A stretch of DNA of 64,000 bases from Minisyncoccota bacterium (GTDB lineage: Bacteria; Patescibacteriota; Minisyncoccia; Phycocordibacterales; UBA9973): assembly GCA_035299545.1 (NCBI GenBank), contig DATGWJ010000021.1:10090-74089 (forward strand). The letters are read 5' to 3'. This document shows, one piece after another, positions 1 to 64,000 of this stretch; within the stretch, counting starts at the first letter, position 1, and each line of letters starts with the position of its first letter. The translations under genes were made by a program, and so were the position numbers. The notes under the pieces were generated by a model. The model made no database searches. It saw nothing but the letters and a program-made list of their open reading frames with translations, and was not told the origin of the DNA.

Positions 1-235
1 CTCCGACTTCGTCTATATCGCCAGTTCGGACACATTTCTGAACATCAACTAAGCGTGTCCCCATTGGGTGTTTTTGCCCTAAAAGATAAGGCACTAGTGG
101 TTGCATTCCTGCAGTATTAAAAAGCACAGATGGGTCGTTCTCTGGAACTAAAGAGGCAGAAGGTATTATCTTATGTCCACGGTTTTCGAAAAATTTAAGG
201 AATTTCTCTCGGATTTCATTTGAGGTCATATGCAT
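1..235 (-). CDS. alaS: alanyl-tRNA synthetase, N-terminal fragment (gene runs off the window)
   Basis: The minus strand reads [53 protein letters not shown]...[13 protein letters not shown], the canonical AlaRS N-terminal motifs. It is not in the ORF track because it is partial. Confidence 0.6.
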
Positions 236-265
236 TCATATTATACTAAAAACACTAAACAGAAA

Positions 266-298
266 AGCCCTCCGGTAATATCCCGGAGGGCTTTTCTT
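266..298. terminator. intrinsic terminator hairpin AAAAGCCCTCCGG-loop-CCGGAGGGCTTTT (bidirectional)
   Basis: Perfect GC stem flanked by A and T runs, immediately after the mgtC stop. Confidence 0.7.
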
Positions 299-827
299 AG
301 TTGTAATTATCATCCTGAGGATTATTTTCTTTAAAGAATTTTGATTTTCTTAACTGTTCTTCCAAGAACCAAAGAACAATAAATATGAATAAGGTTAGAA
401 TAGTAGTAATTATTGCAATATTAAAAAGTTTAAAACCAGCGGCCATTCCAATACCAGCAGAAACCCAAAGACCCGTGGCAGTAGTAAGACCCATTAATTT
501 TGAATCTTTAGTGAAAATTAATCCAGCTCCAATAAACCCTATACCCACAACAATCTGAGAAATAAGTATTAAAGGATTTAACCCAGAAAAACCAGTATAG
601 AACTTGACCATTTCATTTGAAATAATAACAAACAAAGCAGAACCCATTGATACAAGTGCGTACGTTCGCATTCCTGCTGTTTTGTGCGCCCATACACGCT
701 CTGTACCTATAACCATACCCAATAGTAAAGCAACTAATAGACGAATAACCACATCTACAGTTGAAATATTTAAAAAGTTTTCCATAGTATAACCATTATC
801 CCACAATGCCTCCACCCAAGCAAGCAT
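297..827 (-). CDS. mgtC: MgtC/SapB family membrane protein
   Basis: Motif GMVIGTERVWAHKTAGMRTYALVSMGSALF plus multiple TM helices. The true start is probably the internal Met near 785, since the annotated start overlaps mnmA. Confidence 0.7.
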   Translation of the reverse strand: MLAWVEALWDNGYTMENFLNISTVDVVIRLLVALLLGMVIGTERVWAHKTAGMRTYALVSMGSALFVIISNEMVKFYTGFSGLNPLILISQIVVGIGFIGAGLIFTKDSKLMGLTTATGLWVSAGIGMAAGFKLFNIAIITTILTLFIFIVLWFLEEQLRKSKFFKENNPQDDNYN

Positions 828-1974
828 TTACGTCATAAACAACAATAGATTGACCACTATCAACAAGTATATTTTTATCAAAAATTATTTTTGCCTTTTT
901 ATCTTCCGATACTTCTACCTTGCAAGAAAAATGCTCCCCATGATACCTAATCTGAGCAGTATACTTTTTGTCTTTCTCTGGAATACTCGATATCCAATTT
1001 ACTTTTTCTATTTCCAAATAATTAGATTCTTTATTTCCCCCTGAACCTGGTTCAAGGGAGACTGTAATGGTATTATCTTTAATATTTTTAGATATAACAT
1101 AAAGAGGTTTTTCGTTATCTTCTTTCTTGTTTACTCTAAACCCATGCCTTTCTCCAAGAGTGAAGAAAACAGCTCCATCGTGAGTACCTATAATTTCTCC
1201 TTTTTCATCTAAAACATTTCCTTTTTCAGATTTAATATAATGCTTCAAGAAATCTTTCATATCAAGTTGTCCAAGAAAACAAACTCCTTGGCTGTCCTTT
1301 TTTGTAGCAGTAGGAAGTTTATATTTTTCTGCAAGTTTACGAACTTCTGTCTTATTCAAGTGTCCAACAGGGAAAAGTGTGTGACGAAGATCTTCTTGTG
1401 TAAGAGTCCATAAAAAATAAGATTGATCTTTAGAATCATCTTTTGACTTGCGAAGCGCCAATAGTCCTTGAGAAGCGACGGGTGTGGGTGAGAAAGCGAA
1501 TACATGGAGCTTTCGCAAGACCTTTTGAGATTTCTTTGTATTCAAAGAATCCAAAAGGTGTACTGCGCCTGTAAGGCGGGCCGGAGTATTTACAGCATAA
1601 TGCCCTGTCGCAATAAAATCTGCGCCGTGGGATTTGGCAAAATTCCAAAACACTCCAAATTTTACTTCGCGATTACACATTACATCGGGGTTGGGTGTTT
1701 TTCCTTTTTTATATTCTTCTATCATATAGTCTGCCACACCTTCCTTGTATTCCTTTTCTGCATCACATTCCAAGAATGGAATACCTAGATGAGCACAGAC
1801 ACGCATCGCATCGCGACGTTCATCTCTCCAAGTACACTCTATAAAATCCGGTGTCCAGGTACGGATAAAAACACCAACAACGTTGTATCCTTGTTCTTTT
1901 AGAAGAGCTGCTGAGACAGATGAATCCACCCCTCCCGACACTCCAACAAATACTGTTTTATACTTTGATTTCAT
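796..1974 (-). CDS. mnmA: tRNA-specific 2-thiouridylase MnmA
   Basis: PP-loop VGVSGGVDSSV, NPDVMCN and GHYA motifs. Confidence 0.9.
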   Translation of the reverse strand: MKSKYKTVFVGVSGGVDSSVSAALLKEQGYNVVGVFIRTWTPDFIECTWRDERRDAMRVCAHLGIPFLECDAEKEYKEGVADYMIEEYKKGKTPNPDVMCNREVKFGVFWNFAKSHGADFIATGHYAVNTPARLTGAVHLLDSLNTKKSQKVLRKLHVFAFSPTPVASQGLLALRKSKDDSKDQSYFLWTLTQEDLRHTLFPVGHLNKTEVRKLAEKYKLPTATKKDSQGVCFLGQLDMKDFLKHYIKSEKGNVLDEKGEIIGTHDGAVFFTLGERHGFRVNKKEDNEKPLYVISKNIKDNTITVSLEPGSGGNKESNYLEIEKVNWISSIPEKDKKYTAQIRYHGEHFSCKVEVSEDKKAKIIFDKNILVDSGQSIVVYDVNACLGGGIVG

Positions 1975-2128
1975 TTAAATAAACCAATTGCTACATAAAA
2001 TAAGCTCTTCTCAAAATGCACGGATATTTTTCTGCTGAAAAATTCCTCGTGCTCGCGCCGTCGCGCTCCCAAGGCATTTTTTAAAGACTTATTTTCTTTC
2101 GCAATTTTTAATTCTTAATTGGTAATTA

Positions 2129-3022
2129 TTAATTACCCCTACTCCACCTTGCAAATATACCACAAGGTAGCAATATGTCACTTCCTGTTTGTTCTATCAC
2201 AAGTTCCCCACTTTCTATGATACCTTTGTAGTTTTTCATCATATCCTTTAAATTATTTTGGTACGCAATAGGAGAATACCCAGCAGTATATCCATTTATT
2301 AGAATAAACAGAGGATTAGAAGATAGTACTTCTTTACACAATTTCATTAGCTCAAGAAAATTCTCTTCTATTTTCCACAATTCATCTTTCGGACCATGGC
2401 CAAAAGAAGGAGGATCCATAATTATGGCATCATATTTGTGTCCTCTTTTTACTTCTCGCTTCAGAAATTTAATTACATCTTCGACTATCCATCTTGTCGA
2501 AGCATTTTCTAATCCAGAAAGTTTTGCATTCTCTCGTGCCCATTCTACTGCGGTCTTCGAACCATCTACATGGCAAACTTCTGCTCCGGCTTTAGCACAA
2601 GCAAGTGTAGCCCCACCGGTATAAGCAAAAAGATTTAATACTTCTACTTTTCTATTCTTTGATTCTTTTTTAATTAACTCTTCTGTCCACTGCCAATTTG
2701 GAAGTTGCTCAGGGAAAAGCCCGGTGTGCTTAAAAGATGTAGGCTTAATAGAGAACTTTAAACTCCCGTAAGATATATTCCAGCTTTTTGGTGTTCCTTC
2801 TTTTACTACCCACCCTGCCTGCCGGCCAGGCAGGTTTGTCTTAATTCCATTCCGAACAAATTTTAACTCAGCTTTTTCCCAATCGGAAATATTTTTTGAT
2901 TTTTCCCATATCGCTTCAGGGTCTGGGCGTTTTAGAATATAGGAACCATATCTTTCCAATTTCTCTCCATTACCGGAATCAATTAATTCATAATCATTTT
3001 GTTTTTCTGTTTTTAAAATCAT
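2129..3022 (-). CDS. class I SAM-dependent rRNA methyltransferase (RlmI/RlmK-like)
   Basis: SAM-binding fold LNLFAYTGGATLACAKAGAEVCHVDGS and IIMDPPSFG (DPPxF) motif. Confidence 0.6.
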   Translation of the reverse strand: MILKTEKQNDYELIDSGNGEKLERYGSYILKRPDPEAIWEKSKNISDWEKAELKFVRNGIKTNLPGRQAGWVVKEGTPKSWNISYGSLKFSIKPTSFKHTGLFPEQLPNWQWTEELIKKESKNRKVEVLNLFAYTGGATLACAKAGAEVCHVDGSKTAVEWARENAKLSGLENASTRWIVEDVIKFLKREVKRGHKYDAIIMDPPSFGHGPKDELWKIEENFLELMKLCKEVLSSNPLFILINGYTAGYSPIAYQNNLKDMMKNYKGIIESGELVIEQTGSDILLPCGIFARWSRGN

Positions 3023-3023
3023 A

Positions 3024-3938
3024 TTATTTAAGATATTTATTTATATTTTGTTTATGCTCATCATACGAGACAGCGAAGTGCACTTTACCATTTTTATCAT
3101 GAAGATAATATAAGTAGGAGGATGCTTTTGGTGATATAGCTGCTTTTATAGATGTTAGACCAGGATTATTAAGTGGTTTTATAGGTAGACCTTTATTTTC
3201 ATAAGTCCATCTATCTACATCTACCTGGAGAGGCATATTGAGTGAAATTCTTTTCCATAAAATACCAGAAATTATTTCAACATCTTCTTTCCCACCCGCT
3301 TCTCCTTCTAAAATAGATGCCATGATTACTATTTCCGATAAACTTTTATTACTTTCTTTTAACTCTAAATCAACATTTTCTATTTTATTATTAAAATTAT
3401 CAAACAATTTTTTAATTATTTCATCTGGCTGATCAAGTGAGAATAAAAAGTATGTATCTGGGAACAAATAACCCTGTTTATCTTTTGCTTGAGATAAAAA
3501 TAATTCCTTGTTAAATTGAGGTAATTTATCAGAGAGAATATCAGCAATCTGTTCATTAGTTAAACCTTCCCTGATTGTAATTTTTATAGGCTTCAAATTA
3601 TAGTGGCCTCGTCCTATCTGCCAAGCCACAACAAAAACAGGGGCTTCTTTTTTAATTAGATAATCACCAGTAATTATTCCCTGCCCTTTCTTTAAAAGTT
3701 TAATGAATATTTTTAAAGTTAGATCATTTTTTACAATATTTTTATTCTCTAATTCTAATGCGAGAGAATTTATAGATTGCCCTCCAGAAATATGTATAAT
3801 AGTATCACTACCACCAAATGGAGAGGCTAAAAAAGTAAAATAAAGAATAATAACAAAAATCAATACTAATAATATATACCATTTTTTAGTATTAATTTTT
3901 GTGTCTTGTGACTCTATTTTTTCGAAATTATCATCCAT
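3024..3938 (-). CDS. mltG: endolytic murein transglycosylase MltG (YceG-like)
   Basis: N-terminal TM anchor and the YceG signature region with GYLFPDTYF. Confidence 0.75.
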   Translation of the reverse strand: MDDNFEKIESQDTKINTKKWYILLVLIFVIILYFTFLASPFGGSDTIIHISGGQSINSLALELENKNIVKNDLTLKIFIKLLKKGQGIITGDYLIKKEAPVFVVAWQIGRGHYNLKPIKITIREGLTNEQIADILSDKLPQFNKELFLSQAKDKQGYLFPDTYFLFSLDQPDEIIKKLFDNFNNKIENVDLELKESNKSLSEIVIMASILEGEAGGKEDVEIISGILWKRISLNMPLQVDVDRWTYENKGLPIKPLNNPGLTSIKAAISPKASSYLYYLHDKNGKVHFAVSYDEHKQNINKYLK

Positions 3939-3941
3939 AAA

Positions 3942-5240
3942 CTAGACAGGCAAATTGGAAGGTGGCTTTGCAATCTTTGACTCGATACGCTTGAAGCTTG
4001 GTGTCTCTGAAACCATTCCAGGGAAATGATAAATACTTGCTAATTCCTCACTTGAAAGAACAAAAACATTTGGTTTACCAGATGGGAAGAACATATTAAA
4101 CACTGCTGGATATTTAAAGGCGAACTGTAATGGTGGATGGAAGAATGTCCTCATTCTATAGAAATTAAGCATACGTCTCTTTAATGCCGTTAGGGCAAGA
4201 CCTGTAGGGTCAGACCATGGTGCATCGAACTGAGTAGAATTCACACGATTAAGCTCATTTGAATTTGGCTGAGCAAACTGACGAAATACAAGACGAGCAG
4301 AACGTCTTAGATTATTAAATTGGTCATCTGATATTAATCTTTTATCTGCTAAGGTAACTAATCTGATACCACAATCAAAATGAATGAGTTTCAAATTAGA
4401 AACCCACAATCGAATAGTATCTTCAAGGAATCCAGGCGCACGAACTTCTGTGGCATCAGAACCTCCCACTCCAGATTTTGCGTGAATTCGGGTATAAGGT
4501 TTAAGAACATCTTGAATGTGCTCTTCCGCATATGCATCAAAGTCCACATGCTTACCAGTAAAATGACTATGATATTTCTTAATGTTCTGTCTTACAACTA
4601 TTTGTATCCAAACTTGTTCACCCTTAGGGAGAGAACCCAGATATTCTATGATAGGAGTTATTGGGTCTATCTTGTATTCTTCCTTAGTCCCACTTTTCAT
4701 TTCCTCTACCTGCTTATAGGTTTTTATTGTTTGAACGTCGTGTTTTAATTTATTAAATTCACAACCCCAAAGATTCCAATCACCATCTTTTCTATATTGA
4801 GGAATTTTAAAAGCGTAATCCTCTACTTCTACTACTTTTGCCTGAGGATATTGCGCGTATATTTGCGTCTCTACGAGATCACGAATACGAGTAGGTGTAC
4901 GAATATAAAAATGAACTCTTCCGTCTATAGAAACAATTTCAAGTGAAAACCAAAGCCAAGGTGCACCCTGTACGAATTGCTCCCAAAATCCTTTCATACT
5001 CTTATGATAAAGAGCGTTAGAAAAGATAAGCTCCATAGCTGCAGGTGTCTTTATAACTTCACGGGGTACTTGAATCTCAAGAAGAACCCATTTTATTCCC
5101 ATAATAAAACGTTCTTGTCGGTAATGATGCCACAAAGTGAAAGCTATATATGCCAAAGGTATCGGCATAAGGTAACCAATAGTGACTAAAAGTATTTGTA
5201 TTAGATTGAAATTATGAGTTGCTAAGAATTGTTCTATCAT
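3942..5240 (-). CDS. hypothetical membrane-anchored protein (432 aa)
   Basis: Long ORF with an N-terminal TM segment; no recognisable catalytic motif. Confidence 0.5.
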   Translation of the reverse strand: MIEQFLATHNFNLIQILLVTIGYLMPIPLAYIAFTLWHHYRQERFIMGIKWVLLEIQVPREVIKTPAAMELIFSNALYHKSMKGFWEQFVQGAPWLWFSLEIVSIDGRVHFYIRTPTRIRDLVETQIYAQYPQAKVVEVEDYAFKIPQYRKDGDWNLWGCEFNKLKHDVQTIKTYKQVEEMKSGTKEEYKIDPITPIIEYLGSLPKGEQVWIQIVVRQNIKKYHSHFTGKHVDFDAYAEEHIQDVLKPYTRIHAKSGVGGSDATEVRAPGFLEDTIRLWVSNLKLIHFDCGIRLVTLADKRLISDDQFNNLRRSARLVFRQFAQPNSNELNRVNSTQFDAPWSDPTGLALTALKRRMLNFYRMRTFFHPPLQFAFKYPAVFNMFFPSGKPNVFVLSSEELASIYHFPGMVSETPSFKRIESKIAKPPSNLPV

Positions 5241-5243
5241 ATG

Positions 5244-5330
5244 TTATCTAGAAAAATAACCTATCAATATGGCGATTAAAATAAATCCGAGTATTATTAC
5301 TATAAGATTCATAATCATTCCTCGTTGCAT
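5244..5330 (-). CDS. candidate 28-aa hydrophobic micro-protein (MQRGMIMNLIVIILGFILIAILIGYFSR)
   Basis: ATG to TAA ORF ending 3 nt before the start of the 432-aa gene. Single predicted TM helix. Speculative. Confidence 0.2.
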   Translation of the reverse strand: MQRGMIMNLIVIILGFILIAILIGYFSR

Positions 5331-5358
5331 ATGTATTATTGTATCATAAACAAAATAA

Positions 5359-5392
5359 AAACTCGACTATAGTCGAGTTTTTATTTTGTTTA
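5359..5392. terminator. intrinsic terminator hairpin AAAACTCGACTATAGTCGAGTTTTT
   Basis: Perfect palindrome plus T run, right after the stop of the sigma-like gene. Confidence 0.7.
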
Positions 5393-5393
5393 T

Positions 5394-6425
5394 TTATGCA
5401 ATTGCGTATTGTCCCTGCTTGTTCTTCTTAAAATATTTAGGATTCTGTAAATTTACTAAAATAGTGTTCTTCTTTAGGTATCTTTCTTTCATAACTTGGT
5501 CAACAATTTCTTCTTTTACCATTGGTCCATTTTTCTTTAGAAGTTCTTTTATAACATCTCGGACTACACCAGTCTTGTAACCCCATTCAGATAAGGCATA
5601 TATACCTCTTCCAACAAGGACAAATCTTGGATCCTTTATGAGCTCATTATGACAAGTAGCAACATGACACTTCTTTCCGAAAGTATTTGAAACTGCCTTA
5701 GCTACTTCTCTGAAATGCATAGGACTGCCGTGCTTGCGCATCATTAAGAAAGCATAATCTTTCACTCCACGTGTCTTTATACTTGGTGATGATGCTCTAC
5801 CCCATTCTCCAAGTGGGTTTTTACTAATCTTTTTTGATATTGAGAGCCAGCGACGAGCAATCTCTTCATTTCTATATTGTTCAGATAAATCTTTTATCTC
5901 TTCAAGGAATCGAGCGATAAGCTCACTTTCTGAAATTAATTCATCATCTTTTAGATTTTCATAAATATTCTTGAGTGATTTGTGAATACGATCTGCAATT
6001 TCAGAATCAATACTCCATCGTGCTTTAAAATGATCGTCTTCTTTGTGTTTAGTAAACTCATTACTTAATGTTAAGAAGAGGTTTATGTGGTTCTGAGTCA
6101 ATTTATCTTTTGCTAAATGATTGAGAAGATCTTGTTCTGAAACTATTGCTCCTAGGGTGTGGACTAACTTTTTAAGCTCTTCGAAAACTTCCTTTTCATT
6201 TTTAAAGAATTCAGATTTGCGGATAAGAGATAATGCTGTGTTTTCTATTTGGCGGACACGTTCACGAGTAATACCATATTTCTTACCTATTGCTTCAAGA
6301 GTTCGGCGTTCTGTATCAGCAGTCAATCCAAATCGGTTAACAATGACCTCATAGGCGCGAGGAGGTAAATCTGCTAGTATCTTTTTAGTAATCTGCTTTG
6401 GTTTAAATGTAACTGTAGTAGCCAT
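5394..6425 (-). CDS. sigma-70 region-4 HTH / HARE-HTH domain protein
   Basis: N-terminal LPPRAYEVIVNRFGL...TLEAIGKKYGITRERVRQIENTAL matches sigma-70 region 4. C-terminal HFREVAKAV...RFVLVGRGIYALSEWG matches the HARE-HTH pattern (as in RNAP delta subunit). Confidence 0.5.
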   Translation of the reverse strand: MATTVTFKPKQITKKILADLPPRAYEVIVNRFGLTADTERRTLEAIGKKYGITRERVRQIENTALSLIRKSEFFKNEKEVFEELKKLVHTLGAIVSEQDLLNHLAKDKLTQNHINLFLTLSNEFTKHKEDDHFKARWSIDSEIADRIHKSLKNIYENLKDDELISESELIARFLEEIKDLSEQYRNEEIARRWLSISKKISKNPLGEWGRASSPSIKTRGVKDYAFLMMRKHGSPMHFREVAKAVSNTFGKKCHVATCHNELIKDPRFVLVGRGIYALSEWGYKTGVVRDVIKELLKKNGPMVKEEIVDQVMKERYLKKNTILVNLQNPKYFKKNKQGQYAIA

Positions 6426-6522
6426 AATGAATAAAAATTTAATCTAATTAATTTATATCTTTTACTATAATATCATTACTATTAAATAAAGTCAACCTTT
6501 TAGAAATACCCCAATAAAATCA

Positions 6523-8331
6523 TTACTTTTTAGACAGAGTCTTAGCTTTTGATCTTTCCATTTCTGTCAAAAGCTTCTTCCTTAAGCGGACACTTTTAGG
6601 GGTAATTTCAAGATATTCATCTTCTGCCATTATCTCTAATCCCCTTTCAATAGATAGCTTATACGGCGGTTTTACAATTATGGCCTCATCTGTCCCACTC
6701 GCCCGCATATTTGAAAGCTGTTTGCTTTTTGTAGGGTTTACACTCATTTCATCGCCTTTAAGTACATTACCTACAACCATCCCTTCATAGACTTCATCCC
6801 CGTGTTCAACATACAAAGTCCCCCTTTCTTGAAGAGTCCAAAGAGAGAATGCAATTACCTTGCCAGCGACCATAGAAGTCATAGAACCGACATCTCTTTT
6901 CTTTATTTCACCAGCAAAACTTTTGAATCCTATAAATCTCGATGCAATTATTCCTTCGCCTTTTGTATCTACGACAAACTGACCTCGGTATCCGAGTAAA
7001 CCTCTTGTTGGAATTTCTATTAAGATACGAACTATCCCTTCCTTCTCATGCATACTTGTGATAATTCCGCGACGTGCAGTTAACTTCTCTATCACTGCGC
7101 CGGAATATTCATTACGAACATCAATAGTTGCCTCTTCATATGGTTCCAATTTTTCTCCATTCTCTTCTTTTATAATTACATGCGGTTGAGATACTTGAAG
7201 TTCATAACCTTCACGACGCATATTTTCAAGAAGAACTGCAATGTGTAATTCGCCGCGTCCGTAAACAAGAAAACCTTCTTGAATTTCTTCTTGGTCTGGT
7301 GTATCAAAATTCACTCGGAGCCCAACGTTCATTTCTAATTCTTTTTCTAGTCGCTCTCTTATCTGTCTACTTGTGACATATTTTCCTTCACGTCCGGCAA
7401 AAGGAGAATCGTTAACTAAAAAGTTTAAAGAAATTGTCGGCTCATCTATGGCGATAGATGGAAGAGCTTCAGTGTTTGGATTATCACAAATTGTTTCTCC
7501 TATGTACACATCTGGAATACCAGCAATAATCGCAATATCTCCAGTATTTAATTCGCTCACCTCTTTTCTGTTTATACCTTCGAATGTAAACATCTTGGTA
7601 ATCTTTGCATTTCGTGATTTACCATTACTATCTTTCACTATTATTCCTGAACTTGTCTTTATAGAACCAGAGTAAGCACGGACAATAGCTAAACGTCCTA
7701 AGAAATTATCATATCCAAGATTAAAAACTTGAGCTCGGAAAGGATCTTCTTTGTTTACTGAAGCTTCTTTCACTTCTTTCAAAATCAAATCGAAAAGCGG
7801 AGTTAAATCTTTTGATTCATCTTCAAGGTTCATCTTTGCTATACCAAGTCGTCCGATAGCATACATATATTTGAAATTAATTTGCTCTTCTGTGGCTCCA
7901 AGCTCTAAGAAAAGTTCAAGTATTTCATCGTGAACGCGATGAGGATTTGCGGCTGGTTTATCTATTTTATTTATTATAACGATTGGTTTAAGTCCAAGTT
8001 CGAGAGATTTTTTGAGCACAAATCGTGTCTGAGGCATAGGCCCTTCTTGCGCATCAACTAACAGAAGCACTGAGTCGATAGCACGAAGAACACGCTCAAC
8101 TTCAGAACCGAAGTCAGCGTGACCTGGAGTGTCTACAATATTTATTTTTGTTCCCTTATAAATTACAGAAGTGTTTTTTGAATATATAGTAATACCCCGC
8201 TCAAGTTCAAGAGCGTTTGAATCCATAGTTACTCCTTCTTCCACCATTCCACACTGCTTCATCATCTGGTCAGTGAGAGTTGTCTTACCATGGTCCACGT
8301 GTGCAATTATAGCTATGTTTCTAATTTCCAT
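6523..8331 (-). CDS. typA: translational GTPase TypA/BipA
   Basis: NIAIIAHVDHGKTTL, DTPGHADF, 602 aa with a translation-factor domain order. Confidence 0.9.
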   Translation of the reverse strand: MEIRNIAIIAHVDHGKTTLTDQMMKQCGMVEEGVTMDSNALELERGITIYSKNTSVIYKGTKINIVDTPGHADFGSEVERVLRAIDSVLLLVDAQEGPMPQTRFVLKKSLELGLKPIVIINKIDKPAANPHRVHDEILELFLELGATEEQINFKYMYAIGRLGIAKMNLEDESKDLTPLFDLILKEVKEASVNKEDPFRAQVFNLGYDNFLGRLAIVRAYSGSIKTSSGIIVKDSNGKSRNAKITKMFTFEGINRKEVSELNTGDIAIIAGIPDVYIGETICDNPNTEALPSIAIDEPTISLNFLVNDSPFAGREGKYVTSRQIRERLEKELEMNVGLRVNFDTPDQEEIQEGFLVYGRGELHIAVLLENMRREGYELQVSQPHVIIKEENGEKLEPYEEATIDVRNEYSGAVIEKLTARRGIITSMHEKEGIVRILIEIPTRGLLGYRGQFVVDTKGEGIIASRFIGFKSFAGEIKKRDVGSMTSMVAGKVIAFSLWTLQERGTLYVEHGDEVYEGMVVGNVLKGDEMSVNPTKSKQLSNMRASGTDEAIIVKPPYKLSIERGLEIMAEDEYLEITPKSVRLRKKLLTEMERSKAKTLSKK

Positions 8332-8436
8332 AAAATTTTTAATATAAATTTTTTAAACAAAAATATCCGCCGATAGCGGAAAATCCGATTTAAGATATCT
8401 TTATAATATCATACTTTCCGAAAAAAGTAAATATTT

Positions 8437-9543
8437 TTAAAGTAATTTTATTATATCGTGATAAGTTACGAAAATCATTAAAATTATCAATAAGCCAAAG
8501 CCGACGGCGTTTACAACATTTGCTATTTTTGGTTTTATTCGAGAACCTTTTATCTTCTCAATAAGTAAGAAGAACAATCTTCCTCCATCAAGAGCTGGAA
8601 ACGGAATAAGATTTATAACAGCAAGGTTAATAGATATAAGAGCTGTGAATGAAAGTAAGTAGACAAATCCGAACTTTGCTGCATCACCCACAACCCCGAC
8701 AATCCCTACAGGACCTGTAAGAGTAGAGAGATCAGCTTGCCCTATAACAGCATCATGAATTAAATTATAAAATCCTGCCACAGTCGCAACTGTCACATCC
8801 CAGGTTAATTTCAACCCTTCCCATAGAGCTCTGTGCACAGGGAGCTTGAGAGTACCTATCATATCCATTGAGATACCGATCATTGCATTTTCACTAGTAC
8901 TACTCTTCTCTGGAATAACTTTTATATCAAGTGGTTCTTGTCCTCGAACTACAGACACTGTCACCTCGTCACCATTGTGTTTCTTTACGAAATTCTGAAC
9001 ACTCTCAACACTAAAATATGAGGATAATAACATAGTTGAATCTGTCTTTGTTTCTAAAGAGACTATTTTATCACCTGTCTTTACTCCCCCTTTCTCTGCA
9101 GGAGAATTTGGTAATACACTAGTAACTGTAACCGCTTGATTTTCTACTATAGCTCCCTTTGGCACTGCCCCCACAGAAGTAGGTAGCCCAGAAATAAAAC
9201 CGACAGATAAAAGTATCCATGCCACAAGTAAATTCATTACTACTCCAGCGACTAATACAGCCGCTTGCACATATCTTGGTTTATTCACAAAACTTCTAGA
9301 ACTATCTGGTCCAGTCATTGAATCTTCATCTGGATTCTCCCCAAAAATTTTCACATACCCTCCAAAAGGTAGAGCATTGAAATTATATGAAGTCTCTCCT
9401 ATTTTTTTACCAAAAAGTTTTGGTGGAAAACCAAAAGAAAATTCATCCACTCTTATTTTATTTAATTTCGCAACAATAAAATGCCCAAATTCATGGGAGA
9501 TAACAAGGATAAGTAAAATTATTAAAAAAATTAAAATATTCAT
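8437..9543 (-). CDS. rseP: RIP metalloprotease RseP (site-2 protease)
   Basis: HEFGHF zinc motif, TM helices, central PDZ-like region. Confidence 0.85.
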   Translation of the reverse strand: MNILIFLIILLILVISHEFGHFIVAKLNKIRVDEFSFGFPPKLFGKKIGETSYNFNALPFGGYVKIFGENPDEDSMTGPDSSRSFVNKPRYVQAAVLVAGVVMNLLVAWILLSVGFISGLPTSVGAVPKGAIVENQAVTVTSVLPNSPAEKGGVKTGDKIVSLETKTDSTMLLSSYFSVESVQNFVKKHNGDEVTVSVVRGQEPLDIKVIPEKSSTSENAMIGISMDMIGTLKLPVHRALWEGLKLTWDVTVATVAGFYNLIHDAVIGQADLSTLTGPVGIVGVVGDAAKFGFVYLLSFTALISINLAVINLIPFPALDGGRLFFLLIEKIKGSRIKPKIANVVNAVGFGLLIILMIFVTYHDIIKLL

Positions 9544-9546
9544 GAA

Positions 9547-10080
9547 TTAACTCATTATTTCAGTTTCCTTTTTATTGAAAATGGCTTCAAGATTATTGTT
9601 TGCTTCATCTACGCATTTTTGAATTTCATCTTTACCTCTTTTCTTTTCATCTTCAGACATATCTTCTAATTTATCTATTTCAGATTGTCGCTCTTTGCGA
9701 ACACTAATTCGGGCATCTTCAAGTTTTTCTTTTAGAACTTTTGCAAGCTTTGCTCGATTCTCAGTAGTAAGCATAGGGAAAATAACTCGAACACCATCAC
9801 TATCAGACACAACAGAAAGACCAAGATTAGATGCATTGATTGAATTTTCTATTTCTTTAATTTGATTTTTATCCCATGGAGCAATGCGAAGAGTCTTTGG
9901 GTCTTCTATTGTGATACCTGCAATATTTTTTATCGGCATATGAGTGCCATAACTTTCTACAGTGACACTATCGAGAACCATCGGAGTCGCTCTACCTGTG
10001 TGCACTTGCCCATATTCTTTACTCAACCATTCTTCTATCTTTTTTAATTCTACTTTAAAACCTTGTGTGTTATACGCCAT
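9547..10080 (-). CDS. frr: ribosome recycling factor
   Basis: VHTGRATPMVLD ... LTTENRAKLAK; typical length and motifs. Confidence 0.9.
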   Translation of the reverse strand: MAYNTQGFKVELKKIEEWLSKEYGQVHTGRATPMVLDSVTVESYGTHMPIKNIAGITIEDPKTLRIAPWDKNQIKEIENSINASNLGLSVVSDSDGVRVIFPMLTTENRAKLAKVLKEKLEDARISVRKERQSEIDKLEDMSEDEKKRGKDEIQKCVDEANNNLEAIFNKKETEIMS

Positions 10081-10089
10081 ATACCTTTA

Positions 10090-10788
10090 TTATATCACAA
10101 GAGCTAAGTGTTCTAAAACCATTTTCACTGAGCCGCCTTGTGTACTTAGATAACCTCGACTTTTTTGTAATTCTTCTAAAATAAATTTTAATTTTTCATC
10201 CTTTCTATCTTTCTTAAATTTTTGATAAAAAATATTTTCTAATTCATTTATAAAAGAAGTTGCATAATACCTGAGCTGCCCACTATTCTCTTCACTTTTA
10301 TTATCTTTAATTATTTCTGCAACTTTATCTATTCTATCTTTCAGAGAAGATGCGACAAATGATAATGCTTCTTTCTGGATATCTTTATTATTTCCACTAT
10401 CTATTTTTATAATATGGGTTCTTGAGATAATAGTATCTAGAAGTACAGAAGCATCTGGAACTACTAAAAAGAAGTGAGTATTCTCCGCTGGTTCCTCGAT
10501 TATTTTGAGTAATGTCTGCTCTGCTTCTCGATTTATAAAATTAGAAGCAATGATACAAACTCTTTTACCCTCTGTTACTCCGAGTTTACTATGCCAATCT
10601 TTTATTTCCCTACTGTCATCCATCGTGAACGACTCATACACCTGACAAATAACATCAGGGCTATTACTTTCAATATGGCCAGATTCTTCTAAATATTTAA
10701 GTAATTCATTCGGAGCTGTTTCCTTATCTCCTTCTATAACATAACTATGGTAGAGCTCTTTAGGAAAAAGTTCATTAAAAATATTCAT
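10090..10788 (-). CDS. holB: DNA polymerase III delta-prime-like subunit (AAA+ fold without Walker A)
   Basis: HSYVIEG ... IIEEPAENTHFFLV ... SRTHII, compare HolB SRCQ. Confidence 0.5.
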   Translation of the reverse strand: MNIFNELFPKELYHSYVIEGDKETAPNELLKYLEESGHIESNSPDVICQVYESFTMDDSREIKDWHSKLGVTEGKRVCIIASNFINREAEQTLLKIIEEPAENTHFFLVVPDASVLLDTIISRTHIIKIDSGNNKDIQKEALSFVASSLKDRIDKVAEIIKDNKSEENSGQLRYYATSFINELENIFYQKFKKDRKDEKLKFILEELQKSRGYLSTQGGSVKMVLEHLALVI

Positions 10789-10794
10789 ACAATA

Positions 10795-11664
10795 CTATTG
10801 TACATCAATCGGGAAAATATCAGAAAGGTCTCCTGAATAATAGAACTCATAAGCTATATCACCAAAAGTATAGTCGGTATTATTCAATCTTATTACTGAG
10901 CCACCTGCCTGCGGATTCTCTTTGGGCACAGAATAATAAAATCCTAAATTATAAAGAGTAGCAAGAATTTCCGGTCTGTTACTTATGTCGTATCCAGATT
11001 TTTCCCATTGCGTAATTATTTGCCTCATGAATAGACCAACATACAAGTAAGAATAATACGGGTCTTTAGAGTTCGTTATTCTGTTCATCCTTTCTACTTC
11101 CACGTCTACTCCCGGCGCATAGTCAGCTACGTGCTCCATATCTTCCCCTAGATAATAAACAGACTCTTTATTCTTTAAATTACTTTCTATTATTCCTACT
11201 GTTTTAGGTTTTAGGCCTGCAATGCCAAAAGAAGTATTTGAAAGTGATGCCAAAATTTTTAGTGGTTCAAAATAACTTTTTAGTGATTCTCTTCTACTAC
11301 TGAAGAATCTAAATTGTTCTCCTATAACTGCACCGAGCATTAAGCGCGGAGATATACCAGCATCATTCGCAGCTCTTTTTATCACTTCTTGATCACGAGT
11401 GAAAACTTCTCGCATAAGTCTCCATTCATCAGTGTTAGCCCAATCTTTAGTAAAAATAAATGGATTATCTATTATTTGTATTCTACTTACAGCACTTGCA
11501 TTCTTGGTCACATTAAAATAAGAATTCCTTTCTGAGACCGAACCCTTAACATTAAACCAACCAAATTGCATTCCAAAATAGACAAAAGTAAAAACAAATC
11601 CAATAAAAGCAAATATGAACACAACTAGGCGAAAGATATTTCGTTGGATTTTCTTATAATTCAT
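10795..11664 (-). CDS. hypothetical membrane-anchored protein
   Basis: N-terminal TM helix; no recognisable motif. Confidence 0.5.
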   Translation of the reverse strand: MNYKKIQRNIFRLVVFIFAFIGFVFTFVYFGMQFGWFNVKGSVSERNSYFNVTKNASAVSRIQIIDNPFIFTKDWANTDEWRLMREVFTRDQEVIKRAANDAGISPRLMLGAVIGEQFRFFSSRRESLKSYFEPLKILASLSNTSFGIAGLKPKTVGIIESNLKNKESVYYLGEDMEHVADYAPGVDVEVERMNRITNSKDPYYSYLYVGLFMRQIITQWEKSGYDISNRPEILATLYNLGFYYSVPKENPQAGGSVIRLNNTDYTFGDIAYEFYYSGDLSDIFPIDVQ

Positions 11665-11667
11665 ATT

Positions 11668-12681
11668 TTATTTCTTACTTAAAATGCTTTTCTTATAAGT
11701 ATCTAAGTGGTTAAGTGCTTCTCCTGTACCTTTAGCTACACATAGAAGCGGTTCATCGGCAACGCGAGCTTTCACCCCTGTCCTTCTGTAAACTAAATCT
11801 GCCAAGTTTCTAAGCTGACTAGAACCTCCTGTCATAATAATACCGTCGTCTATAATATCTGAAGCGAGTTCTGGAGGTGTCTCTGAAAGAACATCCTTAA
11901 TAGCACCGATCATAGTGCGCAATTCTTTGTCTATCGCTTTCACAATTTCATTTGTAGAAATCTGTGCTGTACGAGGAAGACCTTGGATATAATCGCGTCC
12001 TTTGATTGTGATAGTCAACTCTTCTTCAAGAGGAACAGCTGCACCAATTTTTATTTTAATTGCTTCTGCTGTTCTGTCTCCAATAGCAAGATTGAAAGTT
12101 TTCTTTATGTAGTCAGTGATAGCTTGGTCTATTTTATTGCCGGCACATTTTACTGAAGTTGAAGCTACAATTCCTCCTAGCGCAATAACTGCAATATCTG
12201 TAGTACCTCCTCCTATATCCATAATCATATATCCTCTTGATTCTTGAATTGGAATACCTGCACCGATTGCAGCTAGAATTGGTTCCTTCACTACATATGC
12301 ATTCTTTGCTCCAGCTCTTATCGCTGCTTCCACAACAGCTCTGCGTTCTGTCGATGTAATCCCTGCAGGCACAGATACCATAACATCTGGTTTAAATAAA
12401 TTAAATTTACCAAGCGACTTGGAAATGAAATATCGAAGCATAGCTTCTGTAACTCTGTAATCTGCTATTACTCCGTCTTTCATAGGGCGATACACTATAA
12501 TATTCTCGGGAGTTTTACCTATCATGTCTCGTGCTTCAATACCAATGGCAAGAATCAAATTATCCTGCTCAGAAACAGCCACAACAGAGGGCTCATTTAA
12601 GATAATCCCTTTATTTGGTAGGTATACAAGAGTATTGGCTGTACCTAAATCTATCCCTAATTTTTTCGAAAATATAGACAT
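11668..12681 (-). CDS. mreB: rod shape-determining protein MreB
   Basis: GIDLGTANT, actin-fold ATPase motifs. Confidence 0.9.
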   Translation of the reverse strand: MSIFSKKLGIDLGTANTLVYLPNKGIILNEPSVVAVSEQDNLILAIGIEARDMIGKTPENIIVYRPMKDGVIADYRVTEAMLRYFISKSLGKFNLFKPDVMVSVPAGITSTERRAVVEAAIRAGAKNAYVVKEPILAAIGAGIPIQESRGYMIMDIGGGTTDIAVIALGGIVASTSVKCAGNKIDQAITDYIKKTFNLAIGDRTAEAIKIKIGAAVPLEEELTITIKGRDYIQGLPRTAQISTNEIVKAIDKELRTMIGAIKDVLSETPPELASDIIDDGIIMTGGSSQLRNLADLVYRRTGVKARVADEPLLCVAKGTGEALNHLDTYKKSILSKK

Positions 12682-12740
12682 AATATGTATTTAACAAGGC
12701 TATTGTAACACAAAATAATTAATTTAAAAATTGGGCCCAA

Positions 12741-14723
12741 ATGGCATCTTTGTGCTACGATATAAATATGTATATAGCCACAGTTATACCTCTAGCTAAA
12801 GGAAGCCAAAAAGAATATTTGACTTATTTTTCAGGAACCGATATTCCTCTAGGAAGCATAGTTACTGTGCCTATTCGCTCAAAAAATTTTGATGCAATTG
12901 TGGTAAATATTGAAGAAGCAAAAAATCTAAAATCCGATATCAAGAATGCTGACTATCAACTTAAAAAAATAACCGAAGTAAAAGGTGATTCACCTTTTGA
13001 TAAAAATTTTTTCAATGCTTGCCAGAAAATGAAGGATTATGCAGTCAGTAATACTGGTTCTGTTATTAAATCTCTCTTGCCATCTGCTCTTTTAGAAAAT
13101 ATTGCGCGACTCAAAAAAATAAATAATACTGAAGATAACGATTCAGTAAAAGAAAATCTCAAGCACGAGAAATTAATATTTCAAGCAAACCAAGAAGACC
13201 GCTTAGCATTCTATCGTACTCTCATACGCGAAGCATTTGCTAAAAAAGAATCTGTTTTTATTTGTGTACCCACTCGCTATGATATAGACCATTTTCATAA
13301 AGAACTCGCCAAAGGCATTGAGAAATATGTATTTTCTTTCCACTCTGATATGCCTAAAAAGGTTATCGTGGATACATATAACTCCTCATTAACCGAGGTT
13401 CACCCTATCCTTATTATTGGCACAGGAATATTTATGTCCATTCCTCGTCATGATATTAAAACAGTAGTAGTTGAGAGTGAGAGTTCTGATATCTACAAAC
13501 AAATGGCAAGGCCATACGTAGACATTCGAGGATTCGCTGAAATACTATCATCATTACAAAAAACTAAATTAATATTTGGAGACACGCTCTTGCGACCAGA
13601 AACACTATATAGACACGAACAAGGAGAATTTGGAGAAATATCCTCCCCTCTTTATCGTCTTCCACAAACAGAAAGGCAAACGGTGGTAGATATGAAAAAT
13701 GAAGTAGCTAGCACAGGTAAGAAAGTTTTCACAATCATTAGTAATGATACAAGAAAGATGATAGATGATGCTCTATCTAAGAATCAATCCATTTTCTTAT
13801 TCTCTGTTCGAAAAGGTTTAGCTCCTATCACAACTTGTAGTGATTGCGGAAATACATTACTTTGTCCGGATTGCTCTGCTCCAATGGTTCTCTATGGCAC
13901 CAAACAAATAACTGCAAACAAGGCAACTACACCAAGAATATTTATGTGTAATAAATGCGGACGCAAAGAAAGAACGGAAGTTTCTTGCCCAAATTGCTCA
14001 AGCTGGAATTTATCACCACTTGGAGTAGGCACAGACAGAGTTTGGGAAGAAATAAAAGCTTTATATCCTAAAGTAAAAGTTATCCAAATAGATAAAGAAA
14101 ACACACCTACACAGAAAGATGCATCTATCGCAATGAAAGAGTTCACTAAGAATAAAGGAAGTATTCTAATAGGTACTGAGATGGCATTTTCTAATCTTAA
14201 AGAAGAAGTATATGCGAGTGCAGTGATATCTCTCGATGGATTATTTTCAATTCCTAGTTTTAATATCACTCAAAAAATTCTACACATCATAGAAAAATTA
14301 TTTTATATCACAACTTCAAATATTATTATCCAAACACGAATGCCTGATAATAAAATCTTGCAATATATTCTAAGTGGTAATGTTCTTCCTCTTTGCCGAG
14401 AAGATTTAAAAGAAAGAAAAGATTTCGGTTACCCTCCTTTCCGACGATTAATAAAAATAACTTTCGAAGGCACCGCTAAGGAGACAGAATTCGCAAGAAA
14501 TTACATTGAGAATAAGCTTGGTAATTATGAACCGCAGATATTTAGTGCATTTATAAGTAAAATAAAAGGCAAATATATTACAAACACAGTTATAAAAGTT
14601 GATCCAAGAATTTGGCCACTTCCAACAGGCGATAAAAAGATTATAGACCAAAACTTAGCCGAGAATCTCTCCCAGTTACCTCCTGCTTTTTCTATAAACG
14701 TAGACCCTGAGGATTTGTTATAA
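12741..14723 (+). CDS. priA: primosomal protein N' (PriA)-like with degenerate helicase core
   Basis: PriA N-terminal 3'-DNA-binding-like region and Cys4-Cys4 zinc-binding insert (CSDCGNTLLCPDC ... CNKCG ... CPNCSS). No GxxGxGKT Walker A and no DEXH motif are visible. Confidence 0.6.
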   Translation: MASLCYDINMYIATVIPLAKGSQKEYLTYFSGTDIPLGSIVTVPIRSKNFDAIVVNIEEAKNLKSDIKNADYQLKKITEVKGDSPFDKNFFNACQKMKDYAVSNTGSVIKSLLPSALLENIARLKKINNTEDNDSVKENLKHEKLIFQANQEDRLAFYRTLIREAFAKKESVFICVPTRYDIDHFHKELAKGIEKYVFSFHSDMPKKVIVDTYNSSLTEVHPILIIGTGIFMSIPRHDIKTVVVESESSDIYKQMARPYVDIRGFAEILSSLQKTKLIFGDTLLRPETLYRHEQGEFGEISSPLYRLPQTERQTVVDMKNEVASTGKKVFTIISNDTRKMIDDALSKNQSIFLFSVRKGLAPITTCSDCGNTLLCPDCSAPMVLYGTKQITANKATTPRIFMCNKCGRKERTEVSCPNCSSWNLSPLGVGTDRVWEEIKALYPKVKVIQIDKENTPTQKDASIAMKEFTKNKGSILIGTEMAFSNLKEEVYASAVISLDGLFSIPSFNITQKILHIIEKLFYITTSNIIIQTRMPDNKILQYILSGNVLPLCREDLKERKDFGYPPFRRLIKITFEGTAKETEFARNYIENKLGNYEPQIFSAFISKIKGKYITNTVIKVDPRIWPLPTGDKKIIDQNLAENLSQLPPAFSINVDPEDLL

Positions 14724-14775
14724 AAAATTACGTATTTACTTGCTTAGATTAAAAAGGTGTGATAATATACGCCTT

Positions 14776-15027
14776 ATGATTACAGTTATAGAAGTAAAGA
14801 AAAACGCAAACGAAAGCAATATGAATCTTGTCCGTCGCTTCACTCGTAAAGTGCAAGAGTCAGGAATTATTCAAAAGGTTAAGAGTAAGCGTTATAATAA
14901 GAGAGCCGAATCAAAAGTTAAAATCAAGCAAGCTACCTTGAAGCGAATAGCAAACAAGAAAGTTCAAGAGAAACTATTTAAATTAGGAAAAGCTACTAAG
15001 ACTCTCAAGAAAAAAGGCCACAAATAA
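14776..15027 (+). CDS. rpsU: 30S ribosomal protein S21
   Basis: MITVIEVKKNANESNMNLVRRFTRKVQESGII...KRYNKRAESK matches the S21 pattern. The start was moved to the internal ATG preceded by AAGGTG. Confidence 0.6.
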   Translation: MITVIEVKKNANESNMNLVRRFTRKVQESGIIQKVKSKRYNKRAESKVKIKQATLKRIANKKVQEKLFKLGKATKTLKKKGHK

Positions 15028-15031
15028 TCTT

Positions 15032-15418
15032 ATGTTAGATACAGATTTCTGTACTATTAAAAATAAAACAAAAAGCAAGCTTCCAAGCTTGCCTTTTGTT
15101 TCTATGAAAGACAAAATTCTAGGTAAAAAATACGAATTCGGATTAAGTCTGCTTACACCTCTAGAACAGAAGAAGATAAATTTTAAATACAGAGGCAAAA
15201 ATGAAACTACCAATATTCTCTCTTTCCCCTTATCTAAAACATCTGGAGAAATTACTATAGATCCTATTAAAGTGAAGAAGGATGCTCCGCTTTTTGATAT
15301 GACTTACCCCCAATTTTTCAAATTCTTAGTTATCCACGGAATGTTACATTTGAAAGGTTTCGAACATAGTAGTACAATGGAGAAGAAAGAGAAGGAATAT
15401 CTTAGAATGTTTTCTTAA
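15032..15418 (+). CDS. ybeY: endoribonuclease YbeY
   Basis: NILSFP and HGMLHLKGFEH zinc-binding motif. Confidence 0.8.
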   Translation: MLDTDFCTIKNKTKSKLPSLPFVSMKDKILGKKYEFGLSLLTPLEQKKINFKYRGKNETTNILSFPLSKTSGEITIDPIKVKKDAPLFDMTYPQFFKFLVIHGMLHLKGFEHSSTMEKKEKEYLRMFS

Positions 15419-15438
15419 ATATTTTCTCTTTTTACTTC

Positions 15439-16614
15439 ATGCTGAAAAATAATTACACTTGCGGAATAGATATAGGAACTCATACTACAAAAGTTGTTGT
15501 GGTGGGTTTTGATAAAGGGAAAAAAGAACCCGTTGTTCTTGCGACTGGTTCATCTCCTACTGTCGGAATGCGTTTCGGATATATAGCCAATGTAGATGCT
15601 GTTGCAGATAGTATTAAAAAGGCTGTAAAACAAGCAGAGAATATTTTGGGAATTAAAATTCACAGAGCTTATGTATCCATCGGAGGCATAAGTTTGAGTT
15701 CTAGTATTTCCACTGGCTCAGTAATTATTTCAAAAGCTGATCAAGAAATTACAAACCTAGATGTAGTAAAAGTTATCGCTAACAGCGAAGAAAATCTCGA
15801 TGTGTTAAATAAAAAAGTAATTCATACTTTTCCTCTTTCTTATAAACTTGATGGTAAAGAAATTTATGCAAGGCCAGAAGGATTGCGAGGTATCAAGCTA
15901 GAAGTTAGAACTTTGTTTGTTACTTGTTTAAAACAAAATATCGAAGACCTTATCACAGCTTTCACATTAGCAAAAATAGAAATAGAAGAAATAATTGCTT
16001 CTCCTATTATAACTGCAAATATTCTCTTAGGGAGTAAGCAGAAAGTAGCTGGATGTATTCTGATGGATATCGGAGCAGAGACAGTATCTACTGCAGTATT
16101 TGAGAATAATGTACCTATATCAGTAGCCGTATTCCCTATAGGAAGTATGGATATTACGAAGGATATAGCATTAGGTCTTAAAATCTCTCTAGAAGAAGCA
16201 GAGAGTATCAAGCTTGGAAGTGTCACAGGTGGTGACTATTCAAAAAAGAAAGTTGATGAAATAGTTGAAGCAAGATTGATTGATATTTTTGAACTTGTCG
16301 GTAACCAATTAAAACGTTTAAAGCGTTTCGAACTTCTTCCTGCAGGAATTATAATTACTGGGAATGGTTCATATATAAATAATATTGAAGAAATTGCTCG
16401 TAGAGAATTAAAGCTCCCAGTTAAAGTAGGACCAATCGATTCTTCTTTTAATAATAAATTTAAAGTTCGTGATGCTTCTTGGTATACAGCTTTAGGTCTT
16501 GCTCTATCTGTAGGTGAAGAATATGTAAACGACGCATCGAACAGCACTGTGAGCGGAAATATAAAAGAAGTAAAAAGTTTTTTCAAATCTATATTTTCCC
16601 AGCTTCTTCCCTAA
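15439..16614 (+). CDS. ftsA: cell division protein FtsA
   Basis: GIDIGTHTTK actin-like fold; immediately upstream of ftsZ. Confidence 0.85.
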   Translation: MLKNNYTCGIDIGTHTTKVVVVGFDKGKKEPVVLATGSSPTVGMRFGYIANVDAVADSIKKAVKQAENILGIKIHRAYVSIGGISLSSSISTGSVIISKADQEITNLDVVKVIANSEENLDVLNKKVIHTFPLSYKLDGKEIYARPEGLRGIKLEVRTLFVTCLKQNIEDLITAFTLAKIEIEEIIASPIITANILLGSKQKVAGCILMDIGAETVSTAVFENNVPISVAVFPIGSMDITKDIALGLKISLEEAESIKLGSVTGGDYSKKKVDEIVEARLIDIFELVGNQLKRLKRFELLPAGIIITGNGSYINNIEEIARRELKLPVKVGPIDSSFNNKFKVRDASWYTALGLALSVGEEYVNDASNSTVSGNIKEVKSFFKSIFSQLLP

Positions 16615-16722
16615 GAATAACAAGACAAAACAGGTATTTGTCAAATATTCCCTTTTTCTTGATTTCTGCTATTATGTATCTACTAACTTATTATTAATGA
16701 AAGACCTTACGTCTATAAATAT

Positions 16723-17898
16723 ATGCCTAAATTAAATCCAGATATTGAATCATTCGCAAGAATTAAAGTTATTGGAATTGGGGGTTCTGGAAAGAACGCC
16801 CTTAATCACATGATTAATTCGAAAGTTAAAGGAGTTGAGTTCATTGTTATGAATACAGACACTCAAGACCTTCACAATTCTCTAGCTGAAAAGAAAGTTC
16901 ACCTCGGTAAGAACCTCACTAAAGGTCTAGGAGCCGGAATGAATCCAGAAGTTGGCAAACGTGCAGCCGAAGAGACAAAAGCAGAAATTCAAGATGTCAT
17001 AAAGGGAGCAGATATGGTGTTCATCGCCTGCGGAATGGGTGGTGGTACAGGCACAGGTGCAGCCCCTATAGTCGCACAAGCAGCAAAAGAGCAAGGCATT
17101 CTCACTGTCGCTGTTGTAACTAAGCCATTTTCTTTTGAAGGAAATCAAAGAATGAAACTCGCAGACATGGGTCTTTCTGAACTTGAAAAAGAAGTTGATG
17201 CAATTCTAGTAATTCCTAATGATCGACTCATCGTTATATCAGGGAAAGAAGTCGGCTTCCGCCAAGCATTCGCAATGTGTGATGAAGTTCTAAAGCAAGC
17301 TGTGGAAGGTATCTCAGAATTAATCACTACTCCAGGTATGATCAACGTAGACTTCGCTGACATCAAAGCCGTAATGTATGACGCAGGAAGTGCACTTATG
17401 GGAGTAGGCATCGCAGCAGGTGAAGGACGCGCAGAGAAAGCAGCTTTAGCTGCAATAAATTCCCCTCTTCTAGACCTTTCTATTTCAGGAGCAAAAGGAG
17501 TTCTCTTTGCAATTTCTGGTGGAGACGATCTTACTATTCATGAAATACAAGATGCAGCAAAAGTTATTACTGAATCTATCGATAAAGATGCCAAGGTTAT
17601 ATTTGGAACTATTCGCGATGAGAAACTTAAGAAAGGAGAAATGAAAGTTACAGTTATCGCAACTGGCTTCCCTACTGATATGCCAAAGCGTTCACTCTTC
17701 CAAATGGGTCAATCTAGAGCCGTTGGAGAAACACCAACACCAGTAAAAGAAGAACCAAAGAAGGAAGAAAAAGAAAAGAACGGCAATAATAATGACTACA
17801 TAAAGAAAGCAGACAAAGAAAAAGTAGAAGATGATTTATTCATCGATGATACTGATGACTGGAGTACTGTTCCAGCATTTCTAAGAAGAAAGAAATAA
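16723..17898 (+). CDS. ftsZ: cell division protein FtsZ
   Basis: GGGTGTGAAPIVA tubulin signature. Confidence 0.95.
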   Translation: MPKLNPDIESFARIKVIGIGGSGKNALNHMINSKVKGVEFIVMNTDTQDLHNSLAEKKVHLGKNLTKGLGAGMNPEVGKRAAEETKAEIQDVIKGADMVFIACGMGGGTGTGAAPIVAQAAKEQGILTVAVVTKPFSFEGNQRMKLADMGLSELEKEVDAILVIPNDRLIVISGKEVGFRQAFAMCDEVLKQAVEGISELITTPGMINVDFADIKAVMYDAGSALMGVGIAAGEGRAEKAALAAINSPLLDLSISGAKGVLFAISGGDDLTIHEIQDAAKVITESIDKDAKVIFGTIRDEKLKKGEMKVTVIATGFPTDMPKRSLFQMGQSRAVGETPTPVKEEPKKEEKEKNGNNNDYIKKADKEKVEDDLFIDDTDDWSTVPAFLRRKK

Positions 17899-17905
17899 AA
17901 AAACT

Positions 17906-18010
17906 AAACACGGCATATATAAAATTTTCTTCGCTTATCCCTCTCCGCTCGCAAGCTCGCTCCGGCGCGCCCACACCTACTCAGAAAATTTCATATATGC
18001 CGTGTTTTTT
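17906..18010 (+). repeat. composite hairpin element, copy A: AT-rich 25-bp stem enclosing a 52-nt GC-rich core
   Basis: Stem AAACACGGCATATATAAAATTTTCT pairs with AGAAAATTTCATATATGCCGTGTTT (one mismatch). Core TCGCTTATCCCTCTCCGCTCGCAAGCTCGCTCCGGCGCGCCCACACCTACTC. A-run before and T-run after. Confidence 0.8.
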
Positions 18011-18056
18011 ATATGGATATTTTCTTTGTATTTGACTTATATGCTAAAATAAGAAT

Positions 18057-18983
18057 ATGTACGAATTAATCATTTTAGGAGGTGGTCCTGCTGGCACAGC
18101 TGCCGCAGTATATGCTGCCCGCAAACAATTAAAAACAGCTATTATCACAAGTGATTTCGGTGGCCAATCTATGGTCTCTGAGAAAATCTTTAACTGGATC
18201 GGTACTCCTGAAATACCTGGAGTAGATCTAGCTTCTAATTTCAAGAAACACGTTCTTTATTACAAAGGACCATATTTAGATGTAATAGAAGGAGAAAAGA
18301 TTACTTCAGTAACAAAAAATGATAATGTAATTACAGTTAAGTCCGAATCTGGTAAAGAATACACTTCGAAAGCTCTTATCATAGCAACTGGTAGTGGACG
18401 CAGAAAATTGGAAGCAATCAACGCAGATACTTTTGAAAACAAAGGAATTACTTACTGCGCATCTTGCGATGGTCCTTTGTTTGCGGACCAAGATGTCGTT
18501 GTTATAGGTGGAGGCAATGCTGCATTTGAGACATCCGCTCAACTTCTCGCCTATTGCAAGAGTGTAACTTTAATACACAGAAGTGAAAACTTCCGTGCAG
18601 ATGAGATAACAGTTAAGAAAATTTTTGAAAATCCTAAATTCAAAGCAATAACAAATTCCGAAGTTGTGAGAGTAGATGGTGAACAGTTTGTAAGCTCTAT
18701 TACTTATAAAAATAAAATTACAGGAGAAACTGGAACTCTTCCTACAGCAGGTATATTCGTAGAGATAGGACAAATACCAAACATTGATTTCGTAAAAGAT
18801 ATAGTCAAAATAGATGATTTTGGCAAGATTGCTGTTGATCCTATGAACCAGATGACTAGTGTAGAAGGTATCTGGGCGGCAGGTGATTGTACAAATGGCA
18901 GATATCATCAGAACAACATCGCTGCTGGTAACGGAGTCGTCGCTCTTGAAGACGCTTACCTTTGGATACAAAAGAATAAATAA
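18057..18983 (+). CDS. trxB: thioredoxin-disulfide reductase
   Basis: GGGPAG FAD motif, redox CASCDG, AAGDCT. Confidence 0.85.
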   Translation: MYELIILGGGPAGTAAAVYAARKQLKTAIITSDFGGQSMVSEKIFNWIGTPEIPGVDLASNFKKHVLYYKGPYLDVIEGEKITSVTKNDNVITVKSESGKEYTSKALIIATGSGRRKLEAINADTFENKGITYCASCDGPLFADQDVVVIGGGNAAFETSAQLLAYCKSVTLIHRSENFRADEITVKKIFENPKFKAITNSEVVRVDGEQFVSSITYKNKITGETGTLPTAGIFVEIGQIPNIDFVKDIVKIDDFGKIAVDPMNQMTSVEGIWAAGDCTNGRYHQNNIAAGNGVVALEDAYLWIQKNK

Positions 18984-18990
18984 GAAACTA

Positions 18991-19101
18991 AAAAACAGGG
19001 TATATATAAAATTTTCTTCGCTTATCCCTCTCCGCTCGCAAGCTCGCTCCGGCGCGCCCACACCTACTCAGAAAATTTCATATATACCCTGTTTCTGTTT
19101 T
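18991..19101 (+). repeat. composite hairpin element, copy B: core identical to copy A, outer stem with compensatory changes
   Basis: The core is 52/52 identical to copy A. The stem AAACAGGGTATATAT.../...ATATATACCCTGTTT carries paired substitutions relative to copy A. Confidence 0.8.
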
Positions 19102-19858
19102 ATATAGTTTGATTTACTAAAATTCCCTCCAATATTTCTAATTCAGATTTTGAATTTGGTTGGAAAATTTCCATCATATTTGAAAGTGGGACACCTTCTA
19201 TTTCCAATCCTTGCTCTTGCGCTAATTTAATTAAGTCAGGAAGATAATATTCTTTTTGAGCATTTTCATTCTTTATCTTATTTATATTATTCCATAACCA
19301 TTCAGCATCAAAAGCATAAATTGCAGGATTAACTTCTTTTATTTCTTTTTCTTCGTCGTTTGCATCTTTAAATTCCACAATTTTCACAATCTTACCATTC
19401 GCATCCCGAACAATTCTCCCTAAATTATAAGCTCCCACTCTCCAATCTTTAAAATCAGGCAATGACACTGTCCCCATTGTAATAACTGCTTTGGACTTTT
19501 CATGAGCATCGATTACATTTGTAATTGTCTCTTTAGAAATGAGTGGTTGATCAGTTGAAATAACAAAGATTGTTTTATGATCAGGGTGAACTTGTGGTTT
19601 TGCAGACATAACTGCATGCCCTGTGCCAAGTTGCTCTTCTTGGTGGGCATATATATTATCCATACCAAAAACTTCAAATATTCTTTCTTTTTTATGTCCC
19701 ACGACAATCACTGGCTTTATAGATAAATCAATTGTCGCTAAAGTATCTAAAATGTGCCTTAAAAATGGTTTCCCTCGAAGCATTGCAAGAGCCTTAGGGT
19801 CGTCGGATTCCATTCTTTTTCCTTTTCCTGCAGCTAAAATAATTATTTGTGTGCTCAT
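19100..19858 (-). CDS. GlmU N-terminal-like sugar-1-phosphate nucleotidyltransferase (no LbH acetyltransferase domain)
   Basis: LAAGKGKRM and LGTGHAV motifs. Confidence 0.65.
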
Positions 19859-19907
19859 ATAATATAAAAAAATTATTTATAATGGCTTTACTTTCTTGTA
19901 AGACCTG

Positions 19908-19980
19908 TGCGCGATACAGGATTCGAACCTGTGACATCGTCAACGTCAATGACGCGCTCTACCAACTGAGCTAACCGCGC
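19908..19980 (-). tRNA. tRNA-Val (anticodon GAC)
   Basis: Folded by hand: acceptor GCGCGGT/ATCGCGC, D arm GCTC/GAGC, anticodon loop TTGACGT, T arm ACAGG-TTCGAAT-CCTGT. Confidence 0.85.
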
Positions 19981-19988
19981 AAATTTTG

Positions 19989-20075
19989 CGGAAGCGGTGA
20001 GATTTGAACTCACGATACGGTCTCCCGTATGCCGCTTTTCGAAAGCGGTGCCTTCAACCGCTCAGCCACGCTTCC
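19989..20075 (-). tRNA. tRNA-Ser (anticodon CGA), long variable arm
   Basis: Acceptor GGAAGCG/CGCTTCC, anticodon loop TTCGAAA, variable stem ATACGG/CCGTAT, T arm GTGAG-TTCAAAT-CTCAC. Confidence 0.85.
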
Positions 20076-20122
20076 ATATAAAACATTAAGTTAGTATACC
20101 GAAACGAGGCTAAATAATCAAT

Positions 20123-20755
20123 TTAAGGTAACTGTCGTACTTCTTTTTGAAGAATGTGACCATCTTCATCTAAGTCGTAAATTAAAACTTGCCCAAAAGG
20201 AAGCTCAACTTTCTCAATATCAGCATCAGAAATATTTTCTATATACTTCATTATTGAGCGACCAGAATTACCATGACATACGACTAAGACATTCTTCCCC
20301 TCTTTTAAAACTGGCAATATTTTATTCAAGAAAAAAGGCACAGACCTCTCGTAAACCATTTTCAAACTTTCTCCATTGGAAATATTGCAATCCCAACCTC
20401 TTCGAATTTTTAAAAATTCTTCTTCCCCTAGTAACTTTTGCATTTCCCATTTATTCTTACCGGTGTAGTCGCCGTAGTCACGCTCGTTTAACTCTTTAGC
20501 TTCTTCGGTAGGAATATCTTTACTTAAAGAACTACCTTCTTGTATGGATTCAAGTGTCTCTTTTGAGCGAACCTGAGCAGAGGTAAAAATCTTATCAAAA
20601 TGAATTCCTTCAACTAACTTTCCCATATTTCTTGCCTGTTCAAAACCAAGTGGAGACAAATGAACATCTACAACTCCAGTCCACTTCCCAAGCTTATTCC
20701 ATTCTGATTCGGTATGCCTTAATAACACAAGCTTTCCTACGTTTTTTGTTTCCAT
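20123..20755 (-). CDS. histidine phosphatase / phosphoglycerate mutase family protein
   Basis: LLRHTESEWN motif (RHG phosphohistidine site). Confidence 0.7.
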   Translation of the reverse strand: METKNVGKLVLLRHTESEWNKLGKWTGVVDVHLSPLGFEQARNMGKLVEGIHFDKIFTSAQVRSKETLESIQEGSSLSKDIPTEEAKELNERDYGDYTGKNKWEMQKLLGEEEFLKIRRGWDCNISNGESLKMVYERSVPFFLNKILPVLKEGKNVLVVCHGNSGRSIMKYIENISDADIEKVELPFGQVLIYDLDEDGHILQKEVRQLP

Positions 20756-20791
20756 TTATATAGTATACAACAAATAGTAAACCCTTCGCTC

Positions 20792-20820
20792 TTGACAAAA
20801 TGAGGCACTTACAATATACT
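20792..20820 (+). promoter_or_regulatory. near-consensus sigma-70 promoter TTGACA-17 nt-TATACT
   Basis: TTGACA at 20792-20797 and TATACT at 20815-20820, with exactly 17 nt between them. Confidence 0.55.
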
Positions 20821-20827
20821 GTGTTCT

Positions 20828-20936
20828 GCTTGGAGAGTTTAGAGAGTATCTCTTCAAAGCCGTTGTTCATTTGTGCTTTGTTCATGTTTTTAGGGTTAAG
20901 GTAAGCGGCTTTCGTTTGACGAAAGCCGCTTTTTTG
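20828..20936 (+). ncRNA. candidate small RNA of about 110 nt (promoter to intrinsic terminator, no convincing ORF)
   Basis: Predicted start just after the TATACT box. It ends at hairpin AAGCGGCTTTCGTTTGACGAAAGCCGCTTTTTTG (20903-20936). No plus-strand gene follows. Confidence 0.35.
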
Positions 20937-20939
20937 TTG

Positions 20940-21237
20940 TCTAAAAAGACAAATAAAAAGCCTCCACGATCAAACGTAGAGGCACATGTAAGGTTAATTA
21001 CCTAGGGAAAGTTTCGTTCAGGTATACGCGCCTACACATTGAACAAATGAAGAAAATTAGATCGGGAAGGTGTACATTGTACCCTATCGCCTTATTTTCC
21101 ATTTCCCAGTGGAACCTTGACTTAATGAGTATATTACTCGGAGGAGGAGGAATGTCAAGGGGAAATTTTTAGTTATCAAGTTCTACAACAAGAGATACTT
21201 CCAGTCTCTTCCCCTTAATGGTATTTAAATATATTGG
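20940..21237 (-). ncRNA. structured 3' region after the RT gene (candidate RT-associated ncRNA)
   Basis: 300 nt with no ORF between the RT stop and a minus-strand terminator (CCTCTACG-TTTGAT-CGTGGAGG plus T run, about 20945-20990). Contains nested helices (AAGGGGA...TCCCCTT; CCTTGAC...GTCAAGG) and a CCTCCTCCTCC tract. Confidence 0.3.
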
Positions 21238-22644
21238 TTAAATTTTTAAGTTATATATATTATTGACTCTATTTATGTGTTTTTGTATAAATTTATATGA
21301 GATAGCTTGTGAAGCTAAAAATCTTTTATGGTGAAATAGAAAATCTGTATGTAAACATTCTTTTGTAATATCTTTTAATAAAGCAAGAAAATACTTTTTT
21401 TGTTTAGTATCTATATTAGAGTATATTTTTTTATAGTCTTTAAAATCAGGAGGGTGGGAAACCAAAAAATCTTTTGTCAAAATAAACTTTATAAGGTCAT
21501 CAATTTTCTTCATCTTTCCATCAGCTTTCTTGAGAGAACTTAGTATAGCTCTAACTAAAGTTCTACCTCCAGACCTCAGGTCTTGCTTGTTCTTTAGATA
21601 AAACTCAATTGCTTTATCTATGTTTTTTGAAGAAACAACATTATTGCTTCCTCCTAGTTGCATAAGTATTTCAAATGCAAAATAATTATTAAATTCAGAT
21701 TTTTTTCTTACATGAACTTTTTTTTGATTCAAATTCAAACCTATCCTCATTAAATAACTAGAGGATCTTGCAATAATGTTTTTTATAACTTCTGTTGATT
21801 TAGCGAATACTACTTGGTCGTCTGCATAACGGAAATATTTTGCTCCTAATTTATCACATAATTCTTTCATTTTTTTGTCATAACTTTGCAGATAGAAGTT
21901 AGCTAGAATACGGGAACATTCTCCAAAGAGATCTTGTGGTAAACCAGCATTTTGATGTACATAAAAATTATTATGCCTATTCCAATATTTAAGAAAATGA
22001 AAAAGTAGATATACAACTTCATTATCTTTTGACTCTATATTGCTTCTTATTATATATTCCAGATGATCCAATCTTACTGAATCATAAAAGTTTGCAATAT
22101 CCAATTCTGCCACATAAGAATTTACATAATCATCAACAGAATATTTATAAATTTTGTTTGTAAAATCACCCCAATTAGCTGCCCATGCTTGTGGGTTAAA
22201 ATTAGTAGATATTTCGTATTCTCCTGACTGTATAAATGTATAATAATCTCCTTCAAATTCTTGTACAGAGATAAATTCTTTATCATAGCTAGATAGATCG
22301 ACTTCTTCCTCTATCTTTGTTTCCCCATTTAAAGACCACCCACCATAAGTTCCCTCTACTCTGTTTTTTGCTATGTATTTTTCTAATTTTCTTGTACAGT
22401 AAAAATAAACACAAAGATCTTCCAATTTAAATACAGGAATTACCCTTAAAACCTGGTTACCCTTATTAGAAATTAAATAATTTTGTGGTGGAGAGGGATA
22501 GTATTCTCTGCTTTTTATTTTTATATACAGATTATTAATTAATCTTTCTTTATTAATTGAGGTATATGGTATTAAAGTATCTTTAAGGTTATGTCTCCAA
22601 AACCCCTTATCTAAACATATTTCCTTAAATTCCTTTTCATTCAT
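21238..22644 (-). CDS. reverse transcriptase (unclassified, 468 aa with a long C-terminal extension)
   Basis: RT motifs 1-7: YPSPPQNYLISNKGNQVLRVIPVF; AELDIANFYDSVRLDHL; GLPQDLFGECSRILANFYL; YFRYADDQVVFA; RIGLNLNQKKVHV. No maturase or endonuclease domain. Confidence 0.85.
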   Translation of the reverse strand: MNEKEFKEICLDKGFWRHNLKDTLIPYTSINKERLINNLYIKIKSREYYPSPPQNYLISNKGNQVLRVIPVFKLEDLCVYFYCTRKLEKYIAKNRVEGTYGGWSLNGETKIEEEVDLSSYDKEFISVQEFEGDYYTFIQSGEYEISTNFNPQAWAANWGDFTNKIYKYSVDDYVNSYVAELDIANFYDSVRLDHLEYIIRSNIESKDNEVVYLLFHFLKYWNRHNNFYVHQNAGLPQDLFGECSRILANFYLQSYDKKMKELCDKLGAKYFRYADDQVVFAKSTEVIKNIIARSSSYLMRIGLNLNQKKVHVRKKSEFNNYFAFEILMQLGGSNNVVSSKNIDKAIEFYLKNKQDLRSGGRTLVRAILSSLKKADGKMKKIDDLIKFILTKDFLVSHPPDFKDYKKIYSNIDTKQKKYFLALLKDITKECLHTDFLFHHKRFLASQAISYKFIQKHINRVNNIYNLKI

Positions 22645-23186
22645 TTAGTATTTTTATCCTTAGAACTTTTTGTTATAGAGCTTTTTGTCCCATCTTCAAA
22701 AGTTCCTTCTAGGGCAATAAAGACATCAGCTGGATGTATGTTTGATTGATCAAAAGCAAGTCTTCTTATTTCTGGCTCAACAAATATCTGAGTTTTGTCT
22801 TTTTTACCTTTTTCTCCAGCGTAGACAACTAATCTTTTTCCTACTTTGGATTCAGTAAGAATTGCTCTGACAAAATACATATTATCTTTTGAATCAGCCT
22901 TGTCTTCTGCAATAGGGATAGCTTCATCATCAAGATTAATAAATTTCATTTTCTTAAACTCTTTGGAATTCAACTTATCAATAATGTAATGTTTTTGAAC
23001 ATTAAATTCTCTAGGAAGAGTATAATTTTTTTCACATTCCTGACATTTTAACCAACAAGCGTGTGGGTTATTTAATATTAAAGAAAGAGAGAGATGATGT
23101 TTAGGGCAAAGAGGTTTTGTATATTCCTCAGATGAGTATTGAACATGCCACTTAATTCCATCTATAATTACATATTGGTCATCCAT
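22641..23186 (-). CDS. zinc-ribbon protein co-transcribed with the RT (181 aa)
   Basis: CPKHH...CWLKCQEC Cys/His cluster. Its stop overlaps the RT start (ATGA), which suggests translational coupling. Confidence 0.6.
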   Translation of the reverse strand: MDDQYVIIDGIKWHVQYSSEEYTKPLCPKHHLSLSLILNNPHACWLKCQECEKNYTLPREFNVQKHYIIDKLNSKEFKKMKFINLDDEAIPIAEDKADSKDNMYFVRAILTESKVGKRLVVYAGEKGKKDKTQIFVEPEIRRLAFDQSNIHPADVFIALEGTFEDGTKSSITKSSKDKNTK

Positions 23187-23192
23187 AATATC

Positions 23193-23546
23193 TTAAAAAT
23201 CATAACCGTTATTACCAAAGTTATAATAACTACTTGTCTGTATACTTTTAACCAAAGTTCCTTTATTTCTACAATCAGGACACTCTTGCTCTTCAAGTTT
23301 AGCCCCTTTTGGAATATCAAAACCCTTTTTTGAGAAATTGCAGTTAGTGCATTCAGTATCTAATTTATAGAATTCTGGGATTTTATCATTCATGAGCAGA
23401 TTATAGCAAATTCTTAATAAAATACAAAAATATTTAGGGTCACTAAGGTATGCTTCGCATTCTATCCCAATGTGGTCACAAGTTACTAAATATTTTTCTT
23501 CAAGTATTCGAAAAATATGTAAGTACTCGCGACCCCAGCTCGGCAA
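23193..23546 (-). CDS. cysteine-rich small protein (117 aa), first gene of the RT operon. Start uncertain, apparently TTG
   Basis: TCDH, ECEAY, CTNC and CPDC pairs. Paralogous segment shared with ORF 25201..25440. Confidence 0.45.
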   Translation of the reverse strand: MPSWGREYLHIFRILEEKYLVTCDHIGIECEAYLSDPKYFCILLRICYNLLMNDKIPEFYKLDTECTNCNFSKKGFDIPKGAKLEEQECPDCRNKGTLVKSIQTSSYYNFGNNGYDF

Positions 23547-23625
23547 TTTTTCTGCTGAAAAATTATGCCTGTGCTTTCACAAAAGCGAAAAAGACTGGAG
23601 CAGTCCAGTCTTTTTAAATTCATGC

Positions 23626-23662
23626 TTTTGTGACCCTAGGGGTTAATAATTGGGGACGGATT
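23626..23662. repeat. degenerate copy of the tRNA-Glu 3' half (att-like footprint), copy 1
   Basis: TTTTGTGACCCTAGGGGTTAATAATTGGGGACGGATT versus the tRNA plus-strand AATTTGTGACCCTACCGGGAATCGAACCCGGATT. Preceded by hairpin GACTGGAGCAGTCCAGTC plus T run, as the tRNA is. Confidence 0.6.
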
Positions 23663-23812
23663 GTGGAGGATATAAAGGTATTTATAAGCTATGTTGATTT
23701 CTTGGTATATAAACACAATAGAAAGCTTGACATATCTACTTTTTTGTGCTAATCTCTAGAAAAGAACTTATTTGAAAATAAACTAATATATTCACTAATA
23801 AATGACAAAGGT

Positions 23813-24577
23813 ATGGGACACAGAACACTTAAAAGGGTGCCATTAAATTTTAATGCACCACTAAACAAAGTTTGGAAGGGATATTTAAATCCGTTTCCAG
23901 GACCACGAGAATGTAATCATTGCAAAGGTAGTGGGTATAATAATGCTACTAGGAAAATTGCAGATGATTATTATGGCCATTACTCTCAAAGAAGTCGTCG
24001 CTGGTGTGATAACATTACACAGGATGAAGTGCAAGCCCTCGTTGATGCTGGTCGTCTTTGGGATTTTACCAGAGTTCCCCTTAATGAAAAACAACTGAAA
24101 GATGTTTTGCCTAATGGCTGGCTTCCGTATGATAATGGAAAAATTCCTACAGCAGAAGAAGTTAACGCTTGGAGTGTTAAAGGTATTGGCCACGACACTT
24201 TTAATAAATCTATTTTAATTGAAACAAGAGCCAAACGTTTACATGTCTTCGGTTATTGTCCTCATTGTAAAGGAAAAGGAGAAACAAAACTTCCAAGGAA
24301 GATGAAAAAACGTTATCAAAACTGGCGGAAACATGATCCTCCACAAGGAGAAGGATTCCAGTTGTGGTCAACTACAACAGGAGGATCACCATTTAGCCCT
24401 GTTTTTGAAAATGCTGAACAACTTGCAGTATGGTGTGCAGATAATGCTACTATTTTTGCAGATTATAAACTAACTGCCAAAGAGTGGCTCCAGGTATTTG
24501 CAGATGAACATGTTCTTGATCTAGAAAGTTCCTGTATAATTGTAGTGAAAAAAGAAGCAGAATTTTGCTTAAATTAA
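23813..24577 (+). CDS. hypothetical protein with two CxxCxGxG zinc-finger motifs
   Basis: CNHCKGSGY and CPHCKGKGE. Own TTGACA-17 nt-TAATCT promoter at about 23737-23765 and a hairpin terminator at 24601-24632. Confidence 0.55.
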   Translation: MGHRTLKRVPLNFNAPLNKVWKGYLNPFPGPRECNHCKGSGYNNATRKIADDYYGHYSQRSRRWCDNITQDEVQALVDAGRLWDFTRVPLNEKQLKDVLPNGWLPYDNGKIPTAEEVNAWSVKGIGHDTFNKSILIETRAKRLHVFGYCPHCKGKGETKLPRKMKKRYQNWRKHDPPQGEGFQLWSTTTGGSPFSPVFENAEQLAVWCADNATIFADYKLTAKEWLQVFADEHVLDLESSCIIVVKKEAEFCLN

Positions 24578-24663
24578 TTGTTCATAAAAATTATTATTCT
24601 CTCCAATGGTTATAAGCCATTGGAGTTTTTTTATTTAAAAACACCCTCTTTTGAGAGTTTTTT

Positions 24664-24701
24664 AATTTGTGACCCTAGAGGTTAGTAGTTGGGGACAGAT
24701 T
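24664..24701. repeat. degenerate copy of the tRNA-Glu 3' half (att-like footprint), copy 2
   Basis: AATTTGTGACCCTAGAGGTTAGTAGTTGGGGACAGATT, followed by a TTGACA-17 nt-TATAGT promoter for the next ORF. Confidence 0.6.
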
Positions 24702-24786
24702 TTAGAAAATATAAGGGATTTTGGGTTTTATATTGACAATTAAATTTAAATCTGTTATAGTGTAATAAATTTTAAATTATACAATA

Positions 24787-25155
24787 ATGAGCAATAAAAT
24801 TGTGCACACAGTAATGACACAGGAAGGTCCCCGGTACAGAGTATGGTCAGATAATAGTGATAGATATGTAAGTCAAATCTTAACAGAAGATGAGCTTATG
24901 TTATTTTCAATTTTAATGGAAATAGAACCACTTCTGATAAATCATTTCTATGATCCCAAATATACTGGGGTAGTACTTGGTCACTGGATTCAGCGAGGAG
25001 AAGTTCTTAAGGATTGGAAGGTTGAATCAGAATTTATACCTGCTGATGATAAAGAGCAGGAAAAATATTCCAATATGGCAAAATCACAAAAAGAATTTCT
25101 ATTAAAAGCTGCCAATCTCTGGGAAGAATTCTTTCTTAATGGAAACATTAAGTGA
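24787..25155 (+). CDS. hypothetical protein (122 aa)
   Basis: ORF with an upstream consensus-like promoter; no motif recognised. Confidence 0.45.
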   Translation: MSNKIVHTVMTQEGPRYRVWSDNSDRYVSQILTEDELMLFSILMEIEPLLINHFYDPKYTGVVLGHWIQRGEVLKDWKVESEFIPADDKEQEKYSNMAKSQKEFLLKAANLWEEFFLNGNIK

Positions 25156-25200
25156 ATAACAACAAATCAAACGAGTATAACTTTTAATAGTGTACTCGTT

Positions 25201-25440
25201 TTATTTTACGTAACGATATACTGGAATTGCAAGTACACTTATTAAACCTAATAGGTTAGGGTCACTTTGGTATGCTTCTTCGCATTCATATTTTACGTGG
25301 TCACAAGTTAGACCGGGACCGCGAGTACGCTTATCGGTCATTACATGACCAGTACACCTTTTCCATTCGTGAGTACACTCACATGGAAAAGGTTTTCGAT
25401 TCCCGGACGCGAGATATGCAGATATCTCGCTTAGGGTCAC
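25201..25440 (-). CDS. cysteine-rich small protein, paralog of ORF 23193..23546
   Basis: GLTCDHVKYECEEAYQSDPNLL aligns to YLVTCDHIGIECEAYLSDPKYF. Chosen over the overlapping plus-strand ORF 25272..25460 because of this paralogy. Confidence 0.45.
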   Translation of the reverse strand: MTLSEISAYLASGNRKPFPCECTHEWKRCTGHVMTDKRTRGPGLTCDHVKYECEEAYQSDPNLLGLISVLAIPVYRYVK

Positions 25441-25481
25441 AAATTAAAAACTCCGACTGAAAGGTCGGCTTTTTTAATTTG

Positions 25482-25553
25482 TGACCCTACCGGGAATCGA
25501 ACCCGGATTACCGGCTTGAAAAGCCGATGTCCTAACCGTTAGACGATAGGGCC
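25482..25553 (-). tRNA. tRNA-Glu (anticodon UUC)
   Basis: Aligns position by position to E. coli tRNA-Glu: GGCCCUAUCGUCUAACGGUUAGGACAUCGGCUUUUCAAGCCGGUAAUCCGGGUUCGAUUCCCGGUAGGGUCA. Confidence 0.85.
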
Positions 25554-25768
25554 AAAATAATTACTAATTAACAATTAAATCAGTAATTGGTAATCATTAA
25601 TTACTTGTGAGTATAGCATTTTTGCTAAAATAATCAAATATTATGAGCGTTTTACCCTTGAAAAGTATGGATATTCTAGCTTGACTTTTTAGATAAAAAG
25701 TGATATAATATACACAAATAACTTGAAAATATAATAAAAATAAATAACGGCCTAGGAGGGCTTACATA

Positions 25769-26266
25769 ATGTCAACTCATACAAAATCACCTACTGACTC
25801 ACATGGAGAAACTAGTACCCCTAATGTAAGTACATCAAAAGTGTTCGCAATTTTTATAGGTATATTTTTTTCTATTATTATTATTATTTCAATAATAATA
25901 ATAATTAATAAGCCTAAAAAACTTAGAAATAACGTAAAAGTTATAGAACAAACAATGGTTAGTAATGTTTCAAAAACTTATGATCTTTCAGATATAAGTT
26001 ATGATTCATTATTAACTTTTGAAGTAAAGAATGGTGAGTTAATAAAAGTAGAACTTACTAATGATTGGTGCCCAATGTGGTCATCTGGAAAAATTAAAAC
26101 CTATGACGACAATAGAATTGAAAGAATTCTTGAGGGATCCAAATACATTAGAGGTCCTATAAGTACCCCTTCTCAAAATTACTTTTTCGTAAATAACAGT
26201 GCCTTTAAAATTACTGTTAAAATAGGAAGATGTAAATCAAAAACTGACTGTAAATTCAATCTTTAA
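25769..26266 (+). CDS. hypothetical membrane-anchored protein
   Basis: Poly-Ile TM helix. TTGACT-17 nt-TATAAT promoter and AGGAGGG Shine-Dalgarno upstream. Confidence 0.5.
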   Translation: MSTHTKSPTDSHGETSTPNVSTSKVFAIFIGIFFSIIIIISIIIIINKPKKLRNNVKVIEQTMVSNVSKTYDLSDISYDSLLTFEVKNGELIKVELTNDWCPMWSSGKIKTYDDNRIERILEGSKYIRGPISTPSQNYFFVNNSAFKITVKIGRCKSKTDCKFNL

Positions 26267-26276
26267 TCTTACTAAA

Positions 26277-27296
26277 ATGGAATTTGTATATAACTTAGGA
26301 ACGTTAATTATTCTATTCTTAATATTAGTTATTCTTAAACTAATATTACCACTAGTGTCATACAAAATGAAAACTTCCTTAATAATAGCAATATGTGGAG
26401 CAATATTATTTGCGGCTAGATTTATTTATCTTCTAATAGGAGAATTTAATTTATGGCCATTAATATTTTGTGTCATTTGTTGTGTTTTTATTTACAAAGG
26501 AAGTAAAACTGTTGCATTTAAAACAACAACTGGAGTATTTTCAAAGATTACTCAAAAGTATGTTGGGCATATGGATCAAGGATCTTTAAATTGGGCAGAC
26601 CCAATGTTTGAAGTAGTAACTATAAATGTTGATGGTTCTCCAAATATTTCTCTTGATTTACAGGAGTTAAAAATAGAAGTATTGTCTACTCCAGATATGC
26701 ACACTAAAGTCCGAGGGATAAGAGCTAAGGTAAAAAACATAGTGTTTATGCTAGAAATCATAGAAGATGAAATGCCTTATTTATTTGAAATTGAAGGAGG
26801 TGGAGAAACAATAAAGAAGCGAATTCTTTCTTTTATTAATCTTTTTTTTCTTGATGAAATTGGAAAAATAGATCCAGTTGATTTAGATGAAGATAAAGGA
26901 GAAATATTAAAAAAATTAGCTTCTCGATTAAAAAGATCAGTAAACTCTTTCTGTAAAAAGAATCATTATCCTTACAAAATTCCTAATGGTTCAATAGCCA
27001 CTATTGGTGACACAGAACTTGAAACTAAATACTATGAAGTATTAGCAAAAAAGGAATTCACCAAACTTGAACAAGATGGTTTTGATGTAGAAGCTGAAAG
27101 GATTCGTGAAAGACTTCTTACTCTTGGTAATGCACTTTTACCAACAGCAACAGACAACGAAAAGTTAAAAGCTGCTATGGTTGCTATTAAAATAACACCA
27201 AAAACAATCGAAGAAAAAACTTTTGGTGTTAATACAGAAATATCTGCTCTCTTAAAAGAATTAGCAGATATATTAAAGAATAAATTTGTACCTTAA
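26277..27296 (+). CDS. hypothetical polytopic membrane protein with a soluble C-terminal domain
   Basis: Two N-terminal TM helices; a distant SPFH-like flavour only. Confidence 0.45.
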   Translation: MEFVYNLGTLIILFLILVILKLILPLVSYKMKTSLIIAICGAILFAARFIYLLIGEFNLWPLIFCVICCVFIYKGSKTVAFKTTTGVFSKITQKYVGHMDQGSLNWADPMFEVVTINVDGSPNISLDLQELKIEVLSTPDMHTKVRGIRAKVKNIVFMLEIIEDEMPYLFEIEGGGETIKKRILSFINLFFLDEIGKIDPVDLDEDKGEILKKLASRLKRSVNSFCKKNHYPYKIPNGSIATIGDTELETKYYEVLAKKEFTKLEQDGFDVEAERIRERLLTLGNALLPTATDNEKLKAAMVAIKITPKTIEEKTFGVNTEISALLKELADILKNKFVP

Positions 27297-27302
27297 AATG
27301 AA

Positions 27303-27340
27303 ATCAAACACCCCGAGATAAATCTCGGGGTGTTTTTAAT
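27303..27340. terminator. intrinsic terminator AAACACCCCGAGATAAATCTCGGGGTGTTTTT (bidirectional)
   Basis: Perfect 10-bp GC-rich stem plus T run, between convergent genes. Confidence 0.7.
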
Positions 27341-27357
27341 TTCGTATATATAATACC

Positions 27358-27678
27358 CTATTGCATTTCTTGGATATTAATATTATTGTTATCTATTTGA
27401 ATTCTATGTTCTCCTATAGTGTTTAATATAATGTTCATAATTCCAAAAACTGAAACCATCACGAACATTCCTATTATCCCCCACAGCATATGCTTCTTAC
27501 TTGAATTACGAATTTCTTCGTTATCTGGATTAAAAAGATATTGTAAGATGCCATAGATAAAATATACGACAGCTAGAGCGAACAATAAAACAATTATAGG
27601 ATTTATAATTACTCTATTAACACTTCTAACTAGTGTCTCAATATTTGCTTCAGCTGTTGGTATAATCTCTAGAGCCAT
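27358..27678 (-). CDS. small two-TM pilin-like protein (TrbC/VirB2-like), paralog 1 of 5
   Basis: Shared core with neighbours: VVYFIYGILQYLFNPDNEEIRNSSKKHMLWGIIGMFVMVSVFGI. Confidence 0.45.
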   Translation of the reverse strand: MALEIIPTAEANIETLVRSVNRVIINPIIVLLFALAVVYFIYGILQYLFNPDNEEIRNSSKKHMLWGIIGMFVMVSVFGIMNIILNTIGEHRIQIDNNNINIQEMQ

Positions 27679-27681
27679 AGA

Positions 27682-28056
27682 TTAGTAACAATAAATACCA
27701 GCGTCAGGATTTGGAATACATGGGATATCTTCTTGTCTTAGTTGTTCAGGTCCAACTCCGAATGTATTTGTGATAAGTGATAGAATTCCCCAGAATGCTA
27801 CGATAACGAACAATCCAATAAGACCATTTATTATCTTACTTCTTGCATTCTTCTTAGCCTCTTCATCAGAAGACAAAGTAAACTGTATAACTCCCCAAAT
27901 AAAGTAAACAACTGCAAGAGTAATAAGTACAGGGATAGCATATCCGAGCAATCTTGCAATATTACCAAGGATACTGAATGCATTTACGCCATCTGCAGCA
28001 AGTGCAAGCATAGGCATAGAACCGAACACAACTCCTAACGAAATAATTTTCTTCAT
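27682..28056 (-). CDS. small two-TM pilin-like protein, paralog 2 of 5 (signal peptide ending LALA)
   Basis: VVYFIWGVIQFTLSSDEEAKKNARSKIINGLIGLFVIVAFWGI. Confidence 0.45.
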   Translation of the reverse strand: MKKIISLGVVFGSMPMLALAADGVNAFSILGNIARLLGYAIPVLITLAVVYFIWGVIQFTLSSDEEAKKNARSKIINGLIGLFVIVAFWGILSLITNTFGVGPEQLRQEDIPCIPNPDAGIYCY

Positions 28057-28177
28057 AAATAAATCTTTACTAATAAAAGATAATTCTTATAATTTTGTCC
28101 TTTAAACCGACCAGAGTAAAAAAGACATTAACTTTATAACCTTATTGTACCATAAAAGAACAAACTATTTAACAATT

Positions 28178-28498
28178 CTATTGCCCAGGAAGCTGAGGAA
28201 TAGTGTTTGAGATTTCAAATGTTCCAGTGAGGATAGCCACAAGCCCCCACATAGACAACATCACGAACAAACCAATTAACCCTCCGATAATAAAACTTCT
28301 TCCCTTCTTTCTCTTTTCTTCGTTCTCAGGATTTATGTAATACTGTATTACTCCCCATATGAACGCAACCGTTGCAAGTGCAAATAATAGTGGCACTACT
28401 GCTTTATACAAGAAACAACTTGCCCAGTTAACTATGCTAGTTAAATCTTGCATTGATTTACCTGAACAAACCCCGGAAACTGTAACATTATTATCCAT
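28178..28498 (-). CDS. small two-TM pilin-like protein, paralog 3 of 5
   Basis: VAFIWGVIQYYINPENEEKRKKGRSFIIGGLIGLFVMLSMWGL. Confidence 0.45.
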   Translation of the reverse strand: MDNNVTVSGVCSGKSMQDLTSIVNWASCFLYKAVVPLLFALATVAFIWGVIQYYINPENEEKRKKGRSFIIGGLIGLFVMLSMWGLVAILTGTFEISNTIPQLPGQ

Positions 28499-28518
28499 AA
28501 TTAATTCTTATTTTAATA

Positions 28519-28971
28519 TTATGTTGTTTTTTTAATATCTTCGACCGTTTTACCTATAGCGTCTGCTATTACAAATGCCCCCAGGAGTAACGCCGCGCCT
28601 ATGAGCGTATAAACTAGGGAGTTCTTTGCTTTTGTAAGTTTCTCAGAGTTGCCTTGTGCTTGTACAAATAGAAAGCCAGTATAGATAATAGCAAGTGCGA
28701 CAATTGGTATGCCTATGTAGAGAACTATATTTATGATTTCTTTTATAAAAGAAGGAATATCTTTAATGTTATCACCTAAAGGATTTTCTATTTTAGTTGT
28801 TATGTTTGTGCCTGTATTGTCTACTCCTGCAGAATTATTATTAGTATTATCAACTCCATCTGGAGCAGCAAAAACCACTGGAGCTAATAACATAACTGCA
28901 AAGACTATTATAAAACTATATTTTAAAATTCCCGATAATATGGTGTATTTTTTTGTTTTAAAAATTTTCAT
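28519..28971 (-). CDS. small two-TM pilin-like protein, paralog 4 of 5 (signal peptide, N-rich linker)
   Basis: IIYTGFLFVQAQGNSEKLTKAKNSLVYTLIGAALLLGAFVIA. Confidence 0.45.
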   Translation of the reverse strand: MKIFKTKKYTILSGILKYSFIIVFAVMLLAPVVFAAPDGVDNTNNNSAGVDNTGTNITTKIENPLGDNIKDIPSFIKEIINIVLYIGIPIVALAIIYTGFLFVQAQGNSEKLTKAKNSLVYTLIGAALLLGAFVIADAIGKTVEDIKKTT

Positions 28972-29102
28972 CCCGTTAGAGATAGGAATTCTTTAGATTT
29001 CCGTATCTTACTAATTATAATTAATAATATAGACCTAATAAAACATTTTCATTTATCTTAATAATATCACATACACATCTCTAACGGGATTATTAATAAT
29101 AA

Positions 29103-29498
29103 CTAACTTAAGAACGAGTCCCCTGTAAATCCAAGCGCCGCAAGTATCGACTTTACTATAAGCCAAGCTGCGAGAGCGATAACATAGCCAATAAGAGCAT
29201 TTTTAAATATATGCTTTGCTTTTGAGACATTCTCCGAACTCCCTCCAGATGAGAGGTAAAGCCATCCAGCATAAATTATAATAAGAGCAAAAATAGGAGT
29301 GGCAAGAGTTATAAGTATGAAGGAAATAATATTATTTATTATTGTCATTACCATATTAAAATCGCAAGGATCATCAAAACCACCACTATTATTTACAATT
29401 GTATTACACTCTGGCACCAACTTTGCTCCGAATGATATTAAAGGAACAGAGAATATTATGGCAAATCCTAGAACGAATGGAATGACTTTTTTAATCAT
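29103..29498 (-). CDS. small two-TM pilin-like protein, paralog 5 of 5
   Basis: IIYAGWLYLSSGGSSENVSKAKHIFKNALIGYVIALAAWLIV. Confidence 0.45.
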   Translation of the reverse strand: MIKKVIPFVLGFAIIFSVPLISFGAKLVPECNTIVNNSGGFDDPCDFNMVMTIINNIISFILITLATPIFALIIIYAGWLYLSSGGSSENVSKAKHIFKNALIGYVIALAAWLIVKSILAALGFTGDSFLS

Positions 29499-29500
29499 AA

Positions 29501-30820
29501 TTATTTCTTAAGTAGAAGTTCAAGCTGACCTTGAGCTTTATTTATGGACTCACTCACCGACAAATTATTTGATAATATATTTTCTATTAACTCTTTGAAA
29601 ATAGCATCACTTTGAGGTTTATTTGGATCTAGCCAAGACCTGGATATAAGAGCCGAATTAAAGAATGTAAACAAATAAGGGTTAGCTGGCTTTTCAGATA
29701 AAACAGCTCGTGAAGTAGGAGGCAAAGAAAGAGTAATACTTAAATCCTTTGCGACACTCCCCTGACTGAGAATTCCTGCTACACCAAAAGCTGAACTTAG
29801 ATTACTAGATTTCTTATTTATAACAATTGCATAAATTTCTCCATAAGTACGCTTTGTCTGCGAATTTTTAATTTGAGGAATTTGAGTCACATCATAACTT
29901 AAATTTGGATTCACAGACTGTATTTTAAACAACTCACTAGCTCTGCCTATATAGAATGCTAGCTTGCCCCCAGTGAACATATCTAGAGAGTTAGGAAGTG
30001 AACGATTCCATGAATACGCAGTATTGGAAGGATTAGAAAATTCAGTAAAGAATTTTACGACTGCTTCCATTGGACTTACAGAAAGTTTAGAAGGATTACT
30101 ATTTAATAGTGAAATATAACTTGTAGTGTTATTCGTAGCATCCACAGACCTCTTCACTATTCCGTTATTATTCTGAAGAAGTAATGTCGCTAATATATCT
30201 TTCGCATTATTAATATTGCCGTACTGACCAAGTGCTATCATACTTTGGCTTATAGTGCCAATATTATCTCTCTTAGTTAAAGTAGAATTGAGTGGGAATA
30301 ATTCATCCCAAGTCTTAAGCGGAGAAACAATTCCTTCATTAGATAAAATATCTTTGTTGTAGTACAGAACCATAGGGTCTACAACCAAAGGTAAACCTAC
30401 AACACCTTCACTGTCGAGGTAAATATCTGCTCCGTCTATAAATGAATCGCGGAATGTTTTCTCTGGATAGCTGGCATAAGGAATTTTGTATATAAAATTA
30501 TTATTCTTTACTACCATATCAGGAGTTATAATGAACAAATCAGGGCCAACTCCGTTTGCAAATGCTTCTATTAATTCTTGCTGATAGGAAGATGAATTTT
30601 TCTTGATGTAAGTAACACTGAGCTCTTTATTAGCATCATTCATGCCGTCGATAATGTCATACATTTCTGAACTAGGAAATGTCCCCCAAATAGTCACCTT
30701 GCCTTGGGGAGCGTTAGTATTCGATGAAATACCTAAATCAATTACTCCTGAGAATATTAAAACTCCAAAAACGAAAAATGATAGAAATATAGCGACAAGT
30801 ATTGTCTGGAAATTACTCAT
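29501..30820 (-). CDS. membrane-anchored extracellular solute-binding-protein-like protein (439 aa)
   Basis: N-terminal anchor and size consistent with a family-1 SBP fold; low-confidence family call. Stop and start abut the pilin-like array. Confidence 0.4.
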   Translation of the reverse strand: MSNFQTILVAIFLSFFVFGVLIFSGVIDLGISSNTNAPQGKVTIWGTFPSSEMYDIIDGMNDANKELSVTYIKKNSSSYQQELIEAFANGVGPDLFIITPDMVVKNNNFIYKIPYASYPEKTFRDSFIDGADIYLDSEGVVGLPLVVDPMVLYYNKDILSNEGIVSPLKTWDELFPLNSTLTKRDNIGTISQSMIALGQYGNINNAKDILATLLLQNNNGIVKRSVDATNNTTSYISLLNSNPSKLSVSPMEAVVKFFTEFSNPSNTAYSWNRSLPNSLDMFTGGKLAFYIGRASELFKIQSVNPNLSYDVTQIPQIKNSQTKRTYGEIYAIVINKKSSNLSSAFGVAGILSQGSVAKDLSITLSLPPTSRAVLSEKPANPYLFTFFNSALISRSWLDPNKPQSDAIFKELIENILSNNLSVSESINKAQGQLELLLKK

Positions 30821-31340
30821 ATGTAAATATTATACCATAATGGTGAACACTAGTGGAAATTTTTTCTTCAAATCGGAAGCCTCTTTTTTCAAAAAGTTCT
30901 CTTGCCTCGGCTTCTGGCATCACATGGTGCGGAGCTGGACCCATTCCTCCAAAGGAATCACTCCAATCCACAAGAAGAATTTTCCCACCTTTTCTAAGTA
31001 CACGCTTAGCTTCATCTATAATCCCAATCTTATCTTCCACTTGGAAAAGTACATTGGAAATTATCACAACATCCATAGAATTATCCAATAATTTAGTCCC
31101 TCCACGGCGTTCTATGTCGCCCCAAATACAATCTACGTTGTGTATTCCTAATTCTTTTAAATCTGATTCAAGTTTTTTTACTAAATCTTTCTGAACTTCA
31201 ATAGCATATACCTTTCCACTGTTGCCTACACGAGGACTAATGGCTTTACAATAGAAGCCAGTCCCAGCTCCGAAGTCTGCTACACGCATACCTTCTCTTA
31301 ACCCTAAATGTAGAATATTTGTTTCTGGTTTAGTAAACAT
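30813..31340 (-). CDS. class I SAM-dependent methyltransferase
   Basis: VADFGAGTG SAM-binding motif I. Confidence 0.7.
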   Translation of the reverse strand: MFTKPETNILHLGLREGMRVADFGAGTGFYCKAISPRVGNSGKVYAIEVQKDLVKKLESDLKELGIHNVDCIWGDIERRGGTKLLDNSMDVVIISNVLFQVEDKIGIIDEAKRVLRKGGKILLVDWSDSFGGMGPAPHHVMPEAEARELFEKRGFRFEEKISTSVHHYGIIFTYE

Positions 31341-31380
31341 ATTTATAGGTATATTATACTACAAATAAAATAAACTAGAA

Positions 31381-31483
31381 AGTCCGCTATATGTTCAAAA
31401 TTTCTGAGTAGGTGTGGGCGCGCGCCGAATCCGGTGGATTCGGTAGGGATAAGCGAAGAAATTTTGAATATATAGCGGAGTTT
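31381..31483 (-). repeat. composite hairpin element, copy C (core in reverse orientation; inner palindrome GCCGAATCCRSCGGATTCGGC)
   Basis: Core revcomp is TTCGCTTATCCCTACCGAATCCACCGGATTCGGCGCGCGCCCACACCTACTC. Flanked by stem AGTCCGCTATATGTTCAAAATTTCT / AGAAATTTTGAATATATAGCGGAGT. Confidence 0.8.
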
Positions 31484-31492
31484 CTACAAAAA

Positions 31493-33940
31493 CTATAAGA
31501 ATGTAATAGAAGCAATACTATCCCCTGGGCGGAGCTTCATCACGGTCACACCTTGCGTCTGGCGACCAGAAGTAGGAAGTGAATCCAAACTTACACGGAT
31601 AACTTGCCCTTTCTGAGACACCGCGATAATCTCACTTTCATCACTTACTATTTTCGCAACTATAAGCTTACCTGTCTTAGGAGTAACTTTTGCTGTCTTT
31701 ATACCAGAGCCACTTCTCTTCTGTGTTTTGTATTCTTTAATATTAGTTTTCTTACCAAGGCCATTTGCCGAGAGTGTGAGAATGGATAATGAATTCTCTC
31801 CTTTTGGAATACGATCCACTCCAATGACAAAGTCCCCTTTACCGAGCTTCATAGCACGCACACCTCCAGCACTGCGACCCATTTCTCGGACATCTGTCTC
31901 TTTGAATCTTATTGATTGTCCAAGCGCTGTGGCAAGCATCACATCATCACCTTTTGATATTGGAAGAACAGCTTGGAGTTCATCATCCTTATCGAGTCGG
32001 ATAGCTATCAATCCACTTCTTCGGACATCTTTGAAGCTCTCAGCTCCCACTTTCTTTGTCACGCCCATCTTGGTGACCATCATAAGTGTCTCTACTGTTT
32101 TCTTTGTCTCTTTATCTATAGGCAAAATAGAAGTCACCTTCTCTTCAGCTTCAAGAGAAATGAAGTTCATAATTGATTTACCTTTTGTTGCACGCTTACC
32201 TTCAGGAATATCATACATCTTTATCTGATATGCTTTTCCAAGATTAGTGAAGAATAGCAAATCCGAGTGGGTATTTGCGGATATAAGCATGGTTACGAAG
32301 TCTTCTTCTTTTGGCTCAATATCTATTACACCTACACCTCCGCGCTTCTGTGTGCGGTATTCAGAAGGGTCTGTACGCTTCACATATCCACCCTTAGTGA
32401 ATACGAGTACTGACTCTTTCTCTGGGATAAGGTCTTCTTCGTTTATTGCTTTCACTCCTCCTTTTATAATACGAGTGCGTCTTACATCAGAATATTTTTC
32501 TTTAATATCAATAAGTTCATCTGATATAACTTTCATCATTTTCTTTGGACTTGCAAGCAATGCCTCCAATTCTTTAATTAATTCTTGCTTTTCTTTCAAC
32601 TCAAGCTCCACATTTTTACGTTCAAGTCCAGCAAGTTTCTGCAACTTCATTTCAAGAATAGCTACAGCTTGAAGTTCAGAGAATTTAAATTCTTTCATCA
32701 AGTTTGCCTTAGCCACTTGGGTATCTTTAGATGCACGAATTACAGAAATAACTCGGTCAATATGATCAAGTGCTTTCTTGAGTCCTAGAAGAATATGCTC
32801 TCTTTCTTTTGCTTTTCGTAAATCGTACTCAGTTCGGCGACGAACAACTATCTGACGGTGTGTTATAAATTCACTAAGTAAACTCTTGAGCGAAAGCGTC
32901 TGAGGTACGCCATCCACAAGAGCCACGAGGTTGAAATTGAAAGATTGCTCGAGCTGTGTGTGCTTGTAAATGTAATTCAAAACTTTCTGAGGAATAACTC
33001 CACTCTTAAGGTCTATAACAATGCGAATATCTTTTGTAGATTCATCACGAAGACCTTTTACTCCTTCTAATTTTTTCTCTTGAATAAGAACTGCAATAGA
33101 CTCAATAAGAGCTGACTTATTTACTCTGTAAGGAATAGAAGTAATAATGATTTGGAAAGTATCACTCTTTTGTTCTACTATTTCGGCTTCTCCGCGAGTT
33201 ACAACACCACCACGTCCTGTAGAGTAAGCGTGAAGTAAATCATTTTGTCCATAAACTATTCCACCAATAGGAAAATCTGGACCTTTAATGTATTCCATTA
33301 ATTCTTCAGTGCTTGCATCTTTGTTTTCTATTAAGTGAACAGTAGCATCTACAACTTCACCAAGATTATGAGGAGGAATATTTGTAGCCATACCCACTGC
33401 AATACCCAGAGTTCCATTTAGGAGTAAATTAGGAACAGCTGTAGGCAGAACTACTGGTTCTTTGCGAGTCTGATCATAGTTCGGACGAAAATCCACTGTT
33501 TCTTTCTCAAGATCAAGAAGTAATAGTGATGAGAGTCGAGACATTTTGGCCTCTGTATAACGCATAGCAGCTGCTCCATCTCCGTCGATAGAACCAAAGT
33601 TTCCTTGTCCATGAATAAGAGGATAGCGATAAGAGAAATCTTGAGCCATTCCCACCATAGAATCGTAAACAGCCACATCACCGTGTGGGTGATACTTTCC
33701 GAGTACATCTCCGACTACCGCAGCACTTTTACGAAAACGACTTTGAGAAGTTAAACCCATTTCATACATCGCATACAAGATACGTCTATGAACTGGCTTT
33801 AATCCATCACGAACATCAGGAAGAGCACGGTCAGTAATAACCGACATCGCATAGTCGATGAACGAATCTTTCATCTCTGTACTAATTTCTACAGAAACGA
33901 CATTTATATGATTGTCTTTTTTTTCTTCTTCTTTAGCCAT
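31493..33940 (-). CDS. gyrA: DNA gyrase subunit A
   Basis: [28 protein letters not shown]; 815 aa. Confidence 0.95.
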
Positions 33941-33941
33941 A

Positions 33942-34259
33942 TTATTGATATTCTACCGGAATTAAATCTATCTGCTTTTCTACTTCCACTTCTTTCTTTT
34001 CTTCTTCTTTCTTTATTGAAGGAATTTTCCCAACACTTGCAGTGACATTATTATAAGTGTTCGCAATACTTTGTCCAAATAATTCAAATGGCTTTATCTC
34101 TTCTTCTACAGGTGGAGTACTTTCTTTACTTAATTTCTGGCCAATGCTACTTATCCAAACAAACCCCACAAAAGACATACACAATATCAAAGACCCTACA
34201 AGTATTTGCTTGCGAGTGTCTTCCGATTTAGATTGTAATTTTCTTATATAAGTACGCAT
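33942..34259 (-). CDS. hypothetical small membrane-anchored protein
   Basis: Single TM helix and an acidic/Lys-rich tail. Confidence 0.4.
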
Positions 34260-34263
34260 AAAT

Positions 34264-34923
34264 TTAGGATGTTAATACAACTATTTCCCCTTCTTTACCT
34301 ATCAATTCCTTTGCTTTGATTGTAAGCTTATCCAAAGGTGTTACTTTGTCTTGTCCTGCTTCCTTTAAGAATGCTTTTAATGTCTTCTCATCGTAATCCA
34401 TAGGAATAATAATCTTCGGTTCAAGCGTTGTTGCAAGTTTATATGCTTTTTCAGGGTCAAGCAAGTCATTATTGCCAATTGGTACAAAAAGGATATCTGG
34501 TTCAGCGATTTGCTCTCGAACAGTAGAATTTAATTTTTCATCAGAAATTGCACCCAAGAAACATAAAGAAATATTTTCAATCGTTAGAGAATAAATAGTG
34601 TTGATATATTTCTTCCCTGCAAGCTCTGTCTGAGTCATTATTCCTTTTATGAAAATATCTTTGATTTCGTAATCACCAGGGCCGTTTATTTCAAAAGGAA
34701 CTGTCTCTCCATGTGAGACCATTTCAAAGCCATTGTAGTCAGGATGATTGGTAGTAGAAAGGGCAATATCAGAACCGAAACGAGAGGCTTTTTCTCCATA
34801 TTTTGAGTCCTTACTTATAGGGTTAAATGCAACAGTCAAACTTCCCTGTCCAATCTTAAAGAATTGCTTACCTAGATATGTAATAATCATACCTCTATTA
34901 TACCAAAAATTTACAAAAAACAA
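34264..34923 (-). CDS. MBL-fold metal-dependent hydrolase (UPF0173-like)
   Basis: MIITYLGKQFFKI start and DILFVPIGN pattern of the beta-lactamase-fold hydrolases. Confidence 0.5.
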   Translation of the reverse strand: MFFVNFWYNRGMIITYLGKQFFKIGQGSLTVAFNPISKDSKYGEKASRFGSDIALSTTNHPDYNGFEMVSHGETVPFEINGPGDYEIKDIFIKGIMTQTELAGKKYINTIYSLTIENISLCFLGAISDEKLNSTVREQIAEPDILFVPIGNNDLLDPEKAYKLATTLEPKIIIPMDYDEKTLKAFLKEAGQDKVTPLDKLTIKAKELIGKEGEIVVLTS

Positions 34924-35152
34924 AAGGGCTTTTCTGTTAAAATAACCCTTTTCGCAAGGACTGTCCTTGCGAAATTTAGAGGGGTTGATTTTTGGGAGAA
35001 TATATAGTAGAGTGAGTGTATTATAAGCTCGGTTTGAAGGTTAACCCTTTTTGTGTTTAGTTTGGAAAGCAAAAAGATCTTCAACTGCGCCGCGAAACGC
35101 GGTTTTTTTAGTTCCAAAATATAAATTTATTTATATTTTACAAATTATAGAT

Positions 35153-36292
35153 ATGAAAAAAGAAAATGAAAGTGTTATAGAAAGTATTGCAGAAAATGCA
35201 AAAATTGAATTATCTAGTGTTGGTAAAATGCTAGAAAAAGCAGAAGTTCCTCCTCAAGTGGATGCACTCGTAGAAGGACCTGTTATTTCAATACAAAAAT
35301 CATCTGTATATATTGACCTTACTCCATTCGGAACAGGTATCATTTACGGACGAGAATTTATAAATGCAAAAGATATCATTAAGAAAGTAAACATTGGTGA
35401 TGTTGTTAAAGCAAAAGTAGTTGGGACAGACAACGAAGATGGTTATATAGAATTATCTTTGAAAGAAGCAAAGCAAGCTCTTATTTGGAGTGAAGCGGAG
35501 AAAGCTATTAAGTCAAAGACAACTCTTGAGCTTACAATCAAGGAGGCAAACAAAGGAGGACTTATTCTTGAATGGCAAGGTATAGCCGGATTCCTTCCTG
35601 CTTCTCAATTAAAGAGTGAACACTATCCACGAGTAGAAGATTCTGATAAAGATAAAATATTAAAAGCACTCAAAATGCTTATAGGTAAGCGCATCAATGT
35701 TGTAATGATTTCAGCATTACCAAAAGAAGGCAAACTTATATTCTCTGAGAAAGATAATAATCCAGAAGAGCGCCGCGAGATTGTCGGCAAGTACGCTGTC
35801 GGTGATGAACTTGAATGCATCGTTGCAGGAATTGTTGACTTCGGAGTATTCCTAAAGGTGGAAGAAGGTCTTGAAGGATTAGTTCACATTTCAGAAATTG
35901 ATTGGGGCTTAGTTGAAGACCCAAGAACAATGTTCAAGATTGGGGACAAAGTTAGAGCAAAAATAATTGAAATCAAAGATGGTAAAATTTCCCTTTCAAT
36001 TAAAGCTCTAAAGGAAAATCCTTGGAAAGAATTTGAAAATACACTTAAGAAAGGAGACATCGTCTCCGGAGTTGTTATTAAGTTCAACAAGCATGGAGCT
36101 CTTGTTTCTATTAAGCAAGGAGTTGCAGGTCTTGCACACAACTCAGGATTCGGTTCTGAAGAAAAATTAAAAAAGACTTTGGAATTAGGTAAGACTTATG
36201 ACTTCCAGATTACATTATTCGAACCAAAGGAACAAAGAATGACACTTGTATACTTGGATAAGGATAAAAAAGAAACTGAAGAAGCAAAATAA
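35153..36292 (+). CDS. rpsA: 30S ribosomal protein S1 (multiple S1 domains)
   Basis: Repeated S1-domain signatures: GDVVKAKVVG...; ELECIVAGIVDFGVFLKVEEGLEGLVHISEI; GDIVSGVVIKFNKHGALVSI. Start moved to ATG 35153. Confidence 0.8.
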   Translation: MKKENESVIESIAENAKIELSSVGKMLEKAEVPPQVDALVEGPVISIQKSSVYIDLTPFGTGIIYGREFINAKDIIKKVNIGDVVKAKVVGTDNEDGYIELSLKEAKQALIWSEAEKAIKSKTTLELTIKEANKGGLILEWQGIAGFLPASQLKSEHYPRVEDSDKDKILKALKMLIGKRINVVMISALPKEGKLIFSEKDNNPEERREIVGKYAVGDELECIVAGIVDFGVFLKVEEGLEGLVHISEIDWGLVEDPRTMFKIGDKVRAKIIEIKDGKISLSIKALKENPWKEFENTLKKGDIVSGVVIKFNKHGALVSIKQGVAGLAHNSGFGSEEKLKKTLELGKTYDFQITLFEPKEQRMTLVYLDKDKKETEEAK

Positions 36293-36335
36293 ATTAAAAT
36301 CCCGCTCATACGAGCGGGATTTTAATTTTTCCTAC
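36293..36335. terminator. intrinsic terminator AAAATCCCGCTCATACGAGCGGGATTTT (bidirectional)
   Basis: Perfect stem with A and T runs, between rpsA and the convergent HAD gene. Confidence 0.7.
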
Positions 36336-36946
36336 AAAACAATCTTTTCCAGTTCTTTAATATTACGAACAATGTAATCTGGATTCATTAATTTCAGATT
36401 ATTTTCTGAACACAAACCCCAAGTGACAGCAATCGTTTTTATACCAGCTTTTCTACCTATTGTTATTTCTTGATTTGAATCTCCAATAATAGCTGTTTCG
36501 TTTTCTATAAAATTATTTCTTTTTATTATTTTATATAAAGTCTCCTCTTTATCATGAATTCCTATTTCTATATCATTAAAAATATTTTGTAACCCAAATT
36601 TTTTAATTTCAGGAAGAATACTAATCGCATGATCAGCACTTATAACTATAATATTTTTTCCTTCTTTTTTAAGTTTTTGTATTAAATCAATAATCCCAGG
36701 ATATTCTTTAGGATTAAAATTTTCCATAAGGACTTTTTTGTACACAACATCCTGTTGCTCTTTTGTTAAATCTGGTAAATATTTATTCCAAAAAGTCATA
36801 TATGGCTCACTCCACTCATTTCTTAATTGCTCTAGAGTCATTTTATTAAGACCAAAATACTCAAGCATTTTATTTATAACAATAAAATGACCCATGGAGT
36901 GATCTTTTATAACCCCAGACCAATCAAAAATAATATTTTTTATCAT
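36332..36946 (-). CDS. HAD-superfamily hydrolase
   Basis: IIFDWSGVI motif I and GDSNQEITIGRKAGI motif IV. Confidence 0.65.
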   Translation of the reverse strand: MIKNIIFDWSGVIKDHSMGHFIVINKMLEYFGLNKMTLEQLRNEWSEPYMTFWNKYLPDLTKEQQDVVYKKVLMENFNPKEYPGIIDLIQKLKKEGKNIIVISADHAISILPEIKKFGLQNIFNDIEIGIHDKEETLYKIIKRNNFIENETAIIGDSNQEITIGRKAGIKTIAVTWGLCSENNLKLMNPDYIVRNIKELEKIVL

Positions 36947-36953
36947 AAATTGA

Positions 36954-37541
36954 TTATTGATTATAGATACTCATTGCTTTATCTTTCCCACCAGACGACA
37001 AAACTTCAAGAATTTCGGCTACTTTTTTAGAAATCTTTTTTAATTCCTTTAATTCATCATCTTTAAACTTTCCTAAGAGGAATTTCAATACAGCATCTTC
37101 CCCTTTTGGCTTTCTAATCTTTCCAGATGGAGTGGTCGGAGATATGCCAATGCGAATACGAACGAATTCTTTTGACTTAACTTTTTTAATAACTGATTCT
37201 AGCCCATTATGCCCACCAGAAGAACGATTAAAAGAAATTTTTAAACTTCCAAGAGGTAAATCCACGTCATCATACACAACAACTAAATTTTTTAGTTTTT
37301 TAGGGTTATCAATAACCTGACAAACAGCATTCCCCGAATTATTCATAAATGTCTCTGGTAAAAGAAAATCAAACTTTTCACCTTCTATTTCACCCTTAGT
37401 AGAAAGTGATTTTAATTTCATATTATTTTTCCATTCAGAAAAATCAAAACTCTTTGCGATATTTTCTAAAATTATTCTACCCGTATTGTGTCTGGAGTTA
37501 CTGTATTCCTCTCCAGGATTTCCTAATCCAACGATTAACAT
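36954..37541 (-). CDS. pth: peptidyl-tRNA hydrolase
   Basis: LIVGLGNPGEEYSNSRHNTG. Confidence 0.9.
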   Translation of the reverse strand: MLIVGLGNPGEEYSNSRHNTGRIILENIAKSFDFSEWKNNMKLKSLSTKGEIEGEKFDFLLPETFMNNSGNAVCQVIDNPKKLKNLVVVYDDVDLPLGSLKISFNRSSGGHNGLESVIKKVKSKEFVRIRIGISPTTPSGKIRKPKGEDAVLKFLLGKFKDDELKELKKISKKVAEILEVLSSGGKDKAMSIYNQ

Positions 37542-37565
37542 ATTTTTTATTGTACCACAAAATAT

Positions 37566-37666
37566 AAAAAGGGATAATTAAAATTTTATTCGCTTATCCC
37601 TACCGAATCCGGCGGATTCGGCGCGCGCCCACACCTACTCATAAAATTTCAATTATCCCTTTTTAT
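37566..37666 (+). repeat. composite hairpin element, copy D (core variant with perfect inner palindrome GCCGAATCCGGCGGATTCGGC)
   Basis: TTCGCTTATCCCTACCGAATCCGGCGGATTCGGCGCGCGCCCACACCTACTCA. Flanked by AAAAGGGATAATTAAAATTTTA / TAAAATTTCAATTATCCCTTTT. Sits in the divergent pth/lepB intergenic region. Confidence 0.8.
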
Positions 37667-37731
37667 ATAACCTACAACACAACACTCTTTTATACCTTCT
37701 GTCAAGGATAAATATGTGGTAAAATAAAAAC

Positions 37732-38334
37732 ATGGAAAATAACAATGTTCAAATTAATAATGAAAATAATCCTGGAAAAACAAAGCTACAAAAGAACCTC
37801 GAAGGAATTTGGGATCTTTTGAAGTTTGCCCTTATAGCAATTATTATAGTTATCCCTATACGTATGTTTATAGCTCAACCATTCGTAGTAAGTGGAGAAT
37901 CAATGTACCCTACTTTTAACGATGGTGAATATTTAATTGTAGACGAAATTTCTTATATATTGGGCACACCCAAGAGAGGTGATGTTATAATTTTCCGTTA
38001 TCCTAATGATACAAAAAGATTTTTCATTAAAAGAGTTATTGGTATGCCTAACGAAGAAATAATTATTAACAACGGAAAGGTAACAATAAAAAATAAAGAA
38101 AAACCAGAAGGTTTTGTTCTTAGTGAACCATACCTTGGAGAAAAATTTGACACAACAACCTCCTACAAAACAGGAAATAATGAATACTTTGTGATGGGAG
38201 ACAACAGAAATAGAAGCTCCGATTCTCGTACTTGGGGAGTATTAGATAGTAAGTTTATTATTGGTAGAGCATATCTACGCCTCTTACCTACAGATAATAT
38301 TTCATTCTTACCAGGACATTATAACGAATACTAA
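37732..38334 (+). CDS. lepB: signal peptidase I
   Basis: GESMYPT, KRVIGMP and GDNRNRSSDSR motifs. Confidence 0.85.
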   Translation: MENNNVQINNENNPGKTKLQKNLEGIWDLLKFALIAIIIVIPIRMFIAQPFVVSGESMYPTFNDGEYLIVDEISYILGTPKRGDVIIFRYPNDTKRFFIKRVIGMPNEEIIINNGKVTIKNKEKPEGFVLSEPYLGEKFDTTTSYKTGNNEYFVMGDNRNRSSDSRTWGVLDSKFIIGRAYLRLLPTDNISFLPGHYNEY

Positions 38335-38348
38335 TAAACTCACTACAT

Positions 38349-39647
38349 ATGGAAAAGAAAAAAACAATAAAAGGGCCCCAGCAACTTGGAACAGTAAAAG
38401 GAATGCGTGATATTATTGATAGTCAATACTACCAATTCCAAGGATTCTTCGAGAAAGCTCAAGAAATAGCAGTGTACTACGGCTTTAAACCAATCGACAC
38501 TCCTATAGTAGAACAAGAAAGTGTTTTCACTTCTTCTATCGGCATAGGTACTGACATTGTTGATAAAGAAATGTACACATTAAAGACAAAAGGTGGCGAT
38601 CATTTAGCACTTCGTCCTGAACACACAGCCGGTACAATGCGTAGTTATATTGAGCATGGAATGCAAGCCCTTCCTCAACCAGTAATGCTCTATAGTTATG
38701 GACCCGTTTTCAGACACGATAACCCTCAAGCAGGGCGATATCGCCAATTTTATCAATTTGATATGGATGTAATCGGCAGTGAAAAAAGTATCCTTGATGC
38801 TCTTGTTATTCGAACAGCTTGGACAATACTCACCGAAGCAGGAGCAACAGGACTCTCTGTAGATATTAATTCTATTGGCGACAAAGAATGCCGAGCTTCA
38901 TACATTAGAGAATTGGTTTCTTATTATAAGAAGAATATCAATTCCCTCCCCGCAATAGACAGAGAAAGGTTAAAAACAAATCCTCTTAGAATTTTAGATT
39001 CTAAAGAAGAAAAAACAGTGGAATTAAATCAAAACGCTCCAGATACACTTTCACACTTATGCCCCGCTTGTAAGAAACACTTTAAAGAAGTTCTCGAATA
39101 TTTAGAACAAATGGAAATCCCTTATAATATTAATAAGTGCTTAGTGCGTGGATTATCATACTACACAAGAACTGTTATTGAGATAACACAAGAAGATAAG
39201 GAAACAGGAAAGAAAACAACTATCACAGCTGGCGGCCGTTATGATTACCTTGGTAAACAACTTGGAAGCAAGAAAGATATACCTGCAGTAGGAATATCAA
39301 TAGGAGTAGATAGAGTTGTAGAATCACCTTGGTTTGCAAAACTTTCACCACGAATTATAAAGAAGCCAAAAATTTATTTCATTCAACTTGGTTTTGATGC
39401 AAAATTAAAGTCTTTGAATGTTATTGAAATTTTAAGAAAAGGCAAGGTTCCTATTGCGCAGTCCATATCTAAAGATAATTTAGGAGCACAATTGGCCATA
39501 GCTGAGAAATTAGGCATGGAATACGCTATTATCTTTGGACAAAAAGAAGCAATGGAGGATTCTGTGATTTTCCGTGATATGAGTAATCGTTCACAAGAAA
39601 CGGTTAAATTGTCAAAGTTGCTAGAATATATAAAAAATATAAAATAA
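38349..39647 (+). CDS. hisS: histidyl-tRNA synthetase
   Basis: Class II aaRS motifs; LRPEHTAG, GGRYDYL. Confidence 0.9.
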   Translation: MEKKKTIKGPQQLGTVKGMRDIIDSQYYQFQGFFEKAQEIAVYYGFKPIDTPIVEQESVFTSSIGIGTDIVDKEMYTLKTKGGDHLALRPEHTAGTMRSYIEHGMQALPQPVMLYSYGPVFRHDNPQAGRYRQFYQFDMDVIGSEKSILDALVIRTAWTILTEAGATGLSVDINSIGDKECRASYIRELVSYYKKNINSLPAIDRERLKTNPLRILDSKEEKTVELNQNAPDTLSHLCPACKKHFKEVLEYLEQMEIPYNINKCLVRGLSYYTRTVIEITQEDKETGKKTTITAGGRYDYLGKQLGSKKDIPAVGISIGVDRVVESPWFAKLSPRIIKKPKIYFIQLGFDAKLKSLNVIEILRKGKVPIAQSISKDNLGAQLAIAEKLGMEYAIIFGQKEAMEDSVIFRDMSNRSQETVKLSKLLEYIKNIK

Positions 39648-39651
39648 GAAT

Positions 39652-40188
39652 ATGGTTACCATTATTCAAAGTGGAGACAATGTGTTGCGCAAAATATCAA
39701 AAGAAGTGCCTGTCGCAAGCATTACAAAACCAAAAATTCAAAAAATTATAGCCGATATGAGTGAAGCTCTTGATAGCCAGTTTGATGGAGTTGCAATAGC
39801 TGCTCCTCAGATAGGTGTATCTCTCAGAATATTCGTTGTTTCTGGGAAAGTTTTTGATGAAGATTTTATAAATGGCAAAAACTTAGAGAAAAATTACAGC
39901 TCTGAAAAAAAACGAGAACCAAACATGGTGTTTATTAATCCTGTTTTTAAAAAAACCTCCCAAGATAAAAAGTTAATGATGGAAGGATGTTTATCTGTAA
40001 GGCCATTATATGGGAAAGTTCGAAGAGCCACCAGAGCTACAGTTGTAGCTTACAACGAGAAAGGTGTTAAATTCACTAAGGAAGCATCTGGTCTTTTAGC
40101 ACATATATTCCAGCATGAAATGGATCATTTAGAAGGAATACTTTTTATTGATAAAGCAAAAGATGTGCGAGAAGTTTTCTTAGACTAA
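39652..40188 (+). CDS. def: peptide deformylase
   Basis: GVAIAAPQIG, EGCLS, HEMDHLEG. Confidence 0.9.
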   Translation: MVTIIQSGDNVLRKISKEVPVASITKPKIQKIIADMSEALDSQFDGVAIAAPQIGVSLRIFVVSGKVFDEDFINGKNLEKNYSSEKKREPNMVFINPVFKKTSQDKKLMMEGCLSVRPLYGKVRRATRATVVAYNEKGVKFTKEASGLLAHIFQHEMDHLEGILFIDKAKDVREVFLD

Positions 40189-40260
40189 AAAGAAGGTTTT
40201 AGAGGTCTATATTATTAGTAATAATTTATAGGGGTCTATGACTTTTATAACAATCATTAT

Positions 40261-41133
40261 ATGGAAAAACTAAAGTTTGCATTTTTTGGCACTCCATTAC
40301 TCGCCAGCCAAACATTAGACATCTTGAAAGAAAATGGTTTTATACCTGCTGTTATCATAACAGCACCAGACGCAAGATCAGGTAGAGGTATGAATGTGAA
40401 TCAATCCCCCGTAAGCGCATGGGCACTCAAGCACAATATTGCTTGCCTTAAACCAGATAAGATTAATGAAGATTTTGTGAATAGATTCAAAAAATTCGGA
40501 GTGGATATTTCTGTTGTTGTTGCTTATGGGAAAATATTACCGGAAGATTTAATAAAAATTCCCAAATTTGGAACCATAAATATTCACTATTCCTTACTTC
40601 CTAAATACAGAGGTGCTTCTCCTCTTGAATCAGCACTCCTAAATGGAGATAGCGTAACAGGAGTAAGTATTCAGCAAATGGTTTTCAAATTAGATAGCGG
40701 ACCCATTCTAGCCTCCAAAGAAGTACCAATACATATAAACGACAAAAAGGATGACCTCAGAGATAAGCTTACAAATATAGGAGCAAATTTATTATCTGAT
40801 ACTCTACCAAAAATTATTAAAAATAAAATTAAATCTCAAACTCAAGATGAATCGAAAGCGATTTATTGCGCCAAAATACACAAAGAAGATGGTGAGTTGG
40901 ATTTAGAAAAAGGCGATCCTGTTAAAAATTACAATAAATATCGTGCATTTTATGGTTGGCCAGGAGTATATTTCTTTATTAAACCTAAGAATGGTAAAAA
41001 GGCAAAACAAAATGAAAAAATACGAGTAAAAATCAAAGAAGCTATTCTTCAAGATAATAAATTCATTATAAAGAGAGTTACCCCTGAAGGTAAAAAGGAA
41101 ATAAGTTACGAAGACTTCTTAAGACAGAATTAA
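40261..41133 (+). CDS. fmt: methionyl-tRNA formyltransferase
   Basis: NIHYSLLPKYRGASPLESALLNGD. Confidence 0.9.
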   Translation: MEKLKFAFFGTPLLASQTLDILKENGFIPAVIITAPDARSGRGMNVNQSPVSAWALKHNIACLKPDKINEDFVNRFKKFGVDISVVVAYGKILPEDLIKIPKFGTINIHYSLLPKYRGASPLESALLNGDSVTGVSIQQMVFKLDSGPILASKEVPIHINDKKDDLRDKLTNIGANLLSDTLPKIIKNKIKSQTQDESKAIYCAKIHKEDGELDLEKGDPVKNYNKYRAFYGWPGVYFFIKPKNGKKAKQNEKIRVKIKEAILQDNKFIIKRVTPEGKKEISYEDFLRQN

Positions 41134-41513
41134 TATTTCGACGTAAATGGATTACGCTTAGAAATACCCTTAAGCATTTTCTTCACGCTAGTTGCGCCTC
41201 TTTTATAAAGTGTCTGTTTTCTATCTTTTGTACTAGTTATTTGTCGAATTATTTCTTCTTTGGCATCGTCTATAGCAGTATATAGATCTTCTTGTTCAGA
41301 TATTGTATAGAATTTATTCCCAGCTATTTCAATATTAAATTCAGCTTTAAAAATTTCTCCTTGTTTATGATGATTTGTCGTTTTACCTATTTCCACATAG
41401 GCACCCATTTCTCCATCTTTCACAAACTTCTTTATTGCGGATAATCGCTTATTAACATAATCGTTTATAGGGTTCGTTAACTCCATATTGGTTGCTTTAA
41501 TATTTATGTTCAT
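41130..41513 (-). CDS. hpf: ribosome hibernation-promoting factor (RaiA/HPF family)
   Basis: MNINIKATNMELTNPINDYVNKRL ... typical HPF length. Confidence 0.75.
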   Translation of the reverse strand: MNINIKATNMELTNPINDYVNKRLSAIKKFVKDGEMGAYVEIGKTTNHHKQGEIFKAEFNIEIAGNKFYTISEQEDLYTAIDDAKEEIIRQITSTKDRKQTLYKRGATSVKKMLKGISKRNPFTSKY

Positions 41514-41553
41514 ATGTTTTATCTAAGCTAAATTAATAATAATACTTACATTC

Positions 41554-41793
41554 TTAGTATACCAAATTTTCTGGCAAATCAACTGCAATTATCTTACTCG
41601 GGCTTTGATGCCCACTTACAATTCGGACTTTTTTCGTTGAAATATTGAAAATACCTGCCATAATTTCACAGATTCTTTTATTTGCAAGGTTTCTTTCTGC
41701 TTTTTCTCGCACACTTATAATATATGTGTCTTTATTTTTCTTGCTAACATTTTCTTTTTTTGCTCCAGCTAGAACCCTTACTTTAATATACAT
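41554..41793 (-). CDS. DUF167/YggU-family protein
   Basis: Pattern VREKAERNLANKRICEIMAGIFN...VRIVSGHQSPSKII. Confidence 0.6.
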   Translation of the reverse strand: MYIKVRVLAGAKKENVSKKNKDTYIISVREKAERNLANKRICEIMAGIFNISTKKVRIVSGHQSPSKIIAVDLPENLVY

Positions 41794-41833
41794 GTTTATA
41801 TATTACTCTAATGTATAACAAAATAAAAGATGT

Positions 41834-42724
41834 ATGTGGTATAATATAATTGTGAAAAAAATATTAAAATTTTTAAAAATCTTTTTCCTTATTTTATATT
41901 TAATTGTAATCTTTTTATTAATGCTTAAAAGCAAACAGTTGAACAGTGATTACAATCTGCCTGTCTGGCTTATTCCTAGTTTATTTTTTATTAGTATTTT
42001 TTATTTCTGTTATGAATATATAATACTCAAGATAAAAGATGATAAATTAGAAGATGAGATAATCTCCATTGTAAACCACGCATTCCGTACTCCTATTACA
42101 AGTATTATTTGGCATGTAAAAGAACTAGAAAAAAACATTCCCCAAAATGAGAAACTTCTATACTTACAAAATATCAATAACGGAGCAAATCGAATCTTAA
42201 ATGTTGTTGATTCTCTAGTTGGAATAAAAGATGTACAAAATACTTCTGGATACTTTTTTGAAGCTGTCTCGATGAGAGAAATTATTGAAGACTCGATAAA
42301 TAGACACAGAGGTCAAATAAATAAAAAGAATATAGATTTTAGAATACCTACTTTTAAAGATATTCCCCTTCTAACTGTTGATTTGAAGAAAATTTCATTC
42401 GTAATTGATACGCTTATAGAAAATGCTATTTATTACACAAAGAAGGACGGGAAAATATTAATAGATTCTATTTATGATTTTAAAAAACTTGTATTATTTG
42501 TAAGTGATACGGGTATTGGACTAGGAATGATAGATAAACTAAGGATATTTTCAAAGTTTTATCGTAGTGAAAAAGCTAAATTAATGAACCCTGATGGTAT
42601 GGGTTTAAGATTGTATATATCTAGAGAGATCATTAAAAGGCATGGTGGTAAAATATATGCTAAATCGAATGGTCCAGATGAAGGTACTACTTTTTTCATA
42701 GAAATACCATTCAAGAAGAAATAA
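41834..42724 (+). CDS. sensor histidine kinase (two N-terminal TM helices)
   Basis: H-box HAFRTPITSI; ATPase G-box GMGLRLYISREIIKRHGG. No response-regulator partner in the window. Confidence 0.75.
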   Translation: MWYNIIVKKILKFLKIFFLILYLIVIFLLMLKSKQLNSDYNLPVWLIPSLFFISIFYFCYEYIILKIKDDKLEDEIISIVNHAFRTPITSIIWHVKELEKNIPQNEKLLYLQNINNGANRILNVVDSLVGIKDVQNTSGYFFEAVSMREIIEDSINRHRGQINKKNIDFRIPTFKDIPLLTVDLKKISFVIDTLIENAIYYTKKDGKILIDSIYDFKKLVLFVSDTGIGLGMIDKLRIFSKFYRSEKAKLMNPDGMGLRLYISREIIKRHGGKIYAKSNGPDEGTTFFIEIPFKKK

Positions 42725-42775
42725 TAAAACATTCCAACATTCTTAAGAATGTTGGAATGTTTTATTATTAGTATT

Positions 42776-43150
42776 TTATTTTTTAGAAATTATCTCTTCT
42801 ATCTTTTTTATATCTTCACCTATTTCAGAAATTGTAGCTCTTTCTTCTTGTATTTCTTTTTCTGTCTTTTCATCTATCCTTTTCTCTTTATTTAATCCAG
42901 AAATAATAATATTTTCTCCAATAAAGAAAGAAACAAATAACCCTGTTATCATAGTTATAAGTACTCCTATGATTAACGATGCCCACCCTGACATATTCCA
43001 GCTATCAGAAATATGCCAAATTCCCCGCCAAATTGAAACTATACCAATACTCCCAATAAAAGCATATACCAAAGGGAAATGAGTTAATTTTGTTCGTATT
43101 TTATCTTCTAGTTTATCAAAAAAGTTATACAAGTTTCTTATTATTTTCAT
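42776..43150 (-). CDS. hypothetical membrane protein
   Basis: Two TM helices and a charged C-terminal coil. Confidence 0.4.
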   Translation of the reverse strand: MKIIRNLYNFFDKLEDKIRTKLTHFPLVYAFIGSIGIVSIWRGIWHISDSWNMSGWASLIIGVLITMITGLFVSFFIGENIIISGLNKEKRIDEKTEKEIQEERATISEIGEDIKKIEEIISKK

Positions 43151-43169
43151 ATTATATAAAGCTATTCTA

Positions 43170-44666
43170 TCATTTAAAAATAATAATTCCTAATATACCA
43201 ATGAGAAGAAGACAAGTAATACAAGGAATAATTACTCCTTTAAATATATGGGTCTCAAAATTTTTAACCCCAGCGACTGCTTCTGCCGCAAGAATATCTG
43301 AGAGTGCAAGCATATTACCAGTAGCTGCTCCAACAACTCCCAATGACATTATCACTTCAGGATTAAAATTGAGATTTGTAGCAGCAACATAGAAAAAGTT
43401 ACCAAACATAATATTTGATATAGTTACACTTCCTGTAATGAAAGAACCAAAAGCTCCTATAAATGGAGCGAATAGCGGCAATAGTGATGTCTCAAATGCT
43501 TTAGAGATAAGAGTTATAGCTGGAGGTAAGCCAGATAAATTATTACCTGACAAAATCATTATTTGAACTATTGCTGACATTGAAACAATAACAATAAATG
43601 GTCCAATAGTTCCCTTTAGAGAAATAAAAGATGCTTTTCTTAAAAATCTTAAACCACTTCTCCAAAACAAAATCACAATTAAACCAGTTACTATAAAAAT
43701 AAAACCAGGATTAAATAAGTTAAATGTATGAATAAAACCAAAATTTACCATAATTCCCCATCTATCCAAGATAATTTTTCCAAAAATCAAGAGTGCTACT
43801 AATAAACCATAAGGTAGAAAAGCTTTGAGTGGACTCATTGTGTGGGCAAGATGTTCTTCTTTTTTAACTGTAATAGTATTCTTAGGGACAAAAATTCCTA
43901 ATTTAGTAGTAATAATAACTAATGCTAACCCTGCTACAGATCCTAATATAGTGGGAAATTCTTGTCCTAAAGACACAAATAATATTGACGGTAAAGAAAA
44001 AACAATACCAGACCAAATAGCAAAAGGTAACCCTTCAAAAAATTCTTTTTTTCTATTTGGTCTACCTTTTGTAATTATCCAAAGCATAAAAACCGGAACA
44101 ATTATTCCCACAAGATTTAACATTGAGGATATAAAAGGAACAGAAGAAGTTGGTAACCCTGCTAAACCTACTCTTATAGGCGTCCCAGCGGCACCAAAGA
44201 CTCCAGGAGCACTATTCCCTAATAATCCTATTATTAAAGCTCTTAGAGGTGTTAAACCGAGCCCCATAAGAAGAGGTACAGCGACAGCAGCAGGTACACC
44301 GAACCCTGCTGTCCCTTCAAGGAGTGCTTCAAATAACCAAGCAATAACTATAATTTGAATTCTATAATCTTTTGAGAAACTTTCTAAATAATATGAAATA
44401 TTTTTTATGATTTTTAAATCTTTTAATATTTCAAGAAAAAATATGGCTCCAAAAATAATAAAGAAAATATCAATAGCGATAAAGAATCCTTTACCATATG
44501 AAGTATATAAAAATGAAGGCATAATCTTCCAGTAAACAACCGCTAGTACTGTATAAAACAGCAGAGTTATTATAGAAGCCACAAGTAATGATGTTTTCTT
44601 ACTAAATAACAAGAATAAGAAAACAAGGAAAGGAAGTATCGATATAAAAATTGGAATATTATTCAT
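43170..44666 (-). CDS. lctP: L-lactate permease (LctP family)
   Basis: LEGTAGFGVPAAVAVPLLMGLGLTPL...GNSAPGVFGAAGTPI matches the LldP family core. Confidence 0.75.
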   Translation of the reverse strand: MNNIPIFISILPFLVFLFLLFSKKTSLLVASIITLLFYTVLAVVYWKIMPSFLYTSYGKGFFIAIDIFFIIFGAIFFLEILKDLKIIKNISYYLESFSKDYRIQIIVIAWLFEALLEGTAGFGVPAAVAVPLLMGLGLTPLRALIIGLLGNSAPGVFGAAGTPIRVGLAGLPTSSVPFISSMLNLVGIIVPVFMLWIITKGRPNRKKEFFEGLPFAIWSGIVFSLPSILFVSLGQEFPTILGSVAGLALVIITTKLGIFVPKNTITVKKEEHLAHTMSPLKAFLPYGLLVALLIFGKIILDRWGIMVNFGFIHTFNLFNPGFIFIVTGLIVILFWRSGLRFLRKASFISLKGTIGPFIVIVSMSAIVQIMILSGNNLSGLPPAITLISKAFETSLLPLFAPFIGAFGSFITGSVTISNIMFGNFFYVAATNLNFNPEVIMSLGVVGAATGNMLALSDILAAEAVAGVKNFETHIFKGVIIPCITCLLLIGILGIIIFK

Positions 44667-44668
44667 AT

Positions 44669-47600
44669 TTATGGAGTTACGAGAACTCGTCCAGTAGGAC
44701 TTGGTGTAGTCCCTCTAGGAATACTTGTTGCGTTATTATTGTAATTATAAATAACAAAATCATCATATGCCCACCAGCCGTCTCTCCAAGGAGCCGTACC
44801 ACTCCCACCAAGGAAATTCGCAAAATTAATTTTAGTTATGCGAACATCACTATAATCCCTAAATCTATAGTTAGGTATACTGGAAACTAATTTACCATTA
44901 ACAAAATATTCAAGAAGTCCGTTACTTGACCCTGGGGTATTTAATACAAGTCTCACAGTAATATCGTACCAAGTATTAGGACTAAAATAATAATTAATCG
45001 ATTCTGAATTACCCCAGCAATTAGGATCTGGAGACGGACAAGTCATACCAAGATGATTAACATAGAACTTTGTTTGAAGTTTGTCGTTTGTTGAAGTTTT
45101 ACCACTATCAAACATAGTAAGTATAAAAAATGATTTCATATCTGGGGTTGGTTTATATCCTGCGCCAGGCCAACTATTCATATTGGTATAAAAACCAAGC
45201 CCAAACTTTCCAGAAAGCCAGTGAGATGGATAACTTGACCCCGATGTACTAGCTGCGTATTCTGTTGCCATATTTTCTGAAAACTTCATCCTATAACTTA
45301 CATAAATTTCTTCTTGGTTTTGATTAGGTAAATTCATATACCAATCTAATCCACCAGCGGCAAGACTAAACCCATTAGAACCATTTAGTAAATCTTTATA
45401 GAAATAATTTTTCATAATTTTATTTCCGGATTCATCCTCTATCACAACTTTTTGAGTAGACCTATTCGCTCCTCCTGCATCATTCCAATCAGAAGCAATT
45501 TGACTACTCGTATATGTTCCTGGACTTCTATGTTGAAAATCTTGTTTAAAATAAATATTGAAAATATCAGACGTTGTACCACTGTTATTAATCAACTCAT
45601 AATACTTTTGTGCCCATTGTTCATACCCAGTAGAGTTTGGGTGAACTCCATCAGAAGTTAAGGTTGGGCTTGTCTTCCATCCACAATCTGTGGTTTTTGT
45701 TCCAGAAGTATCGTGCCATAGTGTCCACAAATCGACTACGTTTAAGTCTGAATGTTGTGAATCAAAATTCTTAAGCCAAGCATTTTCTGTCTTCATCTTA
45801 TTACACAAAGTAGTGTTATTGTTTATGTTTTCATATGGTGGCATAGTTGTCATATAAATATTTGAAATACCTTTTTGTTTAGCTAAATTATATATTTGCT
45901 CATACCAATATGAATTATCAACACTACTTAATGCATTTACTCCACAAGTTACAAATAATGTTTCTGTTCCTGATAAAACTTTTGTCGATAATTGATTATA
46001 AACCTGAGCACAAGTATTCCCCGATACAGCATAATCACTAATACTGCTTTGAGATAACCCCATTTTAGAAATAAAATAGCTAGGCCAATCACTTGTTATA
46101 CTATCCGACATTGAATCACCTATTACAGCATAAGTAGTCCCTGTAGAAGGAGTAGAACACACCCCACAATTCACACTAGTACCACAGTTGTTTGCCTGAG
46201 TACCACATTTACCTGAACAAGTAGTAGATGTGGATTCTGGAGTACAGACAGGAGGAGTTGTCCCTCCAAAGTAAGTATAAATTTGAGATACCTCACTTGA
46301 ACTTAAAGCTCTATTCCAAATCATTACTTCATCAATTGTACCCCTAAAGCTTCTTCCATTATAACCAATCTGAGAGATTGTAATAGCATCAGCTCCAGAG
46401 ACTGTAGCAGTTGATATTAAATTTCCATCTAAATAATAACTTAAAGAGTTTCCATTTCTTACAAGAACCACATGCCGGAGAGATGAAGTTCCTATAGCAG
46501 AATTATAAAATTCAAATTCTTGTCCATTTGTATTTGTTTCCATTCGTGGGTAGCCACTAGAAGTAAAGAAGATTCTTTGGTAATACCCATCGTCAGCTAA
46601 TACTAATCTATCATCAGAAAAATCTGTAGCTTTTACCCAGAAAGAGTATGTACCTACTGATTGAGTAATAGGTGAATTTAAAGTTATATAATCTGAATTA
46701 TCATTAAATAAATAACACTGTCCTTTTCTACAGTTTGTAGAAGTAGTAGTTGCTCCAGTAACAGTTCCATTATTTGTACCCACAGAATCATTTCCATTTC
46801 CATCAAGAGTCCACCAAGAAAGAAGACCAGACTGCCATGATGGAGTTACTGGTAAAACTGGTATAAGCGTGCAAGTGTCACCACTCTTTTGATACCCAGA
46901 GTTACAGGTAGATAAAGTGCAACTACCGTATGTGGACCAAGTACCTGAATTACAGGTTCGCGATTGAGTACCTGTACCATTAGTAATAGTGCAAGATTGA
47001 GTAGATGAACCGGAACAAGTAGTTGCTACACAAGCATTACCACTAATCTGATATCCAGAATTACAAGTAGATACTGTACAAGTACCGTAAGATGACCAAG
47101 TACCAGAATTACAGGTTCGTGATTGAGTACCTGTACCATTAGTAATAGTACAAGATTGAGTAGATGAACCGGAACAAGTAGTTGCTACACAAGCATTACC
47201 ACTAATCTGATATCCAGAATTACAAGTTGATACTGTGCAAGAGTTGTAATTTGACCAAACTCCAGAATTACAAGTTCGTGATTGAATGCCAGTACCATTT
47301 CCGATAGTACAAGATTGAGTGGATAGACCAGAACAAGTGGTTGCTACACAAGCACCCCCACTAATCTGATATCCAGAATTACATGTAGATACAATACAAG
47401 TGCCATATGATGACCAATTACCTTCATTACAACTTCGGTATTGATATCCTTGACCATTGTAAACAGTACAAGACCTCATAGATGAACCTGTGCAAATATG
47501 AGACGCTTCTTCTCCTTGGCTACAGAGAACTCCCGTGAGAGGACTATATTTAGTAGAATAAGTACAACCAGAAGGTAACGATTTAGGAGCATTAGAACAT

Positions 47601-48025
47601 AGTTCCCCTGTCATCGCATTATACTTTGCTCCAGGTAAACAACCAGGAGCGGTGTAAGTTGAGGTAGAAGTACTACCAGTGCTGGTGGTAGTGTTTGTAT
47701 TGGATGATGTATTTGTTGTAGTAGTTGCAGTGCCGGTCTGAGAAAATTCCAGCGCACTACGAGTAATAGGTCCTACCTTACCGTCTGGTACTAGACCACG
47801 ACTTTCTTGGAATGATTGGATAGCTTGTATTGATTTCTTTCCTATTACTCCGTCTACTACTAGATTGGGAGATGGGTTTAATACCCTATTTAGTACTACT
47901 TGTAGGTTAATACGTTCTTGGAGAGTATCGATTTTGGTGGGGAAAGAGACGGTGGAGGCAAAAGTAATAATAGGAATAATGAAAAATGAAATTACTCCTA
48001 ACTTGATTATATTTAGATTTTTCAT
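44669..48025 (-). CDS. large secreted multidomain surface protein (1118 aa)
   Basis: Signal peptide, then a PG-binding-1 domain (DGVIGKKSIQAIQSFQESRGLVPDGKVGPITRSAL). Thr/Ser-rich linker. Four tandem Cys-rich repeats of about 51 aa (CNSGxWSxYGxCTVSTCNSGYQISGxACVATTCSG). LamG/ConA-like lectin (EVMIWNRALSSSEVSQIY). SGNH/GDSL hydrolase (IGDSMSD...DGVHPN). Unknown C-terminal beta-rich domain. Confidence 0.7.
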   Translation of the reverse strand: MKNLNIIKLGVISFFIIPIITFASTVSFPTKIDTLQERINLQVVLNRVLNPSPNLVVDGVIGKKSIQAIQSFQESRGLVPDGKVGPITRSALEFSQTGTATTTTNTSSNTNTTTSTGSTSTSTYTAPGCLPGAKYNAMTGELCSNAPKSLPSGCTYSTKYSPLTGVLCSQGEEASHICTGSSMRSCTVYNGQGYQYRSCNEGNWSSYGTCIVSTCNSGYQISGGACVATTCSGLSTQSCTIGNGTGIQSRTCNSGVWSNYNSCTVSTCNSGYQISGNACVATTCSGSSTQSCTITNGTGTQSRTCNSGTWSSYGTCTVSTCNSGYQISGNACVATTCSGSSTQSCTITNGTGTQSRTCNSGTWSTYGSCTLSTCNSGYQKSGDTCTLIPVLPVTPSWQSGLLSWWTLDGNGNDSVGTNNGTVTGATTTSTNCRKGQCYLFNDNSDYITLNSPITQSVGTYSFWVKATDFSDDRLVLADDGYYQRIFFTSSGYPRMETNTNGQEFEFYNSAIGTSSLRHVVLVRNGNSLSYYLDGNLISTATVSGADAITISQIGYNGRSFRGTIDEVMIWNRALSSSEVSQIYTYFGGTTPPVCTPESTSTTCSGKCGTQANNCGTSVNCGVCSTPSTGTTYAVIGDSMSDSITSDWPSYFISKMGLSQSSISDYAVSGNTCAQVYNQLSTKVLSGTETLFVTCGVNALSSVDNSYWYEQIYNLAKQKGISNIYMTTMPPYENINNNTTLCNKMKTENAWLKNFDSQHSDLNVVDLWTLWHDTSGTKTTDCGWKTSPTLTSDGVHPNSTGYEQWAQKYYELINNSGTTSDIFNIYFKQDFQHRSPGTYTSSQIASDWNDAGGANRSTQKVVIEDESGNKIMKNYFYKDLLNGSNGFSLAAGGLDWYMNLPNQNQEEIYVSYRMKFSENMATEYAASTSGSSYPSHWLSGKFGLGFYTNMNSWPGAGYKPTPDMKSFFILTMFDSGKTSTNDKLQTKFYVNHLGMTCPSPDPNCWGNSESINYYFSPNTWYDITVRLVLNTPGSSNGLLEYFVNGKLVSSIPNYRFRDYSDVRITKINFANFLGGSGTAPWRDGWWAYDDFVIYNYNNNATSIPRGTTPSPTGRVLVTP
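46820..47460. repeat. four tandem DNA repeats of about 153 bp inside the surface-protein CDS (they encode the Cys-rich modules)
   Basis: Near-identical blocks ...GTACCATTAGTAATAGTRCAAGATTGAGTAGATGAACCGGAACAAGTAGTTGCTACACAAGCATTACCACTAATCTGATATCCAGAATTACAAGT... visible three times, plus one diverged copy. Confidence 0.75.
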
Positions 48026-48056
48026 TATTTAATTATACCAAGAAAAAAAACAAAAG

Positions 48057-48635
48057 TTAATGGGTTTTTAACCAACTAATCATTTTCTTGAAAGTGTTCA
48101 CTCCGGCTTCCCCATCAGCAGTTAAACCATTTGCTTTTTGATAGTTCTTCACAGCTGTCACAGTACTTGGACCGTAGTCATTATCTACTTTATTAGAAGT
48201 TTTATTATATAAGTTTAAGAATTTTTGTACTGTACCCACAGCAGGACCTTGTGATTTAAGTTTAAGATAAACATTGGCATCTACAAGCTTCTGTAATTCA
48301 TTTATGAGAGTTTGATTCTTTGAAACTGTAGGAGTTGTTGTAGTAGTTGGTGTAGTTGTAGGATTAACAACAGGTGCATTTGTATTAGAACCAGCAACAA
48401 CAGGTGCTTCTTCATTGCCCTTACCTTGTTCTATCTCTAATTGTAATAAACTAATTTGCCTCTTTAATTCAGTAACTTCTTTTTCAAGTTCTTCATTTGA
48501 ATCTTCTAAATCTTGTTGCTTCTGTGAATCCACATGAGTACTACCAGACTCCATTGTAGTGAAAGCCCAATACCCCGCGAACCCTATTAAACCTAAAATA
48601 AATATCGAAAAGATAAAAAATTTAAAATTCTCCAT
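48057..48635 (-). CDS. membrane-anchored peptidoglycan-binding-domain protein with a coiled coil
   Basis: C-terminal PG-binding-1 motif GPAVGTVQKFLNLY...DYGPSTVTAVKNYQKANGLTADGEAG. Confidence 0.6.
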   Translation of the reverse strand: MENFKFFIFSIFILGLIGFAGYWAFTTMESGSTHVDSQKQQDLEDSNEELEKEVTELKRQISLLQLEIEQGKGNEEAPVVAGSNTNAPVVNPTTTPTTTTTPTVSKNQTLINELQKLVDANVYLKLKSQGPAVGTVQKFLNLYNKTSNKVDNDYGPSTVTAVKNYQKANGLTADGEAGVNTFKKMISWLKTH

Positions 48636-48669
48636 ATACTAGCGATTATACCACAATATAAAAAACAAA

Positions 48670-48779
48670 AAAATCATAAATAATCTTATCAGCGGGGCGT
48701 GCGCAAGCCTGACGAGGCGAGCAATGAGGAAATTTCTAGTAAGAAATTATCCGGACCCGATGAGAAGAATTATTTATGA
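48670..48779. repeat. divergent composite hairpin (AT-rich stem TCATAAATAAT... enclosing a GC-rich core) downstream of the helicase gene
   Basis: Stem AATCATAAATAATCTTATC / GATGAGAAGAATTATTTATGATT. Core GCGGGGCGTGCGCAAGCCTGACGAGGCGAGCAATGAGG with inner hairpin AATTTCT-AGT-AAGAAATT. Same architecture as copies A-D. Confidence 0.5.
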
Positions 48780-48791
48780 TTTTTTCTTTTA

Positions 48792-50021
48792 TTAATTTAC
48801 AAACGTTAGTGCTTTACCTACTTGGTTTCCACGGCCGGTTCGGCCGATACGGTGAACATAATCTTCATAAGTAGCAGGGATTTCGAAATTAATAACATGA
48901 GTTACATTTGGTATATCGAGTCCGCGCGCAGCTACGTCTGTAGCCACAAGTATCTGACTGTGATTATCGCGAAATGCTTTCAATGCATTTGCACGTTTAT
49001 TCTGATTTTTATCTCCGTGAATAGATTCAGCTTTAAAACCTTGTCTTACAAGTGTCTGACAAAGTTTTTCCACTCCGTGTTTTGTTCTACCAAAAATAAG
49101 AACTTTAGAAAATTCTTTACTTGATAAAAGTGTACTTAAGTGCTCAACTTTATCTTTACCTTGTGGAACACGCACAATATCTTGGTCGACATTGCGAGCT
49201 GTCTCCCCTGTTTTCACTGAAATTTTTTCTGGATTAGTTAGAAATTCTTTTATCAACTTATCAATTTCACTTGTGATTGTCGCAGAGAATAAAAGTGTCT
49301 GACGATTCGGAGCCATTTGCGACATTACAAATCGCATATCATCTACGAAGCCCATATCGAGCATTCTGTCCGCTTCATCAAGTACGATAGTACGAAATTC
49401 TGCTAAGCGTAGAACTTTCCTATCTACTAGGTCACGTAACCTCCCAGGAGTTCCTATCACAATATTATGAGATCTTTTAAGTCCATAAATCTGATTAGAA
49501 ATTCCCATTCCGCCAACGCAACACACAGAAAAGATTCGGAGATCTCCCCGGAAGCCCATAAGTTCTTGGTTGATCTGCATTGCTAATTCGCGAGTTGGCA
49601 CTATTACTAGAACTTTCTCTTGTGGATTATTTAATATTTTATTAATAGATGGAATCAGAAAAGCAGCAGTCTTACCCGTACCAGTATTTGCAATACCGAT
49701 AACATCACGACCAGAAAGAACGTGAGGGATTGCCATATCTTGAATTGGAGTTGGGTCGACATAACCTTTCTTTGAAATATTTGTTTTGATTGCAGTGTGA
49801 ATATTAAAATCTGCAAATTTATTTACTGGAATATAAGGAGCAGATTCGATAATTGGATCCGCTTTCTTAATGAAACGAGAATGACTAATAGAACTGCCAC
49901 CGCCAAAACGCTTACCAGACCTTGAACGTCCAAAATTTTTTCTGCCACGAAAATTGTTTTTAGATCCACTAGAATGTGAACCGCCGCCTTGGCTTCTGCC
50001 TCGGCTTGATTGTTTATACAT
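48792..50021 (-). CDS. DEAD-box ATP-dependent RNA helicase with a Gly/Arg-rich N-terminal tail
   Basis: Q-motif region; GIANTGTGKTAAF; DEAD; SAT; HRIGRTGRG. Confidence 0.9.
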   Translation of the reverse strand: MYKQSSRGRSQGGGSHSSGSKNNFRGRKNFGRSRSGKRFGGGSSISHSRFIKKADPIIESAPYIPVNKFADFNIHTAIKTNISKKGYVDPTPIQDMAIPHVLSGRDVIGIANTGTGKTAAFLIPSINKILNNPQEKVLVIVPTRELAMQINQELMGFRGDLRIFSVCCVGGMGISNQIYGLKRSHNIVIGTPGRLRDLVDRKVLRLAEFRTIVLDEADRMLDMGFVDDMRFVMSQMAPNRQTLLFSATITSEIDKLIKEFLTNPEKISVKTGETARNVDQDIVRVPQGKDKVEHLSTLLSSKEFSKVLIFGRTKHGVEKLCQTLVRQGFKAESIHGDKNQNKRANALKAFRDNHSQILVATDVAARGLDIPNVTHVINFEIPATYEDYVHRIGRTGRGNQVGKALTFVN

Positions 50022-50262
50022 AATTTTTTACCTAATCTATTAAAATAAAAGTAAGACGGATTAGGACCTTCCCCTCTAGTTTCCAATAATGACTATCACG
50101 AGGGATAAGGCGTTATGTCGCGCAACATGCGCAAGAAACCAATGAGAATACAACTTACTATATAAGTATATAATTATTCTTTAATTTTGTCAAGTTTAGT
50201 GAATCTATCTCCACTAACTAAAACTCCCCTTGAACCGAGTTCAAGGGGAGTTTGTTTATAAA

Positions 50263-50403
50263 TTACTTTCCTCTTTTCTTTACTGATTTTTTCTTGTCTT
50301 TCTTGTTTGCTAACATTTCTTTCTTTGCAAGAAGACGTTTTGCTGTTTTCTTAGAATGTTTTGATTTCTTATGAGGATGCAATGATGTTGCTCTTTTTGC
50401 CAT
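50263..50403 (-). CDS. candidate 46-aa highly basic protein (MAKRATSLHPHKKSKHSKKTAKRLLAKKEMLANKKDKKKSVKKRGK)
   Basis: ATG to TAA ORF absent from the track (under 60 aa). Followed by hairpin AAACTCCCCTTGAACCGAGTTCAAGGGGAGTTT plus T run on the minus strand. Possibly a ribosomal-like or nucleic-acid-binding micro-protein. Confidence 0.3.
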   Translation of the reverse strand: MAKRATSLHPHKKSKHSKKTAKRLLAKKEMLANKKDKKKSVKKRGK

Positions 50404-50512
50404 ATAAATTTTTATCTATTATTAATATATTTTTATTATACTTTATATTATAAATATTACAAAGAAAAATACTCACAGCTCGCAGAAGCGAACTAGAGTA
50501 TTTCTCTTTTAA

Positions 50513-50713
50513 TTACGCACGAGATACTTTTGTAGCCGCTGGGCCTTTTTCGCTTTCCATTATTTCAAAAGTAACTGTGTCTCCGACTTGAAGCTCGTCA
50601 AATTTGACTCCGACAAGTTCTTTCGAATGAAAGAAAAGGTCTTTCGTCTCACCTTCGCGAGCGATAAAACCGAATCCTTTACTCGTAAGTGTTTTTATTG
50701 TTCCTGTCATCAT
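50513..50713 (-). CDS. cspA: cold-shock protein (CspA family)
   Basis: GTIKTLTSKGFGFIAREGETKDLFFH (RNP1/RNP2). The long 5' UTR is typical of csp genes. Confidence 0.85.
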   Translation of the reverse strand: MMTGTIKTLTSKGFGFIAREGETKDLFFHSKELVGVKFDELQVGDTVTFEIMESEKGPAATKVSRA

Positions 50714-50879
50714 ACGATTATATTTGTTTGATTATTTTGATTGAAACTTCGACATGGTTCCTTTGTGCCTAAACACTATTTCAGTATAACACACTTCCTA
50801 TTTTATACATATTATTTAAAATTTAAACATATAAAAACACTAATCATCTCTTTAGAGATTAGTGTTTTTGTCTTATTTT

Positions 50880-51263
50880 TTAAGCTAATTCCGCCATCTT
50901 CCTGATAGTTAATAGATTCTCTAGACCCATATCTCTTCTTTTTGTTATATTTACTATAATAACTCTATACACATGAATAATCTCTTCTTTTGTTTGGCAT
51001 ATCTCGATAGCTCTCCTTGCGATAGCTTTATCGAGTCCCTTGTCTAAGTTGTTGTAAAACATGTCCTCTAATTTTTGAAGAGATTTTTCATTTTTTATTT
51101 TTTCTAAATATTCAAGATCTCTTGCAATTACAGGTAATGGTTCTTCTTCCATATTTATAGCTTTTTCTATAACATTCCATATTTTTGATGGGTCTTCCAG
51201 ATGAGATGTAATTTCTTTAACCAAAAATTGGAATTGCCTACTGTTCAGTTTAATTTTATCCAT
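50880..51263 (-). CDS. hypothetical protein (127 aa)
   Basis: ORF with its own promoter-like region; no motif recognised. Confidence 0.45.
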   Translation of the reverse strand: MDKIKLNSRQFQFLVKEITSHLEDPSKIWNVIEKAINMEEEPLPVIARDLEYLEKIKNEKSLQKLEDMFYNNLDKGLDKAIARRAIEICQTKEEIIHVYRVIIVNITKRRDMGLENLLTIRKMAELA

Positions 51264-51392
51264 TTCGTCATGTTTTATGGTTATTTTAAAAAAACTAAGT
51301 TCCTTTTAATAGTACTATTGTTAAAAAGGCCGGTCAATGTCATTTTAATGCTTATAAAACAAAAAGAAAATCCATATTTATAAATATGGATT

Positions 51393-51704
51393 TTAATTAT
51401 TACACAAACAGCAACATAACCTTATCCACCACTTTTTCACCCCCTTTTTCAAAAAAGTTGCCTTCTCAATTTTGCCGTATTTTCCCCTTTTTTTGTATAC
51501 AACAAAGACTAAGTGTAAGTCCTTCTTACATTTTCTGATCTTTGTGATAAAGCTACCTTCACACTCCCAAAGAGGTCTGGACACTCCATCAGAGCAAAGC
51601 ATATCGCCACGAGCAGTTTTCTCGGAAGATTCTTCGCTGATGACTTTATTAGTATACGAATCATTCGTATAGACAAACCATGTGATATTTCTTTCCCTTC
51701 CCAT
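51393..51704 (-). CDS. hypothetical Cys-containing small protein (array gene f)
   Basis: Preceded by conserved promoter/leader module f. Confidence 0.4.
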   Translation of the reverse strand: MGRERNITWFVYTNDSYTNKVISEESSEKTARGDMLCSDGVSRPLWECEGSFITKIRKCKKDLHLVFVVYKKRGKYGKIEKATFLKKGVKKWWIRLCCCLCNN

Positions 51705-51736
51705 TTTTGTGTTTTTTAGAATTTACAATTTTCTTT

Positions 51737-51765
51737 ACATTACTTCTTGTGGAGCATATTGTCAA
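51737..51765 (-). promoter_or_regulatory. promoter module f: TTGACA-17 nt-TAATGT plus conserved leader
   Basis: Minus-strand read: TTGACAatatgctccacaagaagTAATGTaaagaaaattgtaaattctaaaaaacacaaaATG. Confidence 0.55.
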
Positions 51766-51805
51766 ATGCCGTTTAATTATGATTTAAATATGTTATTATA
51801 AATAT

Positions 51806-52705
51806 ATGAATTTCGAGAACCAAACAATCACTTTCAAACCTAAGCCCCTTTTCGAGGATGTAGAACTTCAAAAGCGACTTCTCTTAAAGAAGCAGGAACT
51901 TGTAGATAAATATAGACCCAAGGAGTCTACTTTTACAGATATCTATCCTGAATCAGAAATAAAAGCCGACTTGGAAGAAATTGAAAAGATTAAATCGTCG
52001 TTCGATAAAGGAGATGAGAGTAATGAGTATCTTAAAAATATTTCTTCTATATATGAGGGAGTTATTGCAGATCAGATTGGAGCAAATGCATGGTTCGGTG
52101 ATAATTGTGAATCCATTGCAACATCCGAATACGATGATATTAAAAATGGCGTTGACGTTGTAACTATTTTCAAAGAAGACCAAGACAAGCACTACCTCGG
52201 TCTAGGTGTAGATGTAACATTTGCTTCAGATAAAAAAGTTCTCGAGAAAAAGTTGGAAAGTATAAAACAATGTATTAGAACAATGTCTCTACCCTCTCTT
52301 AAATATTTCCAAGATCCAGAGACAGAGGAACATAAAAAGATTTTCTTACCGAAAGTCATTATTGGCTCACGATTGTCTTCTGCTGAAAAGCTTATACAAC
52401 TTTGGGGAAGTAAAGATGTAGATAAGAACAAGAAGCTAGCAGAGCACCCTGTCTCTTCGAAGATAATTATGGAATCACTTGCTCAGTTAAAATATTTTTA
52501 TGATTACGCCATGCATTTGTCAGACAATGATCCAATTCATCATAATAAAGATGAATACAGAAAAATTGCTATAGGTTATGGCAAGATGTACAACATATTT
52601 GTAGATATCTACCAAGCCAAGAAAGACACTATAAACACTAACTTGAATGAAATTTCTGATGATATCGTCTACGAAACTATTTGTGAGTATACCAATAAAA
52701 CTTAA
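51806..52705 (+). CDS. hypothetical protein (299 aa)
   Basis: ORF only; acidic, no motif recognised. Confidence 0.5.
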   Translation: MNFENQTITFKPKPLFEDVELQKRLLLKKQELVDKYRPKESTFTDIYPESEIKADLEEIEKIKSSFDKGDESNEYLKNISSIYEGVIADQIGANAWFGDNCESIATSEYDDIKNGVDVVTIFKEDQDKHYLGLGVDVTFASDKKVLEKKLESIKQCIRTMSLPSLKYFQDPETEEHKKIFLPKVIIGSRLSSAEKLIQLWGSKDVDKNKKLAEHPVSSKIIMESLAQLKYFYDYAMHLSDNDPIHHNKDEYRKIAIGYGKMYNIFVDIYQAKKDTINTNLNEISDDIVYETICEYTNKT

Positions 52706-52712
52706 TTAAATT

Positions 52713-53231
52713 ATGGTTCATAGAATTCTTCCTCTAAAATTCTTTTATCGCAATACAAAGATAATAGCGAAGGAGCTGTTAGGAAAATATCTAGTTCGTA
52801 AATCAAAAGGAAAAAATTTGGCTTTTATGATAACAGACGTAGAAGTCTATGACGGCTTTAATGATTTAGCTTCTCATGCATCAAAGAAAAGAACCCCTCG
52901 AAATGAAGTAATGTTTCAATCCGGAGGCAGATGGTATATTTATTTTGTTTATGGAATGCACAGTATGCTAAATATCGTTACTCGCGAGAAGGATTACCCT
53001 GCTGCTATTTTAATACGAGGATTAGAAGGAATATCGGGACCAGGCAAGGTGACTAAAATACTAGGCATAGATAAGTCGCTCAATAAACTACCCGCGAATA
53101 GAAAATCTGGACTTTGGATTGAAGATCGCGGGATTCACATATCACCCAAAAGTATAAAAAAATCTCCACGAATAGGCATTAATTTCGCTGGCAAAATTTG
53201 GGCAACCAAACCCCTACGATACTATATATAA
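52713..53231 (+). CDS. mpg: DNA-3-methyladenine glycosylase (Mpg/AAG family)
   Basis: AKELLGKYLV, DVEVYDGFNDLASHA, GGRWYIYFVYGMHSMLNIV, AAILIRGLE, GPGKVTKILGI. Confidence 0.8.
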   Translation: MVHRILPLKFFYRNTKIIAKELLGKYLVRKSKGKNLAFMITDVEVYDGFNDLASHASKKRTPRNEVMFQSGGRWYIYFVYGMHSMLNIVTREKDYPAAILIRGLEGISGPGKVTKILGIDKSLNKLPANRKSGLWIEDRGIHISPKSIKKSPRIGINFAGKIWATKPLRYYI

Positions 53232-53232
53232 G

Positions 53233-53275
53233 AAAAAACCCGAACTTCCAAGAAGTTCGGGTTTTAATAATTTTG
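53233..53275. terminator. intrinsic terminator AAAACCCGAACTTCCAAGAAGTTCGGGTTTT
   Basis: Perfect stem plus T run after mpg. Confidence 0.7.
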
Positions 53276-53712
53276 CTTAATTGAGGCTCTGCTTCCTCTA
53301 GGCATCTCCATTTGTAATATTAAACGGGGACAAACTTACTCGGCGTTGTTTTATTTGTGTAGGCCGAGAAACTAGGCAAAATACATTGCATTAATTAAAG
53401 AACTGCACGTCAGGGTGGTAGATTCATAGATGCTTCATTTTTAGGTAAACATCCGCACTAAAACCCAAAGGCGATTTTATGGTGTGTATACTAGCACACC
53501 GTAATTATTTATGCAATAGAACAATACTAGTGGGTTCCATTCTCCGATATTCATATGTTTCTGCGGCGTCACGTCGTAATAGCACACTTAAGACCCAGTT
53601 AACTTAGTAGCCTCCATTTTACGGTTTCCGTCGGAAAGGTTACTGACCCTATATCCTTTAGTTCGACTAGTATTGTTTTGTCTTATTATTAAATTAGCAT
53701 TTATTAAAACAA
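53276..53712. ncRNA. 437-nt ORF-free, GC-enriched region between two terminators (candidate structured RNA; strand unknown)
   Basis: No ORF of 60 aa or more. Long-range palindromic pairing AACAATACTAGT(53519-53530)/ACTAGTATTGTT(53659-53670). Local hairpins GGTGTGTATACTAGCACACC, TCGGC...GCCGA. Ends at terminator AAAGGCCTGCTCATAGGAGTAAGGCCTTT. Confidence 0.25.
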
Positions 53713-53729
53713 AAATAAAGGCCTTACTC

Positions 53730-54329
53730 CTATGAGCAGGCCTTTATATTTATTTTATTTATCAGCTTGGGTATTTCTTCCCAAGAGTTCATCCTTATGG
53801 ACCCTTTTGGTAAAGGCGCCCTATTCCACGGACAGTCATACACTACAACAGGGATTCCAACATTAGTGCAATCAGCAACATGCGAAAGGTCATCATCTAT
53901 AATAACATCCATATTTTGACTTCTACACATTTCTGATTTTTTTATTTTAACTCCAGAAGACCCATAAGAATTTGTGTGATAAATTTCCGAGAAAACGTTC
54001 GGGAAATATTTCTCTACCCATTCTTCGGTCTGTTTTGTTAATGCATAGATTCTACCTGTAACAATAGAAAGTTTATGACCCTCATTTAATAGGAAATTCA
54101 TCGCGGATTGAGAACCCGGTATAGGAGCAACTTCTTTAAAATAATTAGTTTCAAAGAATTCAACTAATTTTTGAACTTCTTGTTCCTTTGTTCCTCCCCA
54201 CACTTCACGATACCAACAAGAAAAGAAATCCTCTCTTTTTAAAGTTGTCCCATATTTATCATTATGGAATAAGATAATATTGCTAATTAAATCCGCAATA
54301 GTATCATCGACATCTACTGCTATATGCAT
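53730..54329 (-). CDS. 5'(3')-deoxyribonucleotidase (NT5C-family HAD phosphatase), array gene e
   Basis: HIAVDVDDTIADL (DxDxT), NT5C family layout. Confidence 0.65.
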   Translation of the reverse strand: MHIAVDVDDTIADLISNIILFHNDKYGTTLKREDFFSCWYREVWGGTKEQEVQKLVEFFETNYFKEVAPIPGSQSAMNFLLNEGHKLSIVTGRIYALTKQTEEWVEKYFPNVFSEIYHTNSYGSSGVKIKKSEMCRSQNMDVIIDDDLSHVADCTNVGIPVVVYDCPWNRAPLPKGSIRMNSWEEIPKLINKINIKACS

Positions 54330-54362
54330 ATATGTTTTATTTAAGAGTTACAATTTCCTTCA

Positions 54363-54390
54363 CATTACTACTTCCTGTGAAAATTGGCAA
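54363..54390 (-). promoter_or_regulatory. promoter module e: TTGCCA-16 nt-TAATGT plus conserved leader
   Basis: TTGCCAattttcacaggaagtagTAATGTgaaggaaattgtaactcttaaataaaacatATG. Confidence 0.5.
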
Positions 54391-54435
54391 ATAAAAAGAA
54401 AACCCGCCGAAGCAGGTTTCTGCTGGCGGGTTGTT

Positions 54436-54915
54436 TTAGCAAAGTGGAACGAATTCCTGAATTATGCTAAACGGTTTCCCTAAAATCATTCTCACGATTA
54501 AAAGATAAAGCACTCCACAAACAAGCATTCCCGGAAGATTGTGTATTCCAGATGGAATCAACAATGCTTTGAAAATTAAGCTGTTGTAGATAATTGCTCC
54601 CGGCGCAATCGAAAGGAAAATTGCCATACTTTTTAAAATCCATTTCGCGTTGCCTTTATACTTTTCGCTAGTACCGATGTACCACATATACGGAGCAAAA
54701 AGGAATAGAAAGAAAGCGAAATATCCAATAAATGGGGAGAAGAAATACAGGGCAACAGTGTTCATCCATGAATTGTTATATTCTCCGTTCATCCAGAAAA
54801 CAGGAACGGAGAGAATTAAACCAATAACAAAACTGACTATTATAACAAAAAAGCTGGTAAAGCGAACACTTTCTCCTTTTTTGGTGTTAACCAAGAAATT
54901 CATAATTCTTTTCAT
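54436..54915 (-). CDS. hypothetical polytopic membrane protein
   Basis: Four predicted TM helices. Confidence 0.5.
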   Translation of the reverse strand: MKRIMNFLVNTKKGESVRFTSFFVIIVSFVIGLILSVPVFWMNGEYNNSWMNTVALYFFSPFIGYFAFFLFLFAPYMWYIGTSEKYKGNAKWILKSMAIFLSIAPGAIIYNSLIFKALLIPSGIHNLPGMLVCGVLYLLIVRMILGKPFSIIQEFVPLC

Positions 54916-55065
54916 TTTTTAGGGATTTTTGAGGTTTTTATTAAAGATCTTTATTGTGTATAGTATAGCATATTTATATATAAAAGTCAAGTAAATATAC
55001 CTTGTAAAATAAGGGTAAAAATAAAAAGCTCTTATCTTTATCAAAAGTATAAGAGCTTTTTGTAA

Positions 55066-55719
55066 TTAGAGTACAAGTTCAAAGTCAGGATCCGTAGCAA
55101 TGGTAAATTGAGGGTGGTCGCTTCCTATTTTTTTCAGTACCTTTTTTGTTTTTGTAATCCATTTCTTATGCTTGCTTTTACAAAAGAAACAATTGAAGGC
55201 ATCTTTTTCTTTTAAGAAAAGAGCTTTAACAGGAGGTGTGTGAGACCCCCAATAGCAATGATCAACCATGGCAATGTTTTTCTGAAAACTACGGATTTTC
55301 TTTCCTCCTTCAGGAATAAACAATATTAATTGCTTCCCAATAGAAAGCATGGTTCCATCATCTAAGACTTTTCCTACAGGAAAACTACTTTGCCCTTTTA
55401 GCGCTATCTTTTTTAAGACGGGTGAACCATTTATTACTTGCACTAAGTAAATAGAAGTCTGAGTGACTGCATAAAAATTCTGAAGCTTTTTGGGCATCTT
55501 AAGAATTTCTTTTGTTGTTACAATTACTCCCCTAACCACAGCGGATGTCGGTATTGAACACACAAGAATAAAAACTATTCTTAAGACAAGTGATTCACTG
55601 GGATTATGAGGATGGATAAATTCAGTAATAATTATGAAAACTAAAATTATTAATCCTAAAACTGAAAAATAAGAATACAGAGCAAGCCGCATCTTTGGCA
55701 TTTGACTTAATTTTTTCAT
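55066..55719 (-). CDS. hypothetical membrane protein (array gene d)
   Basis: Two N-terminal TM helices; preceded by promoter module d. Confidence 0.5.
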   Translation of the reverse strand: MKKLSQMPKMRLALYSYFSVLGLIILVFIIITEFIHPHNPSESLVLRIVFILVCSIPTSAVVRGVIVTTKEILKMPKKLQNFYAVTQTSIYLVQVINGSPVLKKIALKGQSSFPVGKVLDDGTMLSIGKQLILFIPEGGKKIRSFQKNIAMVDHCYWGSHTPPVKALFLKEKDAFNCFFCKSKHKKWITKTKKVLKKIGSDHPQFTIATDPDFELVL

Positions 55720-55751
55720 ATATTAAATTTTTAGAGTTGTACTTTTCTCCT

Positions 55752-55780
55752 ACACTACATTTTCTAATATGTAAAGTCAA
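55752..55780 (-). promoter_or_regulatory. promoter module d: TTGACT-17 nt-TAGTGT plus conserved leader
   Basis: TTGACTttacatattagaaaatgTAGTGTaggagaaaagtacaactctaaaaatttaataATG. Confidence 0.55.
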
Positions 55781-55854
55781 GGAATGATTCCCTTCCATTA
55801 AATCTAAAACACTTTCGCAAGGATATTGCGAAAGTGTTTTTAAGAAAACTGTTT

Positions 55855-56541
55855 TTATTTAAGTAAGAATCGTAATGTTGAAACAAGGCGAATCTTTTTA
55901 TATTCAGGAGAGCCTGGATCCTTGTCGGTAATATCAAACACTCCTTGGTTGCCTCGAGCGACACTTCCGACTGTTGAATCAGAGTTTTCGGCAAATTGTG
56001 AAGCAGTACTTCGAGCATTCTTTATTGCTTCTGCAAGCATTTCTGGCTTAATACTATTTAAATCTGAGAATTCAAACGAAATACTATTCTGGTTTAGAAC
56101 AACGCCTCTTTTCACAAGTAAGAGTGTTTCGTTTGAAGCGGCCTTAGCTTGGTCAACTTTTTTCGTATAAACAGAAACTTGGTTTGTAGAATTATATCTG
56201 AATGCAGCTTCTTTGTAAGTGTCTTGGTAAATATTCACAGGGGCAGCATTTATTTCGGATGGCTCGAAACCTTTTTCAACAAGAAATGCTTTTATGGTTG
56301 TAATATTCTTCTCTATGTCTGCATACAATGAATCGATATTGTTTGACTTCACCTCAAAGCTCATAGACCAGATAGCTGTGTCAGCTTTCACAATTCTTTC
56401 TGAAAGACCTTTCACTTCTACATATGACCCCTGCTTAGAGAAATTTTTAGCAGAGATAAAGAATGCCAAAGAAATTAAAATGGCAAAAACTATAACTGAT
56501 ACACTAATAAATGCTAATTTGTTTTTTTGATTGTTTTCCAT
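55855..56541 (-). CDS. SIMPL-domain (DUF541) membrane-anchored protein
   Basis: Pattern of the periplasmic immunogenic-protein family (...AIKNARSTASQFAENSDSTVGSV...). Confidence 0.65.
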   Translation of the reverse strand: MENNQKNKLAFISVSVIVFAILISLAFFISAKNFSKQGSYVEVKGLSERIVKADTAIWSMSFEVKSNNIDSLYADIEKNITTIKAFLVEKGFEPSEINAAPVNIYQDTYKEAAFRYNSTNQVSVYTKKVDQAKAASNETLLLVKRGVVLNQNSISFEFSDLNSIKPEMLAEAIKNARSTASQFAENSDSTVGSVARGNQGVFDITDKDPGSPEYKKIRLVSTLRFLLK

Positions 56542-56588
56542 ACTCTAATCATACCACAAAAATAAAAAGAAAACCCACTTTAGTGGGT

Positions 56589-56846
56589 TTAACTTTTTAG
56601 ATATTTACCAGCGACACTGAGAGCGAACGATGAAAGTATTATAAATATGTTTATAAAGAATAATTGTGGTATTATTCCCCCTTTATCAGGCCCACCTGTG
56701 AACATCATAATAATACCCAAGACTGCGAAAGTAATAGATGCGATAATAAATATTTTTGTTGCTATTTTTTGCATAGATATATTATAACCCCAGAAGTAAT
56801 AAAAAGAAACCCGCCAAAGCAGGTTTCTACTGGCGGGTTTTAACAC
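56589..56846 (-). CDS. hypothetical small membrane protein
   Basis: Two TM helices. Confidence 0.4.
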   Translation of the reverse strand: MLKPASRNLLWRVSFYYFWGYNISMQKIATKIFIIASITFAVLGIIMMFTGGPDKGGIIPQLFFINIFIILSSFALSVAGKYLKS

Positions 56847-57064
56847 GTTTGGAGAGATTCGTTTCCAATATCCTCCACATGTACATGATCCAGAGGAATA
56901 TTTTCATCCACTATATCCGCAATCGGACGAACTACGACCTCTTTTTTGATTGGTATCTTAATACCAACAAAATTTTCTGGATAACAATGAGGGCAATCAT
57001 CTTCCCTAAAACGGTTTTTACTTTTAGGGGTACCGCAGGCTCCACATTTGTCTGATGTATTCAT
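56840..57064 (-). CDS. small zinc-ribbon protein (array gene c)
   Basis: CGACG...CPHC. Preceded by promoter module c. Confidence 0.45.
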   Translation of the reverse strand: MNTSDKCGACGTPKSKNRFREDDCPHCYPENFVGIKIPIKKEVVVRPIADIVDENIPLDHVHVEDIGNESLQTC

Positions 57065-57096
57065 GTTTTTTATTTTTAGATTAGTACTTTTTCTTA

Positions 57097-57125
57097 AGAT
57101 TACTTTTTCTGCGTTTAAAAGTCAA
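57097..57125 (-). promoter_or_regulatory. promoter module c: TTGACT-17 nt-TAATCT plus conserved leader
   Basis: TTGACTtttaaacgcagaaaaagTAATCTtaagaaaaagtactaatctaaaaataaaaaacATG. Confidence 0.55.
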
Positions 57126-57145
57126 TAAAAAGAAAAGGACTAACT

Positions 57146-57595
57146 TTATCTCTCGAGCTTTTTTCTTAGTTCATCTATGACAGCTTTCTTCCAAAATTTC
57201 ATAGAAAACCAGCCAATAAGTGGCTTCGCAACTAGGCGGAGCCAACGTTTATGAATAGTAATTTGATAAGTGTAATCAATCATAGTGCCTTCTGGACATT
57301 CAGAGAGTAGCAATTCTTCGTGTCCTGAAGTTCCAAACTTGGGGCTTTCATTATCTGAAATATACCCTTTCCCAGGGAGAATTTCTGTTTTCATTTTTAC
57401 TGGAAAATTTTGACCGAACGATTTAACGTTCGCATCCATTTCTAAATGATTTTCTTCACGCTTTACGATTTGAATAGATTCAGCAACTTTCGGAAAATAT
57501 AGAGGGAATTTTTCAAAGTCAGTTATTATATTAAACACACTTGTTAAAGGGGCTTTGATAAGCCACTTATCATGGAGATTGATTTTGTTTTTCAT
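57146..57595 (-). CDS. SRPBCC (START/polyketide-cyclase-like) family protein
   Basis: N-terminal WLIKAPLTSVFNIITDFEKFPLYFP, typical of the Polyketide_cyc2 fold. Confidence 0.5.
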   Translation of the reverse strand: MKNKINLHDKWLIKAPLTSVFNIITDFEKFPLYFPKVAESIQIVKREENHLEMDANVKSFGQNFPVKMKTEILPGKGYISDNESPKFGTSGHEELLLSECPEGTMIDYTYQITIHKRWLRLVAKPLIGWFSMKFWKKAVIDELRKKLER

Positions 57596-57703
57596 ATGAA
57601 AATTATATCAAAAAAATTAAATACTCCATAATAAAAACCCCTGCATCTTTCAAAGAAGATACAGGGGTCAAAATGTTTAACAAAGGAGCAATATCAACGA
57701 GGG

Positions 57704-58333
57704 TCACCGACCCCGCAAAGAACTAGGATCAGGCCCCACGAAACACCGATCACCAGTACTATAATGAATGCTTTCACCATTCCCACCGGTAAAACCACTA
57801 CCGTCCCACGAGATCACGCCCTCCGCTTCCAGAGCATGTAATTCGTCATCAGTGTAATAATGAAGAGATGGAATCGGCACAGCATTGGCATACACGATGC
57901 AACCATCTTTTTCGTTCCAGAACACGTCCACCGTACTGAAATTACCGTCGAAGTATTCGACATTACTCGCTATGCGCGTTACCAATATGCCTTCTTTAGC
58001 ATTTACCTGCAGTTTTAGACGCTCGTAAAGTTCGTTCATACTCGCGTAAAGTTCAGCAAGATCAGCTTCCGGGTCGTATTTGTAGGTATTATTACTGGTA
58101 CCCGAAAGATACTGACCCAAAATGTGCTGACTTTCTTTAAGGGACTGCTCCATAGGTGAAGGTGCTATCGCATAGATTCTAGCTTTCCCAGAAGAATCGA
58201 GAAAGACCATTCGGTGTGGATTCGAAAACCCCGTACAGATTGTTATTTCATCTTGAGCCTTCAAAATCCCCAATAAAAACAGCAAAGCAAATACCACCAC
58301 CAATACGATGGTTATTTTCCATAGCTTTTTCAT
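57704..58333 (-). CDS. secreted hypothetical protein; compositionally atypical (noticeably GC-richer than the background)
   Basis: Signal peptide; GC visibly higher than surrounding genes. Confidence 0.5.
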   Translation of the reverse strand: MKKLWKITIVLVVVFALLFLLGILKAQDEITICTGFSNPHRMVFLDSSGKARIYAIAPSPMEQSLKESQHILGQYLSGTSNNTYKYDPEADLAELYASMNELYERLKLQVNAKEGILVTRIASNVEYFDGNFSTVDVFWNEKDGCIVYANAVPIPSLHYYTDDELHALEAEGVISWDGSGFTGGNGESIHYSTGDRCFVGPDPSSLRGR

Positions 58334-58478
58334 ACAAACCTCTCTTTCTTATTAAATTGTAAACAACTTGACGAAATGATAACACTTAACGCTCTTTTTG
58401 TCTAACAAGGAAATATATCCAATAATATTAGTAATAAAAAAGAGCCTCAATACTGAGACTCTTTTATAGAAACATTAT

Positions 58479-64000: not shown

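Follow-up and report, generated by a model that had tools for sequence, protein, structure and literature searches.

Compact hairpin modules are known from several other systems. Integron attC sites conserve structure while their sequence varies, lie at the 3′ ends of genes and act as substrates in the form of one folded strand. The Correia/NEMIS, ERIC and RUP MITEs are intergenic repeats of about 100–150 nucleotides (nt) whose transcripts fold into long hairpins, which can influence both termination and the processing of mRNA. The GC clusters, or double-hairpin elements, of fungal mitochondria are small GC-rich palindromic modules that form several families in AT-rich, compact genomes; they insert within one another and differ in presence between relatives, and no enzyme is known to mobilize them.

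The hairpins analysed here, first noted in a 64-kb stretch of DNA (the window) and called family 1 below, most resemble the REP/BIME/REPIN repeats and their partners, the RAYT (TnpA-REP) Y1 transposases (PMC3733652, PMC3333891, PMC2817692, PMC3116915). Shared with these are short GC-rich intergenic hairpin repeats found mainly downstream of open reading frames and in both orientations, the coexistence of several families in a genome, a GTAG in the 5′ segment that is conserved on the folding strand, strand-specific folding as expected of a single-stranded DNA substrate and, in the family-1 clade, RAYT-like genes flanked by inverted palindromes. A REP, however, is a sequence-conserved palindrome of 20–40 bp with an unpaired GTAG or CGTC tag at one end, whereas the family-1 unit is 51 nt long, its internal loop invariant and its hairpin variable, and lies embedded in locus-specific arms of 19–30 bp, with the GTAG 12–14 nt away from the hairpin. 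REPs number in the hundreds, but family 1 is sparse (4 copies per 64 kb and about 12 per 732-kb metagenome-assembled genome (MAG)), and its cores flank no RAYT gene, unlike the repeats around the RAYT of a REPtron.

The ends of IS200/IS605 elements and their gene-less derivatives, the PATEs (see PMC6006769), also offer parallels: a hairpin with single-stranded ‘guide’ segments recognized on one strand only, a mobile unit defined without terminal inverted repeats or target duplication, and the bare hairpin expected after seamless excision. The two subterminal hairpins of an IS200/IS605 element nevertheless differ from each other, and insertion takes place 3′ of a fixed tetra- or pentanucleotide, whereas family 1 has one hairpin and seems to target the dyad of a palindrome; no parent bearing TnpA or TnpB was found in the loci examined. 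Family 1 resembles attC in its conserved structure, single folding strand and position at gene 3′ ends, but inverts the attC plan, in which the outer R″/L″ and L′/R′ boxes are kept around a variable centre, by having an invariant centre and a variable outer stem; attC sites occur in cassette arrays beside the integrase gene intI, and family 1 beside housekeeping genes (in the window, ftsZ, a trxB-like gene, gyrA, pth and lepB). Correia/NEMIS, ERIC and RUP elements have conserved terminal repeats and target duplications, in contrast to the locus-specific ends of family 1. The mitochondrial GC clusters share with family 1 the scattering of GC-rich modules in an AT-rich genome, nesting and presence/absence differences, but belong to another domain of life, have no sequence relation to it and are not typically found at the dyad of long palindromes.

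We conclude that the four hairpins of about 100 nt noted in the window genuinely belong to a repeat family that had not been described. It occurs in ultra-small bacteria of the Paceibacterota/Nomurabacteria (CPR), has an almost invariant GC-rich core at the tip of long, AT-rich palindromes that differ from locus to locus, and behaves most like a new REP-like single-strand-folding element and not like a gene-linked terminator RNA. Our literature searches found no earlier description of family 1.

Four composite hairpins in the window

The initial annotation, made from the sequence of the window, had reported four hairpins at 17906–18010, 18991–19101, 31381–31483 and 37566–37666, and each was found at its position (copies A to D). 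They have in common a 13-mer (TTCGCTTATCCCT, exact in all four) and a 19-mer (GCGCGCCCACACCTACTCA, four occurrences and 0 in each shuffle). The arms of the outer stem, P1, are specific to each copy and still complementary (25–30 nt, 93–96% complementary, 51–52 nt between arms). Copies A and B are identical at 98 of 102 positions, and the four differences are precisely the two compensated pairs already singled out. Cores have a GC content of 63–67%, against 34% for the window, and folding z-scores of the four copies range from −6.8 to −9.6. Pfam bears out the names given to the neighbouring genes (FtsZ, TrxB-like, GyrA, Pth and LepB). The features are as follows, with the strand given where one is assigned.

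17906–17930: copy A, P1 left arm AAACACGGCATATATAAAATTTTCT, beginning 8 nt past the ftsZ stop codon
17931–17982, minus strand (the purine-rich folding strand): copy A, core
17931–17942: copy A, core box TCGCTTATCCCT, as on the plus strand
17943–17964: copy A, inner hairpin region P2
17965–17982: copy A, core box GCGCGCCCACACCTACTC, as on the plus strand
17983–18007: copy A, P1 right arm
18993–19017: copy B, P1 left arm, after the trxB-like gene; two positions unlike copy A, both compensated in the right arm
19018–19069, minus strand (folding strand): copy B, core, same sequence as the copy A core
19070–19094: copy B, P1 right arm, abutting the stop codon of the convergent nucleotidyltransferase gene
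19100–19858, minus strand: nucleotidyltransferase gene convergent to copy B
31376–31405: copy C, P1 left arm
31406–31456, plus strand (the purine-rich folding strand): copy C, core GAGTAGGTGTGGGCGCGC...GGGATAAGCGA, downstream of gyrA (minus strand)
31457–31486: copy C, P1 right arm
37562–37589: copy D, P1 left arm, 21 nt from the pth start codon
37590–37640, minus strand: copy D, core, in the divergent pth/lepB spacer
37641–37668: copy D, P1 right arm

The two inner-hairpin variants that had been described are correct in part: copy D, and no other copy, contains the exact palindrome GCCGAATCCGGCGGATTCGGC, which gives a perfect 8-bp P2 (CCGAATCC-GGC-GGATTCGG), but copy C deviates from it in the loop and at one flanking base.

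Distribution and gene context

Scans with the exact 19-mer yielded 79 distinct copies of family 1, and all complete copies are in Paceibacterota/Nomurabacteria-type CPR genomes. To the 4 copies in the 64-kb window can be compared about 12 exact-core matches in the 732-kb MAG JBAZQY01. Against Rfam 15, the whole window gave 3 tRNAs and nothing else at the gathering threshold, and twelve related loci gave tRNAs only; at E ≤ 10, the region 17880–19130 gave spurious long-hairpin miRNA matches of 20–24 bits, against cut-offs of more than 200.

Copies are intergenic, and most begin within a few nt of a stop codon. Their setting is tandem or convergent in 45 of 55 resolved contexts, which comprise 25 co-directional, 12 anti-directional, 10 divergent and 8 convergent cases. 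The largest class, of 25, places the purine-rich folding strand in antisense to the genes on either side. The direction of the core relative to adjacent genes is not fixed; the suggestion that the element follows the orientation of the upstream gene holds in the window, but across the 79 copies contexts are mixed. A run of A precedes the hairpin and a run of T follows it, so that T-runs follow on both strands, and only about 10–45 nt separate the hairpin from the next gene. Outside the hairpin, no conserved promoter-like signal was found.

On their 5′ side the family-1 arms are rich in G, with G>C in 46 copies and C>G in 22; ordinary bare hairpins show the reverse (G>C in 17, C>G in 71), and the arms thus are not simply those of ordinary terminators with an inserted core. 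A simple consensus scan for intrinsic terminators, which have a GC-rich stem, a short loop and a T-run on the transcribed strand, called none of the family-1 copies, because the ‘loop’ is 51 nt.

Fold and folding strand

The folding strand is the purine-rich one, TGAGTAGGTGTGGGCGCGC…AGGGATAAGCGA, opposite to the strand written in the initial annotation. On it the core of about 51 nt (51–52) reads 5′-GAGUAGGUGUGGGCGCGC-[variable hairpin P2]-(A/U)AGGGAUAAGCGA-3′. The unpaired core segments are invariant, whereas P2 varies in sequence and length, and the outer 10–18 bp of the arms, which are 19–30 bp long over the family, show no relation between copies. Individual P2 subtypes recur unchanged at many loci whose arms are unrelated, and stems are locus-specific even within one subtype.

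The claim that a sequence-specific core sits in co-varying stems, unlike a MITE with terminal inverted repeats, is borne out: in the inner 13 bp of P1, 94% of cells are paired, against 68% in shuffles, and 10 of the 13 pairs have changed on both sides. Stem covariation and a search of Rfam were among the checks proposed with that claim, and neither refuted it. We also recognized P1a, a 4-bp extension of the outer stem that is formed by the first and last four bases of the core (G·A, A·G, G–C and U·G). On the purine strand, P1a pairs 9–24 and 10–23 are standard in all 30 junction variants, with one G–C to C–G swap, and in 3 variants the tandem G·A is replaced by U–A/C–G. P2 retains a 2×2 UC/UC loop, equivalent to a tandem G·A on the purine strand, next to pairs that covary. 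Covariation is strong in P1, P1a and P2 alike.

Stem mismatches on the written strand are A·C in 40 cases (G·U on the purine strand) and G·T in 11 (p = 6e-5), or 24:11 after removal of two recurrent sites. Together with the wobble pairs and tandem G·A, these mismatches identify the complement of the written strand as the folding strand. The sign of the bias is unaffected by gene context (13:3 in co-directional, 4:2 in anti-directional and 6:0 in divergent settings); among mutational causes, this speaks against a bias linked to transcription. The stems are nearly pure Watson–Crick, mostly with A–T to T–A swaps, and long perfect palindromes that reach into the ends of genes and tRNAs are common in these genomes; arm-to-arm templated correction therefore has to be considered seriously beside selection on an RNA helix.

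A GTAG within GAGTAGG on the folding strand, 12–14 nt 5′ of P2, is present in 79 of 79 copies, an invariance that arises by construction because the scanned 19-mer includes its complement; it was kept in 4 and lost in 2 of the six core variants that lack the exact 19-mer. The G and U of this motif participate in P1a.

Exchange at orthologous loci

Cores are swapped, flipped, gained and lost between related genomes; at orthologous loci the stem persists through changes in core subtype or orientation. One orthologous locus (L045/L057/L066/L086) keeps a 27-bp stem with three P2 subtypes, and in L086 the core is inverted. At the site behind ftsZ, one stem segment (ATATATAAAATTTT) is common to the window, L005 and L019, which differ in P2 type and core orientation. 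The core boxes are 100% conserved between genomes in which FtsZ and TrxB are just 75–85% identical. A plain terminator stands after ftsZ in L097 and in the closest relative, L101, whose FtsZ is 97% identical. L029 has a family-1 copy at the point where fmt and hpf overlap in the window. A hairpin module of about 30 nt is nested within two cores, and L015 has an additional hairpin at one junction. No transposition event was seen, and no two non-orthologous loci have both stem and core in common. Separately, trxB is flipped in L098.

Sister families and bare hairpins

At least three further recurrent families have the same architecture. They include both loci, at about 2025–2095 and 48670–48779, that had been described as divergent relatives of the four copies; the shared architecture is confirmed, but the two belong to two other families and do not match the family-1 covariance model. 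These and other hairpins in the window are listed below.

2003–2095: family 3 member, conserved CTCGCGCCGTCGCGCTCC with an AT hairpin; positional orthologue of a family-1 copy in L001
48659–48794: family 4 member, AT-rich 26-nt stem around a GC-rich 84-nt core
61979–62010: bare hairpin CAAAATTTTTC-cgtc-GAAAAATTTTG, with the AAAWTTT tip motif of family-1 stems and no core
5346–5393: ordinary gene-end hairpin for comparison, perfect 24+24-nt palindrome without a loop
42720–42769: ordinary gene-end hairpin for comparison, perfect 25+25-nt palindrome with convergent genes on either side

Family 4 has relatives in L102, L097, L013, L074 and L094. The site after ftsZ is occupied by family 3 in L096 and by family 4 in L102, and the site after trxB by family 2 in L005 and by copy B in the window. 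Four bare hairpins have the family-1 tip motif and no core, and are possible empty sites; the one at 61979–62010 may be an unoccupied or vacated site.

What kind of element is family 1?

Tentatively, and with a chance that we put somewhat below even, family 1 is a REP-like module that acts at hairpin tips as a folded single strand, most likely of DNA. This reading rests on the covariation, the strand-specific fold, the independence of cores from arms, the turnover between relatives, the RAYT-like genes of the clade and the possible empty sites. The functional unit would be the GC-rich core of about 51 nt at the tip of a long AT-rich palindrome owned by the locus. Once single-stranded, the purine strand would fold, the palindrome into P1 and the end bases of the core into P1a, and would display the invariant purine-rich internal loop beside P2. 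A trans-acting enzyme, for which the RAYT-like HUH/Y1 transposase of the clade or a relative is the best candidate, may read the internal loop and, at that point, cleave and religate single-stranded DNA; hairpin tips would in this way receive copies of cores, trade them, flip them and lose them, and the arms would stay in place. Either selection for folding or template switching from one arm to the other could keep the arms complementary, and side effects on the host (3′-end hairpins, gene insulation and inversions like that of trxB in L098) would be by-products. Several points count against the REP-like reading: neither a transposition event nor a RAYT-like gene flanked by family-1 copies was seen; the arm composition is the reverse of that of ordinary hairpins; P2 varies while the unpaired segments are invariant, which is closer to a structured RNA; core swapping and homogeneity could be explained by gene conversion between copies, with no transposase; and the GTAG is 12–14 nt from P2 and not at its foot.

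The strongest competing explanation is a structured RNA of a new, multi-copy kind, transcribed from the purine-rich strand and folding as P1–P1a–internal loop–P2, in which the invariant loop would bind a protein, RNA or ligand, or be catalytic, and the long perfect P1 would be both a terminator and a site of processing, by RNase III for instance. Single-stranded DNA and RNA are indistinguishable from sequence. Invariant unpaired segments with covarying helices, G·U pairs and tandem G·A on one strand form a classic RNA pattern, one junction accommodates an additional hairpin (L015), runs of T lie beyond the element on either strand and the boxes are unchanged despite the divergence of FtsZ and TrxB. 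We nevertheless regard such an RNA as unlikely: 25 of 55 resolved contexts have the folding strand in antisense to the genes on either side, with about 10–45 nt to the next gene; there is no conserved promoter-like signal outside the hairpin, and an externally driven RNA would be silenced or reversed where the core flips against conserved flanks and stems, as it does at two orthologous loci. Close relatives lack the element at the same site, the A–T to T–A swaps in near-pure Watson–Crick stems have no stable intermediate, and neither strand matches an Rfam family, ribozyme or riboswitch. The antisense placement, the complementary folding strand and the core inversions at orthologous loci also speak against the proposal of a terminator or 3′-untranslated-region RNA in the direction of the gene; among the three roles suggested initially, a recombination or target site is nearest to what the data favour, and the terminator and 3′-untranslated-region RNA are not favoured. 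Less likely still are resident, immobile gene-end hairpins that act as bidirectional terminators or insulators, with a tip recognized by a host DNA- or RNA-binding protein, each copy kept in place by selection and cores homogenized by gene conversion. Such elements would fit the nearby stop codons, the A-run before and T-run after the hairpin, the occupation of the site after ftsZ in three genomes and the filling of the same sites by other core families or plain terminators, like interchangeable end modules. They fit poorly with ten copies between divergent gene starts, where a terminator is not needed, with arm composition reversed relative to the ordinary terminators of the genome, with a 51-nt ‘loop’ that leaves a simple terminator scan without calls, with free orientation and presence/absence differences among very close relatives, and with uneven copy density (4 per 64-kb window, about 12 per 732-kb MAG).

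An inverton, in which a recombinase would flip the core as a phase-variable switch of neighbouring gene expression, would account for both core orientations between the same arms at two orthologous loci and for arms that are perfect inverted repeats of 19–30 bp. It is very improbable, as the arms are unlike at every locus and so provide no single invertase site, 51 bp is very short for recombinase synapsis, the core lacks promoter-like sequence, no invertase gene adjoins any copy and no recombinase gene the window copies, the neighbours are housekeeping genes and opposite orientations come from different genomes and not from one population. We give least credence of all, next to none, to a classical cut-and-paste MITE with the stem as terminal inverted repeats and a DDE transposase as mover. 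A MITE would share with family 1 its small size, lack of coding sequence, multiple copies, intergenic position and long inverted repeats, but the ends of family 1 are its least and the interior its most conserved part, a profile that already contradicts the model; there is no evident target-site duplication, no longer element with a gene between both boxes in about 0.7 Mb of family-1 loci, and stems are locus-specific even inside one P2 subtype.

A bolder form of these readings, which we consider doubtful on balance, holds that family 1 and its sisters are a new kind of genetic element, or that the same fold represents a new class of multi-copy RNA with a ligand-binding or catalytic loop. As an element, the small structured module would home as a folded single strand to the dyad, or tip, of long palindromes, would be recognized through its invariant purine-rich internal loop and not through its ends, and would be exchanged, flipped and excised at the tip by a domesticated HUH enzyme. 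Either version, if true, would give CPR bacteria the first repeat or non-coding element system described as specific to them, and the element would be a driver of terminator turnover and of local inversions in these streamlined genomes.

RAYT-like genes in the clade

RAYT-like Y1_Tnp genes were found in L105 and L072. By tblastn, L072 is the only locus with a family-1 copy that also has such a gene, 1.8 kb from the copy, and it matches a MAG with at least 11 family-1 copies. None of the 79 copies flanks a RAYT-like gene, and the RAYT genes examined carry a different palindrome. The top database match of the L072 protein (P0121, 100% identical) is named Candidatus Paceibacterota; among more than 7,700 homologues, those with a named source are all from Nomurabacteria/Paceibacterota. 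The flanking palindrome is NNNN-AGGCAAGACCT-N′N′N′N′ in L072, L106 and L107, and GGAAGTCSGACTTCC in L105. These palindromes are in inverted orientation, with a conserved tip (AGGCAAGACCT) and a covarying lower stem, and they have the same ‘conserved tip, variable stem’ design as family 1.

Gene-end hairpins in the window

All four hairpins proposed in the initial annotation are present in the window where it had placed them, and the 13-mer and 19-mer that they were said to share each occur exactly four times (the 19-mer was found 0 times in shuffles). We refer to these repeats of about 100 nt, in which a near-invariant GC-rich core sits at the tip of a locus-specific AT-rich palindrome, as family 1. 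On the basis of Pfam, the neighbouring genes encode FtsZ, a TrxB-like reductase, a nucleotidyltransferase, GyrA, a methyltransferase, Pth and LepB.

Family-1 copies in the window
17906-18007: copy A, after ftsZ
18993-19094: copy B, after the trxB-like gene
31376-31486: copy C, after gyrA, written-strand core on the - strand
37562-37668: copy D, in the pth/lepB spacer

The arms of these copies are 25-30 nt in length, 93-96% complementary and spaced by 51-52 nt, and fold stability lies 6.8-9.6 s.d. beyond that of shuffles. The GC content of the core is 63-67%, versus 34% for the window. Copies A and B bear out the covarying stem: they are identical at 98 of 102 positions, and all four differences form two compensated pairs, a pattern with an estimated probability of ~1e-5 under independent substitutions.

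A conserved module with a preferred folding strand

An exact scan for the 19-mer recovered 29 stretches from one-genome-per-species contigs and 66 more from metagenomes, which yielded 79 distinct family-1 copies after deduplication. On the written strand, the order is a variable arm, TCGCTTATCCCT, a variable inner hairpin (P2), GCGCGCCCACACCTACTC and the complementary arm. The outer stem (P1) has a mean length of 23.5 bp and is perfect in 31 of the 79 copies. Its nine core-proximal base pairs follow the pattern AAAWTTTNT, beyond which lie a G-rich/C-rich segment and, outermost, an A-run/T-run. Across the inner 13 bp of P1, 94% of positions are paired (68% in shuffles) and 10 of the 13 pairs have changed on both sides; in slid controls, pairing falls to 37-54%. 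P2 divides into subtypes, many of which retain a 2x2 UC/UC internal loop, and the pairs beside this loop covary (G-C to C-G, GC/GC and GGC/GCC).

The initial annotation had described the element on the written strand; stem mismatch asymmetry and the P2 loops instead identify the complement as the folding strand. Written-strand stem mismatches comprise 40 A.C and 11 G.T (p = 6e-5), a ratio that becomes 24:11 once two recurrent sites are removed. Viewed on the purine-rich strand, these mismatches become G.U pairs, each UC/UC loop becomes tandem sheared G.A pairs and the hairpin loops are GAA. This bias keeps its sign across all gene contexts; from this comparison of gene contexts, we rejected a transcription-linked mutation bias as its source. 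Window GC skew tracks gene orientation and gives no replication direction.

RNAalifold analysis of the purine-rich strand lengthened P1 by a 4-bp extension, GAGU/GCGA (P1a). This extension is supported because variant copies keep its pairing: U.G changes to U-A or C-G, G-C changes to G.U or C-G, the variants UCGU/GCGA and UCCC/GGGA are entirely Watson-Crick, and both canonical pairs are intact in 30 of 30 junction variants. What is left is an invariant purine-rich internal loop, with AGGUGUGGGCGCGC on one side and (A/U)AGGGAUAA opposite. We show that a conserved module folds strand-specifically at the tips of locus-specific palindromes.

Exchange, inversion, gain and loss

Comparison of related loci shows that, over short evolutionary scales and without regard to gene direction, the module has been swapped, flipped, acquired and lost. 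With the written strand as reference, the genes on either side are arranged ++ in 25 cases, -- in 12, divergently in 10 and convergently in 8. The elements hug gene ends with an orientation bias of only 2:1; in the commonest arrangement, the folding strand is antisense to the genes on both sides. Promoter scans near family-1 copies returned chance-level matches only.

At one orthologous locus, represented by four contigs (L045, L057, L066 and L086), a 27-bp stem is conserved around three P2 subtypes, and the L086 core has the opposite orientation with respect to its flanks. After ftsZ, the stem segment ATATATAAAATTTT is common to the window and two related loci (L005 and L019); P2 types differ, and the core is inverted in both relatives. 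Other genomes carry something else at this position. The closest relative (L101, FtsZ 97% identical) and a second contig (L097) have one and the same plain palindromic terminator, L105 has another plain terminator, L096 has a family-3 element and L102 a family-4 element (both families are described below). After trxB, the position of copy B in the window is taken by family 2 in L005 and by family 4 in L097. Copy D is absent from L029. Identical P2 subtypes occupy unrelated arms at many loci in several genomes, so the core travels, or is converted, independently of its arms; within one subtype, even the inner stem varies.

Several individual loci merit description. In the window, the convergent genes fmt and hpf overlap by 4 nt (41130-41133), the stop codons sharing TTAA with no spacer; at the same junction in L029 lies a 95-nt family-1 hairpin, the left arm of which provides the last codons and stop of fmt. 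A hairpin module of about 30 nt (GCCCGAC…TCAGTCAT…GGCAGGC) is nested in a family-1 core in L015 (1757-1790) and, at a different position, in a family-2 core in L008 (2607-2640). Bare hairpins with AAAWTTT tips, for example CAGGCCAAAATTTT-ttc-AAAATTTTGGCCTG, occur at L002 6976-7006, L050 1615-1645, L021 895-926 and window 61979-62010, and are candidate unoccupied or vacated family-1 sites. Set against window 16723-19858, L098 3001-6100 has trxB flipped with respect to ftsZ and the nucleotidyltransferase gene. Gene-end hairpins and a repeated AATCGGTCCAACCGATT edge the flipped segment, and palindromes may therefore mediate local inversions.

Sister families and general palindromes

Three further core families (2, 3 and 4) recur across related genomes inside long, variable, complementary stems, and none was matched in Rfam. 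Family 2, with the core CGCTTAACCCTAAAGGGCTCCGACACGA, resembles a shorter version of family 1, with which it has in common the 5' box and an AAATT motif in the stem. In family 3, the conserved CTCGCGCCGTCGCGCTCC comes after an AT hairpin (ATTTTTCTNCTGAAAAAT). Family 4 has variable stems of 25-30 bp and a conserved GC-rich core (…GCGCA(A/G)GCC…GAGCA…TTAT…). Two window elements had been proposed as divergent relatives of family 1: they share its architecture, but 2003-2095 belongs to family 3 and 48659-48794 to family 4.

Copies of the sister families in the window and related contigs
Family 2: L005 5290-5345; L008 2261-2316 and 2570-2658; L028 7127-7182; L052 1708-1763
Family 3: window 2003-2095; L096 1760-1880; L098 6120-6235; L076 ~3000-3130; L091 ~3100-3250; L019 ~3540
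Family 4: window 48659-48794; L102 3745-3835; L097 5245-5345; L013 ~654; L074 ~967; L094 ~2547

The window family-3 copy occupies the same site as a family-1 copy in L001, and the L102 family-4 copy is a shortened form of the window variant. A hammerhead considered within 48670-48779 (CUGACGAG...GAAA) was rejected: relatives are without the motif, and Rfam at the gathering threshold gave no match in the whole window.

Long perfect palindromes, loop-less or with small loops, abound at gene ends, with 107 distinct examples of 14 bp or more in ~0.76 Mb. Shorter palindromes, GGAAGTCSGACTTCC and NNNN-AGGCAAGACCT-N'N'N'N', have a conserved tip and a variable lower stem. The 79 family-1 stems mostly have a G-rich 5' arm and a C-rich 3' arm (G>C in 46, C>G in 22), whereas the polarity of the 107 bare hairpins from the loci and window is reversed, with a C-rich 5' side (17 versus 71). 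We rejected the idea that the core was dropped into a resident terminator: the terminator after ftsZ in L101 and L097 is dissimilar to the window arms, and G/C polarity is opposite.

Some palindromes reach into tRNA ends and fmt codons, which suggests that a mutational process builds and perfects them by arm-to-arm template switching. Such switching could yield stem 'covariation' with no need for selection at the RNA level; in keeping with it, A-T to T-A swaps predominate and intermediates are scarce. In a window hairpin (25432-25489), the outer 8 nt are the 3' end of a tRNA (25482-25553, - strand) and an inverted copy of it. At L098 6120-6313, the stem around a family-3 core is built from an 18-nt duplication of the 3' end of the neighbouring tRNA, together with an inverted copy of it.

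Novelty and distribution

No Rfam 15 family matched family 1 on either strand at gathering or permissive thresholds, and full-text literature searches (core sequences; CPR with structured RNA, MITE or REP; RAYT with CPR) returned nothing relevant. Scans of viral contigs found 0 matches to the core of family 1 or that of family 2, and we therefore see no phage link for either family.

Complete 19-mer elements from the one-genome-per-species set were all in Paceibacterota, Nomurabacteria or 'Saccharibacteria'-labelled metagenome-assembled genomes (MAGs), and every complete copy from 19-mer scanning lies in a Paceibacterota/Nomurabacteria-type genome. The window FtsZ is 100% identical to a third-party-annotation (TPA) Paceibacterota protein. 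Some TPA MAGs carry 'Saccharibacteria' labels of doubtful accuracy. At L019, the sole locus with this label that was compared, FtsZ and TrxB are 74-85% identical to Paceibacterota proteins; we therefore rejected conservation across phyla, and family 1, as judged from these proteins, is probably confined to one Paceibacteria/Nomurabacteria-type clade. The 19-mer can be used as a specific marker of the family. The single match in a Chloroflexi MAG (OLB15; L010 6236-6270) has only the 3' box and the start of an arm (GCGCGCGCCCACACCTACTCAAAAATTT) in GC-rich surroundings, with no 5' box; it may have arisen by chance, be a fragment or reflect a chimera from binning or assembly.

Interpretation

Genomes of CPR/Patescibacteria are tiny and are believed to contain few repeats and little regulatory RNA; to our knowledge, almost nothing is known about their non-coding DNA. 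Family 1 is a non-coding family that is well defined and under strong constraint, and at least three sister families share its design. It is placed at gene ends beside core genes such as ftsZ, gyrA, trxB and pth, shows turnover among close relatives and coincides with the local inversion of a gene. We propose that the folded strand would be single-stranded DNA handled by a HUH/RAYT-type enzyme, and that the arms may be maintained through folding selection or template switching. If so, and if the abundant RAYT-like enzymes of the clade are involved, REP/RAYT biology would reach a new superphylum, with a new targeting logic of hairpin tips and internal-loop recognition.

The chief rival reading is a new structured RNA, which is favoured by the pattern of conservation and disfavoured by freedom of orientation and by turnover; if true, it would add a new conserved class whose invariant loop of 30 nt calls for explanation. 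Three further readings account for the observations less well: a terminator or insulator with a purely host function, an inverton and a classical MITE. Under published definitions of REPs (PMC3733652, PMC3333891), family 1 is REP-like in behaviour and is not a REP, because its unit size, hairpin conservation and RAYT flanking fall outside them. That it is new in kind, either an element homing to hairpin tips or a new RNA class, is a tentative suggestion that we consider rather unlikely.

RAYT-like enzymes of the clade

A close relative (L105, FtsZ 92% identical) encodes a 235-amino-acid Y1_Tnp protein (Pfam PF01797, 2.8e-8), the best NCBIfam match of which, below the cut-off, is REP-associated tyrosine transposase. 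Searching the family-1 loci with this protein by tblastn found L072 only, which encodes a homologue 45% identical to it and matches a MAG with at least 11 family-1 copies (the top match of its RAYT-like protein is P0121, a Paceibacterota protein 100% identical to it). Homologues number more than 7,700; those with a named source are from Nomurabacteria/Paceibacterota, and one is called RayT by JGI.

RAYT-like genes in related contigs
L105 248-955
L072 4180-4836
L106 1501-2151
L107 1501-2175

None of the 79 family-1 copies has a RAYT-like gene beside it, and phmmer searches of the family-1 loci for a Y1 transposase with IS608 TnpA and E. coli RAYT queries, a weak test, gave no match. A search for an autonomous parent, with a gene between two boxes, found none; the only orphan boxes were family-2 copies and chance matches.

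The RAYT-like genes are flanked by palindromes in inverted orientation, a feature shared with REPtrons, and these palindromes are other than family-1 cores. Their tip, AGGCAAGACCT, is conserved and their lower stem covaries between genomes (CTACAGG, CTGCTAGG, ACATAGG, CGTGAGG…). The palindrome that flanks the L105 gene is GGAAGTCGGACTTCC, a further copy of which lies within the gene, at 431-450.

Follow-up and report, generated by a model that had tools for sequence, protein, structure and literature searches.

A probable lineage-specific small RNA with twin single-stranded motifs, encoded divergently from a phosphatase gene in Candidatus Paceibacterota

The DNA analysed here, referred to throughout as the window, is a 64-kb stretch of a metagenome-assembled genome of Candidatus Paceibacterota (CPR/Patescibacteria). 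The locus of interest is bounded on one side by a minus-strand gene for a branch-1, gpmA-like histidine phosphatase (20755..20123), beyond which lie tRNA-Ser and then tRNA-Val, and on the other by a minus-strand gene for a reverse transcriptase (RT; 22644..21238) with a full-length match to RT_UG13b (E 4e-126). The intergenic space holds a plus-strand unit consisting of a promoter block, TCTTGACAAA-N11-ACAATATACT (20790..20820), a predicted non-coding RNA of about 110 nt (20828..20936) and an intrinsic terminator (20903..20935). The RT operon is closed by a terminator of its own on the minus strand (20983..20960), about 20 nt from the plus-strand terminator of the unit.

The −35 box TTGACA (20792-20797) and the −10 box TATACT (20815-20820) are separated by a 17-nt spacer and together match the sigma-70 consensus at 11 of 12 positions. 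With initiation assumed to occur about 7-8 nt past the −10 box, the RNA would start at G20828, and its 3′ end was placed in the T run, both ends being read from the sequence. A terminator scan reported a 12-13-bp stem, a loop and a T run; the stem, AAGCGGCTTTCG-TTTGA-CGAAAGCCGCTT, is perfect (20903-20931), the T run extends to 20935, and the scan counted 13 stem pairs around a loop of 3-5 nt. The predicted RNA folds better than shuffled sequences (z = −3.05), mostly because of this terminator. Promoters matching the consensus at 11 of 12 positions occur at seven sites in the 64-kb window (about three in dinucleotide shuffles) and strong terminators nine times (0.08 in shuffles). A strong terminator 40-200 nt behind such a promoter is seen exactly once in the window and in none of 40 shuffles; the combination is beyond chance. 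From these signals we infer that the unit is transcribed. The initial annotation had described a near-consensus sigma-70 promoter (TTGACA-17-TATACT, 20792-20820) divergent from the phosphatase gene, a strong hairpin with a T run about 110 nt downstream, and the absence of a following plus-strand gene, all of which agrees with the present results, the next sizeable plus-strand ORF beginning at 23813. It had also called the promoter about the best in the window, which is right as to its score of 11/12 but not as to uniqueness, given the seven sites that reach it.

The ATG of the phosphatase gene is preceded by TATACT and 6 nt, and those of its relatives by TGnTATAAT and 6-7 nt (read from the sequences), which suggests that the phosphatase mRNA may be leaderless, with its start at 20755. 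This −10-like box would place the phosphatase promoter at about 20756-20775 on the minus strand, where it does not overlap the plus-strand unit. The divergent promoters are 35-38 nt apart in all three of the genomes described below, and since they stand back to back, the RNA would not be antisense to the phosphatase mRNA. The −10 box of the phosphatase gene, of tRNA-Ser, of tRNA-Glu and of the unit is TATACT in each case.

The predicted RNA begins with a hairpin, GCUUGGAGAG / CUCUUC(A)AAGC (20828..20860, plus strand), with ten pairs, one bulged A and a 12-nt loop, and ends with the terminator hairpin. The middle of the RNA is predicted to be U-rich and mostly single-stranded, with two copies of the motif UYGUUCAU. 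Motif 1 (20863..20870, plus strand), common to all three members of the family, reads UUGUUCAU in the window and UCGUUCAU in L082. Motif 2 (20871..20885, plus strand) is an extended block, UNGUGYUUUGUUCAU, whose 9-nt core UUUGUUCAU (20877-20885) is identical in all three. Just 5′ of the terminator, a further motif is kept in 3/3 members (AGGGUUAA at 20892..20899 on the plus strand, AGGGUUUA in L081 and AGGGGUUA in L082), with the consensus AGGG(G)UU(A/U)A, or AGGG(G)UUAA. In the whole window the pattern of twin motifs is found once, against 0.01 occurrences expected by chance. In the predicted folds the motifs are largely unpaired: unpaired probabilities range from 0.44 to 0.97 over the three members, the GUUCAU core of motif 1 has means of 0.95 (window) and 0.78 (L082), motif 2 of L082 lies in the loop of a predicted 7-bp hairpin, and accessibility in L081 is only moderate (0.44-0.52). 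The start-to-start distance between the two UYGUUCAU motifs is 14, 24 and 23 nt in the three members, a variability that speaks against a dimeric DNA operator and for a function in RNA.

Relatives were sought by collecting phosphatase homologues and comparing the contigs of the nearest ones. Two metagenomic contigs, L081 and L082, whose phosphatases are 89% and 78% identical to that of the window, carry the unit at the same place and in the same orientation upstream of the orthologous gene, and each has the promoter block, the 5′ hairpin, UYGUUCAU, a spacer, UUUGUUCAU, the AGGG motif and the terminator in that order. An intergenic gene with its own promoter and its own intrinsic terminator is what is generally expected of a stand-alone sRNA, and both signals are kept in L081 and L082. 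L081 keeps the downstream synteny with tRNA-Ser and tRNA-Val, while the far neighbour of the unit in L082 is an ABC-transporter gene and not an RT gene. The samples with these organisms are the source of the window contig, ENA ERZ4903072 and SRA SRR11476867. The unit was not found upstream of the phosphatase gene in relatives at or below 77% identity, where the same spot instead holds a divergent promoter leading to tRNA-Glu (L086) or to protein genes (L084, L085 and L001); the intergenic site upstream of the phosphatase gene is thus, on this comparison of contigs, evidently a hot spot for change. A scan of a genome collection with the phosphatase alignment gave 80 loci, the nearest 67% identical, none of them with the unit. 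In a metagenome scan with a pattern of the −10 box, motif 2 and AGGG, all 24 matches were at chance level and lacked the −35 box, motif 1 and the terminator. None of the matches listed (at least 100 stretches) from a scan of a viral collection with a looser pattern scored with the unit profile, the best E being 0.5. Only three proteins in the match list are phosphatase homologues at 78% identity or more, suggesting that the clade is rarely sampled.

The window and L082 are far enough apart to make the conservation of the unit informative. Identity at four-fold degenerate sites of the phosphatase gene is 58% between the window and L081 and 31% between the window and L082; since the latter is close to the roughly 0.29 estimated for random sequence from base composition, neutral sites between the window and L082 are saturated. 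The promoter block nevertheless matches that of the window at 27/31 positions in L081 and 23/31 in L082. Unbiased global alignments of window and L082 segments, scored against shuffles, gave z = 6.6 (p 0.0005) for the promoter, z = 2.6-3.5 (p 0.004-0.012) for the RNA body without its terminator, z = 5.3 (p 0.0005) for the terminator, and z = −0.8 (p 0.82) for the flank just 3′ of the terminator, so that the conserved block has sharp edges exactly at promoter and terminator. As judged from these alignments, the whole unit, from the −35 box to the T run, is under purifying selection.

The predicted structure is conserved along with the sequence. Window, L081 and L082 each fold independently into both hairpins in single-sequence folding, the 5′ hairpin with energies of −9.0, −13.2 and −9.6 kcal/mol across the three members, and that of L082 still folds although its sequence is unrelated. 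When a covariance model was built on just two sequences, window and L081, it recovered L082 (E 1.4e-6). This model was also used to align the three sequences, since a MAFFT alignment of the terminator used with RNAalifold put L082 out of register and produced falsely 'broken' pairs. In the model-made alignment 98.3% of cells are paired, a level reached in 0/500 shuffles and compared with at most 56% in slid controls. Changes on both sides of a pair that keep it paired are found in 6 of 20 pairs, three per helix, a count made on an alignment fitted to the model and resting on three sequences with few independent events. In the 5′ hairpin they affect three of the eight modelled pairs, and in the terminator stem G-C has become A-U, C-G has become U-A and U-A has become C-G between the window and L082. 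Conservation and covariation in related genomes, proposed as a check in the initial annotation, are thus both observed, with the unit kept in L081 and L082 and with covarying changes in both hairpins. A conserved, accessible candidate seed within a covarying structure, as generally looked for in sRNAs, is likewise present across these three sequences.

A different promoter-to-terminator unit of about 75 nt lies upstream of the phosphatase gene on the minus strands of L087 (39-159) and L088 (1-92). It has TTGACAAA...TATACT, then AGGGUUUA...UUUUUCAUUUUUUU and then a 13-bp terminator, with a fold z of −4.85. The covariance model gave marginal matches only to L087 and L088 (E 0.015 and 0.027) and these placed the promoter onto the 5′ hairpin, so neither was counted as a member; a profile from the hand alignment of the unit, in which the L082 row carried one extra A, had no match in either. 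The secure members of the family are only three: the window, L081 and L082. In L086 (1-163), the divergent promoter upstream of the phosphatase gene drives tRNA-Glu.

Only trivial ORFs had been noted inside the unit by the initial annotation, and the ORFs that overlap it are indeed short or unconserved: MFLGLR (from 20883, plus strand), a 34-aa ORF with its ATG within the promoter, a 44-aa ORF starting with TTG and a 63-aa ORF on the minus strand. Were the unit a small-protein gene, encoding a hydrophobic plus-strand peptide or a short minus-strand peptide beginning MNK, one could point to a 9-nt indel between the window and L081 that preserves the frame, to a 33-aa hydrophobic ORF in L081 and to the presence of some short ORF in each copy. 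However, the plus-strand ORFs of the window, L081 and L082 differ in start place and length (6-34, 33 and 21 aa), as does the length of the minus-strand MNK ORF (63, 13 and 8 aa), and the frames of the first GUUCAU and of the AGGG motif are not the same in L082 as in the window. No in-frame ATG was found inside the window transcript, and none of the three members has an ATG at the predicted transcription start, which argues against leaderless translation. A six-frame comparison found no reading frame common to the three copies, the pattern expected of an sRNA, and coding of a small peptide on either strand was therefore rejected; we consider it highly improbable. Since the conservation is at the nucleotide level, the unit is taken to be non-coding. 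Together with the conservation and covariation described above, the lack of a common ORF supports the earlier view of the locus as a stand-alone unit and candidate sRNA, and the locus is likely to be a non-coding RNA gene that stands alone and is under selection.

Comparison with known RNA families, which had also been proposed earlier, gave no Rfam match to the unit at gathering threshold in a search of the whole window, and a permissive search of 20600-21300 and of L081 and L082 gave only sub-threshold matches driven by the terminator. RoxS/RsaE-type sRNAs of Gram-positive bacteria (RF01820) are stand-alone RNAs of about 100 nt that use repeated single-stranded motifs as seeds and end in an intrinsic terminator, their repeated motif being C-rich and directed at the Shine-Dalgarno sequence. 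The unit is similar in standing alone, in its repeated short single-stranded motifs and in its terminal terminator, but its motif, UYGUUCAU, is not C-rich and Shine-Dalgarno sequences are rare in its genome; the only RsaE match is the terminator on the wrong strand (19.6 bits vs 79).

The best sub-threshold Rfam match of the unit was to FopS (RF04319; 28 bits against a gathering score of 56, E 0.048), in an alignment that included UUCAUG...UUAAGGU of the window. No FopS match was found in L081 or L082 up to E 10, and since the resemblance is not reproduced there, it is regarded as chance rather than membership. FopS and GibS (RF04319 and RF04182) of Bacteroides thetaiotaomicron are short intergenic RNAs with a housekeeping-type promoter and an intrinsic terminator. 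Through a conserved single-stranded seed that pairs at or beside the start codon, they prevent the initiation of translation, and their phylum, the Bacteroidota, does not rely on Shine-Dalgarno sequences (PMC11697453). The unit resembles them in having its own promoter and intrinsic terminator and a Shine-Dalgarno-poor host. The seed of FopS, however, is at its extreme 5′ end, whereas that of the unit would be internal, behind the 5′ hairpin, and duplicated; FopS has 14 paralogues, whereas the unit is single-copy, with no second copy in the window or elsewhere in the loci compared; and FopS belongs to another phylum and has an RbpB-type partner, none being known for the unit. Membership of the FopS family was rejected on the missed gathering score, the position of the seed, the single copy and the host, a member of the Paceibacterota.

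The unit had been described earlier as lying beside the RT operon. It does adjoin this operon, but the adjacency proved incidental: the unit goes with the phosphatase gene, and other UG13b RT loci lack it. A requirement for an ncRNA is known for several UG/Abi RT systems and suspected for more (PMC9226505), so a short structured RNA next to such an RT is readily seen as its template or guide, like the ncRNAs of DRT2 (UG2), DRT3 (UG3+UG8) and DRT9 (UG28), which are co-inherited with the RT and encoded on the RT strand immediately upstream or downstream of it (PMC9226505). UG13b RTs themselves have been predicted, not shown, to be defensive, and no ncRNA has been described for them (PMC9226505). 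In common with the DRT ncRNAs, the unit is short, predicted to be structured and adjacent to a UG/Abi-class RT. It differs from them in that it converges on the RT operon from the opposite strand, with the operon's own terminator between the two, and in that it travels with the phosphatase gene: in L082 it is kept beside that gene with no adjacent RT, and the covariance model and inspection of the loci did not find it at five loci with RTs 63-67% identical. Because of these last two findings we do not regard the unit as an RNA of the RT system; as gene order indicates, it has no connection to the adjacent UG13b RT island, and a role as the RT's partner is given next to no weight. The tempting inference that the unit is the missing ncRNA partner of this RT is thereby corrected.

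A hot spot whose contents differ between relatives makes a decaying remnant conceivable a priori, and the presence of tRNA-Glu at this position in L086, along with short resemblances to tRNA-Glu seen by eye (the anticodon-arm-like CTCTTCAAAGCCG and TAGGGTTA), would fit descent from tRNA-Glu or another lost gene. Alignment to tRNA-Glu, however, scored at shuffle level (p 0.15-0.85), no tRNA covariance model matched in 20600-21300 up to E 10, and a remnant would not stay conserved at saturating divergence, so that this origin seems as implausible as a partnership with the RT. A tRNA or tRNA-derived element was rejected, ARAGORN finding only three real tRNAs in the window and none at the unit. 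The ATPase gene of the ABC transporter in L082 starts about 70 nt past the terminator on the same strand, which raises the question of whether the unit is a cis-acting leader or attenuator of such a gene, which in the window would have been pushed away when the island inserted. This we consider improbable, if less so than a small protein, because the window keeps its unit intact although it lacks an ABC homologue and the next 2.9 kb are free of plus-strand genes, and because the ABC gene of L082 has its own −10-like box beside its ATG (read from the sequence). No antiterminator pairing is conserved, the AAAGCCG segment of the window that could pair being absent from L081 and L082, and no cis-regulatory Rfam family came near threshold (L20_leader reached 25.8 bits vs 58.7, from the terminator only). 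Assignment to the leader or riboswitch class was rejected on the 2.9 kb without a plus-strand gene and on the lack of a family match.

Two further readings accept transcription of the unit but not a pairing function. The divergent promoter and terminator might serve the phosphatase promoter, by supercoiling coupling or by insulation from the island, with the rest of the transcript as filler. Such a role would suit the back-to-back promoters kept 35-38 nt apart in all three genomes, the strong divergent promoters that drive other things at this site in other relatives, and the conservation of the unit, which is highest in promoter and terminator. Yet the internal motifs and the 5′ hairpin also persist at saturating divergence, and filler would have retained neither a block of 9-15 nt nor compensated changes in its stems; we regard this reading as unlikely. 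Slightly more probable, though still unlikely, is a protein-binding RNA that acts as a sponge or decoy, in which the two UYGUUCAU copies would titrate an RNA-binding protein with no pairing to mRNA. The repetition of the motif, the variable spacing of its copies, the display of one copy in a loop and the failure to find an mRNA target among the start regions of the window are consistent with titration. There are, however, just two sites and no candidate binding protein has been identified, and the second motif is kept over 15 nt, which is beyond a typical protein site and more seed-like.

The best overall explanation, to which we assign a probability of roughly 0.5, is a small ncRNA gene with its own promoter and terminator, confined to a narrow Paceibacterota lineage, whose product would pair at start codons; the unit is probably a lineage-specific, trans-acting small RNA with twin single-stranded motifs. 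In outline, the RNA would be transcribed at a high level, with the 5′ hairpin and the terminator hairpin protecting or stabilising its ends, and the twin exposed motifs would be its working part, serving as seeds complementary to AUGAAC(A/G)A, that is, to a start codon and the bases that follow. Antisense pairing at the translation-start regions of one or more mRNAs encoded elsewhere in the genome, for example of genes beginning AUGAACAAA..., would then block initiation, and the 5′ ends of leaderless mRNAs are possible pairing sites. Pairing at start codons is preferred because of this complementarity and because the window has few Shine-Dalgarno sequences and many −10-like boxes before ATGs: of its 67 crude genes, a Shine-Dalgarno-like motif precedes four, and TAnnnT stands 5-8 nt ahead of the ATG in 20. 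A search for duplexes with the 67 start regions of the 64-kb window, which is part of an 81-kb contig, gave none beyond shuffles, 13% of which were as good, and the complement of the conserved 15-mer occurs in the window at chance level and at no gene start. The part of the proposal by which the RNA acts by base pairing through the UYGUUCAU motifs is accordingly put forward tentatively, as a possibility with the odds somewhat against it.

If this explanation is true, such an RNA would offer a way to control translation initiation in tiny genomes with few transcription factors and few Shine-Dalgarno sequences. Post-transcriptional regulation in CPR/Patescibacteria appears, as far as titles tell, to be essentially uncharted, the literature titles with small or non-coding RNA terms concerning other subjects. 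A bolder version, in which the unit would be the first conserved riboregulator in CPR/Patescibacteria, an abundant RNA of about 110 nt whose twin anti-start-codon motifs act at the 5′ ends of leaderless or Shine-Dalgarno-less mRNAs, is doubtful. Stand-alone sRNAs are a familiar kind of element and this family is tiny and lineage-specific, which makes the finding useful rather than surprising; an sRNA gene with clear boundaries, signs of selection and a candidate seed is a concrete object to look for in metatranscriptomes. On the comparisons made here, the unit represents a new, very small, lineage-specific family of candidate sRNAs.

Several further features of the window and of related loci were observed. 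The only other promoter in the window like TTGACAAA-N11-..TATACT, with two mismatches, lies on the minus strand at 50021-50193, where it drives a leader of about 140 nt ahead of a gene whose protein has an RG-rich N-terminus; this leader could be a cis-regulatory element. A second stand-alone unit (20953-21158, minus strand) converges on the first. Its promoter-like sequence, TTGACA-16-TAATAT (21158..21131), lies past the RT stop codon, and its predicted RNA of about 173 nt (21125..20953), which includes the terminator at 20983..20960, folds well, with an energy of −51.3 kcal/mol (z = −3.6). This RNA might be an ncRNA associated with UG13b or simply the 3′ end of the operon, and its sequence does not resemble the flanks of RT homologues at 63-67% identity.

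The region beyond the unit contains repeats associated with tRNA-Glu (25481-25553, minus strand). An exact copy of the last 8 nt of this tRNA gene together with 12 nt of its 3′ flank lies at 24658-24677, and the stretch also contributes to a 57-nt direct repeat (23627-23683 and 24666-24722, 81% identical). Right after tRNA-Glu, an inverted copy (25432-25489) gives rise to a long hairpin around the tRNA-Glu terminator. These repeats look like att-type scars of serial insertions at tRNA-Glu and suggest that about 20940-25480 is a mosaic island. Similarity of the unit to repeats in this island was at chance level (p 0.74) and was discarded. The 117-aa ORF that heads the RT operon (23193-23546, minus strand) and a 79-aa ORF beside tRNA-Glu (25201-25440, minus strand) both contain TCDH..EC.EAY.SDP, a shared pattern that marks their products as small Cys-rich paralogues; Pfam and PADLOC gave no match to either.

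The ORFs upstream of the RT of the window have no homologues at the closest RT locus (L114), and the neighbour genes of the UG13b RT homologues all differ. The homologue in L117 lies beside a tRNA gene followed by several fragments like tRNA T-arms and acceptor stems (991-1454), and that in L115 beside long non-coding stretches with T-arm-like segments (3644-4000 and 5420-5763). These arrangements suggest that the RT travels on its own, as a single gene, into islands linked to tRNA genes.

Follow-up and report, generated by a model that had tools for sequence, protein, structure and literature searches.

Background

Strand-specific folded recombination sites are known from integron attC and from the ssDNA hairpin sites through which elements such as the CTX phage exploit Xer, the recombinase acting in trans. 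Integron cassettes are short, single-gene and promoterless, and stand in arrays with IntI, attI and Pc. Structured RNAs with tRNA-like folds include the tRNA-like domain of tmRNA, YrlA and the viral TLS, while REP/MITE-like repeats are multi-copy, hairpin-rich intergenic sequences of ~150-200 nt that are a source of spurious ORFs. The bridge RNA of the IS110 family, which Durrant et al. are said to have described in 2024, is reportedly a structured non-coding region with segments matching both target strands; it lies in the non-coding end of an element with a DEDD/IS110 recombinase, and its two internal loops hold split guides to target and donor.

The locus described here lies in a stretch of 64,000 nucleotides from a Minisyncoccota bacterium (contig DATGWJ010000021.1; hereafter the window), in which folded elements of two types, type 1 and type 2, accompany a tRNA-Glu gene. 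It resembles tycheposons and the arrays of tRNA-targeting islands (bioRxiv 10.1101/2020.12.28.424599) in that the inserts are flanked by the full tRNA and by partial copies of its 3' end, in that successive integrations at the same site would have displaced older units outward, and in the accessory or defence nature of the cargo; as with other tRNA-targeting integrative elements, a relative (L083) has an empty site. In contrast to tycheposons, the units here measure only 0.2-1 kb, have neither integrase nor replication genes, begin with a covarying folded module that holds an antisense copy of the tRNA end, and show a core repeat as short as 9 nt. With integron cassettes the units share the small size, the single gene and the array, and their folded module would correspond to attC as a strand-specific recombination site used in trans; the strand bias of their G-U (G-T) pairs is compatible with folding as ssDNA. 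On the other hand, IntI, attI and Pc were not seen, the cassettes bring their own terminators and strong promoters and are directed away from the tRNA, and the folded module matches the end of a tRNA gene instead of R/L boxes. With tRNA-like RNAs the elements appear to share acceptor-like and T-stem-like helices made of tRNA-derived sequence and a T-loop-like P4 pentaloop, but here a conserved domain of ~70 nt occupies the position of the T-loop, the 5' strand matches the 3' strand of the neighbouring tRNA and its trailer with perfect complementarity, and there is one element per tRNA locus, with no Rfam match. Like REP/MITE-like repeats, the element is multi-copy, hairpin-rich, intergenic and overlaid by spurious ORFs; unlike them, each copy is fitted to the adjacent tRNA at a fixed relative position. 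[quoted passage not shown]

Table 1. Features of the tRNA-Glu locus, in window positions
Feature	Position	Strand	Remarks
tRNA-Glu(UUC)	25481..25553	-	ARAGORN; Rfam tRNA model 65.5 bits
Core T1, S-type	25481-25489	-	last 9 nt of tRNA-Glu, TAGGGTCAC on minus strand
Palindrome, 26-nt arms	25432..25489	.	tRNA 3' end, trailer, terminator hairpin, inverted trailer and tRNA 3' end
Bidirectional terminator hairpin	25453-25468		in palindrome; terminator scan
AS copy (inverted tRNA 3' end)	25432-25440		in palindrome
Inserted unit X	24678..25480	.	trailer and terminator, type-1 element, tail, cargo gene, 57-nt arm; direct repeats D1, D7
Type-1 tRNA-flanking structured element, ~130 nt	25312..25440	-	AS copy, P1, antisense T-arm, P3, P4, P5, T-stem 3' strand
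Type 1, P1 hairpin	25409-25430	-
Type 1, antisense T-arm	25401-25406	-
Type 1, P3	25357-25392	-
Type 1, P4	25336-25350	-
Type 1, P5	25321-25330	-
Type 1, T-stem 3' strand	25313-25318	-
ORF79	25201-25440	-	79 aa, GTG start
Shared block, copy 2	25256..25311	-	type-2 tail (TAACTTGTGACCAC, N9, GAATGCGAAGAAGCATACC) fused behind type-1 element, then inverted tRNA-Glu 9-mer 25257-25265
Cargo gene of unit X	24787-25155	+	122 aa; own promoter 24733-24761 and terminator (promoter scan)
Arm of unit X, 57 nt	24666-24722		abuts core R2
Core R2, S-type, 20 nt	24658..24677	+	tRNA-Glu 3' end and trailer copy, 100% identical to 25470-25489
Inserted unit Y	23639..24657	.	trailer and hairpin, cargo gene, 57-nt arm 23627-23683
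Cargo gene of unit Y	23813-24577	+	254 aa; protein family with 388 homologs
Core R1, S-type	23627..23638	+	copy of tRNA-Glu 3' end
Type-2 tRNA-Glu-linked structured element	23449..23626	-	terminator hairpin, partial antisense copy, hpA, LS, hpB, tail mini-hairpin
Type 2, terminator hairpin	23588-23615	-
Type 2, partial antisense copy	23577-23587	-
Type 2, hpA	23542-23569	-
Type 2, LS 5' strand	23522-23534	-	12-mer GTACTCGCGACC
Type 2, hpB	23490-23518	-
Type 2, LS 3' strand	23474-23487	-	overlaps 14-mer
Type 2, tail mini-hairpin		-	ATGC-GAA-GCAT
Shared block, copy 1	23434..23485	-	type-2 tail, then inverted tRNA-Glu 9-mer (23435-23443)
ORF117	23193-23546	-	117 aa, TTG start
N-terminal 51 codons of ORF117	23394-23546	-	spurious extension
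66-aa zinc-ribbon gene	23193..23393	-	real gene, first of RT operon; own promoter TTGTAT..TATAAT
ORF181	22641-23186	-	cargo downstream of block copy 1
UG13b-class reverse transcriptase	21238-22644	-	PADLOC RT_UG13b; Pfam RVT_1

Two reading frames and the block that they share

ORF117 and ORF79 had been read in the first-pass annotation as paralogous Cys-rich mini-proteins with a 25-residue module in common. Several of the underlying observations hold. Both frames are present, and BLASTP aligns them over TCDH..EC(E)EAY.SDP (12/24 residues, pairwise E = 1e-5). The repeat is genuine at the DNA level, extending over ~55 nt with ~85% identity and a single 3-nt indel, and the 14-mer GTGGTCACAAGTTA is exact in both copies (23472-23485 and 25297-25310). 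The block does lie at cassette boundaries, with the ORFs beside tRNA-Glu 3'-end repeats, that is, R1 and an inverted copy at 25432-25450 by the tRNA gene. It is the protein-level meaning of the module that fails.

The 12 matching codons of the two frames are identical at all three positions, without a single synonymous difference, and the differences are grouped in blocks, unlike the pattern expected of purifying selection on a protein. The frame is not kept in homologs: 5 of 14 type-2 homologs have a stop 6-9 codons ahead of 'TCDH', the two halves of the core are in different frames in 11 of 47 type-1 elements, and the spurious ORFs that overlie the element are found on either strand and in more than one frame. 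No homolog covers the module. The only homolog of ORF117 in protein searches is a protein of 66 aa that begins at the internal ATG 23393 and matches the C-terminal 66 aa; DNA homology to this relative ends exactly at the shared block, and the N-terminus of ORF117 is covered by no database protein, though the underlying DNA is widespread. Database 'homologs' of ORF79 share just the structured core of ~95 nt and are without the TCDH module. Nor was the module supported by profile searches: Pfam gave sub-threshold matches to ORF117, all within its C-terminal 66-aa part, and none to ORF79, and PADLOC matched neither, so that neither block region has a significant match. Both start codons fall inside structural repeats. 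The TTG at 23546, which had been placed directly on a 19-nt motif, sits within the covarying hairpin hpA, and the GTG of ORF79 at 25440 within the inverted tRNA-end repeat. Real paralogous zinc-binding mini-proteins sharing TCDH/ECEAY would agree with the BLASTP value, with an indel of 3 nt and with the C-terminal 66 aa of ORF117 being a real zinc-ribbon protein, but the indel is located in a hairpin loop (GAA vs GAAGAA) and the codon, frame and homology data have largely refuted that reading, which we consider extremely improbable. The N-terminal part of ORF117 and the whole of ORF79 are chance frames across folded non-coding elements.

The shared module is instead the non-coding, conserved 3' tail of the type-2 element, native in copy 1 and fused behind a type-1 element in copy 2. 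The tail, whose consensus was derived from 14 type-2 homologs, has two parts, a mini-hairpin of the GCGAAGC type and one strand, the 3' one, of a long-range helix (TAACTTGTGACC). Recombination at the locus is supported, copy 2 being a chimera of a type-1 element with a type-2 tail. Homology to two relatives of the RT operon (L001 and L002) breaks at block copy 1, and block copy 2 forms the junction to the 122-aa cargo gene.

A small inverted segment, in contrast, is not supported. A 12-mer had been reported to follow the shared sequence in one copy, and its reverse complement in the other. A gap of 6 nt separates 14-mer and 12-mer in copy 2, one of 37 nt in copy 1, and GACCGCGAGTAC (25317-25328) and GTACTCGCGACC (23523-23534) are complementary at 10/12 positions, with only the 9-mer CGCGAGTAC exact. 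Moreover, they belong to different helices: the 12-mer of copy 1 is the LS 5' strand and pairs with the 14-mer within one helix, and that of copy 2, in the type-1 element that ORF79 overlies, corresponds to P5 plus the T-stem 3' strand, a different hairpin. If the block were an invertible DNA switch, the inverted tRNA-Glu 9-mers (23435/23630; 25257 or 25432/25481) would enclose segments of ~200 bp that a recombinase turns round, and the inverted 12-mer would be what one such event left behind. The clustering of three inverted and three direct 9-mer copies within 2 kb would agree with this, as would the presence of CGCGAGTAC in opposite orientations near both blocks (two copies in the window vs 0.06 expected by chance). 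Yet the segments between the inverted 9-mers are structured elements that keep the same orientation in ~14 (type 2) and 51 (type 1) independent loci, and no invertase was found, which together with the assignment of the 12-mers to different helices renders a switch very unlikely.

Folded elements behind tRNA genes

Matches to the type-2 element come from 20 metagenome loci, of which some 14 hold a bona fide element, and RNAalifold gave 47 pairs, 27 of which show compensatory changes, with an invariant G-U in LS. Its antisense copy is limited to the last few tRNA bases and the trailer. Copy 1 had also been considered as a type-1 element, which was rejected because the covariance model R1 gives no match there; type 2 is a separate family, a folded, single-strand-specific element that follows tRNA-Glu in many Patescibacteria.

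The type-1 element of the window scores 159.9 bits with R1. In an alignment of 49 homologs, 84.8% of cells are paired compared with 67.6% after shuffling, and covariation amounts to 0.443 against 0.137, a value reached by none of 500 shuffles. P1 and P4 are 99% paired, every pair covarying, and G-U combinations exceed A-C (34 vs 8); G-U pairs are over-represented on the tRNA-sense strand in both types. From the alignment, the UGUAA loop of P4 may be read as T-loop-like, and the internal loop of P3, with its tandem GA, as k-turn-like. A search with a single 20-mer retrieved type-1 elements at 51 GTDB loci, all of them in Patescibacteria and usually directly after a tRNA gene; a same-strand tRNA precedes 39 of 57 elements, and 19 anticodons are covered. 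The elements have an antisense copy, and usually an at least partial sense copy, of the 3' end of the adjacent tRNA, flanking the conserved core. In many loci (e.g., L044, L021 and L063) tRNA end and sense copy enclose the element, and in many the sense copy of the acceptor strand has decayed. The longest exact match of the antisense copy averages 9.8 nt to its own tRNA and 5.7 nt to non-cognate tRNAs. As far as can be judged from the sequences, pairing of the antisense with the sense copy can give an acceptor/T-stem minihelix.

Many type-1 elements occupy orthologous positions in different species, at tRNA-Lys and tRNA-Tyr loci, five tRNA-Tyr loci sharing a ParB neighbour and five tRNA-Lys loci a downstream promoter, and the antisense copy co-varies with the tRNA. 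The distribution is also patchy, since tRNA-Val(GAC) has an element in L013 and not in the window, and tRNA-Arg(CCU) and tRNA-Gly(CCC) of L083 have none.

A known RNA family was rejected, as Rfam 15 at E <= 1 returned only tRNAs over 19000-27000, and so was an origin from a phage or plasmid, since viral contigs gave 0 matches to the type-1 20-mer, to the 57-nt arm and to the module. All-against-all clustering of ORFs within +/-3.5 kb of ~55 elements yielded housekeeping synteny and spurious ORFs only, with no linked protein. An IS110 bridge RNA was considered, and rejected, for the element (called as P0005) found ~140 nt upstream of an IS110 DEDD transposase in L003-L008. These six contigs represent one locus, the only one with the transposase, and no transposase recurs; two further loci (L048 and L027) retain the element and its downstream promoter without the IS, indicating that the IS is an independent insertion. 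The element does have antisense and sense tRNA-matched segments, which differ from split guide loops in that each is ~20 nt long and the one complements the other.

Insertion units behind tRNA-Glu

Three direct cores (T1, R2 and R1) and two homologous 57-nt arms organise the locus, with direct repeats of the tRNA 3' end flanking the inserts. Next to the tRNA gene, the palindrome comprises two inverted repeats, I2 with 92% complementarity and I8 with 100% over 19 nt, and the same kind of locus-specific palindrome follows other tRNAs in L003, L009, L012 and many GTDB loci. In the syntenic relative L083, the tRNA-Glu gene is contiguous with the type-2 element, an empty site: positions 169-357 of L083 (tRNA end and type-2 element) align to 23636-23449 of the window at 86%. 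This arrangement indicates an insertion of 1.84 kb, made up of integrase-less units, at the 3' core of tRNA-Glu, and core R1 shows where the tRNA 3' end originally stood with respect to the type-2 element. Unit X is absent from L083. The trailer and hairpin of unit Y share 95% identity with the beginning of the type-1 unit of L032, and unit Y has lost its structured part. The layout recurs in L065, where two small cargo genes in reversed orientation lie between repeats of the core. No integrase or recombinase was found in unit X, unit Y or the RT cassette, nor among the 20 window ORFs scanned, and none recurs near the 50-odd elements elsewhere. For the RT cassette no convincing distal att repeat was seen, only CCCTAGG at ~21002.

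Function and origin of the elements

The elements could be attachment modules or tRNA-linked RNAs. The reading that we favour, with a probability of roughly 0.6, is that the shared module is non-coding and that the elements are attachment modules of small integrase-less units at tRNA 3' ends; they would mark the insertion of small gene cassettes behind tRNA-Glu. Type-1 and type-2 elements would then be the tRNA-proximal parts of units that site-specific recombination brings to the 3' end of the tRNA gene, with duplication of the tRNA end; newer units would stack beside the tRNA and older ones be displaced outward, and the cargo (the 122-aa gene, the 254-aa gene and the UG13b RT operon, each with its own promoter) would start right after the tail. 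The recombinase would have to act in trans. Against this stand the lack of a recombinase in the island or recurrent near elements, of matches in viral contigs and of any excised or circular form in the sequences searched, the pairing of a conserved core with 19 different tRNA ends, the confinement of the inverted tRNA-Glu 9-mer after the tail to the two copies of this window, and the fact that homologs of the 254-aa gene are not systematically found in such arrays (one of three contexts checked adjoins a tRNA).

With a mobile unit, the orthologous positions and the co-variation of antisense copy and tRNA agree no better, or even less well, than with a functional RNA that has long been resident. 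It is possible, if on balance unlikely, that the elements are chromosomally inherited ncRNA genes paired with single tRNAs, acting as mimics or as antisense RNAs on the tRNA, its precursor or its gene; the block would be the 3' tail of the RNA, and cassettes would adjoin it because tRNA 3' ends are integration hot spots. Conservation of position across species, the antisense copies that change with the acceptor sequence among orthologs, the covariation and the G-U excess on the tRNA-sense strand, the possible minihelix with its T-loop-like P4 and k-turn-like P3, and the absence of a nearby recombinase are consistent with such RNAs. RNA genes of this kind accord less well with the results of the sigma-70 scan, which no promoter for the element passed in the window, with the location of the element downstream of an apparently good terminator, with the lack of an Rfam match, and with the decay of the acceptor-strand sense copy in many loci. 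In addition, the type-1 element of the window is inside DNA that is missing from L083, which implies that the element arrived with the insert.

As for the attachment modules, a bolder form of that reading, which we consider unlikely, is that Patescibacteria may carry an undescribed integrase-less, tRNA-anchored cassette system, in which each unit would begin with a folded RNA or ssDNA module bearing antisense and sense copies of the 3' end of its cognate tRNA. The module would serve as a programmable base-pairing attachment device, with a function like that of attC or of an IS110 bridge RNA, and guide an enzyme of the host, acting in trans, in the insertion or exchange of small cargo genes, defence systems such as a UG13b RT among them, behind essentially any tRNA gene. 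Attachment modules would explain the exchange of small accessory genes in genomes with few recognisable mobile elements; tRNA-linked RNAs would represent a new class of tRNA-specific regulators or mimics. The reduced genomes of Patescibacteria hold a multi-copy, strongly covarying element family, every member of which is tailored to the 3' end of the tRNA beside it.

Annotation and cargo

Gene callers repeatedly call these elements as hypothetical proteins (P0002-P0006; three 'families' of overlapping ORFs), and masking them is advised. The 66-aa zinc-ribbon gene within ORF117 is distinct in this respect, with a relative of the same length (P0001) that is 95% identical and an upstream homology that starts ~45 nt before the ATG. 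The tRNA-Glu elements border small cargo cassettes, one of them with a reverse transcriptase of the UG13b class, for which a role in defence has been predicted (PMC9226505). The RT operon consists of the 66-aa gene, ORF181 and the RT, with a non-coding region of 480 nt at 20756-21237. The profile match to this RT is full-length (PADLOC RT_UG13b, 4.2e-126, 1-461 of 468 aa).

A non-coding block beneath two reading frames

Both reading frames marked in the first-pass annotation, ORF117 and ORF79, are present in the AT-rich window (GC ca. 34%), and BLASTP pairs them over TCDH..EC(E)EAY.SDP, with identity at 12 of 24 residues. These 12 residues use identical codons and the differences are all clustered, which indicates conservation at the nucleotide rather than the protein level. 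Alignment of both loci confirmed a block at the DNA level, with the exact 14-mer GTGGTCACAAGTTA in both copies and a single 3-nt indel that falls in a mini-hairpin loop (GAA vs. GAAGAA). The final 9 nt of the tRNA-Glu gene recur inside the block in inverted form (TAGGGTCAC).

ORF117 has just one relative in the database, a protein of 66 aa with 95% identity whose start corresponds to the internal ATG at 23393. In L001 and L002, the contigs that encode this protein, homology with the window at the DNA level spans its gene to ca. 45 nt upstream, including a promoter (TTGTAT..TATAAT), and ends exactly at GTGACCCTAAA, the edge of the block. The five database 'homologs' of ORF79 have ca. 31 residues in common (SGNRKPFPCECTHEWKRCTGHVMTDKRTRGP) with both flanks diverged, and all five lack the TCDH module; the conserved stretch of ORF79 is hairpin-dense, its stems showing compensatory changes between contigs. 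As for the module itself, 'TCDH..ECEA' is the translation of the conserved tail of a folded element (type 2), which underlies the N-terminal part of ORF117, and occurs in all homologues, but in 5 of 14 a stop precedes it by 6-9 codons; divergence starts right after ECEA, and hairpin hpA contains the TTG 'start' of ORF117. In a second family of elements (type 1), one of which underlies ORF79, the core halves are out of frame with each other in 11 of 47 cases, and the three largest 'protein families' among element neighbours are spurious ORFs over the element, in several frames and on both strands. The shared block is non-coding, and the identical codons, the lack of module-bearing homologues and the stops and frameshifts among DNA homologues speak against paralogous mini-proteins.

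A small inverted segment had also been proposed. The two 12-mers share CGCGAGTAC in opposite orientation, but as a whole they are not exact reverse complements, and gaps of 37 nt and 6 nt separate them from the 14-mer. They are parts of different helices: in copy 1 of LS in the type-2 element, in copy 2 (GACCGCGAGTAC) of P5 and the T-stem 3' strand in the type-1 element. The original observation is partly confirmed; its readings as proteins and as an inversion find no support.

Coordinates of features in the window
Feature	Position	Strand	Remarks
mnmA	796-1974	-	Pfam PF03054, 3e-72
Partial type-1 core match	1517-1579	+	33.8 bits, E = 2e-5
Non-coding stretch	20756-21237		480 nt
Hairpin plus T-run	ca. 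20906-20936		strong
Reverse transcriptase operon	21238-23393	-	ORF66, ORF181, UG13b
ORF117	23193-23546	-	117 aa, TTG start
Block copy 1	23434-23485
Block copy 2	25256-25310
GCGAAGC hairpin	23457-23463; 25279-25288
Type-2 element	23449-23636
tRNA-Glu 9-mer, direct	23630; 24669; 25481
tRNA-Glu 9-mer, inverted	23435; 25257; 25432
Unit Y	23639-24657		trailer + hairpin, 254-aa gene
254-aa gene	23813-24577	+
Unit X	24678-25480		trailer + terminator, type-1 element, tail, 122-aa gene
ORF79	25201-25440	-	79 aa, GTG start
Type-1 element	25285-25459	-	159.9 bits
tRNA-Glu	25481-25553	-
Syntenic block	27358-34416
Variant element	61921-62124	-	59 bits, E = 7e-11
Bit scores refer to R1, the covariance model of the type-1 element.

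Structured elements at tRNA 3' ends

The elements to which the block belongs show covariation, are strand-specific in their folding and are tied to tRNA 3' ends. Its pattern, TTGTGACCAC-N9-GAATGCGAA, was found in 20 metagenome contigs, ca. 14 of which share the ca. 190-nt architecture of the type-2 element, several of them after a complete tRNA-Glu. RNAalifold predicted 47 pairs from 14 type-2 sequences, 27 with compensatory changes, including hairpins hpA and hpB. In the long-range helix LS, GGTC.GCGAGTACT is paired with AGTAACTTGTGACC, with an invariant G-U among the pairs, so that the copy-1 12-mer and 14-mer are two strands of one helix, which also explains the inverted repeat I3. The terminal mini-hairpin is ATGC-GAA-GCAT. 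Copy 2 is chimeric, its type-1 element being followed, directly behind the T-stem 3' strand, by a type-2 tail; a similar, weaker join occurs in contig L054. Continuation into nnAGTGACCCTAA after the tail is confined to the two window copies, and cargo starts immediately behind. The invariant tail hairpin holds GCGAAGC in all type-2 tails. As DNA, GCGAAGC forms an unusually stable mini-hairpin, a hint that folding of single-stranded DNA should be considered beside RNA.

A 20-mer from the type-1 core (CGAATGGAAAAGGTGTACTG) matched 51 GTDB genome stretches, all from Patescibacteria (labelled Paceibacteria, Nomurabacteria or 'Saccharibacteria') and often several per genome. Among 57 type-1 elements, 39 have a tRNA gene on the same strand ca. 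80-270 nt upstream, with 19 different anticodons. Their anatomy is constant across loci: the tRNA 3' end (S1) is followed by an AT-rich trailer, a terminator hairpin, an antisense copy (AS) in which trailer and acceptor 3' strand of the tRNA appear in mirror image, the hairpin P1, which is variable and covaries, T-stem 3' strand and T-loop in reverse complement, the conserved core of P3 (internal loop with tandem GA) and P4 (loop UGUAA), in some cases hairpin P5 (AAGCGTACTCGCGG), and finally the T-stem 3' strand in sense orientation, at many loci with the whole acceptor 3' strand (S2). From tRNA end to AS the sequence is a locus-specific perfect palindrome, and the core could possibly have become paired with 19 different tRNA ends by template-switch correction across it.

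In 49 sequences, the proposed type-1 structure gave 84.8% paired cells vs. 67.6% when shuffled, with P1 and P4 99% paired and double changes at every pair. The covariation score was 0.443, a value reached by 0 of 500 shuffles, vs. 0.137 for shuffled alignments, and slid controls gave 0.06-0.10. G-U outnumbered A-C pairs 34 to 8 in the tRNA-independent helices, which identifies the tRNA-sense strand as the folding one, as RNA or single-stranded DNA.

The variant element carries P1, P5 and a complete sense tRNA 3' end (TCCCTACCCACGGAGCA), with a type-2-like central domain that has two AT-rich hairpins; upstream there is no intact tRNA, only a remnant, 'TTCGGAGCC', before the terminator palindrome. 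The partial core match (AAAAGGTGTACTG..CCTGTAAGG) sits antisense within mnmA, a genuine tRNA 2-thiouridylase gene, and could be due to chance or to an element-derived in-frame insertion.

An island at tRNA-Glu and its possible mobility

In the 115-kb contig L083, which stems from the same aquifer system, a type-2 element 86% identical to that of the window immediately follows tRNA-Glu. In the window the two are 1.84 kb apart, separated by units X and Y, each ending in a homologous 57-nt arm (the only two copies in the window) that abuts a tRNA-Glu core copy. The island consists of DNA inserted at this core. The start of unit Y is 95% identical to that of the type-1 unit in L032, so that Y looks like a unit whose folded part has been lost. 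Each cargo gene has its own strong promoter and terminator and is oriented away from the tRNA. Contig L065 provides an independent case, with repeated tRNA-Glu cores and reversed small genes, in the order tRNA-Glu, element, core, type-2 element, reversed 87-aa gene, arm, core, type-2 variant, reversed 90-aa gene, arm, core. This is the layout to be expected if site-specific integrations had followed one another at a single tRNA.

We put at roughly 40% the reading that the elements are tRNA-proximal attachment modules of units without an integrase, which would be mobilised in trans, cargo-less 'solo' elements being perhaps minimal units or remnants. A recombinase was detected neither in the island nor among the 20 window ORFs that were scanned nor in the neighbourhoods of other elements, and the searched sequences had no viral-contig matches. 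The main rival, only somewhat less probable, is that the elements are resident tRNA-linked RNA genes. It would account for their conservation at orthologous positions across species and for the co-variation of AS with the tRNA (mean longest exact match 9.8 nt to its own tRNA vs. 5.7 nt to non-cognate ones), but no promoter was predicted for the element and the window type-1 element lies inside DNA that came with the insert, both of which speak against it.

The closest analogues are folded attachment sites, e.g. attC and CTX phage attP, together with tRNA-anchored arrays of islands, e.g. tycheposons, for which repeated site-specific integration at one tRNA has been described (bioRxiv 10.1101/2020.12.28.424599). 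In contrast to the latter, the units here are tiny and encode no integrase. Integrons were rejected since IntI was not seen and each cassette brings its own promoter. Rfam gave no match to the elements and no description of them was found in the literature. They apparently form an undescribed family of structured elements, customised to individual tRNAs, at the boundaries of small cassettes.

An IS110-family transposase lies at 8590-9612 of L003 (same locus in L004-L008), inside the -10 region of a promoter following a tRNA-Lys element; the relatives L048 and L027 show this promoter. Its position beside the L003 element at first suggested, misleadingly, a bridge RNA; the insertion is independent and an IS110 bridge RNA was rejected.

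The L065 arms beside tRNA-Glu cores (2068-2098 and 2750-2778) read GGTTCCAATTCCGTATAAT and resemble decayed T-arms with a TATAAT insertion; those of the window differ (GTCCCCAAnTAnTAAC). In L003 (7960-8120), L009 (2465-2650) and L072 (upstream of tRNA-Glu), the intact tRNA gene is preceded by two or three partial copies, in tandem, of the tRNA 5' half as far as the anticodon arm, so that repeats are present on either side of tRNA loci in these genomes. On the other side of the window tRNA-Glu, a syntenic block also conserved in L032 and L009 encodes small membrane proteins, with a weak T4SS-pilin match in one homologue, and also includes an 815-aa ORF.

Genes near the elements

Behind the type-2 tail lies a tight operon of a UG13b reverse transcriptase (PADLOC 4e-126) and two small Cys-rich proteins, ORF66 (CxxC..CxxC) and ORF181, neither with a Pfam match above curated cut-off or a PADLOC family. 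For UG13b, a role in defence is predicted only (PMC9226505). The non-coding stretch between the reverse transcriptase and histidine-phosphatase genes contains GC-richer segments (e.g. GGGAAGGTGTACATTGTACCC) and gave only weak sub-threshold Rfam matches; it could contain the non-coding RNA of the system or the far boundary of its cassette. In the closest operon relatives, the place of the type-2 tail ahead of the 66-aa gene is taken by ca. four 52-nt units in tandem (ACCAAAATnnTTTTTGGTCTCnnAAnnTGGTAAATATA; L001 ca. 250-500, L002 ca. 80-330), which could be iterons, promoters or non-coding RNA.

The cargo protein of 254 aa contains a pair of CxxCxGxG-like motifs (a weak match to the DnaJ zinc finger). 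Its family is large and unannotated (388 database clusters), with 37-60% identity among the 120 matches listed, in which the few named sources are Parcubacteria or Paceibacterota MAGs.

Follow-up and report, generated by a model that had tools for sequence, protein, structure and literature searches.

The window, that is, the whole 64-kb stretch of DNA analysed here, carries a tRNA-Glu(UUC) gene on the minus strand, followed in the tRNA sense by two small units, hereafter designated cassettes 1 and 2, and by an operon encoding a reverse transcriptase (RT) (Table 1). Each cassette holds a single ORF and ends, at its tRNA-distal side, in a copy of a repeat; the original prediction had called both repeats and both ORFs, and the positions and sequences given there proved exact. 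It had also assigned a consensus-like promoter to each ORF. This holds for ORF122, which is preceded by TTGACA-17-TATAGT at 24733–24761, whereas ORF254 combines a perfect −35 element (TTGACA, from about 23729) with a poor −10 element (TAATCT), and the promoter scan did not list this site. A hairpin followed by a T run lies at about 25164–25206 in cassette 1, and the terminator of cassette 2 at 24601–24625.

Table 1 Features of the tRNA-Glu locus, with positions in the window
Feature	Position	Strand	Description
RT operon	21238–23409	−	Promoter-like site 23409–23380; 67-aa zinc-ribbon ORF 23193–23396; 181-aa ORF 22641–23186; 468-aa RT 21238–22644
Displaced ancestral tRNA-Glu trailer	23434–23629	−	Terminator hairpin 23588–23615; Y about 23472–23583; mini-hairpin module; truncated X start (AGTGACCCTAA)
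P copy 1	23630–23697	−	tRNA-distal boundary of cassette 2; nhmmer E = 4e-16 and 2e-12; copy 1 of the original prediction
ORF254, cargo of cassette 2	23813–24577	+	254 aa, two CxxCxGxG motifs
P copy 2	24669–24738	−	tRNA-distal boundary of cassette 1; nhmmer E = 2e-16 and 2e-10; copy 2 of the original prediction
ORF122, cargo of cassette 1	24787–25155	+	122 aa, no family
Short module	25256–25310	−	Common to 23434–23485; 80% identity over 56 nt between the window copies
Element X (B copy)	25311–25440	−	Structured module
58-nt palindrome	25432–25489	.	tRNA 3′ end, A-rich trailer, GC hairpin, U-rich tract, inverted core
tRNA-Glu(UUC)	25481–25553	−	ARAGORN; Rfam tRNA, 65.5 bits

The two repeats had been interpreted as degenerate copies of the tRNA-Glu 3′ half. 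Their identity with tRNA-Glu is limited, however, to the final 9–13 nt, together with the trailer in the case of copy 2. Outside the terminal 9 nt, the local alignment score (12, against a mean of 12.9 for shuffled sequences) led us to reject a decayed tRNA half, and a covariance model for tRNA did not recognise the repeat, in which the T-stem is not preserved. Both repeats belong to a conserved family of about 60 nt, designated P, with the consensus ...AAATCCCCTTATATTCTCTACAATCTGRTTCCAATTT...CYTAGGGTCAC, whose terminal 8–10 nt are the final nucleotides of tRNA-Glu; copy 2 terminates in CTAGGGTCAC/A (here and below, a slash marks the junction). Copies 1 (23627–23683) and 2 (24666–24722) are 81% identical over 57 nt, and copy 2 shares the exact 20-mer TTTTTTAATTTGTGACCCTA with the tRNA end and its trailer (24658–24677 vs 25470–25489). 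The 13-mer of the repeats, with ≤2 mismatches allowed, occurs five times against 1.27 expected, a count reached in 0 of 100 shuffles, and the 9-mer TAGGGTCAC/GTGACCCTA occurs six times in the 64 kb, always inside 23435–25489; three of these copies, at 23435, 25257 and 25432, are inverted and had been overlooked. Alignment of the P copies revealed neither a long internal inverted repeat nor R boxes, the sequence being non-palindromic, and no paired inverted binding sites of the tyrosine or serine recombinase type were identified around the core.

Using nhmmer, by which the family was defined, we found 24 matches to P in 1.28 Mb of fetched DNA (17 non-redundant; E about 1e-2 to 1e-15). All 24 are located downstream of tRNA-Glu, 0.67–5.8 kb away, on the tRNA strand, and none was found in the other ~0.9 Mb fetched, which covers sequence upstream of the tRNA as well as 61 RT loci. 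Since the fetched loci had been chosen by an identical tRNA-Glu 3′ half, this confinement is partly an ascertainment effect. Scans of IMG/VR gave nothing, or chance 18-mer matches within coding regions lacking the rest of P, and a viral origin of P was thus rejected. P is conserved across genomes beside unrelated cargo, which indicates selection on P itself, and its cassette arrays occur at tRNA-Glu in several related ultra-small (CPR) bacteria.

The organisation of such an array is seen at locus L123, where eight P copies stand in direct orientation on one strand and each of the eight intervals ending in P holds exactly one ORF of ≥100 aa, on either strand. Promoter-like sites there begin 3–5 nt past the core (2354, 5143 and 6156), and terminator-like sites number 17 against 2.9 expected. 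Together with the two P-ended single-ORF cassettes of the window, the cassettes measure 0.45–1.0 kb. The ORFs vary in orientation and P does not, so that P marks a boundary and is not an expression signal. Cargo ORFs bear no relation to one another, either inside one array or from array to array; what the arrays have in common is P and two structured trailer elements, X and Y, and array-versus-array comparison found no cassette common to different arrays. Homologues of ORF254 number 388 (E ≤ 1e-5), those named being from Patescibacteria (CPR) and without known function. They occur mostly in unrelated contexts without P: seven contigs bearing them showed varied contexts and a single partial P-like site (E = 2e-4), 5′ of the ORF254 homologue on a 7-kb contig without tRNA (L184/L185), and short contigs of ~1 kb were not P-bounded circles.

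Comparison with related loci located the junctions to the nucleotide. The tRNA-Glu gene is intact, and variable DNA begins directly after its ...GGGTCAC. One and the same trailer lies directly 3′ of the intact tRNA at L141 and L064 (tRNA...GGGTCAC/AAAAGCGCGAATTTAAAAAGACTGG) and 3′ of a P repeat at L091 and in the window (P...GGGTCAC/AAAAGCATGAATTTAAAAAGACTGG in the latter); identity between the window trailer and the sequence after the tRNA is 91.5% over 165 nt for L141 and 90% for L064. Likewise, L123 reads tRNA...GGGTCAC/ACGTAGAAAAAAGAG...X, and L096 reads tRNA...GGGTCAC/(1066 nt with ORF271 and P)...GGGTCAC/ACGTAGAAAAATGAG...X, so that L096 has one 1066-nt cassette with P in excess of L123, placed exactly after GGGTCAC. 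In these two filled-versus-empty comparisons, the insertion point thus coincides with the tRNA 3′ end, and the final 9 nt of the tRNA (25481–25489, GTGACCCTA on the plus strand) represent both the shared core and the point of insertion. Moreover, L122 has tRNA-Val, tRNA-Ser, His_Phos and tRNA-Glu in the order and orientation of the window, with 382 nt in place of the 4725 nt found in the window.

Site-specific insertion at the tRNA-Glu 3′ end with regeneration of the junction, as originally predicted, is therefore borne out by L141 and L064 against the window and L091, by L096 against L123 and by L122; the comparison of related genomes that had been proposed as a check did reveal empty or differently filled sites (L122, L141, L064, and L123 vs L096). 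Of the serial insertions proposed there, the junctions at the tRNA end stand and the independently decayed tRNA halves do not, a conserved 60-nt element that is not tRNA-like being present at every cassette boundary in several genomes. For this same reason, the locus is a cassette array and not a pair of degraded islands. With tRNA-targeting genomic islands, the locus has in common insertion at a tRNA 3′ end with the tRNA kept whole, a distal direct repeat of the tRNA 3′ segment (here 9–13 nt, or 20 nt with the trailer in copy 2) and an empty site in relatives (L122; L141 and L064; L123 vs L096). The tRNA-end direct repeat is below the typical length here, and the remainder of the repeat is not tRNA-like.

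The absence of a nearby integrase or recombinase, also part of the original prediction, was confirmed in the window, where the ORFs of ≥120 aa that were scanned, all but a few overlapping or shadow ones, contained no domain of the Phage_integrase, Resolvase or Recombinase type; the L123 array likewise yielded no integrase or resolvase domain. Pfam scans of the units, which are 0.45–1.0 kb long with one unrelated ORF each, gave no element-encoded integrase of the tyrosine or serine type; cassettes of this size are too small to have carried a recombinase. Among the unknown neighbours, ORF339, ORF181 and ORF254 were considered as a possible recombinase but had no sequence match in the PDB. Neither a recombinase nor an excised circle nor an alternative junction was observed.

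These features might be what is left of ordinary prophages or islands that entered tRNA-Glu serially with integrases of their own and later lost them, along with most other genes, so that cargo and att remnants persist. Insertion at the tRNA 3′ end, the direct repeat and the empty sites in relatives are as such a history would leave them, and similar remains are visible at L030, a distant RT homologue locus where a 24-nt direct repeat of the tRNA-Asn 3′ end flanks an 8.3-kb island, and at L005, with several partial tRNA-like fragments between tRNA-Trp and the RT. The tycheposons of Prochlorococcus integrate successively at tRNA 3′ ends, keep the tRNA intact, push older elements inward, leave partial tRNAs as tRNA-end repeats between elements and have hypervariable content (bioRxiv 10.1101/2020.12.28.424599). 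The present locus is like these and other tRNA islands in its target, its intact tRNA, the tRNA-end repeats between units and a content hypervariable among relatives. However, those elements have their own tyrosine recombinase and replication genes, span several kilobases and are separated by genuine partial tRNAs, whereas the units here are 0.45–1 kb long, each with a single gene and without an integrase, and a dedicated 60-nt site with only about 9 nt of tRNA stands between them. Moreover, random decay should not yield eight consecutive units each with an intact ORF, promoter, terminator and conserved P and without integrase fragments; nor would it be expected to conserve P across genomes beside unrelated cargo, and P copies no part of a tRNA past its 9 nt. 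Decay of integrase-bearing elements is thus unlikely to explain the array.

We favour instead, at a probability of about 0.58, the interpretation that a small cassette array arose here as units were inserted, repeatedly and site-specifically, at the tRNA-Glu 3′ end, the recombinase being encoded elsewhere. The recombination itself, its enzyme, a circular intermediate and the order of events are what we infer from the arrangement described above. Each cassette is self-contained, with a single ORF on either strand, a promoter and a terminator of its own, and P at the tRNA-distal end. A recombinase supplied from elsewhere in the genome or by a helper element would exchange strands within the shared core, the partners being a free, probably circular, cassette and the tRNA end. 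The cassette would enter between the tRNA and its trailer, leaving the tRNA intact, and older cassettes would be pushed outward together with the original trailer and its X or Y. At least two insertions would have taken place in the window, presumably first that of the ORF254 cassette and then that of a unit comprising a trailer, X and ORF122.

Alternatively, P may be a functional cis element, for instance a signal for RNA processing, an insulator or the binding site of a protein, with a relationship to the tRNA-Glu acceptor end. Segmental duplication would then have enlarged the array, along with homologous recombination at P copies or tRNA ends that also took up DNA from relatives, and dedicated site-specific recombination would have played no part. 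The strong conservation of P and its orientation, which tracks the tRNA and not the ORFs, would suit such an element, as would the inverted 9-mer in X and Y, whose covariation is like that of functional RNAs. The 20 nt common to copy 2 and the tRNA end would be enough for short-homology exchange, and the proximal units of the window and L091, with complete trailer, hairpin and X or Y, look as swapped locus segments should. Duplication, however, predicts related cargo, and none of the cargo ORFs is related to another within or between arrays; the junctions after GGGTCAC are nucleotide-exact in independent comparisons, and the terminators within each cassette speak against one long processed transcript. 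We consider this explanation quite improbable. As to the cassette-array interpretation, several points count against it: neither recombinase nor excised circle nor alternative junction was seen, P is not palindromic and showed no paired inverted binding sites around its core, its confinement to tRNA-Glu is in part a matter of how the loci were chosen, one partial P-like sequence lies on a contig without tRNA, most ORF254 homologues stand in contexts without P, and P is known at only nine distinct loci (the identical L123 and L146 being merged). Moreover, the trailer, hairpin and X or Y that the tRNA-proximal units of the window and L091 have of their own could equally well have come from strains exchanging whole segments of the locus by homologous recombination.

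The RT gene, which lies about 200 nt from copy 1 and had been overlooked in the original prediction, matches the PADLOC profile RT_UG13b over residues 1–461 (E = 4.2e-126) and Pfam RVT_1 (50.5 bits), with a YADD motif seen in the translation; the full-length group profile and the catalytic domain thus place it in UG13b. A single-protein scan of the genome contigs with the RT gave no match, but a profile scan did. The operon lies within the 4.7-kb variable region and is not bounded by P, and a homologue of its 181-aa ORF follows Y after tRNA-Glu at L125. An RT so close by could conceivably make or capture the cassettes, mRNAs being reverse-transcribed from a tRNA-Glu 3′ end primer and then inserted at the tRNA gene. 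Each cassette is a complete transcription unit whose start coincides with the tRNA 3′ end, and the closest RT homologues are often downstream of a same-strand tRNA (L001, L005, L009 and L010). Against such capture, tblastn (E ≤ 1e-3) gave no match to the RT in the fetched tRNA-Glu loci, among them every P-bearing one (L123, L096, L136 and L181, for example), and P is absent from the RT loci; the repeats copy the genomic trailer (AAATTAAAAAA) and not a CCA-tailed mature tRNA, and the cassettes contain promoters, which mRNAs lack. Furthermore, UG13b is a group of predicted defence RTs, whose activity in defence is so far a prediction only (PMC9226505). RT-mediated capture is therefore disfavoured and highly improbable, and the UG13b operon seems to be cargo or simply a neighbour rather than what drives the array. 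A DGR is expected to combine an RT of the DGR type with Avd and with a TR/VR pair differing at adenines, at the 3′ terminus of its target gene. A reading of the A/B repeats beside the RT as part of a diversity-generating retroelement (DGR) or retron was likewise rejected, the RT being UG13b: their differences are not adenine-specific, they are conserved as non-coding elements in other genomes and follow tRNA-Glu in many fetched loci without an RT match, and no Avd was found in the window.

In layout, the array is integron-like. Like integrons and CALINs, it consists mostly of single-ORF cassettes with unrelated cargo, each ended by a directly oriented recombination-type site (all eight intervals of L123 and two in the window), next to one fixed primary site at which new units appear to enter proximally, and an integrase may be absent nearby. 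A CALIN is a cluster of attC sites without an integrase. The attC sites are imperfect palindromes of 57–141 nt with R″/L″–L′/R′ boxes (RYYYAAC...GTTRRRY), in which structure rather than sequence is conserved, and integron cassettes are generally promoterless, co-oriented and expressed from a platform promoter (Pc). In other respects, the array departs from integrons. No IntI-type integrase, which a CALIN does not require, was found beside it in L123 or among the scanned ORFs of ≥120 aa in the window, and the P alignment showed none of the attC features, P being conserved in sequence and non-palindromic in contrast to attC, which keeps structure and the RYYYAAC/GTTRRRY boxes. Its cassettes are neither promoterless nor co-oriented, with ORFs on both strands and promoter- and terminator-like sites inside each, and its primary site is a tRNA 3′ end rather than attI. 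Other non-autonomous modules are also bounded by recombination sites, depend on a recombinase encoded elsewhere and accrete in tandem. Among these, the cis-mobilisable elements (CIMEs) derive from ICEs and keep the attL/attR of a known integrase, and the pdif modules of Acinetobacter plasmids depend on Xer and carry flanking dif-like sites of 28 bp whose orientation alternates; the P copies, in contrast to pdif, are all direct, 60 nt long and without a recognisable dif-like 11-6-11 dyad.

CPR/Patescibacteria have tiny genomes with few recognised mobile elements, and their exchange of accessory and defence genes is poorly understood. We tentatively propose, as a possibility less likely than not, that the array represents a dedicated gene-capture platform of Paceibacteria (CPR), analogous in function to the integron but of different construction. 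Autonomous promoter-gene-terminator cassettes, each tagged by the non-palindromic 60-nt P, would enter at the tRNA-Glu 3′ end as the fixed site, through a recombinase that is encoded elsewhere and is perhaps itself of a new type; X and Y, in which a 5′ portion is antisense to the tRNA acceptor/T-arm, may be accessory DNA or RNA components. If so, integrons would not be the only answer to modular gene capture: the array would be another, independent one, with its own conserved boundary site and without a linked integrase, and the P motif (ACAATCTGRTTCCAATT...GGGTCAC) together with the tRNA-Glu end would provide a handle to find the recombinase and to catalogue CPR accessory genes.

X and Y are structured and covarying, have no Rfam match (nor has P) even at E ≤ 1, and are candidate new RNA or DNA motifs that pair with the tRNA-Glu 3′ end, irrespective of how the array is read. 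In the tRNA sense, X consists of GUGACCCUAAG, a hairpin with a CUGC loop, CGUCCGGGAAUCGAA, further hairpins and ...GCGGUCCCGGU, its 5′ part being antisense to the tRNA-Glu 3′ end, and it is found directly 3′ of tRNA-Glu with 76–89% identity at L077, L078, L086, L123 and other loci. Compensatory changes affect 24 of its 46 predicted pairs; a hand tally of about 17 G-U against 11 A-C pairs settles neither the strand nor whether RNA or DNA is the structured form. In Y, 10 of the 11 pairs of domain 1 covary, and the core 9-mer recurs inverted in both elements. A protein-coding reading of A/B as minus-strand ORFs with a TCDH..ECE..AY.SDP motif was rejected, a covarying hairpin chain being conserved at the nucleotide level and the shared 9-mer falling in different frames. 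The 58-nt palindrome is an inverted repeat (I2) with 26-nt arms, 92% complementary, and is predicted from its terminator-like sequence on both strands to be a bidirectional terminator as well as the start of X; the trailer pairs covary across 12 loci (columns 16–19/58–61). The short module runs from ACTTGTGACCAC through the mini-hairpin GAATGCGAAG(AAG)CATAC to AGTGACCCTAA, and similar mini-hairpins follow Y or X at L086 and L124.

To the left of tRNA-Glu, the window carries tRNA-Ser, tRNA-Val, a His_Phos gene, NTP-transferase, TrxB, FtsZ, FtsA, YbeY, and PriA, and to its right two ORFs without assignment, five T4SS-pilin paralogues, a solute-binding protein, and GyrA. The original prediction described two degenerate repeats of the tRNA-Glu 3' half in this locus. 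The positions of both copies were exact; they are 81% identical across 57 nt, copy 2 and the tRNA-Glu end plus trailer have an exact 20-mer in common, and the 13-mer was enriched (5 matches versus 1.27 expected, with no shuffle reaching 5). Also as proposed, promoter-like and terminator-like sites flank both cassette ORFs (with a poor −10 box in the case of ORF254), and a scan of the window's ORFs of at least 120 aa, which covered all but a few overlapping or shadow ones, revealed no integrase or resolvase domain. Overlooked had been a reverse transcriptase (RT), a second repeat pair (A and B), and three inverted copies of the 9-mer TAGGGTCAC/GTGACCCTA, which occurs six times in the 64 kb, always within 23435–25489.

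Features of the tRNA-Glu locus in the window
Feature	Position	Strand	Remarks
Variable region	20755–25481		4.7 kb, from the His_Phos start (20755, minus strand) to the tRNA-Glu 3' end
UG13b-class RT operon	21238–23409	minus	RT, 468 aa, at 21238–22644; 200 nt from the repeats
Repeat A	23434–23485		
Element Y	23472–23583	minus	~110 nt, alternative at the X position; also in loci L064, L104, L113, L114, L125, L141, and others
ORF254	23813–24577	plus	
Repeat B	25256–25310		
Element X	25311–25489	minus	~130–190 nt, directly after tRNA-Glu; also in loci L077, L078, L086, L106, L123, L136, and others
tRNA-Glu(UUC)	25481–25553	minus	

The derivation of the repeats from a tRNA half did not hold, as both copies belong to a conserved ~60-nt family (P; consensus, TAATTCCTAAATCCCCTTATATTCTCTACAATCTGATTCCAATTTTAACCCCCTAGGGTCAC) that is tRNA-like only in its terminal 9 nt. 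Metagenome contigs scanned for the tRNA-Glu 3' half yielded 120 loci for comparison, and the 1.28 Mb of fetched DNA contained 24 P matches (17 non-redundant). In these loci, picked by the tRNA-Glu 3' half, all matches lie 0.67–5.8 kb downstream of tRNA-Glu and on the same strand; within the fetched DNA none was found upstream of tRNA-Glu, elsewhere in the window, or in 61 RT loci. Beyond the terminal 9 nt, the similarity of P to the tRNA was not significant (score 12 versus a shuffle mean of 12.9), and the Rfam tRNA model did not detect P. These results show that P is an element in its own right, having only a crossover-sized core in common with the tRNA.

Such an array is seen in L123, a tRNA-Glu locus to which L146 is identical though from another sample. 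It contains eight P copies in direct orientation at a spacing of 450–1000 bp, and the eight intervals with P at their end contain exactly one ORF of at least 100 aa apiece, on either strand. Promoter-like sites start 3–5 nt past the core where the ORF is in the tRNA sense, and terminator-like hairpins are abundant (17 versus 2.9 expected). The cargo, including Maf, DUF3307, and uncharacterised ORFs, differs from cassette to cassette without kinship, and no recombinase is among the L123 cargo genes. Only P, X, and Y are common to different arrays.

Comparison of related genomes revealed differing organisations and empty sites, as expected from the original prediction. Two independent filled-versus-empty comparisons placed the boundaries, to the nucleotide, directly after GGGTCAC. 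In the tRNA-Glu loci L141 and L064, the tRNA is joined to AAAAGCGCGAATTTAAAAAGACTGG..., running into element Y, and this trailer is found in the window after P copy 1 (91.5% identity, 165 nt); in L091, too, it stands after a P copy. In L123, the tRNA is joined to ACGTAGAAAAAAGAG..., running into element X, and in L096 it is followed by 1066 nt comprising one ORF and P, and then by ACGTAGAAAAATGAG..., running into X. On a larger scale, L122 has tRNA-Val, tRNA-Ser, His_Phos, and tRNA-Glu in the same order and orientation as the window, with just 382 nt, containing a small GIY-YIG ORF, between His_Phos and tRNA-Glu; the matching interval of L123 holds 9.8 kb.

X or Y is carried by ~17–19 loci each, ~40 nt past tRNA-Glu, with a bidirectional terminator hairpin in between. 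At its start, X is the reverse complement of the T-arm and the acceptor 3' strand of the tRNA (GUGACCCUA...CCGGGAAUCGAA); complete copies of X terminate in a direct copy of the last 15 nt of the tRNA, and among the hairpin loops of X, CUGC and GUAA are conserved. Compensatory changes were observed in 24 of its 46 predicted pairs, including the pairing of the tRNA trailer with the X start. Y comprises a helix, whose asymmetric internal loop (RSA/GA) is conserved, and a second, long hairpin; covariation was observed at 10 of the 11 pairs in domain 1. Neither element matched Rfam, and both may function either at the RNA level or as folded DNA, on either strand.

Since P keeps its orientation whatever that of the ORF, is conserved beside unrelated cargo, and delimits units one gene in size with exact junctions, we infer a site-specific exchange at the shared core between a free cassette and the tRNA-Glu end, which would be catalysed in trans by a putative recombinase. 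These four features fit such an exchange better than the decay of an integrase-bearing island or duplication. No paired inverted binding sites were recognised around the core. The tRNA-proximal unit of the window has a trailer, hairpin, and X of its own at its start, which leaves room for homologous recombination exchanging larger segments of the locus. Among known systems, the array layout resembles that of integrons, but three of the four integron features tested were absent from the tRNA-Glu array. The proposed accretion at a tRNA resembles that described for tycheposons (bioRxiv 10.1101/2020.12.28.424599), from which the present units differ in being without an integrase and in a boundary site that is not a partial tRNA. 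Full-text literature searches yielded no description of such cassette arrays in CPR.

The RT matched PADLOC RT_UG13b (E = 4e-126) and is preceded upstream by two small Cys-rich, zinc-ribbon-type ORFs (67 and 181 aa). Several named members of its ~430 homologues come from Patescibacteria, and the nearest are often downstream of a tRNA (Gln in L001, Trp in L005, Asn in L009 and L010); in L030, a UG13b-like RT lies within an 8.3-kb island of the classical form, flanked by 24 nt of the tRNA-Asn 3' end in direct repeat (926–1000 and 9271–9294). No fetched tRNA-Glu locus, all P-bearing ones included, contained an RT match, and in L125 a homologue of the 181-aa ORF comes after element Y, directly downstream of an intact tRNA-Glu. 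Given these results and the lack of P in the RT loci, the RT operon is most readily understood as cargo, or as having settled earlier in the same hot spot. A defence role of UG13b is only predicted (PMC9226505). The tRNA-Trp region of L005, whose RT is 64% identical to that of the window, looks like another tRNA-end hot spot; three T-loop/acceptor-like fragments not matching that tRNA-Trp lie between it and the RT (1159–1454). L012 has a 20-nt partial tRNA-Arg repeat (5933–5952) ~60 nt from the tRNA.

ORF254, the cargo of cassette 2, has two DnaJ-like CxxCxGxG motifs and no match in Pfam or PDB. Its uncharacterised family has at least 388 proteins; those with a named source are from Patescibacteria (CPR), and many members are located on ~1-kb contigs.

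Several further observations concern the surroundings of tRNA-Glu. Small GIY-YIG nuclease-like ORFs directly adjoin it in L122 (13566–13593 and ORF 13260–13565) and L096 (ORF 2142–2399), the ORF of L122 being preceded by two tandem 37-nt repeats with GCTCAC ends. In L134 (17–1883), tRNA-Glu is reversed with respect to tRNA-Ser and the pilin cluster, the two conserved flanks, and the variable downstream region faces the opposite way, which suggests inversion of a tRNA-anchored segment. The five tandem T4SS_pilin-family small membrane proteins adjoining the locus (27358–29498, minus strand) are syntenic in L096, L134, L146, and L156. A small hairpin with GCGAAGC, a sequence that as d(GCGAAGC) forms an exceptionally stable mini-hairpin, occurs in minus-strand reading at 23447–23462 and 25269–25287 (second copy, GCGAAGAAGC), and similar hairpins come after X or Y in L086 and L124. 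In the interval from the RT stop to His_Phos (20955–21160, minus strand), a promoter-like TTGACA-16-TAATAT (21158–21131) and, ~150 nt on, a strong terminator (20983–20960) delimit a candidate small RNA without an Rfam match; a plus-strand promoter/terminator pair (20792–20931) is convergent with it.
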